Below, piece after piece: positions 1-30,483 of a DNA stretch of 30,483 nt (its first letter is position 1; every line of letters begins with the position of its first letter). Source of the stretch: Elusimicrobiota bacterium (GTDB lineage Bacteria > Elusimicrobiota > Elusimicrobia > F11); assembly GCA_046153645.1 (NCBI GenBank), contig JBJXGI010000067.1, positions 1 through 30,483 of the forward strand. The letters are read 5' to 3'. A model generated the notes under the pieces. It worked only from the letters and a program-made list of their open reading frames with translations. It ran no database searches and was not told where the DNA came from. Both the position numbers and the translations under genes were made by a program.

Positions 1-2
1 TT

Positions 3-1655
3 CAATTTACAGGAACAACTTCTGTTTTAGCTTCGGGCGATCCCATTCAAGTTGTGGGCTTGGATCCTTTAACTGAAATTCGTTATGGTTATTCTAGTTT
101 TCAAGATGCCAGTTCCGCCAATAAAGATATTAATAAGAGCTTTCCATTGGAGTATTTAGAATTGAAGCTAAAACGACCCGTGTTTTATACGGTCCAACAA
201 GAAGGATGGTTGGTTGTTGTTGGGTTAGATAAAACCCAAACCAAAGTAGATGTTCCTGAACTTGATTTTCGATTTGATGCGGCCAAATATCAAGGAGCAG
301 CCAATATCCCTGCCAATCCACGACTCAATGATTTTGTGGCAGTGGCTCAAGCCAATAGTCGTTTGTTGGTGGTTTCTAGAGAGGAAGTCGACTTGGCAAA
401 ATTCAGGGTGTTCGAATCAAAAAGAGCTCTTTTGCCTCAGCTGACGGCTCGCTTGTCTGCGACGCGTGGTAAAGAAGTCAATCCCTTCCCCAGTGATAAT
501 TTTGAAGGATTTGAAGCCACTACTTTTAAACGAGACGAGTATGGACTGCAAGTTAATCAACCGCTCTGGCAGTCAGGCCGACTATGGGGCGCCTACCGTC
601 AAGCCGATTTAAACCGAGTCATGGCGCTTGAAAATTTGCGCAAACAAGCTCAAGATTTAACTTATGAAATGAAAAAAGGCTATTACTCACTTCTTAAATT
701 TCAATCTATTTACCGAATCCGCCGTGAACTTGTGGCGCAAGGTGAAGTGATTAAAGATCTCGTTAAAAAGAAATTAAAATTTGATCTCACATCTCGTTCT
801 GAGGTTTTGAATGTTAATGCTCAAGCTGATCAAGCGGCTTATAAACTCACCGCAGATGAGCAAGATATTGCTTTAGCCCGGTTGGTCATTATTTCTCTTT
901 TAAATCAAGATCAAATGATGCCTGATCCCGTCCCCGGCGCGCTGTCATTTGGTCGACTGAGTTTTAATGTCGAATCGATTATTTCATGGGCTCAAGAGCA
1001 TCGTCCGGATGTAAGAATTGCAAAACTAAACGCGGAACTCGCCAGATATGCTTATAAAGCGGCCCGTGCTGATGGTCGAATTAAATTGGATGCAAATGGT
1101 TTTTACGGACGGTCCGGGGCCGCTTTTGCTGATGATGATTTTGAAATGAGAGAAGCTTGGAACTTTGGATTAAGAGCTTCTCGAATGTTTTGGGGAAATA
1201 CGGTTAAGGGCAATTTCACGAAAGAAAAGACTTCTCCTGATCTCGGGCAATCCTTTGTTACGCAATCTCAACAAAAATCTGTTGAATTGGGAATATTGGA
1301 TAATTTCCCTGGAATGTCTAATACAAAACAAGCCGAGCTTCAATTTGAACGTGCTAAGGCAGAATTGGTAGAAGCGGCACGAAAAGCTGAATTTGAGGTA
1401 CGCCAAACTTATTACAACTTAGAAAAAGCTGCGCGTCAGCTCGAAGCCGTCCGTGAAGATTTGCAATATAGAGCCAAGGATTTAGAAATCACGAGAGAGA
1501 AAATGAAGTTAGGTTTAGCAGAGTTATCTCAACTCATGCAAGCAGAAATTGCCAATGCCGAAGCTCAAATAACCGAACAAGAAGCCCTTTCCGCTTATAA
1601 CGTCGCCTTGGCCGATATGGACCGAGTCGCTGGCGCTGAAGTGGTTCGAGATTAA
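3..1655 (+). CDS. TolC-family outer membrane efflux/secretion channel protein with N-terminal extension; 5'-partial
   Basis: The frame is open from base 3 (QFTGTTSVLASGDPIQVV...), so the ORF-track GTG start at 54 is probably internal. Two OEP-like halves are visible: 'RALLPQLTARLS', 'YGLQVNQPLWQSGR', 'EMKKGYYSLL', 'AQEHRPDVRIAKLN', 'EVRQTYYNL', 'KMKLGLAELSQLMQAE', 'YNVALADMDRVAG'. The stop overlaps the next start (TAATG, 1653-1657). Confidence 0.88.
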   Translation, partial: QFTGTTSVLASGDPIQVVGLDPLTEIRYGYSSFQDASSANKDINKSFPLEYLELKLKRPVFYTVQQEGWLVVVGLDKTQTKVDVPELDFRFDAAKYQGAANIPANPRLNDFVAVAQANSRLLVVSREEVDLAKFRVFESKRALLPQLTARLSATRGKEVNPFPSDNFEGFEATTFKRDEYGLQVNQPLWQSGRLWGAYRQADLNRVMALENLRKQAQDLTYEMKKGYYSLLKFQSIYRIRRELVAQGEVIKDLVKKKLKFDLTSRSEVLNVNAQADQAAYKLTADEQDIALARLVIISLLNQDQMMPDPVPGALSFGRLSFNVESIISWAQEHRPDVRIAKLNAELARYAYKAARADGRIKLDANGFYGRSGAAFADDDFEMREAWNFGLRASRMFWGNTVKGNFTKEKTSPDLGQSFVTQSQQKSVELGILDNFPGMSNTKQAELQFERAKAELVEAARKAEFEVRQTYYNLEKAARQLEAVREDLQYRAKDLEITREKMKLGLAELSQLMQAEIANAEAQITEQEALSAYNVALADMDRVAGAEVVRD

Positions 1656-4600
1656 TGAAACTAGGTTCACTTTTTGTCAAACGGCCGGTGATGACCACCA
1701 TGGTTTTCATGGGGATTGGGTTATTTGGTTTGATTGCTTGGAAACAACTTCCACAAGAATTATTCCCTAATATTTCCGTCCCACAATTGGTTGTTATTAC
1801 CAAATACCAAAACGCAGCTCCTGAAGAAATCGAAAACTTACTCACAAAACCCATCGAAGAAGCAGTCGGAACTGTTCCTCATTTAAAACGCGTTCGCTCT
1901 GTTTCAAAAGAAGGAATGTCCGCTGTGACCCTTGAGTTTGGCTGGGGTGTTGATATGAGTTTTGCTCATCTTTCAACCCGTGAGAAATTAGATCGAATTA
2001 AAGACCGACTTCCTCAAGAAGCGGAAGAAGCCATTATCAAAAGAGTTAATCCCTTTTCGCATCCGATTCTTGTCATTAGTGTTACAGGGGACCTTTCTTT
2101 GCCAGATATGACTGATCTGGCTAAAGATGTCATTAAGAAAAAGCTGGATAAAACAGATGGTGTGGGTTCTGTTACAATTTCAGGCGGTCAAAAAAGAGAA
2201 ATTATTGTTGAAGTGGACCGTGGACGTTTAAGTGCCAGTCGAGTTTCACTCCCGATGGTTGAACAAGCGCTCAAAAACGCCAATTATGATTATCCCGCCG
2301 GAACAACACAGGGAAAAGTGGTGGAATATTTGGTCAGAACCCAAGGCCGCTTTAAAACTTTAGATGATATTGGGAAAACAATTGTTCAAGTTGAAAACCC
2401 GGAATTTGATCCCACCTACAAATGGAAAAAAACAGAAGATAAAGGTTCTTATAGTAAAACCACTCAAGAACAAAGATTAATTTCTCTTTCCGACTTAGCT
2501 CAAATTAAGATGAGTTTAGAAGATAAAACCAGCTATTCACGCTATAACGGGCATGAAAATATTTCTATTTCCATTCAAAAACACGCGGACGCTAATACCG
2601 TTGAAGTCTCTCGGTCAGTACAAGAAGCGCTAAAAGAACTTCGACCTTCTCTTCCTCGAAGCATGAAGGTGGACATCGTTTATAACGAATCGAATTATAT
2701 TTTAGATTCATTAAACAGCATGCGTGATAACGTTGTTATCGGGGGGCTTTTGGCTTTTTTTGTTCTTTTTTATTTTCTCGGAAATGTTCGGGATTCATTT
2801 AATGTTGGTTTGTCTATTCCTGTGGCCATTATGGCCACTCTTATTATGATGTTTATTACTGGTGGTTCAGTTAATATGTTGACGTTGGCTGGAATTGCAT
2901 TGTCGGTTGGTTCTATATCAGATTGCGCTATTGTTGTGGCAGAGAATATTGCGCGCCATCATAAAAAATTAGGAAAAAATTTATTAGAGGCTTCTGGCGA
3001 TGGAACAGACGAAGTATCTCTTTCCATGGTGACCTCAACAGCGACCAACGTGGTGGTTTTTCTTCCTCTGTTATTTATCACAGGAATCGCGCAACAACTT
3101 TTTAATGATCTTATTGTTGTTACTATTTTTACCAATATTGCGGGTTTATTTGTCTCGCTTACTTTAATTCCGAGACTTTCCGCTTATGAAACAAAACTAC
3201 CTCGGTTTTTGGAGCAAGGAAAATTAGAAAAATATACGTTAACAGGTGAAAATGGAAAACGTTTGGATAATTTCTATAAACGCGTTTTGTTGTTTTCACT
3301 CAATGATGTTAAAACAGTAGGCCTTATCATGGTTCTTTTATTTGGACTTGCGCTTCTGTTACTTTCTTGGGCACCGAAAGTGTTTATGCCAAAAATGGAT
3401 CAAGGACAATTTATTATTGAATTAGAAATGCCTATTGGTACGCGGCTTGAAGTAAGTAATCTTGTTACGGCCAAGTTAGAGGGGATTCTCTCTAACATAA
3501 AAGGTGTTTCTGCCATGGCCAATGTAGGGTCAGCTCAAGAAGATGAAGAAATTGAAGCGTTGGGTTCTCATCAGTCTAGAATTGTGGTCAACGTTGATTC
3601 CAAAGCAGGGGTTCCAACAGATCAAGTCATTCATAAATTTCAAGAATTGGCCAAAAGAGAAAATTTAGAAGGGGGAATATTAACTTATATATTACAGGAC
3701 AGTCCCATCCGTTCCGCCTTGGCTGGAGGTGCTCCTGTTGAAGTTGAAGTAAAAGGGCCTGAACTAGACCAATTAAAAATTCTCTCAGATAGAATGGTAA
3801 AAGAGTTTGATAAGGAAGATAATCTTTTTGGTGTTAAGACAACATTTGCGCTTCCTTCTAAAGAAACGAAAGTCATTGTTGATAAAGACCGCGCTTCTGG
3901 TTTTCAGTTGTCAGTTTCTGATATCGCGCGTACCGCTTTGATCGCGATTAAAGGAATCGTAGCTACCGAGCTTAAAGATGAAGGAAAAGAAACCAATATT
4001 CGAGTTCGTTTAAGGGAAGAAGACCGAGAAAATTCTGACAGTATTAGACAAATGACGGCACGCTCTCCTCAAGGGCTTATGGTGCCATTAGACGCGGTGG
4101 CAAAAGTAAGTTCCGGTGTGGGAGCCAGTGAAATTCGGCATTTAGATGGTCAACGCTCATTTGTGGTAACGGCGGAAGTTTCTGGTTCTAGTACGGCAAA
4201 AGCGTTAAAGCGAGTAAGTCAAATGCTTAAAAATTACCGCGTCTCAAAAGAATATACAGTTGAATTAGGAGGGGAAAGTCGTCAAATTGCGGAATCATTT
4301 TCTGGTTTAAAGTATACGTTTCTTTTGGCCATCATTTTAATCTATATGATTATGGCCGCTCAATTTGAATCGCTCATTCAACCACTTATTATTTTAAGCA
4401 CTGTTCCTTTTTCTATTATTGGAATTGCATTTACATTATTCGTTACAAATACTCCTTTTTCAGCGGTGGTGGCTTTGGGGTCCGTCATTTTAGCGGGTAT
4501 CGTTGTGAATAATGGTATCGTTCTTATTGATTTAATTAATGCCATGAGGAAAGAAGGAATGGCATTGCGTGAGGCGATTGTTTTCGGATGTATCAACCGC

Positions 4601-4813
4601 ATTCGACCAATTTTAATGACGGCCATTACCGCTGTGATGGGTTCTTTTCCTTTGGCTATTGGGCTTGGAAAAGGTGATGAACTTGCCTCCCCTTTAGCTC
4701 AAGTTACTTTCGGAGGGATGTTTGTGTCAACAGCGTTGACACTGATTATTATTCCGATTCTTTATGAGAAGGCAACTTTATTTCAGGAAAAACGAGCGGC
4801 GGTGAAAGTATGA
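1655..4813 (+). CDS. RND-family (AcrB/AcrD/AcrF, HAE1-like) inner-membrane transporter, 1052 aa
   Basis: N-terminal 'FVKRPV', 'APEEIENLLTKPIEEAV', TM4 'SDCAIVVAENI', 'PKMDQGQF', 'YMIMAAQFES', TM10 'GIVVNNGIVLID' and TM11 'RIRPILMT'; typical RND length and hydrophobic pattern. Confidence 0.95.
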   Translation: MKLGSLFVKRPVMTTMVFMGIGLFGLIAWKQLPQELFPNISVPQLVVITKYQNAAPEEIENLLTKPIEEAVGTVPHLKRVRSVSKEGMSAVTLEFGWGVDMSFAHLSTREKLDRIKDRLPQEAEEAIIKRVNPFSHPILVISVTGDLSLPDMTDLAKDVIKKKLDKTDGVGSVTISGGQKREIIVEVDRGRLSASRVSLPMVEQALKNANYDYPAGTTQGKVVEYLVRTQGRFKTLDDIGKTIVQVENPEFDPTYKWKKTEDKGSYSKTTQEQRLISLSDLAQIKMSLEDKTSYSRYNGHENISISIQKHADANTVEVSRSVQEALKELRPSLPRSMKVDIVYNESNYILDSLNSMRDNVVIGGLLAFFVLFYFLGNVRDSFNVGLSIPVAIMATLIMMFITGGSVNMLTLAGIALSVGSISDCAIVVAENIARHHKKLGKNLLEASGDGTDEVSLSMVTSTATNVVVFLPLLFITGIAQQLFNDLIVVTIFTNIAGLFVSLTLIPRLSAYETKLPRFLEQGKLEKYTLTGENGKRLDNFYKRVLLFSLNDVKTVGLIMVLLFGLALLLLSWAPKVFMPKMDQGQFIIELEMPIGTRLEVSNLVTAKLEGILSNIKGVSAMANVGSAQEDEEIEALGSHQSRIVVNVDSKAGVPTDQVIHKFQELAKRENLEGGILTYILQDSPIRSALAGGAPVEVEVKGPELDQLKILSDRMVKEFDKEDNLFGVKTTFALPSKETKVIVDKDRASGFQLSVSDIARTALIAIKGIVATELKDEGKETNIRVRLREEDRENSDSIRQMTARSPQGLMVPLDAVAKVSSGVGASEIRHLDGQRSFVVTAEVSGSSTAKALKRVSQMLKNYRVSKEYTVELGGESRQIAESFSGLKYTFLLAIILIYMIMAAQFESLIQPLIILSTVPFSIIGIAFTLFVTNTPFSAVVALGSVILAGIVVNNGIVLIDLINAMRKEGMALREAIVFGCINRIRPILMTAITAVMGSFPLAIGLGKGDELASPLAQVTFGGMFVSTALTLIIIPILYEKATLFQEKRAAVKV

Positions 4814-5727
4814 AAGTGAATTTTCTATTTCAATTAACTGATGAAAGAATAAAAATAATAGCGCTTACTACCTTATTCTTTTTTTCCCTCTGTTTTTCTT
4901 CCTGTAAACCCACATACCAAAAAGAAAACTTTGTGGACACCATTAAATTTCTGGCGAAGAAAGAATATGGAATTGATGTGGTTGACGTCAAACAAACGGG
5001 TCAAACATTGGGGCTTCGGTTTACCTTGGATAATTTATTAACGGACTTGGCTTCAGGAGACGAGAAAACCAGCCGTGAAATAAATGGACTTTTTGTCATT
5101 CTTGTTAGAGTTTCTATTTCTTCAGATATTCCTCCTAAATTTGTTGTGCTTGAAATAGCCGATAAATCAAACCCGGATTTTCGATTGGTATTAACTCGAT
5201 ATATTGAAGATGTAAAAAAACTGTTCGCGGAAGCTTTATCTGTCACCGATTCGCAAGATCGTCTCATTCAAGAATTTGTGATGGGAGAAAAACATGTTCC
5301 TTTCGAAGCTGATGAAATGGCACTCATTCGCATGATGATGATGGCGGTAGAAAGTAATAACAAACCCAACCTCAACGCTACTTTTGATTTGAAAGATGTT
5401 TCATTTGAATTGTTTATTGCAGGGGTGGCCGCCAATCAAATGAGACGCCTTTTAAAGAATCGAAAAGAATTCAAAGAAGAACTTATTTTAAGACAAGTGA
5501 CAGCCTCTTTTGATCGAGACAACGTTCAAAATAATAATTTTAAGGTTTTTTTGGATTTGGTATCTCAGAATACCGTTTCGGGTACCACCAAAATGATTGA
5601 AACAACGGTCCTTCCTTATGTTGGTCAACAGATTCATGATTTACTTAAGAGTTATAAATTTAAAGATGTAAAAAACATTATCGTCATCGATCGAAACTCC
5701 GGAAAAAGTTTTAACGTGGCGCTGTAA
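4810..5727 (+). CDS. Hypothetical lipoprotein, 305 aa
   Basis: ATGA overlap with the upstream RND stop suggests translational coupling. A hydrophobic stretch ends in a lipobox-like 'FFSLCFSS-C-KPTY'. No recognisable catalytic motif. Confidence 0.8.
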   Translation: MKVNFLFQLTDERIKIIALTTLFFFSLCFSSCKPTYQKENFVDTIKFLAKKEYGIDVVDVKQTGQTLGLRFTLDNLLTDLASGDEKTSREINGLFVILVRVSISSDIPPKFVVLEIADKSNPDFRLVLTRYIEDVKKLFAEALSVTDSQDRLIQEFVMGEKHVPFEADEMALIRMMMMAVESNNKPNLNATFDLKDVSFELFIAGVAANQMRRLLKNRKEFKEELILRQVTASFDRDNVQNNNFKVFLDLVSQNTVSGTTKMIETTVLPYVGQQIHDLLKSYKFKDVKNIIVIDRNSGKSFNVAL

Positions 5728-5774
5728 AAAATCGTTTATGGAAAATAATGTAAATGAAAACAGCTTGCCAAGTG

Positions 5775-5894
5775 AATTCCTCCCCACGTATTTCAGTGGG
5801 GAGGCTAGGTGGGGAATGGATAGGTTTTTCCTTATAAAGAAAAATTTATCTATACCCCACCTAACCTCCCCTTTGTACTACAAGGGGAGGAATT
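5775..5894. repeat. 120-bp imperfect palindrome (REP/REPIN-like doublet) of two G/C hairpin units centred on TTATAA
   Basis: 5775-5834 matches the reverse complement of 5835-5894 at 48/60 positions by manual count. Each arm has its own hairpin (CCTCCCCAC-n8-GTGGGGAGG and CCTCCCCTT-n8-AAGGGGAGG). Same family as the arms at 9871-9932 and 10220-10281. Confidence 0.9.
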
Positions 5895-5918
5895 TCCCTC
5901 TATAGGAAAAGCTTCTTT

Positions 5919-8900
5919 ATGTTCCTCACAGAAGCTTCAGCTAAACGTCCCATTGCAACTCTGATGGCTGTTCTAGCCATTACGATGGGCGGCCTTATAG
6001 GTCTTTTTACTCTGCCCGTGGACAAAATGCCCAACTCGGAACCACCTGAGATCAGTGTTTTTGTTGGCGTTCGTGGTGGAATGCCCTCAGAAGAAATTGA
6101 ACGTTTGATTACAGCACCTATTGAAGAGGCGGTGGCTTCAATGGCAGGCCTTAAAGAGCTCATGTCTGTTTCTCGTAAAGACAGATCAGAGTTGTATTTA
6201 TATTTTGAAAATCCTGATCAAGTCAAACGCGCTACGCTTGAAGTTTCTGAGCGCCTTGCGAAAATTAAAGGAAAACTTCCCAAAGAAATTGAAAAACCAA
6301 TAGTGGCTCGTTACAAAGAGGGTGATCACCCGGTTGTCATATTAAACGCTACGAGTTCAACTAAAACCCCTGAATTTATACGTGGTTTATTAGAACGTGA
6401 TTTAAAACCCAAACTCTCTCGCTTGACGGGGGTTGCCAATGTTGAGATTTATGGAGGTCGACAGCGAAAAATTTTAGTTGAGTTTGAGAAAGTAAAATTA
6501 GAAATGCACCGGCTTCCCATATTAGAAGTGATACGTCAATTGGGCGCCAATAACATTACTTTATCTTCAGGCGAGCAATTTTCTCAGCGCGATACCTGGT
6601 CTATTCAAGTCGTGGGAGATTTTCGAAGTATTGATGAGATGAAAGAATTAGGGGTCGATGTGACAAAAGAAGGTTCTCGGCTTCGCTTAAAAGACATCGC
6701 CAATATTAGAGATTATTTTTTAGAAGCGGATTCTCATTCGAGAATTAATGGTCAAGATTCTGTGACCATTCAAGTTCAAAAAGAAAGTGGTGCCAATACC
6801 ATTGAAGTGGCGCAAGAAGTGATTAAAGCGGCGAATGAGTATCAGAAAACATTACCTCCTGATGTTGGTATCGGGGTGGGTCTTAACCAATCTGTGGCGA
6901 TCAAACAAGCCATATCTGATGTTAAGGAAGCACTGACAGAAGGAGCTTTTTTAACGGCCTTTATACTGTGGTTTTTCTTAAGGAAAACCAAACAGATTGC
7001 CGTTATCGTTCTTTCAATTCCTGTGGCTGTCTTGGGAACATTTTTTGTAATGACCCTGCATGCGCTTATCATGGGGAAATTGGGTAATCCGCCCATGTTT
7101 ACGATCAATATTATGTCTCTTTTAGGAATTGCGCTGGGTATTGGAAGAATGGTGGACGACTCCATTGTTGTATTTGAAAATATTTTGCATCGATATGAAG
7201 AGGCGGCTAAAAAAGGTGAAAAAAATATTGATCGCGTTCAATTGGTTGTGCAAGCCACGGGTGAAATGGCTTTGGCGGTTGCTTCGTCCACATTAATTTT
7301 GGTTGTTATCTTTTTACCCATTGTTTTATTTAGCGAGGATATTAGGAAGAAATTTTCAGACGTCGCGTTTACCGTTATTGTGTCATTGTTGGGGTCACTT
7401 CTGATGTCAATAACGTTGGTGCCTTTGCTGGCCTCAAAAATGAAATTTGCCTCTATTGATGGAGAAGGATCGGATGAATATGGGTGGGAGAAAAAGTTAA
7501 AGGAGTGGTTTAGTAAAAAATGGGAACGCTTTACCAGAAAAAAATCAGATAATTCGATTTTAATTGTAAATCAGGAAAAATTACCTGCATCTGTTAAGAA
7601 AAAGAAATTTTCCGATTATATTCCTTCTGATATATTAGAACTATTCTTTTTTCTTCCAAGTTTAATACGCTATTTCTCTCAGCCTCATGCTTGGAGAAAA
7701 TTTTTACGAAAAACAACTGCTTGGTCTATTCGCAATCGGGTGTATGTCATGTTGGGTGTGGCGGCCTCGCTCGTGGCTTCTCTTGGAATTTATCAATATG
7801 GTTTGGCCAAAGAATTCGTTAGTAGTGGCAACAACGATGAATTTATTATTTTTGTTGAACTTCCTTCCGGAAGTAAGTTGGAAATCTCAGATAAGATTGT
7901 TTCAGAAGTTGAGTCGACCATTAATGCTTTGCCTGAAGTTAAGAATGTTGTGAGAACGGTGTCTTCTCGGGTTGAAGGATGGTCGTCAAAAGTTTATGTA
8001 TCACTTAAACCTGAGTCGGAGCGTACGCGGACCGCTCAAGATTTGATTCAAGAATTGCGCCCAAAATTTAAAGGGGTGGGTGGCGAATACGAAGCATTTA
8101 TTTACTTTTCAGAGCCCAGTAGTTCTAAAGAGTTATTCATTGATCTTTTTGGGAAAGATTATAACGTGCTTCGAGATTTGGCTGTCGAAGTTGCCAAACG
8201 AATGCAGCAAGTAACAGGTTTACGCGACGTAAAACTTCGTTATAAACCAGGTCAACCGGAGATTCGCTTGCGTGTTGATCACTCTCGGGCCTCTTTATTT
8301 GGTCTTAACTCTCGTGAAATTGCTGATACGGTTCACGCTCAACTTCGGGGCCTGCGTGCCACTTATTTTAATTCGGGAAATGAGCAGGTGGAAACCGTGG
8401 CTCGTCTGACCGAAGAAGATCGCCGTACTGAAGAAAATTTAAAAAATTTAACTTTTATCTCTAATAACAAAAGTCGCGTGATTGTTCCTATTCAACAGGT
8501 GATTGATTTTGAAAATGGTTACACGCCAAGCGAAGTGTTTCGACGAAATAAAGAACGTGTTATTGAAGTCTCAGCCAATCGAGAACGTTTGGCTTTATCA
8601 ACGGCGGTAGATAAGGTTCGTGCCGCCCTCAAGGATTTAAAAGTTCCCATTGGTTATCATTACGAATTTGGTGGTGATTACAAAAAGTTAGTTCAGAGTG
8701 AAAAAGAATTTATGTACGCGTTTTTGATTATGGGTATTTTGGTGTATATGGTATTGGCCTGTTTTTTTGAATCTTATGGGCAACCTTTTTTAATGTTATT
8801 AACAATTCCATTGGCCTTGGTGGGTTCTATGCCCATGCTTTGGATGACGAATACTCCGGTCAATATGGGTGTTTATATTGGGCTTTTAATGTTGGGCGGA

Positions 8901-9287
8901 ACGGTGACCTCTAATGCTGTTATTCTTATTGATCGTTTAAATGCGGTAAAAAAATCCCGGCGTCTTCTGCGAGCTGTGCTCATGGCTGGAATTGAGCGTT
9001 CACGACCTATTTTTATGACTTCTCTCTCAACGATCGCGGCTATGTTGCCTTTAACCTTTGCAAAAGGAGAATCCGCTGAAATGTGGGCGCCACTAGCAAA
9101 AACAGTGGTGAGCGGAATCGCCCTTTCATCGGTTCTGACATTGTTTGTTATTCCCGCCGCTTATGTGATGTTGGAAGTGACCACTCGAAATTGGGGTAGG
9201 CTGATCCTTGGAAAAGTTTCATTTTCTGCTCTCGTTTCAGAACTCAAATCTCCCAAGACAAAGATAAACCTCGGTACCGGTTCTTAA
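5919..9287 (+). CDS. RND-family (AcrB-like) inner-membrane transporter, 1122 aa
   Basis: 'SAKRPIATLM', 'SEEIERLITAPIEEAV', TM4 'GRMVDDSIVVFENI', 'YMVLACFFES', TM11 'RSRPIFMT', 'LTLFVIPAAY'. AGGA SD-like sequence at about 5904-5907. Confidence 0.95.
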   Translation: MFLTEASAKRPIATLMAVLAITMGGLIGLFTLPVDKMPNSEPPEISVFVGVRGGMPSEEIERLITAPIEEAVASMAGLKELMSVSRKDRSELYLYFENPDQVKRATLEVSERLAKIKGKLPKEIEKPIVARYKEGDHPVVILNATSSTKTPEFIRGLLERDLKPKLSRLTGVANVEIYGGRQRKILVEFEKVKLEMHRLPILEVIRQLGANNITLSSGEQFSQRDTWSIQVVGDFRSIDEMKELGVDVTKEGSRLRLKDIANIRDYFLEADSHSRINGQDSVTIQVQKESGANTIEVAQEVIKAANEYQKTLPPDVGIGVGLNQSVAIKQAISDVKEALTEGAFLTAFILWFFLRKTKQIAVIVLSIPVAVLGTFFVMTLHALIMGKLGNPPMFTINIMSLLGIALGIGRMVDDSIVVFENILHRYEEAAKKGEKNIDRVQLVVQATGEMALAVASSTLILVVIFLPIVLFSEDIRKKFSDVAFTVIVSLLGSLLMSITLVPLLASKMKFASIDGEGSDEYGWEKKLKEWFSKKWERFTRKKSDNSILIVNQEKLPASVKKKKFSDYIPSDILELFFFLPSLIRYFSQPHAWRKFLRKTTAWSIRNRVYVMLGVAASLVASLGIYQYGLAKEFVSSGNNDEFIIFVELPSGSKLEISDKIVSEVESTINALPEVKNVVRTVSSRVEGWSSKVYVSLKPESERTRTAQDLIQELRPKFKGVGGEYEAFIYFSEPSSSKELFIDLFGKDYNVLRDLAVEVAKRMQQVTGLRDVKLRYKPGQPEIRLRVDHSRASLFGLNSREIADTVHAQLRGLRATYFNSGNEQVETVARLTEEDRRTEENLKNLTFISNNKSRVIVPIQQVIDFENGYTPSEVFRRNKERVIEVSANRERLALSTAVDKVRAALKDLKVPIGYHYEFGGDYKKLVQSEKEFMYAFLIMGILVYMVLACFFESYGQPFLMLLTIPLALVGSMPMLWMTNTPVNMGVYIGLLMLGGTVTSNAVILIDRLNAVKKSRRLLRAVLMAGIERSRPIFMTSLSTIAAMLPLTFAKGESAEMWAPLAKTVVSGIALSSVLTLFVIPAAYVMLEVTTRNWGRLILGKVSFSALVSELKSPKTKINLGTGS

Positions 9288-9337
9288 TCTGAAATAGGTA
9301 CAACCAATAAAAGGTGTCCACTTAAGAACCGGTACCG
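9272..9337. terminator. 16-bp perfect inverted repeat between convergent genes; possible bidirectional terminator or REP-like element
   Basis: CGGTACCGGTTCTTAA (9272-9287) and TTAAGAACCGGTACCG (9322-9337) with a 34-nt spacer, followed by T-rich sequence (TTATTTTT) on the + strand. The loop is long for a classical terminator. Confidence 0.5.
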
Positions 9338-9718
9338 TTATTTTTGATTTTGCATTTGGCGTTGTTGTTCCATGAGGCGTTGGTTGAGTTCGTTGGTGCG
9401 GTTGATTTCTTCTAGGGTGCGCAGGCTGCGCTGAACGGCGGCATCGTTTTGGCTCTGATAATTATTGGGGGGAATATAAGGTTGGGGAACGGCGTTTTGG
9501 GGGAGTTTACCTTCCTTTCTCATTTTTTCTAAATCTTCGGCAGTATATGTTGTGACCTGTCTATTTCCATTGATAGGAATGTTCCGGCTGATAGGCATAT
9601 TAAATTGTGCTGCTAGTTGCCGATCTTTAAGAATTTTTTTAAATAAAAAATAGCTGCCAATAGTGAGACTCAAAATAGCAACCGATAAAATTGAGAAGAA
9701 AACAAGTTTTGGTTTCAT
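9338..9718 (-). CDS. Small hypothetical membrane-anchored protein, 126 aa
   Basis: Single N-terminal hydrophobic helix (LVFFSILSVAILSLTIGSYFLF) followed by a basic patch, a P/Q/N-rich linker and a Q/R/E-rich helical tail. It fits the gap between the IR and the repeat element. Confidence 0.7.
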   Translation of the reverse strand: MKPKLVFFSILSVAILSLTIGSYFLFKKILKDRQLAAQFNMPISRNIPINGNRQVTTYTAEDLEKMRKEGKLPQNAVPQPYIPPNNYQSQNDAAVQRSLRTLEEINRTNELNQRLMEQQRQMQNQK

Positions 9719-9870
9719 AAGTTATAAATACATCATTTATTGAAAATTTTCAGTATCTTTTGTAGATCATTTCGATTACAAGTTAGGCTGCTTTTGATTT
9801 TTCAGGTTAACTTTCCTGAAATTCGTAGTCTGATAGCTGCTTAAGTAATAAGCCAATTAATATTAATTTA

Positions 9871-10281
9871 AAAAATTCCTCCCCACAAAGTGGGGAGGTT
9901 GGTGGGGGATAAATGGATTCTTCCTTATAAAAATTTCAATATCGATTCAAGAACACTTTCCGTATTAACGAGAACATGATTATTCCAATTCAATAATTAA
10001 CTTTTTTTCAATACAAACAAAATCAACAATATAGGGCTTAATGACATGCTGCCTACGAAACTTATAATTGTTAAGTTGCTTATTTCTCAAATAATACCAA
10101 AGTAACTTTTCAGCTTTAGATGGGTTTCCTCTTAATGACCGCGCATAGTTGTAAATCATATTTCCTCACTGAATTAAGACATGAGGAGGGGATTTAGAGG
10201 GGAATTTAATTCTAAAATATTTTATAAGGAAAAACCTATTAATCCCCCACCAACCTCCCCACTTTGTGGGGAGGAATTTTT
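9871..10281. mobile_element. ~411-bp element with 62-bp terminal inverted repeats enclosing a DUF559 pseudogene
   Basis: Left arm 9871-9932 and right arm 10220-10281 are reverse complements. The outer 40 bp are identical (AAAAATTCCTCCCCACAAAGTGGGGAGGTTGGTGGGGGAT), with 4 mismatches in the inner 22 bp. Each arm has the hairpin CCTCCCCAC-AAA-GTGGGGAGG. Mobility is inferred. Confidence 0.7.
9925..10159 (-). pseudogene. DUF559 / Vsr-like endonuclease, internally deleted and frameshifted
   Basis: ATG at 10159 with GAGG SD upstream reads MIYNYARSLRGNPSKAEKLLWYYLRNKQLNNYKFRRQHVIKPYIVDFVCIEKKLIIELE* (59 aa, stop 9982-9980), a typical DUF559 N-half. The C-terminal helix WNNHVLVNTESVLESILKFL* lies in another frame (9987-9925). 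The DGxxH...D..R...G..VLRF segment is missing. Confidence 0.9.
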
Positions 10282-10422
10282 AGAAAGGGCTTTATCAAAC
10301 TAAAAATTTTAATTTCCGTTAAAAAAACATATATTTTTTCCCTTTTTTTGTTTTTTCCTAATTCGTTCTGTTAAATCAAGGCGTTTTTTGTGGGAGGGTG
10401 TAGAGACTTTCTATCAATTTTG

Positions 10423-10451
10423 TTGATATTCACTTCTTTTCCATTTATCCT
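10423..10451 (+). promoter_or_regulatory. Candidate sigma70-type promoter upstream of the giant gene
   Basis: TTGATA (10423-10428), 17 nt, TATCCT (10446-10451). The -35 is the right arm of a TATCAA-n5-TTGATA inverted repeat (10412-10428). The AT-rich background lowers specificity. Confidence 0.35.
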
Positions 10452-10540
10452 TCTATCACCTTCGTTAAATTTTAATGCGTTTTTAAGAGGTTGTTAACTT
10501 GCTTAAAGTAGACTGGTGTCACGAAAGGATATTGAGAGTC

Positions 10541-10606
10541 TGTTACAAAGTTGTTACAACAAATTTACAACTTGTTAATGCGTTGTTAAGGGGACCTTTC
10601 TAAAAT
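10541..10606 (+). promoter_or_regulatory. Helically phased direct repeats (possible OmpR/PhoB-type regulator boxes) plus a -10 element
   Basis: TGTTACAA at 10541 and 10552, ATTTACAA at 10563 (11-bp period), TTGTTAA at 10572 and 10583 (11-bp period), and TAAAAT at 10601-10606, 6 nt before the ATG at 10613. Confidence 0.5.
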
Positions 10607-10612
10607 TAGATC

Positions 10613-10693
10613 ATGATGAAAAATAAAAATATTAAAAAACTGAGTGCTATTTTCTTTTCGTTGACTTATTTGCACGTTAATGTTTTGTGGGCC
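10613..10693 (+). other. Predicted Sec signal peptide of the giant protein (about aa 1-27)
   Basis: Basic n-region (MMKNKNIKK), hydrophobic h-region (LSAIFFSLTYL) and probable cleavage after VLWA. Confidence 0.7.
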
Positions 10694-13600
10694 GCTTCAC
10701 CCTCATTGCCCCTTCCTCAAATGGTCAGAGAGTTAGCACTCACTTCATCTAATGATCCCTTAGTTCAACAGGTGAAGCAATCAACTTGGATCCTTTACGC
10801 GTGGAATGGTTTTTCTCAGGCCATCTTAAATAGAATTTATCCATCAAAATATTCTCTTTCCGTTCCCGCACAAGAAATTTTTGTGTTCCATCAAAACGCT
10901 CAAGATTGGTGGATGAAACAACCAAAACAACAAGATGGATCAAGCGTTGATAAAACAGAATTAGGCATTCAAAGAGAAAAACAAGGTGACACTCAAAAAT
11001 TAGATGAAGTTCGTCCCAATGCCAGTGCCATTAATAACCCTCAAACAAGGGAAGCGGCTAAAACATTATTATCGACCCCTGATGCTGTTTTGAGTAACCC
11101 CGGTGTGGGAGCCAAACAAATGTCGGTGGAAGGTTTGGCCGGCGGTGATGTTAAAAATGTGAGTGATGCCCTTAAAAGTAACCCCATCATTAATATCACC
11201 GAAGACAAGACTGGTAAAACAACGTTATTTGTAAAAGGTAAAGAGGGGACTTCTTTTAAAGTAGAACTCACCAAAGGCTCAGATGGCAAAGTAACCGCAA
11301 AATTTACCGTTGAACCAAAAACTGCTGCTAAGCAGGACTCCGCCACTAATCTAACACCAAAAGCGCCCAGCGATTTTAAAGGGATTCAAAATCCTTCTGT
11401 CAAAGATATTGCCAAACAAGCGGATGTTTATCTCCCGAAAATTGGTTTTACAGGAGACATGAAAAACGTTAATCCTGCTTCCATAAAAGTTGAAGGTCAG
11501 TTTAAAGAAACCTCAAAAGGTATTGTTTTTGAAGGTAAAATTTCTTTTCAAACAAAAGATGGCACGAAGCACAGCGTGCAAGTTGATAATAATGGAAAAG
11601 TAACTGAGGCCCTCACTCTTCCTCCTGTTTCTTCGGCCCCCGCAAACCCAAATTTTGCGACACCACAACAAATCAATCAGCTCAAAGAAGACGCGAAAGG
11701 AAAATTGCCGGAACAGGTCAATGATATAGCAGTTAATAAATTGGGAGAAATTGTTCAGTCCAAAGTTGATGCCAAGGTGGCTGGTTTGGAGAATGTTAAA
11801 GCCCCCGATACTTTTAAAGCACTTCTTGCTGAAGCTAAAGCCGTTCAACCTGGGAATGCCAAAGGTAAAATGGAATTGTCGGCCAAAGTTGAAAAGATTA
11901 ATGTGAGCCTCGCCAATATCGGTTTAAGAATTGAAGTTGTTAATGAGGGCCCCAAGGCTCAGTTGGTGGTCCAGAAAATTATTGGTACTGATGAGTTAAA
12001 AAAAAGTTATTCATTAACACCAGCTCATATGAGCGCAATTGATGATGCCAAAACAAAATTAGGAAAACCTGTTGTTTTTGTCGAAAGTATCACTCCTGGT
12101 GTTCAAGGATTAATGGGACTTACTCACGTAATGACGCAAACCAAAACATCTGGTGATGTTATTAATGCTCGTTTTACAGAAGTTCAAAATGTCGTTATCT
12201 ATGTCAGTGAAATTAAAGGTAATACAGACAAAGTAAAAGATGGTGGGCGCTCTGGTTCATCGGAACCTTTAACCACCATGCTTGCTCGAACAAAATTTCC
12301 TGTTCAATTAGATAACTTAAGTACGGGCGATATGATTGTGGCTACTGTTGCCCATGAAGTGTTAGGTCATGCGGCTCTTTCCACGACGGCTCCAGCTCGT
12401 TTTACAGAACTGAAATTTGATTTGAGCGGCGAAAAACAAAACCAAGCCAAAAATATTGACGAAGGTTTCGCGCATTTTCAACAGGTGTTGACAGGCTCTC
12501 CCCTTAGTGTGATGGCCAATCTCCATTCTCTCTATGAGAATGAAAACACAAAAGACGTTGCCACCTTGGGAACTATTGGAATGGAGCATAAACAGGGTTC
12601 AACAATGGTAATGGGAACTCTCTATAAACAATATTCAGAAAAAACCGGTGATAAAAGCCCGACCTATCAAAAACTAAGTTCTTACTTAAGTAATCTTGTA
12701 AAAGACAATAAAGTCAGTGATTTTAACGCTTTTTTTAAAGAAGCCGCTCAAGGCTATTCTCAAGAACATTTAAAGGTTGATTTGGCCAGTGTGGTTCCCA
12801 AAGCGCAAGCTATTACCCCAACGAATTTGACTCCTGTTGTTGATAACGGCCCGGCAAAGGTATTGCCAAATGCCGATAACATTCAGAATCCGAAAATTCG
12901 AGATGCTGTCAATGTTCTTATGAAAAACCCCGAAAATCTTTTTACTAAGCCCAATATTAAAGTTGAAGGTATAAAACCTAACGATAAAGCAGCGTTAGAA
13001 GCCGTTAAAAACCCACAAGATATTCAGATCTTGGAGGATAAAAAAACTGGAGATGTAACCCTTTCTGTTGTGGGCAAAAATGGGATTACAGCCCAAGTCG
13101 AAATTTCGGCAACGCCCAGAGGGCAAGTGATCGCCCGATTTGCCAATGTTGAACAGAAAACTGAAGATAAAGTCGACATGAGTGCAAAAGTATCTGGAAA
13201 CTTTAAAGGAATCAAAGACCCTTCATTAGACGGTTTTAGGAAAAATGCCAAAGAATACCTACCCAAAATTGGTTTTTCAGGCGATATCACAAATATTGAT
13301 CGCACCTCTATAAAGGTAGACGGGAAATTTGTCCAGACCGATAAAGGCCTTCAGTTCGTTGGAAAAGTTGAATTTAAAGCTATTAACGGAATTAAATACA
13401 ACATCACTTCCGACCAAAAAGGAAATATTAAAGAAGAAAAAGAATCAACACGAGCTGGTGTTACTCAAGAAAATACAAGAAACGCGGGCGGATTTATTGT
13501 TGCTCAAACTTTATTTCGCCAAGGTGATAAAGAAACTCGCGTTAATGGAGAGTTAAAAAACTTTAAAGCAAACACACAGGCCATCACGAGGCAAGTTTTT

Positions 13601-16600
13601 ATTCAAAGCGGAGAGGGAAAAGGCGAAGCAGCACCAAAACCAGCTATCAAGCTTGAAGGTGCCATAGGTGAATACGTGATTCGTGAACGCGGATTGGATA
13701 CCACGTTCAAAATGCAAAACAATAAAGTCGTTGCTATGAATATTGTGAATAATGAAACAGGCCAAGTTGTTGCCCAAAACAATCATGGCGTGATGCAGCG
13801 AATAAATGGAGTTGAAGCCAAAGAAGGCGGCATTGAAAAAAGATTTGTTGTTGTGTCAGGCCCTATTTTTGATTCTAAAACCGGAGCTTCCCAAGTTCGT
13901 ACGGTAAGTTTTCATGATCAAGGTGAGACGCGAACGGTTGAGGAGAATAACAACAAACAAAACAACGGGGGGAATAATTCGTCTGAAAGCCCCTTCCCCG
14001 CCAATGAAAATTTAAATCACGTCGATGTGGGTGTGCGCGTTCTTGTTCATAAAGAAAAAGACGGAAAAGTTTTGGTTCAAAAAAAAGCGGATGAAGATGG
14101 CGCTTCTATGGCCGGCATGATGAGTTTAGCGGGGAATACCTCTCAGGTGGTATCAACCAACAGAGAACGAGTGAGTGTGTATGTTCAAAATAATGAAGGT
14201 GTATTTATCCATGTTGCAAAAACTTTTGATCAACTCAGCATTGTAAGAACCGCTAAAGACGGAAAAGATGTCACCCCTCAAAAACTAAGTTCAGGCGGAG
14301 TTCAAATGCCAAACAAAGCCAATTCCTTTTTAGCGGTTCTCCTCCCTCAAAATATTTCCGCTCAGCAAAAACAAAAGTTAGCAGATATTAATATTATTGC
14401 GCATTCGCCTTTCCCCATTCAGGGCGCTATTGACGCTGTTGGAACCATAAAAATTCAAGATGGAAAAATGGCAGAAGCCGATGTCAAAATTACCATGCCC
14501 GGGAATAAAAAGGTCAATTGGCAGGAGTCAGAAAAAATATCTCAATTAGAAATATCAGATGGGATAACCAACATTAGAGAAACATTTATTGAAGCCAAGC
14601 CTGGGCAAACATATGAATTAGATCGTGCAGGAAACTTTTTACCACGAGCGGGATCCTCCTCTCATCTTGATGGCATAAAAGTGACGGGTCCCGATGGATC
14701 TGTGGTTCAGTTATCGCTGTCAAAAGATGGAAAGAAGATGGAGGTGATTGTTACCCCTTCTCTTTCTCCTGTTAAAGTAGCAGGACGCGATTTGGCTTTA
14801 AATTTAACGGGAGCTGTTTTTCAAGATGGAAAAATTTGGCGGCAACTGGCCAAGCCTGAGAGCTTTCGTGAACATGACGCCTATGTTAAAGACACCCTTA
14901 TTTCAAAAGCCAATTTTGATGTGCACTATGTTTCTGTGTCTCCCATGGGGCAAACTCTTTTATCTGCTGATATCAAGTTAGACCGTCCCATCACCCTTCC
15001 TAATAATTCTCCAGAAGCGGCCGCCGCCGGGGGGCAAGGAAATCAAGGCGGTACTAAATTAATGGGGTCGTCCACTCCTGGGGCAACGTCTTTTGGATTT
15101 CAGGCTCAAACGATTAATGGTCAATCCGTTTATACACCAACAAAAGGGGCAGAATCGCGCATTGCAGCCATTATTGCTGTCAAAACAGACCCTGATACAT
15201 ATAGTGAAGTTAAAGGTGAAAATGGAAAAACCGCTTTTACAGCGCAACTAAACTTATTCGCAGAAGGATCCAGCAAAATTTCTGTGGGAGCCGGTGGTTT
15301 TGAACACGCCAAGCATAAATTAGATGAAGGTCTTGAAATTAATGTGAACGATTTAGGTGAACTTAACATTGCTTCTTCTGATAAACCTGGGCTTCAAATA
15401 ACTTCTTTGAATGATAAATCCACTTTTATTTTTGACGCTAACTCTAGCGCACGGTTTGATCAAAATTTGAACATTCGTTCAAAGGGCGTTGACAAAGGAA
15501 CCATTACATTTCAATCAGCCAAAGAGCTTTTTATCCCTCAAAATTTGGCGGATCAATTGAAAGGGCTTAAAGCCGATGTGAAACAAGTGCGAATTGAGGA
15601 AATGAAAGCCGGTCAGCAAACAAAAACAATTCAAGAAGGAAAAGTGGAATGGAAAAATGATTCAGGCAGAGATTTATCTTTTAACACCAAAGAAATTTTG
15701 GGCGCTGATGGAACCGTCACCATAAAAAAAGGAAGCGAGTTTAATTCATCGGAAGCTTCTTTAAAAATTATTGCCGTAGGAGGCATTACTTTTCATGGAA
15801 AAAAAGGTCAAGTTGAAGTAACAGGGCCTTCCACCGTTAATGCTTCAATGGTCCCAGAAGGGCTTGAAGTAAAAGTTGTTAAACCTTTTCAGCGCGTTAT
15901 GAATCAAAATGGTGAAAAAGTAACCGCGCCCGAGTATCAATTTAGCGCCAAACAAGGAGGCGACGCCGCCTTTGTTGGAAAAGTGAACGCGGATGGAAGC
16001 GGCCACGCCATTTCTAAAGACGCTGTTTTTACAACCAATTCATTAGATCCCACCACGTGGCACAACTCGATGAAAAGAGAAAAGGGAACAATTCAAGTAT
16101 TTGGTCCCAGTGCCGGAGAACAAACAAAGGTCACTTTAGCCGAAGGAATCACCAAACAAACCGTTCAGCAATATCATTTTGAATATACCGCTTCTTCCAA
16201 ACAACCCACGGTTTCCAAACTTCAAATTGATGAAATCGATGGTGAAAAAGGAAAAGAACTAAAAGTATCTCAAATGCCAGGGGCCGTGGAAGGTCTTGGT
16301 AATAAAGATTTTACAGGAACGCTTAAATTTCAAACGGACGCTAAATTAACGCTGATTGATGGTCATCTTCGATTATCCACCACCGCCAAAGAAGGCGCTC
16401 AAGTATTAGTAGAACTAGATCAACCGCGCAATTTAAGCCATAACAATAACCCTCAATCACAAGCGAAAGAGAATTTGACTATTCAGCTCACCAAAGGAGA
16501 GAGAAATACCCAAATCCGAACGGATGATAAAACGATTGTAGGTGACAATGGAAACCTTGTTTCAGAACAAAGACGCACTATTAAAACAGAATTAGTCAAA

Positions 16601-19600
16601 GAAGAAAATATTATTGCAGATGCTTTTATTGTGGCTAATCCGTCACTTGTAGAAAAAAATGGAAAAGTCATTTCAGAAATGTCTTATAGCAATAAAAGAG
16701 ATTCCAATGGTTTCATTCGCCACAGCAACAGAACAGAAGTGATCAATAAAGGTCAGACCGATCAAGAGGTGTCCATCACTGAAACATTGGGAGATAGTAA
16801 ACTCTACAAGGAAACCAATGGCGGCAAATGGAGAGGCAACCAAATTTTCCTCTCCGAAACAAAAATTACAGGGATAGGAAAATCCGCTGAAAAAACCTCT
16901 CAAATTTTTATTCGAAATGTAGATTCTTTGCGTGTATACGACAAAATTGCATCAGTAGGCAAAGATATCTTCCAGATCGCTCAGCCCGCAGGTGGTACCC
17001 CAAGAGATTCTATATTCGGTGAAATATCAAAAGAAGCCATTACTCAAGATCATGTTGTGATGTACGCACCCATGATTAAATATTTCAAAACTTTAGCCAA
17101 AAATAACGCTTCTGTTAAATTGGATGGGGTTCAATACCATATTAAAGATGCCTCGTTTATTGCTTCAGCCGAGTCACTCGCAAAATTTAAAAATGAGGAT
17201 AAAATTTCTCTTTTGACTCCTGATGGTTCAACAGTAGAAGGAACCATTTCAAATAAAGAGCAAGACCGAAAAAGCACAAAGGTTGATGTTTTATTTGATC
17301 GAAAAATTGATCAATTTGCTTCTTCGTCTGATTCCGCTCAAGGGCGCGTTTTTCAAACAGGTTTCCGCTTTGTTCAAGAGCAAAAAGTTTATTCTCAATC
17401 CAATGCGTTTTTCTTAGGTCAAGTAAAAACCGATTCCGGTGAAAATGTTGAATTTAAAAAATCGGGCGCTGGTATTGAATTTACTTCTCCCGGGCAATTT
17501 CAACTTTTAGGCAATACCGTTAAGGCAGAACCTTCGGCGGATGGTCAGTCGCAAAAAATAAGCACTGTTTTAAGCGAAAGTAATTTAGGAAAAACGGCTA
17601 TTGCCTTTACCAACCAAGATTCTATTAAAGGAACTGTTTTTCATATTCCAGAACGAACAGTGACCATTGAAACAGGATCCCCCGAATCTAAAATTCAAAT
17701 TTCTGGAAAAGACGCCCAAGGTAAATATATTTTAGGGCTCCAAATTGATGCTCCCAGTGATTCCGATAAAAGAAATTATTTTGTTTTAACTTCTGAACAA
17801 TCGCAATCAACCAACGGGTCTTCATTTGTGATTGAAACAGGCACTCAACTTCGTGAGAATAGTAATGGAGCCGTACAAATTTTAAGCGGTTCTTTGCGCG
17901 TCAATGAAGGAAGTTTTTTAAATGTGGGAAAAGCGTTCTCACGTGAAGAAAAAGGAAATGTGGGAATTTATAAACCCGAAGGCGGAGCAGGTGGCATTTC
18001 CAAAGCGGAAATGGTTCGCTACGAAATTAAAGATGGCCAGATGCTCATGAAAGAAGGGCGCGTGTATGTTTATTCCGATAAAAATGTCGAAGAGCCCACC
18101 AAAGCAGGGTTTTTGGCCGGAACCATTTTTGACGATCTCGACATGAGTGGAGGCGGGGATAAAGGTTTCCGTAAATTCCGAGTTTTAAATGATGATGTAA
18201 GTTTTGATTACGCGGTTATTTTAGGAGGCCAGCGCGATCCTCAAAGAGAAGAATCCGCATCGACTCGTTACGACGAGTATGAAGTTGGACAGTTAAACAA
18301 TCGGTTGCAAGAAAAAGGAAAAGGCTGGAACCCAGACCGCAGTGATTTTGTCGTTAAAAAAGAGGGAGACGGGGATGTTAAATTCCTTTGGGAAGGAACC
18401 GACAAAAAATCAAAAATGAAATTAGTGGAAGCAGAAAAATCTGAATCGGTTACCATTGTTTTATTCTCTTCTAATCTTTTCCGTTTAGGAACCCGAACCA
18501 CATCATTTGAAGAAAAATATTGGCTTACCATGGACCAGAAAACCTGGAATCTTGAAGGCGGAAACTTCACCTATTTTAATCCTGATCCTAAATGGACATT
18601 TTCTCTTGATGAAAATAAAAAAATTCAAGGGTCTTTCTTTGAACGATCAGATATTTATGTGAGAGGACTTTCTAGTTTTGGAAGAGCAGTGGCAATAAAA
18701 AGTGGTGAAACCAGAGCTTCTGATTATTCATCTATTTTAACTTTGAAGATATTTTCAGGAAAAGTTTTAGATCGCCCTGTCCAAATGAATACCTACAACC
18801 TTTCTAAATACATGTCAGGTAACCCGAGTAGTCTTATCAGTGTCGCTGTTTGGAACCCCAATGCATTGGGAGTAGGAAAAGGCCGTTATATGGGAAGCGG
18901 TACTGAGACAGATGATAAACGAATTGTTTATGGTGGGTTTGCAACAGTGAAAGATTTGAAACCTATCACGGGTATTCTTGTGGGAGCCATTGCTTTGACC
19001 ACGGCTCTGGTAACCGGAGGTGGAAGTTTAGCGGTGGGAATTAGTGCGTTAAGCGGTTTCTTCTCTGGTACCTCTGCTTATCAGGGGTTTTTGGCGGGTA
19101 GTGACGGCATGGGAATTACAATGCTTGTTTTGGGAATTGTTCCCGGTGTCATTTCTGTTATTGGAAAATATTTTAGTTCGGCAGCCGCTACCGCAGGGGG
19201 CACTGCTCTTCGAACATCAACTTCTTTTCTCGGTAAAAGCTCTCTGAACAGTGCATTTGTTGTTCCTTTAGTGAAATATGGATATAAAGAAACGGCGAAA
19301 ACTCTTCTTAAAGTAAGTTCCGCCACGGGTCAAGTTTTAGGGGGCGGGCTTCAATTCCTGATTCGTAAGGTGGCGGCCACTCAGGTTCAAAAGGCGTGGG
19401 ATGCTTATAAAAAAGAAGGTGAATTGAATTCGAAAGTATGGAAAGAGGCTGCTGTTGCGCTTCTTTACATCGCCAGCAGCGAAATTAAAGTAGCCATGCA
19501 ATTGCTAGGGGGAATGTCAAGAATTCCAGGTTTTGCCAAAACAGCAGATACAATTGGAAAATTTTCTAACCTTTCAACGGGAACTCAACTTTTAGTTGTT

Positions 19601-22600
19601 GCTGCTACTGGTTTTGCTATTGGGTATTCGGTCCAATTGATTTCAAGTCTTCAAAATCAAAGTTTTAAAAGACTAACTTCTGCTTCTGGTTTTACAGAAT
19701 TCATGGTGAATGAATTTATAGGGAGTGCCTTATGGTCAGGAGTTAAGACTGCTGCTACTTTTGTGGCGGCTCTTAGCGTTCTTAAAGTATTTGGTCGATT
19801 TGCACCTGCTCCGGTTGCCGGCGCAAAAACTACCTCACAAGGTTGGGGTTCTGCAATCAAGGCAGAAGGTGCGTTACATGGAAGTAATGCTTTGGCCGGA
19901 GGGGCTGCTCTAGCTACTTATGGTGCTCTTAGTGGGCAATCTTCCGGAAGTATATGGACTTCTGCCAAACAGGGCGCTTTTTTTGGTCTTTTAATTGGAG
20001 GCATTGGGCATGCGGTGGCCACCACGTGGTCTAAAGCCTTTGGTAATTTAAAAGAAAGCGCTTTGGCCGGTGCTGCGGCCATTACCAAATTCCGTTTAGA
20101 AGCCGGTGTTACGGTCGCTGTGTGGGAAACCTTAATTGGTAAAGGGCTCGGTCTTAACCACTGGTTAGAAAAACAAGGGGAGAAATTAGGTTTTTGGAAA
20201 TCAGACCCTGATAAAGACAAATCGGCCTCTCAACTAAACAGTCAAGCGGCTCAAGAAAGAGCCAATATTGATAAAGAACTTTCTAGTATCGAAAGTGATC
20301 CTGATAAAACACCCGATCAAAAACAAGCCGAGAGCAAAGAAGTTTTAAAAGGTTATTCCAAAATTGTTGCTTTAGAAAAAAAGGCCGAACTAAAAACTCA
20401 GCATGAAACCACAGGTGCCACCGGTTTATTTAATGCCATTGGCCTTGGTGGAAAATCGGCCAAAATAGCAGGAGATTTTGTTGATACGACCGTTCAAATG
20501 TCTCTTATGGCGCCCGCTTTTGCTTTTGGACGTGTGGGGTTGTCACCGGCGGGGCAGGTAGGCCATTGGGCAAGGGGCCTTCAAAATATAGCTAATAAAT
20601 CTTTTGCTAATGGGCATAAGGTAACAGCTGTTTTAGCTTTCACGGGCAGTAAAGGACTGCAACACTTTGTGGCCATGCCGCTCACCTTTCAAGTGTTTGG
20701 TTGGGTTGAAAAAGGGGCTGTTGCCATTTCCGATGAAATCGGAATTGTCCAAGTTAAAAGAGAAAATGGAGTTCGCGTTTTAGAAGATGAAAAATTTGTC
20801 GCCGCTGAGGGAACAAACCAAGCCGCCATTGACCTTATTTCTACCGCGGGTTTCTTGTTTGCCCCTACCCACGCGCCGCAGTCTCGTTTTATGAAAGAGA
20901 TGTCGAAAATTTCTAGTCGATCAGATTTTTCTGTTGTTGATCTTTTGCCAGGTGTTCGAAATGTTCGTCAAACAGAAACCAGAAAAATTGCCGTCGATTT
21001 GATGGGTAAAGATGCCGCTTTTATGGAAAACTATTTCGGTGGGAAGTACAAAGTTTCAGTTGAAGAAGCGGGAATAGCTTCGCACATGTTAAAAAACTTT
21101 TATTATGGACAAGACAAAGGAAAAGTGGGTTCATCCTTCATTCCTCAAGAAACGTTTGATTTTTCAACTGGTGAAAAGGGGTTTGAAGGGCCAAAGTCAG
21201 ACGGTCTTATGATTGCTCGAAAAAATGGAGATATTGAAGCAACTCGTTTACCTGAACAGCAAAAGGCAGAAAAATCAAATAAGCCCGAATCCGCGCCAAA
21301 GGAATCCGAAATACCTGCCGAAAATAAAACACCAACGGGCGAAGAAAATACTAAGCAGCCAGAGGGAAAACAAGCTGAGGTAACAGATATATTTGATTTT
21401 TCTCCCACTGTAGAAGCTGCGAAAAATGAAGGGACTAAAAATAAAAAAGATGAAGAAGCACCAACGACGCCAGCGTCTTTAAAATCAGAAGAAAACCTTC
21501 AAATTGTTTTGTCAGCTCAGAGAGGGGAGACACAAGATGTTACTCCCGATCAAATTAAAGCGGCGCGTGACGCTTGGGGTTTAAAAGAAGGAGACGTTAT
21601 TCTCAGTTTTAGTGCCGCCGATAAATCAACCGCCATTGCTGTCCATTTGACATTCATGACAGACGGACAATTAACCAAATTTATTGATAACACGCTTCAA
21701 GGAAAAATGCCTGGAGATAAAGCGGATTTAGAAAAAGCGGCTCAACAAGCGGTTGGAATTTTGGCGCAGCGAAGCTCGTCATTTTTCGGAAGAACAGAAG
21801 CAGTTATTAATCGCATTACTGATTTTTCCGGATCAACGCACTTAGACGCCTTTACCCGTTTACAATTGGCAACTGGCGCCATTAAGGGCGAAACCATAGA
21901 CGGAGTGAGAGTATTAAAAGACGCAAATGTTAATCAATTGACGGAGGATTCTCGTTCCAGTCTTTTAGCCGTTGCGGGATATGAAGATGTTCAGTTATTT
22001 GATGTGGTTCTTGGTGATCAATTTAGTGTCATTATTGCAAAAGCAGAGAAAAGTTATGCTGTGGATGTCGTCACGAAAAATACTTCTCCTCGTTCGCCGC
22101 CCGTAAATAAAAGTGAAGCCAGTTCTAGAAATTCTAAAACCGCCGATACCGCCACAGCCGTCCTTGAAAAACCAACGCCCCTAGTTAAAACCAATGCCGA
22201 TCTTGTTGTCACTCTCATTGAAAAGGGGGTCCTCAAAAAAGATGATTTAAACACCGTCCTTACTTTTGAAGAAAATGGAAAATTAGGATCCGTACAAATT
22301 CTAAGCGACAAAGGCCGATCCGCCGTTCGTTTTGATGTGGGTAAAGATGCTAGCGAACCAGTGGTGACACAATTGGTTTCACGAAGAACGGTTTGGTCTT
22401 TGATGAATGAAATAAAAGCCCAAGATGGAAAGGCACATGTTTTCTTGGAATTTGTTGACCAATCAAACTTATTGAAGGGGGGAGTGCGTAACTTGCTTGA
22501 TCGGTTTTCTGGAAATCGCGATATTTTGGTTGAAAGGAATGCCGATGGAAAAATTTCTGATGTTGTCACTGCCGATGGGGCTTCTTATTCAAAACATTTA

Positions 22601-25600
22601 TTAAAAACAGAACAACTTTCACCGGCAGAATTAGAGGTCGCTGTTACTAAAGCAGAGTCTTCAGAAGGGGTTAAAAAAAGAGTTACTGATGTTTTTTCTC
22701 AAAAACAAGTTGATAAGAGTGTTTTAAGGCGCGCGGTTCGATTTGCCACTGGACTAGCAGGAAAAGTTGGAAAAGATAATGTTATTTTTTCTGTTGTTAA
22801 AGAATTAAGAAAATTAGATGGAACAGTCACGGCTCAAGAGAAAGGAGCAAGAGTTCGTGAGTTGGCTAAAACAGCTGAAACGCGTGAAGAAAAAGAACTT
22901 TTTAATGATTTGATTTCTCATGTTGATCAATTGGCTTGCGGCACTTGTATGGTGGGTTATGTTGAACCTGTTATGTTCGCCGATGCGATTGATAGAACGA
23001 TTGCACGTGCTCCCCGTCAATTTGGTGATACTGTTCGTGAAAGAATCGGCTTAGAGCGAGTGACAAACGTTCTTAATCAAGGATCGGTTGGTTTAGACCA
23101 GTTGTCATCGATGCGTAAACAATTGATAAATGACCCAAAAAGTGTTGCTCGCTTAGATCAATTGATTCAAATGGTTCAGAATTCTGCTGCGCCTGTGAGA
23201 GGAAGGGTCGATAGAATAGAAATGAGGCTCGATAACGCTCAAGCTCGTTATCAAGCGGCCCTCTTAAAATATAGTCAATCCGGTTTCTTTGGTGCCATTA
23301 TGGCGAAAGCAGGGTTGTTTTTGGCCAGAAGAAATTTATCAATCTTGTCAACAAGTCTGAAAGTTGAGTCCTACCGAAATGAAATTTCACAAATGAAAGC
23401 ACAGTTAAAGTCGAGCAAAGGTGAAGAAAAAGATCGACTTGAAAAACTGATTTCCTCTTTCGAAGGAAAAATAAGAAGTGTTGAAAGGGCTGCTTTCTGG
23501 GGCGATAGAAAATCTTTAGATAAAGCCGATGCCTTGTCAACTCAGTTAGAGGGCGCCAAACTTTATGTTAGTAACGTCGAATTTAGAGCCATGCTTAAAC
23601 TCGACTTCCAAAAAGATCGAGACCAGCTTAAAAATGAATCCCCTGCGCTATCTGTTCGTTATGAAAAAATACTCAAACTCCAAGAAGAAAACAATGATTC
23701 AACAAAACCTCAAACTGATTCTGCTAAAAATGAAAGATTTGAAAAAATTCATGAGGAAACAATGGAATTGCGAAAGGCTTTAGGAATGACGCCAGAGAAA
23801 TTGAGCGAAGTTAAATCTCTGATGTATAAAAAAGACACCGACCCTGCCGATTTCGAAAAAGCTGTGAGTTCCCTCTTTAATGGCAAAAAAATTGAAAACC
23901 TTAATGCGGCAGAGCGTTTTGTGATTGCGAATGTTTGGATGGGAGAGTTTTTTAAATTTAAAAGTGAGATTGATGAAAAGACGATTGATGAAAAACCGGG
24001 GAATGCTTTGGCTTCGGGAAAACGAATTGCCCTTCTCACAGAATTAATACAAGGGAAAGTTACGGGTCTTGAACCAGGAGGAGGCAAATCTGCAGTTTAT
24101 ATTGCGGCAGCGGCTATTTTTGCGATGAAAAAGGGAGGAGAGAATTTTGTTCAGGAACTGATGGTGTTTGAAGGGGCTGAAGCTGGGAAATATGTGACAG
24201 ATCTTGTGAAAGGCTCTGAGGGATACGGGCAGTTGTTTCGATCTTTTGGTTTAGAAGCGGTGGATGGAAGAAATTTAGCGGGGAACAACCTTGAAAAAGC
24301 GATGAAGGTTTATACGCCCAATGCTTCAGGGGGACGTAAAAAAGTTGTTGTCGCTGATTTGCACAGTCGAGGGTTTTTGGAACGTCAAATTCGAAACGAC
24401 TATACGTCTCGTGATTTAAAAGAGCTGATGAGTCAATATATTGAAGCCTTGTTCATTGATGAAGCGGACGGAATGTTTAACAAAATGTCTTTTATTACAA
24501 GCAAAGAAGGTTTGGTGGCCAGCAAAAAAGACATCAATACCGTTGAAAGAATTGTCAATGCCGTGAGTGATGTGATGAAACTTTCAAAAAAAGACGGTTC
24601 CATTGACTTCGATACCCCTGCAGCGCGTAAAAAACAATTTGAATGGGGTAAAGACAAAGCGGGATACCGCGTGTTCTATGAGGCTATTACAGAGGCTCAT
24701 AAAAGAGACGGAATGTGGTTTACCAAAGACGGTGAAAATATTGTGATGTCGGACGCATTTAAAGAGGCGGTTCGAGAAAAGTTAGGTGTAGGGAAAGACA
24801 AAATTTCTGATGGAGAAGTGGAACAGGTGTTAAGAGCGCTGACCGGGGTCGGACAATTAAGAGATATGAAAGATGGAGGAAGAGGGCGACGTGAAGTTTC
24901 ATTTGAAAACATTATCTCCAAAGAACCCAATGCGCCAAAAGAAAAATTTCATCAAGTCACACCAGTAAGTGGTGGGAAACCACAATTTGGAATGATTGAT
25001 GGCAGCATTGCGTTTGTTGTGGCAGCGAATCTTTTTAAACTTCGAGATAAAAATTATTCTCAAAGCGGCCTTAAAATAAATAAAGAGGCTATTAAAATTT
25101 CCGAATCCAGTTCTGCTGCGAACTTTGTCCAAATTGCCTCAAGAAGCATTTTTATTGCGGGAGCCACCGGAACTCCTGCGACCCTAAAATTTTTAAAAGA
25201 AATGTTGGGTTTTGAAATCAGTGATGTTTATGCGGGAAGTTTTAATCAGTACAGCGTAACTAATGTTGTTACTGGACTCAGTTCCATCAATGATATTTTT
25301 AATCAGTTCCAAATAAAAGACGCGACCAGGGGGCGGCATTTATACCCAGATGGAAAAGGCGCTGGTTTTAAAGAAATGGCACTCGGGCATTTAGAAGCCA
25401 AAAATGCTGTGAGTAAATATGAGGCCATTGCGGACATGATCGAGAGATCATTTGCAGAAGGAGAAAGTAAAGGCGAAGTGACAGGTGTCGGTATTATTTC
25501 TACTTTCGAGGCAGATTTAATTGGAGGCTTAAAAGCATATATTAAACGAATTGACACAGAGTTTTTTGACATTCTCGAAGCCAAATCTCAATCGATATCA

Positions 25601-28600
25601 GGGATTAAACCTTTTTTCGATTTATTGTCCGTTGAGGCTGGCAAAGTCAGCAATCCAAAGTTAGCTGATTTAGTCAAGATGCTTCATATTGTGCATGACG
25701 AAGTTAGTGCCAAAGATGCTGATGGAGTTTTGATTACAACCAGCGTGACAGGAGATAACCGTGGGCGAATTCTTTTAGGAACTCAAATTATGGAACGCGG
25801 CATCAACCTAAAAGATGGCCCCAAAAGTCGGTCTAATTTAATGGTTCTCGGATATGAAACAGTCACCGCTTCTAGTTTGCTGCAAGCGCTGAAAAGAACT
25901 CTTCGTAACCCCGAGGATTTAAAATCTCGTGTTGTGATTGTGTCAGATAGGAGTATTTTAGAGGCCCGTTTAGCAGATGCGAGAGGCAATGATGTCATGC
26001 TCACCCAAAAATATGGCCGAGCCAAAGGCGTTTTTGGAGAAGACAAATTAGGAGATAAAAATTTAAGCAAACTTCTTTATGAAGATGTGAAGAGTCTTTC
26101 CACGCACGAATTGGTTGTTTTGGTTTCCATGTATGAAGATTATGCGGAGTTAGGGCAAAAAGTCCGTTTTTATTCGAGAGAACAAGCCACCGCTAAATTG
26201 TTATTAGAACCAGTCGGTCAATACGCGATGATTGAACAGGCGCGCGGACGGTCTGCGGGTCTTAAATCTTTGGAGAAAATTAAATCAGATAATTTAAATT
26301 CCACTGATAAAACCAATGGCAACAGCGGTCTGGCAGCTAAGGACCCAAGAAAGCAAGCAGCTGATGATTTTAGGGAAGCCGCGCAAAATGCTTTTTCTGC
26401 CCTTTCACGTATTGCCGGTGACCGAAGTATTTCCAGAGATATTCGAGAAGATGCGCTGGCCAGAATGGTTGACATCACCTCCTCGTTATTTGGTGTCAAA
26501 GACGCCGCTGCTAATTTTGACCGAAAAACGGGGCTCTATTCTGGCGCTCGATTTGATTCACTTAGTTTTGCCGATGTTTCGAAATCTATGTCAGACCGCC
26601 CCGCTTCTCAAGTGCGGGACACCATGCTTCTTTTATCTAATTATTTACTTCCCACGTCCCAACGACAAAAAACGGCGGATGGTGTTAAAGATGCTCCTCA
26701 GCGCGTTTCAGTTTCTGCTGATGCCAGTTCTAAAACAGGCTTGGCAGAATTCGTTAAAACAGCCGATGGGAAAACAGATGATGGGCAAATAGATGCGGCA
26801 AAGTTTTTGGGCGATATTGCTGAAGGCAAAGCCAAATTTTCTGATTCAGACTCGAACGATTCTCGTTATGCCACAGTGGCGGAACAACAGGCTTATTCGG
26901 CTTACCAAGTCACGAAAGGGATGAGTGATGATGATCAAAAAAATCTCTTAACAGGTTTAGTGGGATTGGGTGCGTTGGATGCCAATGCATTAAAAGCGGT
27001 GGGAGATAAAAAGAAAGTGGCCTTGCAACTCATGGTGGCATGGAATTCTTTGGGTCTCTCACCTGAAGAATTTAATGCGCGCGCCCTGGTGGATGGAGCA
27101 AATAATTTATCTTCTCTTGTGCGAACTTCATTAGAACAGCGTAACCCTGCTCAAGGGGCCTTTAATACGAATGGGAATTTCTTTACCAATGATTTAATTT
27201 CGCTGAAAGAATTACAAGGTATGCTTGTTCAATTAACGATGGCTTCAGATTCTGCTGATGCGGCTTCTCTAAAAGCGCAGGATGGGACAATTCTTATAAC
27301 GCAGCGCAAAGAAATTTTGGCCGATGCGACATTACGAATAAACGGAATCGATACCACCACTCCTGATGGGCGCAGAAAAGCCTCTCTCACTCCTTTAACT
27401 CAATATGCTTTGACCATTTACAACGCCGCGCAAAAAGGAAAAGCCATTGAAGCGGCGCAGTCCCCCTTAAATCAATTGTCGGGTGGTAGTGTGATTGTCC
27501 AGGGTTTTTATATGGCCAAATTGATCGCTGGTGCTCTTTATAATATGGCCTTTAACCCCGCCCGAAAAGTAAAGGCACTCAATAAACTTTCTTTAAGAGC
27601 TTTAAGCCCCACTTTTATGACTACAACCGATCAAGGCCGCGCCATTAACTATCAATCGGCGATGGCGGTCTTTTCTTTGGTTGGGAATGTCACCGGCAAA
27701 ACGAGAGAAGCTGTTCGAGGGTTAATGGATAAACTAACCCTCATAGATGATGCTTCGAATCTTGACCCGAATGAGCAAAAAATACCCTTTGTCGATAATG
27801 CAATCAATTCAGGAACGGTTGAAGATTTGGTTAATTCCGCAACATCGAGCAACGATGTGACTCAACAAGTAAAAACCTATCTTAAACGCGGTCTTCAACA
27901 ACAAACAGAATTTACAAAAAGGGTTCCTGCAACGCTTAAGAAAGTTTTAGGTATTTCAACAGCCATCGTACCTTTACTGGCGGTTCAACTTCTAACTGGA
28001 TTAGGAAGTGTTGCAGGATTGGCATTACCCTATATATTGGTTCCGCTCATCGCTTTTTTTGCTGTGGCAAAATTCCTTTCCTTTAATAGTGTTCCTCAAG
28101 AAAAACCAAAAGATGAGGGAAAGAAAAGTTTGAGAGAAAAAGCCTTAGGCGGCATGATGTCAAGCTTGACCGCTGGAAACACGGCTGGACAATCAACAGG
28201 AAAGCTTCTCATGGGTTTGGCGCTTCCCATAACTATTGCAGCCGTGTTCTTTGGAGCTTGGGCTGTGGTTGCTGCGGTGGCTGTTGGGGTGGCTGGTTTG
28301 GCCGCTAATTTTACGGCTCTTTACGTGAAAAATGGAGAAGTGAGAAAGCCTATTCTTGGAAAACTTTTATCCATTGGTTTCTTGGGTGTATTTTTAAATA
28401 CCAATTTCGAGCCAACTCAAATTTCACGAGGATTAGGAGTTATAAATAGACTAGAAGGAGATACCACCAGGGGAGATCCTCAGAAAAAAGCAGCTCTTGA
28501 TAAAGCCAATGCTGAGCTTCAAGAAATTCAAAACGAATTTCAAAAACCAGATCCAAGTCAACCTCAAAATCAACAAAATTCGATGGGTAAGTTGATGCAG

Positions 28601-30483
28601 AAATTAGGCGAAGTTCAGGCGTTGACAAAGGAATACGATGAATCTGCAAGACTCACTGTCGGTCAAATGCTTACAGATATCAATAAAAATTATCCTGACT
28701 TAACGAATGAAGAAGTCACCAATCTAATAAAAACAATTGTTCTCATTCAAACAGGAAAAACTGAAAATGTGGACACCTTATCCAAAGTGATTGATGTCAT
28801 TTTATCGGTGTCACCTGTCACTGGTGAAACGGCTGATCTCATTGAAAAATTAACCGACGAATTAACTCCAAAAATAGAAGCCATTGAACTTGAACGAAAT
28901 AAATTGAAGGGATCTCTATCCGAAGAAGATAAAGCAGAAATCCTGACCAAGATCGATAAATTGGAAGGCGCGCTTTTTGATTATTTAATGGACGAATTTA
29001 AAACTGAAATGTCGGATGTGAAGGTGCTAACTGATTTAGAAGCGAAGTTGTCTGCTGTTGAAAATCTACCGTTAAATCAACAAATCAGTGGTTTGGTTGA
29101 TATTCTTATCGCTCCTCGAATGGGCAATGTAAAGGCGGCTGTTCAAAAAGCTTTGGTTGATTCTAAGTTGCCTGAAGCCCAAGTGAATGCCTTGTCAAAC
29201 TTGGCTTCCGATTTCCCATGGTTTGCCGGTTTTATTAAAGATATAAAAATCGAAGATGTGGGATCGATGGATCTAACCACAATGCTTTCTTTGGCTTCTT
29301 TTGATAAACAAAACAAACAAAATATTACACCTGAAAGCGTTGACAGATTTCTTGAACAAGCCAGTTATTTAACTGGTGAGCAAAAAATGGATTTCAGAAG
29401 TCATTTGGCTGGCACTGAAATGACCGCTGATACATGGGATACTCTTTATACGAGATATGAAGAGTATGAGTCCACTGAAAAAGATTGGAGCGCCAACCCC
29501 ACCGTCAATGATTTTAAACCCCAACCTTCAAGCGGCCCCAGAAATTTAGTTCAAGCGCTGGCAGGTGTTAAAAGTGATTATGGTGTTTTACCTGTGGTGT
29601 TAGAAGGGTTGTTTGGAAAAGATCATGATTTAACCAAAGCGGCCAGTGCTATTGCCACTGCTCGCGCTCAAAAGGGAAACACTTTTGTCGACTCAACTGA
29701 CTTTCCTATTGATCCTATTGAGATGACTCGAATTGCTGGTCAATATAAGTTAACCGATCAGCAGTATTCTCGGTTGTACGACTACAAAAAACCAAATCCC
29801 CGTGCTGATTACTTTAACCCCTCGGCATTATTTACTGTTATCACCTCTCAAACGGGAGCCAAAAAAGTTCTTTTTAATAAAGCTGATAAATCTTATTCAT
29901 TACTAGATGAAAACGATCAAGTGATTGGGAAATTAGACTTGTTGGGGAAATCCATTGCTGAAATTACACTCATCAAAAATGGAACGGAATATGGAACGCT
30001 GTATTTCGAATTAGGAACCGGGTTTTCTTTAAAAGATTATTCACTCACAGCAAAACCAGGTTTTGTTCTTCAGGCTACTTTTGAGGGAGAAAACCCCAAT
30101 ACTTGGTTTTCATTCCAAAAAATTGATATCAGAGAGTTAAAAACGGAAAAGATACGATTTGTTTCTGACGATAAAGTTACGAATCCTCGTTTTTCTGATG
30201 CTTTTTTCCCAAGAAAAGAAGGGGGGCGATATGAGAAAAAAGAAAATCGAAAACCAACATTTATTATTGCTCCTGATTTAGAGAATAAGAAGACGGTTGT
30301 TCCCTCTGTTGCCCCTGATAACCAACCGCCAGGAAATGGGGCGGCTCCTGCTAATAAAGCTCCTTCTGTTCCAGTGGTTCCCGAGCCCATGGCAGATCCT
30401 GAAATACCAGAGGCAGAACCAGTTGAATCAGTTGTTGATGAAACACCTTTAGAAGAACCGCAGGTGGTTCCAGTAGCCCCTTC
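10613..30483 (+). CDS. Giant multidomain exported/membrane protein (>6,620 aa, 3'-partial) with zinc-metallopeptidase motif, multiple TM blocks and divergent SecA-like DEAD ATPase
   Basis: ATGATG at 10613 begins MMKNKNIKKLSAIFFSLTYLHVNVLWAASP. I found no in-frame stop up to the last base (...EEPQVVPVAP). The ORF track lists no terminated ORF in this frame, only short off-frame or antisense shadows, which is consistent with one run-off ORF. Confidence 0.95.
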   Translation, partial: MMKNKNIKKLSAIFFSLTYLHVNVLWAASPSLPLPQMVRELALTSSNDPLVQQVKQSTWILYAWNGFSQAILNRIYPSKYSLSVPAQEIFVFHQNAQDWWMKQPKQQDGSSVDKTELGIQREKQGDTQKLDEVRPNASAINNPQTREAAKTLLSTPDAVLSNPGVGAKQMSVEGLAGGDVKNVSDALKSNPIINITEDKTGKTTLFVKGKEGTSFKVELTKGSDGKVTAKFTVEPKTAAKQDSATNLTPKAPSDFKGIQNPSVKDIAKQADVYLPKIGFTGDMKNVNPASIKVEGQFKETSKGIVFEGKISFQTKDGTKHSVQVDNNGKVTEALTLPPVSSAPANPNFATPQQINQLKEDAKGKLPEQVNDIAVNKLGEIVQSKVDAKVAGLENVKAPDTFKALLAEAKAVQPGNAKGKMELSAKVEKINVSLANIGLRIEVVNEGPKAQLVVQKIIGTDELKKSYSLTPAHMSAIDDAKTKLGKPVVFVESITPGVQGLMGLTHVMTQTKTSGDVINARFTEVQNVVIYVSEIKGNTDKVKDGGRSGSSEPLTTMLARTKFPVQLDNLSTGDMIVATVAHEVLGHAALSTTAPARFTELKFDLSGEKQNQAKNIDEGFAHFQQVLTGSPLSVMANLHSLYENENTKDVATLGTIGMEHKQGSTMVMGTLYKQYSEKTGDKSPTYQKLSSYLSNLVKDNKVSDFNAFFKEAAQGYSQEHLKVDLASVVPKAQAITPTNLTPVVDNGPAKVLPNADNIQNPKIRDAVNVLMKNPENLFTKPNIKVEGIKPNDKAALEAVKNPQDIQILEDKKTGDVTLSVVGKNGITAQVEISATPRGQVIARFANVEQKTEDKVDMSAKVSGNFKGIKDPSLDGFRKNAKEYLPKIGFSGDITNIDRTSIKVDGKFVQTDKGLQFVGKVEFKAINGIKYNITSDQKGNIKEEKESTRAGVTQENTRNAGGFIVAQTLFRQGDKETRVNGELKNFKANTQAITRQVFIQSGEGKGEAAPKPAIKLEGAIGEYVIRERGLDTTFKMQNNKVVAMNIVNNETGQVVAQNNHGVMQRINGVEAKEGGIEKRFVVVSGPIFDSKTGASQVRTVSFHDQGETRTVEENNNKQNNGGNNSSESPFPANENLNHVDVGVRVLVHKEKDGKVLVQKKADEDGASMAGMMSLAGNTSQVVSTNRERVSVYVQNNEGVFIHVAKTFDQLSIVRTAKDGKDVTPQKLSSGGVQMPNKANSFLAVLLPQNISAQQKQKLADINIIAHSPFPIQGAIDAVGTIKIQDGKMAEADVKITMPGNKKVNWQESEKISQLEISDGITNIRETFIEAKPGQTYELDRAGNFLPRAGSSSHLDGIKVTGPDGSVVQLSLSKDGKKMEVIVTPSLSPVKVAGRDLALNLTGAVFQDGKIWRQLAKPESFREHDAYVKDTLISKANFDVHYVSVSPMGQTLLSADIKLDRPITLPNNSPEAAAAGGQGNQGGTKLMGSSTPGATSFGFQAQTINGQSVYTPTKGAESRIAAIIAVKTDPDTYSEVKGENGKTAFTAQLNLFAEGSSKISVGAGGFEHAKHKLDEGLEINVNDLGELNIASSDKPGLQITSLNDKSTFIFDANSSARFDQNLNIRSKGVDKGTITFQSAKELFIPQNLADQLKGLKADVKQVRIEEMKAGQQTKTIQEGKVEWKNDSGRDLSFNTKEILGADGTVTIKKGSEFNSSEASLKIIAVGGITFHGKKGQVEVTGPSTVNASMVPEGLEVKVVKPFQRVMNQNGEKVTAPEYQFSAKQGGDAAFVGKVNADGSGHAISKDAVFTTNSLDPTTWHNSMKREKGTIQVFGPSAGEQTKVTLAEGITKQTVQQYHFEYTASSKQPTVSKLQIDEIDGEKGKELKVSQMPGAVEGLGNKDFTGTLKFQTDAKLTLIDGHLRLSTTAKEGAQVLVELDQPRNLSHNNNPQSQAKENLTIQLTKGERNTQIRTDDKTIVGDNGNLVSEQRRTIKTELVKEENIIADAFIVANPSLVEKNGKVISEMSYSNKRDSNGFIRHSNRTEVINKGQTDQEVSITETLGDSKLYKETNGGKWRGNQIFLSETKITGIGKSAEKTSQIFIRNVDSLRVYDKIASVGKDIFQIAQPAGGTPRDSIFGEISKEAITQDHVVMYAPMIKYFKTLAKNNASVKLDGVQYHIKDASFIASAESLAKFKNEDKISLLTPDGSTVEGTISNKEQDRKSTKVDVLFDRKIDQFASSSDSAQGRVFQTGFRFVQEQKVYSQSNAFFLGQVKTDSGENVEFKKSGAGIEFTSPGQFQLLGNTVKAEPSADGQSQKISTVLSESNLGKTAIAFTNQDSIKGTVFHIPERTVTIETGSPESKIQISGKDAQGKYILGLQIDAPSDSDKRNYFVLTSEQSQSTNGSSFVIETGTQLRENSNGAVQILSGSLRVNEGSFLNVGKAFSREEKGNVGIYKPEGGAGGISKAEMVRYEIKDGQMLMKEGRVYVYSDKNVEEPTKAGFLAGTIFDDLDMSGGGDKGFRKFRVLNDDVSFDYAVILGGQRDPQREESASTRYDEYEVGQLNNRLQEKGKGWNPDRSDFVVKKEGDGDVKFLWEGTDKKSKMKLVEAEKSESVTIVLFSSNLFRLGTRTTSFEEKYWLTMDQKTWNLEGGNFTYFNPDPKWTFSLDENKKIQGSFFERSDIYVRGLSSFGRAVAIKSGETRASDYSSILTLKIFSGKVLDRPVQMNTYNLSKYMSGNPSSLISVAVWNPNALGVGKGRYMGSGTETDDKRIVYGGFATVKDLKPITGILVGAIALTTALVTGGGSLAVGISALSGFFSGTSAYQGFLAGSDGMGITMLVLGIVPGVISVIGKYFSSAAATAGGTALRTSTSFLGKSSLNSAFVVPLVKYGYKETAKTLLKVSSATGQVLGGGLQFLIRKVAATQVQKAWDAYKKEGELNSKVWKEAAVALLYIASSEIKVAMQLLGGMSRIPGFAKTADTIGKFSNLSTGTQLLVVAATGFAIGYSVQLISSLQNQSFKRLTSASGFTEFMVNEFIGSALWSGVKTAATFVAALSVLKVFGRFAPAPVAGAKTTSQGWGSAIKAEGALHGSNALAGGAALATYGALSGQSSGSIWTSAKQGAFFGLLIGGIGHAVATTWSKAFGNLKESALAGAAAITKFRLEAGVTVAVWETLIGKGLGLNHWLEKQGEKLGFWKSDPDKDKSASQLNSQAAQERANIDKELSSIESDPDKTPDQKQAESKEVLKGYSKIVALEKKAELKTQHETTGATGLFNAIGLGGKSAKIAGDFVDTTVQMSLMAPAFAFGRVGLSPAGQVGHWARGLQNIANKSFANGHKVTAVLAFTGSKGLQHFVAMPLTFQVFGWVEKGAVAISDEIGIVQVKRENGVRVLEDEKFVAAEGTNQAAIDLISTAGFLFAPTHAPQSRFMKEMSKISSRSDFSVVDLLPGVRNVRQTETRKIAVDLMGKDAAFMENYFGGKYKVSVEEAGIASHMLKNFYYGQDKGKVGSSFIPQETFDFSTGEKGFEGPKSDGLMIARKNGDIEATRLPEQQKAEKSNKPESAPKESEIPAENKTPTGEENTKQPEGKQAEVTDIFDFSPTVEAAKNEGTKNKKDEEAPTTPASLKSEENLQIVLSAQRGETQDVTPDQIKAARDAWGLKEGDVILSFSAADKSTAIAVHLTFMTDGQLTKFIDNTLQGKMPGDKADLEKAAQQAVGILAQRSSSFFGRTEAVINRITDFSGSTHLDAFTRLQLATGAIKGETIDGVRVLKDANVNQLTEDSRSSLLAVAGYEDVQLFDVVLGDQFSVIIAKAEKSYAVDVVTKNTSPRSPPVNKSEASSRNSKTADTATAVLEKPTPLVKTNADLVVTLIEKGVLKKDDLNTVLTFEENGKLGSVQILSDKGRSAVRFDVGKDASEPVVTQLVSRRTVWSLMNEIKAQDGKAHVFLEFVDQSNLLKGGVRNLLDRFSGNRDILVERNADGKISDVVTADGASYSKHLLKTEQLSPAELEVAVTKAESSEGVKKRVTDVFSQKQVDKSVLRRAVRFATGLAGKVGKDNVIFSVVKELRKLDGTVTAQEKGARVRELAKTAETREEKELFNDLISHVDQLACGTCMVGYVEPVMFADAIDRTIARAPRQFGDTVRERIGLERVTNVLNQGSVGLDQLSSMRKQLINDPKSVARLDQLIQMVQNSAAPVRGRVDRIEMRLDNAQARYQAALLKYSQSGFFGAIMAKAGLFLARRNLSILSTSLKVESYRNEISQMKAQLKSSKGEEKDRLEKLISSFEGKIRSVERAAFWGDRKSLDKADALSTQLEGAKLYVSNVEFRAMLKLDFQKDRDQLKNESPALSVRYEKILKLQEENNDSTKPQTDSAKNERFEKIHEETMELRKALGMTPEKLSEVKSLMYKKDTDPADFEKAVSSLFNGKKIENLNAAERFVIANVWMGEFFKFKSEIDEKTIDEKPGNALASGKRIALLTELIQGKVTGLEPGGGKSAVYIAAAAIFAMKKGGENFVQELMVFEGAEAGKYVTDLVKGSEGYGQLFRSFGLEAVDGRNLAGNNLEKAMKVYTPNASGGRKKVVVADLHSRGFLERQIRNDYTSRDLKELMSQYIEALFIDEADGMFNKMSFITSKEGLVASKKDINTVERIVNAVSDVMKLSKKDGSIDFDTPAARKKQFEWGKDKAGYRVFYEAITEAHKRDGMWFTKDGENIVMSDAFKEAVREKLGVGKDKISDGEVEQVLRALTGVGQLRDMKDGGRGRREVSFENIISKEPNAPKEKFHQVTPVSGGKPQFGMIDGSIAFVVAANLFKLRDKNYSQSGLKINKEAIKISESSSAANFVQIASRSIFIAGATGTPATLKFLKEMLGFEISDVYAGSFNQYSVTNVVTGLSSINDIFNQFQIKDATRGRHLYPDGKGAGFKEMALGHLEAKNAVSKYEAIADMIERSFAEGESKGEVTGVGIISTFEADLIGGLKAYIKRIDTEFFDILEAKSQSISGIKPFFDLLSVEAGKVSNPKLADLVKMLHIVHDEVSAKDADGVLITTSVTGDNRGRILLGTQIMERGINLKDGPKSRSNLMVLGYETVTASSLLQALKRTLRNPEDLKSRVVIVSDRSILEARLADARGNDVMLTQKYGRAKGVFGEDKLGDKNLSKLLYEDVKSLSTHELVVLVSMYEDYAELGQKVRFYSREQATAKLLLEPVGQYAMIEQARGRSAGLKSLEKIKSDNLNSTDKTNGNSGLAAKDPRKQAADDFREAAQNAFSALSRIAGDRSISRDIREDALARMVDITSSLFGVKDAAANFDRKTGLYSGARFDSLSFADVSKSMSDRPASQVRDTMLLLSNYLLPTSQRQKTADGVKDAPQRVSVSADASSKTGLAEFVKTADGKTDDGQIDAAKFLGDIAEGKAKFSDSDSNDSRYATVAEQQAYSAYQVTKGMSDDDQKNLLTGLVGLGALDANALKAVGDKKKVALQLMVAWNSLGLSPEEFNARALVDGANNLSSLVRTSLEQRNPAQGAFNTNGNFFTNDLISLKELQGMLVQLTMASDSADAASLKAQDGTILITQRKEILADATLRINGIDTTTPDGRRKASLTPLTQYALTIYNAAQKGKAIEAAQSPLNQLSGGSVIVQGFYMAKLIAGALYNMAFNPARKVKALNKLSLRALSPTFMTTTDQGRAINYQSAMAVFSLVGNVTGKTREAVRGLMDKLTLIDDASNLDPNEQKIPFVDNAINSGTVEDLVNSATSSNDVTQQVKTYLKRGLQQQTEFTKRVPATLKKVLGISTAIVPLLAVQLLTGLGSVAGLALPYILVPLIAFFAVAKFLSFNSVPQEKPKDEGKKSLREKALGGMMSSLTAGNTAGQSTGKLLMGLALPITIAAVFFGAWAVVAAVAVGVAGLAANFTALYVKNGEVRKPILGKLLSIGFLGVFLNTNFEPTQISRGLGVINRLEGDTTRGDPQKKAALDKANAELQEIQNEFQKPDPSQPQNQQNSMGKLMQKLGEVQALTKEYDESARLTVGQMLTDINKNYPDLTNEEVTNLIKTIVLIQTGKTENVDTLSKVIDVILSVSPVTGETADLIEKLTDELTPKIEAIELERNKLKGSLSEEDKAEILTKIDKLEGALFDYLMDEFKTEMSDVKVLTDLEAKLSAVENLPLNQQISGLVDILIAPRMGNVKAAVQKALVDSKLPEAQVNALSNLASDFPWFAGFIKDIKIEDVGSMDLTTMLSLASFDKQNKQNITPESVDRFLEQASYLTGEQKMDFRSHLAGTEMTADTWDTLYTRYEEYESTEKDWSANPTVNDFKPQPSSGPRNLVQALAGVKSDYGVLPVVLEGLFGKDHDLTKAASAIATARAQKGNTFVDSTDFPIDPIEMTRIAGQYKLTDQQYSRLYDYKKPNPRADYFNPSALFTVITSQTGAKKVLFNKADKSYSLLDENDQVIGKLDLLGKSIAEITLIKNGTEYGTLYFELGTGFSLKDYSLTAKPGFVLQATFEGENPNTWFSFQKIDIRELKTEKIRFVSDDKVTNPRFSDAFFPRKEGGRYEKKENRKPTFIIAPDLENKKTVVPSVAPDNQPPGNGAAPANKAPSVPVVPEPMADPEIPEAEPVESVVDETPLEEPQVVPVAP
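11009..11608 (+). repeat. Intragenic protein repeat, copy 1 (~200 aa)
   Basis: VRPNASAINNPQTREAAKTLLSTP...FKGIQNPSVKDIAKQADVYLPKIGFTGDMKNVNPASIKVEGQF...DNNGKVTE aligns with copy 2. Confidence 0.85.
12353..12475 (+). other. Zinc-metallopeptidase-like motif HEVLGH ... DEGFAH
   Basis: 'IVATVAHEVLGHAAL' (HEVLGH at 12353-12370, about aa 581-586) and 'DEGFAH', with Glu at 12461, 31 residues after the second His. Confidence 0.7.
12860..13435 (+). repeat. Intragenic protein repeat, copy 2 (~192 aa)
   Basis: VLPNADNIQNPKIRDAVNVLMKNP...FKGIKDPSLDGFRKNAKEYLPKIGFSGDITNIDRTSIKVDGKF...DQKGNIKE. Confidence 0.85.
18965..20730 (+). other. Gly/Ala-rich hydrophobic helical region (membrane-inserting block 1)
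   Basis: ITGILVGAIALTTALVTGGGSLAVGISALSGFFSG, MGITMLVLGIVPGVISVIG, LLVVAATGFAIGYSVQLI, AATFVAALSVL, ALAGGAALATYGAL, GAFFGLLIGGIGHAVA. Confidence 0.75.
23900..25950 (+). other. Divergent SecA-like SF2 (DEAD) ATPase domain within the giant protein
   Basis: Motifs in SecA order: LEPGGGKS (24068-24091), YGQLFRSFGL, VVVADLHSRGF, LFIDEADG (DEAD at 24458-24469), IAGATGT (25154-25174), KYEAIADMI, GRILLGTQIMERGINL (25763-25810), LMVLG, QALKRTLR (25883-25906). Confidence 0.85.
27944..28396 (+). other. Multi-pass transmembrane block 2 (about 4-5 helices)
   Basis: VLGISTAIVPLLAVQLLTGLG, LALPYILVPLIAFFAVAKFL, LLMGLALPITIAAVFFG, AWAVVAAVAVGVAGLAANF, ILGKLLSIGFLGVFL. Confidence 0.8.

Follow-up and report, generated by a model that had tools for sequence, protein, structure and literature searches.

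A giant, predicted membrane protein of an Elusimicrobiota bacterium with a divergent SecA-like ATPase

The locus and its giant gene

The DNA analyzed here (the window) is an entire contig of 30,483 nucleotides (nt) from a metagenomic assembly of an Elusimicrobiota bacterium, which consists of 105 contigs and has a completeness of 99.7% and a contamination of 1.73%. Its features are collected in Table 1. Pfam matched three of the five upstream open reading frames (ORFs), namely, one as an OEP protein (positions 3 to 1655, E 1.4e-41) and two as ACR_tran, and found no other family in them. The start of the OEP gene lies on contig C79, which overlaps the window with continuity of the frame. The 305-aa lipoprotein belongs to no Pfam or NCBIfam family, and it is 48% identical (E 4e-97) to its counterpart in genome G317, where the same upstream gene order precedes a relative of the giant gene. 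This TolC/RND synteny was seen in two genomes of one family, with contig ends or N runs truncating the other relatives, and the downstream neighbors vary between relatives. No HlyD, M50, or ABC family was matched by Pfam in the window. Repeated DNA found upstream proved to be a small inverted-repeat element.

Table 1. Features of the window and of the continuation of the giant gene (amino acid numbering from the ATG at 10613)
Feature	Position (nt)	Strand	Evidence or remark
TolC-like OEP gene, AcrB-type RND gene, 305-aa lipoprotein, second AcrB-type gene	1..9287	+	Pfam
Giant gene, first 6,623 codons	10613..30483	+	3′ end runs off the contig
Giant gene, continuation on C62	L003:242-6274	minus	2,010 codons, then stop
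Signal-peptide-like N terminus, aa 1-28	10613..10696	+	Lys-rich start, hydrophobic core, ...VLWA/AS
Repeat copy 1, aa 132-332	11006..11608	+	BLASTP versus aa 750-942
Orphan module between the repeats, aa 333-749	11609..12859	+	HEVLGH at aa 581-586 (nt 12353-12370)
Repeat copy 2, aa 750-942	12860..13438	+	BLASTP versus aa 132-332
Presumed exported region, aa 878-2516	13244..18160	+	Partly common to relatives P0005, P0006, and P0007 (BLASTP)
Gly/Ala-rich membrane block (putative), aa 2784-3365	18962..20707	+	At least 5 hydrophobic uncharged segments; G 14%, A 12%, L 10%
Conserved helical region before the motor, aa 4054-4379	22772..23749	+	CxxC at aa 4109-4112 (nt 22937-22948)
SecA-like two-lobed ATPase (motor), aa 4380-5180	23750..26152	+	Profile, fold, motifs
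Conserved post-motor region, aa 5181-5700	26153..27712	+	Helical by composition; BLASTP to relatives
Two hydrophobic hairpins, aa 5778-5819 and 5865-5905	27944..28327	+	Lys/Arg-rich flanks on both sides
Leu/Glu/Lys-rich variable region, aa 5906-6554	28328..30274	+	Composition
Pro/Glu-rich linker, aa 6555 to the edge	30275..30483	+	Contig break inside the linker

ORF listing and translation showed that frame +2 of the forward strand stays open from an ATG at 10613 to 30481, running for 6,623 codons to the window edge with no stop. The gene thus fills 19,871 of the 30,483 nt (65%), and with the window's own base composition a run of 6,623 codons free of stops would arise by chance with a probability of about 10^-197. 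The start is fixed at this ATG, since the frame has a stop one codon before it and an N terminus conserved in four relatives (P0005, P0007, P0026, and G317). A preliminary description, made from the nucleotide letters and an ORF list, had reported this frame, with its length and a start encoding a signal peptide, as an uncalled gene. The length of the frame was borne out by the translation. The frame is indeed off the ORF track, which excludes run-off frames. Its product has already been called in a public protein collection, with a length of 6,624 aa (P0002).

The final 24 nt of the window overlap contig C62 of the same assembly. On C62, the giant frame continues for 2,010 codons to a stop, and the other two frames are closed there; joining the two parts yields a protein of about 8,626 aa. 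This join is supported by colinear single-chain relatives of 7,844, 7,285, and 8,369 aa. In BLASTP, P0005 (7,844 aa, on a 257-kb contig) is colinear across the join, with matches from query residues 1-99 through 7946-8622, and P0006 was matched from residue 883 to residue 8573. Furthermore, a G318 frame of 6,610 aa contains both the motor and the C-terminal domain, and G317 carries a complete 8,369-aa gene behind the same upstream genes as those in the window. Logan contigs from three runs, which cover parts of positions 26484 to 30380, showed 0 differences from the window wherever they cover it; none of them reaches or bridges the window end, and the 24-nt overlap was absent from the metagenome contigs searched. 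A chimeric contig or a spurious long frame, as the 105-contig metagenomic assembly, the low depth per run (about 2 to 8), and the truncation of the gene by the contig end might suggest, is scarcely credible against full-length colinear relatives (including those on a 606-kb and on the 257-kb contig), independent per-run contigs that differ at no position, the negligible chance of such an open frame, and the quality of the genome. These data confirmed that the locus contains one real, very long gene.

A SecA-like ATPase within the chain

The whole protein was searched in overlapping 1,000-aa windows (13 for Pfam), and neither Pfam nor NCBIfam gave a match above the cut-off for any part of it, in agreement with the earlier impression that most of the sequence fits no recognized family. 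Sub-threshold matches to TraK_N, FANCI_S1-cap, Na_Ca_ex_C, Kri1, and M48 (E 0.063) were treated as chance. Three large pieces of the protein found nothing in the PDB with phmmer, and language-model leads from the Atlas scored 0.83 to 0.91.

The region at aa 4380-5180 carries superfamily-2 motifs I, II, III, V, and VI across two RecA-like lobes: Walker A (GGGKS, 4489-4493), DEAD (4616-4619), GATGT (4850-4854), a motif V Arg (5062), and a QxxxRxxR motif VI (5091-5098). These motifs are conserved in the family, where the Walker A G-K pair is invariant (45 of 45 members) and motif II retains its D in 50 of 50 and its E in 49 of 50. Likewise, the motif VI Q was found in all 52 members aligned, and its two Arg residues were found in 52 and 51 of them. 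Motifs II and III are separated by an insertion of about 230 residues. In SecA, the preprotein-binding (cross-linking) domain is inserted in lobe 1 between the same two motifs.

When a profile of the motor built from nine relatives was run against the PDB, SecA chains were the only ones below E 0.05 (0.0073, 0.0073, and 0.041). A structural model of the motor, of middling confidence (pLDDT 65.7), was then compared with known structures by Foldseek, in which every row listed above rank 23 is a SecA or SecA2 (best, 1tf2 at 9.2e-11) and the first non-SecA protein is Brr2 at 4.2e-5. In VIA, the motor aligned over up to 488 residues to full-length SecA versus about 313 to Brr2; the SecA alignments span 483 to 488 residues at an rmsd of 7.5 to 8.5 Å, the insertion being modeled with a pLDDT of about 40 to 80. 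No Pfam family was matched in a 900-aa piece spanning the motor. Even at E ≤ 1, a six-frame search of the genome with SecA_DEAD (PF07517) missed the motor and matched only the housekeeping SecA, an 895-aa protein on contig C101 (425.5 bits). An hhalign comparison of the family profile with this SecA gave a probability of 9.5%, over the Walker A stretch alone. The preliminary assignment of a SecA-like ATPase is supported at the profile, fold, and motif level, within the confidence of this model, but not at the level of Pfam. Since a housekeeping SecA is encoded elsewhere in the genome, the motor of the giant protein is an accessory one.

The comparison with SecA and SecA2 (Bacillus subtilis SecA, 1tf2; Mycobacterium tuberculosis SecA2, 4uaq) can be drawn further. 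These two-lobed DEAD-type motors are the best structural and profile matches, they share Walker A GxGKT/S, DExD, the motif III threonine, and the motif VI QxxxRxxR with the giant protein, and, like it, they have a large insertion separating motif II from motif III. In contrast, identity in structural alignments is only 10 to 16%, and Pfam recognizes no relationship. SecA is a soluble protein of about 900 aa, whereas this motor is embedded at residue ~4,400 of a predicted membrane protein; it also lacks the C-terminal zinc-binding tail of SecA and instead has, in part of the family, a CxxC about 270 residues before the motor.

Could the motor instead be a membrane-tethered superfamily-2 helicase or translocase of the Ski2/Hel308/DEAD-box type, handling RNA or DNA at the membrane? 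The VIA Z scores of Brr2 and Hel308 (14.1 and 13.9) tie with those of SecA (13.9 and 13.8), which leaves room for a nucleic acid motor, and both the silence of Pfam SecA_DEAD and the poor hhalign agreement with the genome's own SecA speak in its favor. The PDB profile search nevertheless gave only SecA below its threshold, helicases trailed SecA chains in Foldseek by four to six orders of magnitude, and the SecA alignments are longer by about 170 residues. The position of the ~230-residue insertion, which is that of the SecA preprotein-binding domain, also argues against a helicase, and no nucleic acid-binding family was matched anywhere in the giant protein by Pfam or NCBIfam. We therefore regard a helicase as unlikely, although it is the strongest of the alternatives to a SecA-type motor.

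Among 1.84 billion proteins, the motor profile found 75 representatives at E ≤ 0.001, with no cluster of the size and number of normal SecA among them, and all named members are "hypothetical proteins" of Elusimicrobiota or Endomicrobiia. The motor family was present in 8 of 401 sampled Elusimicrobiota genomes, always within frames of 1,936 to 8,370 aa. The giant protein is single copy per genome, and a windowed BLAST against all ORFs of the source genome revealed no paralogue. A word-indexed search for motor homologues among proteins of 3,642 to 11,591 aa returned only the window's own protein, and a locus search with an alignment of four close rows returned three loci. At 90% identity, each of the 10 family clusters inspected consists of a single member, which indicates a fast-evolving family, and modules are shuffled between relatives.

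Regions on either side of the motor

Several other parts of the preliminary description were recovered in the translation. The two repeats that it had placed around a metallopeptidase are 40% identical to each other (E 2.7e-33), and they are the only repeat pair in the first 2,790 aa. Composition and hydrophobic segments agree on a Gly/Ala-rich block (segments at 2784-2830, 2832-2851, 2984-3018, 3120-3140, and 3348-3365), which is matched in G317 (query residues 2874-3181) and in P0005 and P0007. The CxxC in the helical region, the multi-TM block (hydrophobic segments at aa 5778-5905), and the Pro/Glu linker at the window edge, evident in both translation and composition, were likewise found. 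A signal peptide is plausible, with a Lys-rich n-region followed by an uncharged hydrophobic stretch at aa 10-38 by the hydropathy heuristic. This heuristic, which together with the positive-inside rule is the basis of the topology proposed here, counted 11 hydrophobic uncharged segments of at least 18 residues in four blocks past the signal-like N terminus.

The metallopeptidase between the repeats was not confirmed. Its motif, HEVLGH, reads HExxxH rather than the canonical HExxH; a word-indexed homologue search found no relative of the module (aa ~333-750) among 7,010 candidates of 228 to 728 aa, and it had no Pfam, NCBIfam, or PDB match. Language-model leads in the Atlas, which range from 0.85 to 0.91, include "Peptidase MA-like" (0.88) and NleC (0.85) and serve as leads only. 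In BLASTP, P0026 does not have the module and carries a single copy of the repeat. The presumed exported region that follows (aa 878-2516) belongs to no known family in Pfam, NCBIfam, or the PDB.

The CxxC contains the only two cysteines of the whole giant protein. It was found in five of the seven family proteins examined (the window's own, G317, P0005, P0006, and P0007), and its absence from G318 and the G337 fragment speaks against a universal dimerizing zinc site as a core feature. Behind the motor, BLASTP matched the post-motor region in P0006 (to residue 5699), P0007 (to residue 5516), P0034, P0037, and others, whereas the variable region at aa 5906-6554 has no BLAST match in relatives.

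On C62, the protein has three zincin-like modules with HExxH and a tail that ends in Ala. The C-terminal domain has the motif HELGH at aa 8410; HExxH is kept in four of five aligned relatives, followed by a conserved E-A about 27 residues later. In a model of this domain, the HExxH lies in a helix preceded by three strands. The model is poor overall (pLDDT 55.1) and reaches 65 to 87 over the part matched in VIA wide, which put zincins on top (DUF885-type, M13, YbeY, M48, and M1) with modest Z scores of 9.1 to 5.9 (3o0y, 9.1; 3iuk, 7.4; PepO, 7.0; ECE-1, 6.9; YbeY, 6.9). Foldseek gave no match for the model at E ≤ 0.001, and a PDB search with profiles built on the HExxH module and on the C-terminal domain produced no meaningful match. 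Gluzincins (DUF885-type 3o0y/3iuk, M13 PepO/ECE-1/neprilysin, M48 BepA, and M1) resemble the C-terminal domain, as it appears in this low-confidence model, in having the HExxH helix after a small sheet and a conserved Glu in the following helix. Unlike gluzincins, the domain matches no sequence family, is predicted to be cytoplasmic, and is joined to a small alpha/beta domain whose amphipathic tail ends in Ala.

Possible roles and related systems

The positive-inside rule would place the motor and the true HExxH modules in the cytoplasm, which fits a role in export or processing better than one in attack; contact-dependent attack or effector delivery had been suggested before. We consider it probable, by a modest margin, that the protein is a giant, inner-membrane-anchored one with a membrane-tethered, polypeptide-handling SecA-type ATPase and zincin processing proteases. 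A Sec-type signal would export the initial ~2,750 residues from the cytoplasm, and the Gly/Ala-rich membrane block would come next in the chain. The remaining ~5,800 residues would then stay on the cytoplasmic face, held to the membrane by three helical hairpins. This part would contain the very divergent SecA-type ATPase, with intact catalytic motifs, two RecA-like lobes, and an insertion where SecA has its preprotein-binding domain. Such a motor may serve the export, insertion, or remodeling of very large proteins, either the exported part of its own chain or other giant proteins of the cell, with the zincin modules as putative processing proteases. Self-export in cis appears awkward, since the motor and later parts, being cytoplasmic in this topology, would be made long after the exported N-terminal part.

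Two related readings would tie the locus to a dedicated export route, and we hold either to be rather improbable. One is a self-contained exporter fused into a single chain, which with its TolC-like and RND neighbors would offer giant proteins that are poor in cysteine and end in an Ala tail a route resembling type I secretion; with the same low likelihood, it would correspond, in fused form, to the "secondary SecA_DEAD" loci of Kamneva et al. 2015. The genes directly upstream include one for a TolC-like OEP protein and two of the RND type, in an order identical to that in G317. There is one motor protein per genome, whereas in the source genome 32 of 42 complete ORFs of at least 1,500 aa end in Ala, compared with 132 of 1,505 ORFs of at least 200 aa. 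The giant ORFs are also poor in cysteine (0 to 0.41% versus 0.71%), and a precedent is given by the proposal, in the available part of Kamneva et al. (PMC4452313), that SecA_DEAD replaces the ABC ATPase. Against this exporter stand the absence of HlyD, M50, and ABC families from the window, a synteny limited to two genomes of a single family with other relatives cut by contig ends, downstream genes that differ among relatives, and an Ala tail on the motor protein itself. The other, an equally speculative extension, is that the protein, present in one copy, could drive a hitherto undescribed route of export. Its single chain would combine a Gly/Ala membrane conduit, the SecA-derived motor, and zincin proteases for maturation, and together with the neighboring TolC-like and RND genes it would move or mature the giant cysteine-poor proteins, whose Ala-terminated amphipathic tail would be the sorting signal.

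Less likely still is a passive giant surface or envelope protein, an adhesin or spacer in which the enzyme-like modules are inactive relics. Most of the sequence is without a match, evolution is fast (10 of 10 clusters being singletons), and modules are shuffled, all of which would suit such a protein. On the other hand, the catalytic ATPase motifs are almost invariant in 45 to 56 family members, and the C-terminal HExxH is retained together with its Glu, which points to activity being under selection. Pfam and NCBIfam matched no family of tandem Ig-like, cadherin, or RTX repeats, and a match to a standard adhesin or RTX protein, the observation that the preliminary description had named as speaking against its reading, was not found in these databases.

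The protein can be set beside systems already described. In the available text of West-Roberts et al. 2023 (bioRxiv 10.1101/2023.11.21.568195), giant multi-TM proteins with divergent SecA DEAD domains are reported mainly from Omnitrophota, "giant" being defined as at least 30,000 aa, with "Archaeovorin" and dockerin types. As far as that text goes, the resemblance includes a single very long and largely unannotated ORF, an N-terminal region near the signal peptide with no known domains, many hydrophobic segments (here by the hydropathy heuristic), a SecA-type ATPase beside membrane anchors with the normal SecA encoded separately, and peptidase modules with possible processing of the chain. By the same text, the present protein differs in its phylum (Elusimicrobiota, to which the source and all its named relatives belong), in its size (~8,626 versus at least 30,000 aa), and in a motor undetected by Pfam SecA_DEAD or any other SecA model of Pfam. 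It also has no glycosyl hydrolase/transferase, dockerin, C39, or S8 domains, its peptidase-like modules are of the HExxH zincin-like kind, and it lies beside TolC/RND genes instead of genes for type II secretion. Membership in that class, as proposed earlier, was thus upheld for the long real gene, the hydrophobic segments, and the divergent SecA-type ATPase, but not for the Pfam SecA_DEAD match, the 30,000-aa threshold, or the Omnitrophota.

A second parallel is found in the available part of Kamneva, Poudel & Ward 2015 (PMC4452313), where SecA_DEAD proteins are proposed to replace the ABC ATPase beside HlyD, M50-like, and OEP proteins, and the SecA-type ATPase is suggested to power export by a route other than Sec. 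As described there, these loci share with ours an accessory SecA-type ATPase, an OEP/TolC-type protein, and metallopeptidase-like parts. They have, however, a separate ATPase detected by Pfam, HlyD-type adaptors, and M50-like membrane proteins, whereas HlyD and M50 were not found here, the pump genes are of the RND type, and the motor and peptidase-like modules are fused in one giant chain.

The available part of PMC11573180 places Elusimicrobiota among the bacteria richest in huge proteins, none of which is given an assigned function there. As far as the accessible text of the West-Roberts preprint allows, our results extend the body plan of a giant membrane protein with a built-in SecA-like motor beyond Omnitrophota. 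Because the motor is invisible to Pfam but has intact catalytic motifs, its 75 representatives form a compact, testable family, and complete examples of about 8,400 to 8,600 aa make domain-by-domain expression possible. If the motor handles polypeptides, it would bear on how proteins of thousands of residues are exported or inserted and on the purpose of the Ala-ended tails on the genome's other giant proteins; if it does not, the "SecA-like" labels repeatedly given to giant proteins would need revision. In the source genome, ORFs of at least 1,500 aa occupy 18% of the sequence.

A giant open frame continued on a second contig

When run-off frames were allowed in the ORF listing, a single plus-strand ORF was found at 10613..30481, starting with ATG, encoding 6,623 aa and free of stop codons up to the window end, as the preliminary description had claimed. 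The probability of a random open frame of this length is ~10^-197 for the base composition of the stretch. A stop codon lies one codon 5' of the ATG, and the start is sound since the N-terminus is conserved in relatives. The gene had been regarded as uncalled. It is indeed absent from the ORF track, whose rule drops frames running off the source, but a public protein collection already includes its product, as a 6,624-aa protein from a 30,483-nt contig.

The window is the entire contig C87 of a 2.63-Mb assembly (105 contigs, 99.7% complete, 1.73% contaminated). Its last 24 nt are identical to the first 24 nt of the reverse-complemented contig C62, in which the matching frame shows 2,010 open codons followed by a stop, and the other two frames contain no ORF of >80 aa. 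Extension to the stop, a check proposed earlier, yielded a product of ~8,626 aa, and the residue numbers used here are those of this joined virtual protein (aa 1-6623 within the window). No bridging read or contig was found for the C87/C62 join among per-run Logan contigs and metagenome contigs; the join is spanned by homology in relatives. Colinearity with the virtual protein extends from residues 1-99 to 7946-8622 in P0005, a 7,844-aa relative encoded on a 257-kb contig, and from residue 883 to 8573 in P0006 (7,285 aa). Furthermore, a 6,610-aa frame of another sampled genome (G318) carries the motor and the C-terminal domain together, and G317 possesses a complete relative gene (8,369 aa) on a 606-kb contig.

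The 5' end of the window overlaps the last 20 nt of contig C79. Given the end overlaps and the continuity of frames at C79/C87 and at C87/C62, the three contigs are probably one region of ~90 kb, which also carries giants of 8,738 and 3,011 aa. When the window was checked for mis-assembly against Logan contigs (three runs of one study), there were no differences where it was covered, at a depth of 2-8; these contigs may derive from the source sample itself and would then not be independent evidence. The 241 nt past the giant-gene stop (C62 1-241) contain two GC-rich hairpin repeats (CCCTC.../...GAGGG type), after which the contig ends. Such repeats, along with the low depth (2-8 per run), are probably why the locus was broken into three contigs.

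Features of the joined giant protein (residues of the virtual protein)
Feature	Position (aa)	Strand	Basis or remark
Sec-signal-like N-terminus	1-28	+	sequence and hydrophobic stretch
Repeat pair	132-332 and 750-942	+	40% identity, E 3e-33
Orphan module between repeats	HEVLGH at 581-586	+	motif HExxxH, unlike zincin HExxH
Region partly common to relatives	~880-2516	+	BLASTP to relatives
Gly/Ala-rich block	2784-3365	+	composition; at least five hydrophobic uncharged segments
Conserved region before motor	4054-4379	+	CxxC at 4109-4112
ATPase (motor)	4380-5180	+	motifs, profile, fold
Conserved region after ATPase	5181 to ~5700	+	BLASTP to relatives
Two hydrophobic hairpins	5778-5819, 5865-5905	+	Lys/Arg flanks
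Variable Leu/Glu/Lys-rich region, then Pro/Glu-rich linker	up to window edge	+	composition
~360-aa module, two copies			C62; 43-45% identical; invariant FIHExxH, later AxE
Further hairpin	7708-7756		C62
Conserved C-terminal domain	HELGH at 8410		C62; chain end ...IKQQA

The SecA-like motor

The ATPase had been called SecA-like from its sequence. Neither Pfam nor NCBIfam matched the motor, and PF07517, run over the genome even at E<=1, detected only the housekeeping SecA (895 aa, 425.5 bits). In a PDB search with a profile built from nine relatives, SecA chains alone fell below E 0.05 (0.0073, 0.0073 and 0.041), their alignments being located at Walker A and motifs V-VI. An AlphaFold model of the motor (pLDDT 65.7, pTM 0.48) was then searched with Foldseek: among the matches listed, all above rank 23 were SecA or SecA2, the best being 1tf2 (E 9.2e-11, TM 0.36) and the first non-SecA being Brr2 (4.2e-5). 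By VIA, the two RecA-like lobes tied with Ski2/Hel308 helicases (Z 13-14), with SecA alignments extending to 483-488 residues versus ~313 for the helicases. Between DEAD (4616-4619) and GATGT (4850-4854) there are ~230 residues; the preprotein cross-linking domain of SecA is located between these motifs, where DEAD-box helicases have a short gap.

Catalytic motifs are conserved across the family: the G and K of Walker A in 45/45 sequences, D and E of motif II in 50/50 and 49/50, T of motif III in 46/50, and, in motif VI, Q in 52/52 and the two R in 52/52 and 51/52. Profile, fold and motifs support the SecA-like reading originally proposed, but the Pfam match is lacking and hhalign of the motor-family profile against the genome's own SecA was weak (9.5% probability, E 0.0034). 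We concluded that the motor is probably a catalytically active ATPase of the SF2 type, with SecA as its closest kin, and that it lies outside the Pfam-defined SecA sequence family.

A motor-region query matched 8 of the 401 sampled genomes of the phylum, this one included. By GTDB family, the matches came from 4/7 genomes of its own family, 2/9 of a second and 1/89 of a third, every one within an open frame (1,936-8,370 aa) and with one gene per genome; a BLAST search of the present genome revealed no paralogue of the giant protein. Among 1.84 billion representatives, the motor profile retrieved 75 proteins at E<=0.001 (55 at <=1e-10, 39 at <=1e-30), many of them 4,000-7,800 aa long. Those with names are "hypothetical protein" of Elusimicrobiota and Endomicrobiia, and all 10 clusters looked up were singletons at 90% identity. 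In a comparison of the giant protein with the G317 relative (G317:C5 256702-281811), only ~2,000 of ~8,400 residues could be aligned by BLASTP, and modules are shuffled: the HExxH module follows the motor here (aa 6716-7393) and precedes it in G317 (aa 3486-3736).

Predicted exported and cytoplasmic parts of the chain

Much of the domain order read earlier from the sequence was recovered, including repeats flanking a presumed metallopeptidase, the Gly/Ala-rich hydrophobic block, the CxxC, a multi-TM block (the two hairpins within the window) and the Pro/Glu-rich linker. The metallopeptidase itself was not confirmed: its motif is HExxxH, a homologue search of 7,010 candidates (228-728 aa) yielded no relatives of this orphan module, Pfam, NCBIfam and PDB gave no match, and language-model leads to MA-type peptidases were weak. 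The module looks like an insertion, since P0026, another relative, has a single repeat copy and no such module. The region at aa ~880-2516 matched no known family and contained no further repeats.

Apart from the two cysteines of the CxxC, the 8,626-residue protein has none, against a genome average of 0.71% (ORFs of at least 200 aa). It is retained in G317, P0005, P0006 and P0007 as well, and is missing from G318 and the G337 fragment. With three hairpins carrying Lys/Arg-rich flanks on both sides and an ATPase that must see ATP, the chain from ~aa 3,400 to its end is most simply read as cytoplasmic and membrane-tethered, and we infer that export would be limited to the first ~2,750 residues.

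Beyond the window, the ~360-aa FIHExxH module is common only to G000 (the present genome), G317 and G392 (3/401 genomes). In the C-terminal domain, HExxH occurs in 4/5 aligned relatives, with a conserved Glu-Ala ~27 residues on. Its model is poor overall (pLDDT 55.1) but reaches 65-87 over residues 490-820 of the modelled piece, where three strands are followed by the HExxH helix and the next helix carries the Glu. Foldseek gave no match at E<=0.001; by VIA, which is independent of Foldseek, zincins came top (3o0y, Z 9.1; 3iuk, 7.4; PepO, 7.0; ECE-1, 6.9; YbeY, 6.9; Zmp1, 6.7; BepA, 6.2), and the last ~110 residues gave a generic HAD-like alpha/beta match. Together this lends moderate support to a gluzincin-like C-terminal domain.

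The genome is rich in giant frames: 53 of at least 1,500 aa occupy 18.1% of its 2.63 Mb and six of at least 5,000 aa occupy 5.2%, counts that include some pieces of one gene split at contig ends. All 17 frames of at least 3,000 aa are cysteine-poor (0-0.41% versus 0.71% overall). Among ORFs of at least 1,500 aa with complete 3' ends, 32/42 end in Ala (mostly as QA, AA, NA or HA), in most cases preceded by an amphipathic helix, versus 132/1,505 ORFs of at least 200 aa. This ending is shared by the motor protein and by its relatives in other genomes, and the Ala tail looks like a genome-wide C-terminal signal.

Possible function and genomic neighbourhood

The stretch upstream of the giant gene (window 1-9287; Pfam) encodes, in this order, a TolC-like OEP, an AcrB-type protein, a 305-aa lipoprotein, which is conserved and of no known family, and a second AcrB-type protein. 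The TolC-like ORF, open at the window edge, continues for 134 codons in C79 to a Met with a signal-like sequence. No HlyD-type membrane-fusion protein was detected in this efflux-type operon. In G317, the four genes precede the 8,369-aa relative in identical order, the lipoproteins being 48% identical. Synteny was readable in these two genomes, the loci of other relatives being interrupted by contig ends or N stretches; downstream genes vary between relatives.

The best-supported reading would be a giant envelope protein whose motor is a membrane-tethered ATPase acting on polypeptides, with the zincin modules as possible processing proteases. For the giants of Omnitrophota, such a reading is put forward in the available text of West-Roberts et al. 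2023 (bioRxiv 10.1101/2023.11.21.568195). Self-export in cis is awkward, since translation reaches the motor only long after the exported part, and all that follows the motor looks cytoplasmic; it is at least equally likely that the motor acts in trans, on other giants. A bolder form of the polypeptide-handling idea would tie together the presence of the motor as a single copy, the TolC/RND genes next to it and the Ala endings of giants. Stand-alone secondary SecA_DEAD proteins have been proposed, in the text available, to power a type-I-like route (Kamneva et al. 2015, PMC4452313), of which the giant protein could be a fused analogue.

The preliminary description had assigned the protein to the Omnitrophota-type giants. 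A giant protein with a SecA-like motor is indeed a kind already known, but this one differs in phylum, motor, modules, tail, cysteine and neighbours. Compared with the giants of West-Roberts et al., the phylum is new, the motor escapes Pfam although its motifs are intact and SecA leads its fold matches, and the accessory modules resemble zincins instead of C39, S8 or glycosidase domains; the protein also shows an Ala-ended tail, extreme cysteine depletion and a TolC/RND neighbourhood. In the parts available, that preprint noted very large genes in Elusimicrobiota too, a 2026 Omnitrophota preprint included a PF07517 architecture cluster, and PMC11573180 reported Elusimicrobiota to be enriched in proteins >5,000 aa, none with a COG assignment. 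In literature searches, which covered the West-Roberts preprint without its supplements, we found no paper describing giant proteins of Elusimicrobiota with a SecA-like motor.

The intergenic DNA 5' of the giant gene harbors several repeats. A small element at window 9871-10281 has inverted repeats of 67 nt at its two ends (9871-9936 and 10215-10281; 92.5% identity), with a CCTCCCCAC...GTGGGGAGG hairpin in each arm, and encloses a truncated DUF559 ORF on the minus strand (9983-10159; E 5.6e-21; match to positions 5-59 of a 109-position profile). The element recurs, whole or in part, on C79, C31, C86 and C74, with arm-like copies at window 5775-5895. At 9275-9340, where the RND gene converges with a minus-strand ORF of 126 aa (9338-9718; N-terminus hydrophobic, no family matched), a perfect 15-nt inverted repeat (GGTACCGGTTCTTAA ... 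TTAAGAACCGGTACC) is located between the two; C80, C74, C70 and C67 contain similar short stretches. Finally, the 170 nt 5' of the start codon (10440-10612) contain several GTTGTTAA/GTTGTTAC-like words, e.g., ...GTTGTTACAAAGTTGTTACAACAAATTTACAACTTGTTAATGCGTTGTTAAGG..., which are possibly operator sites.
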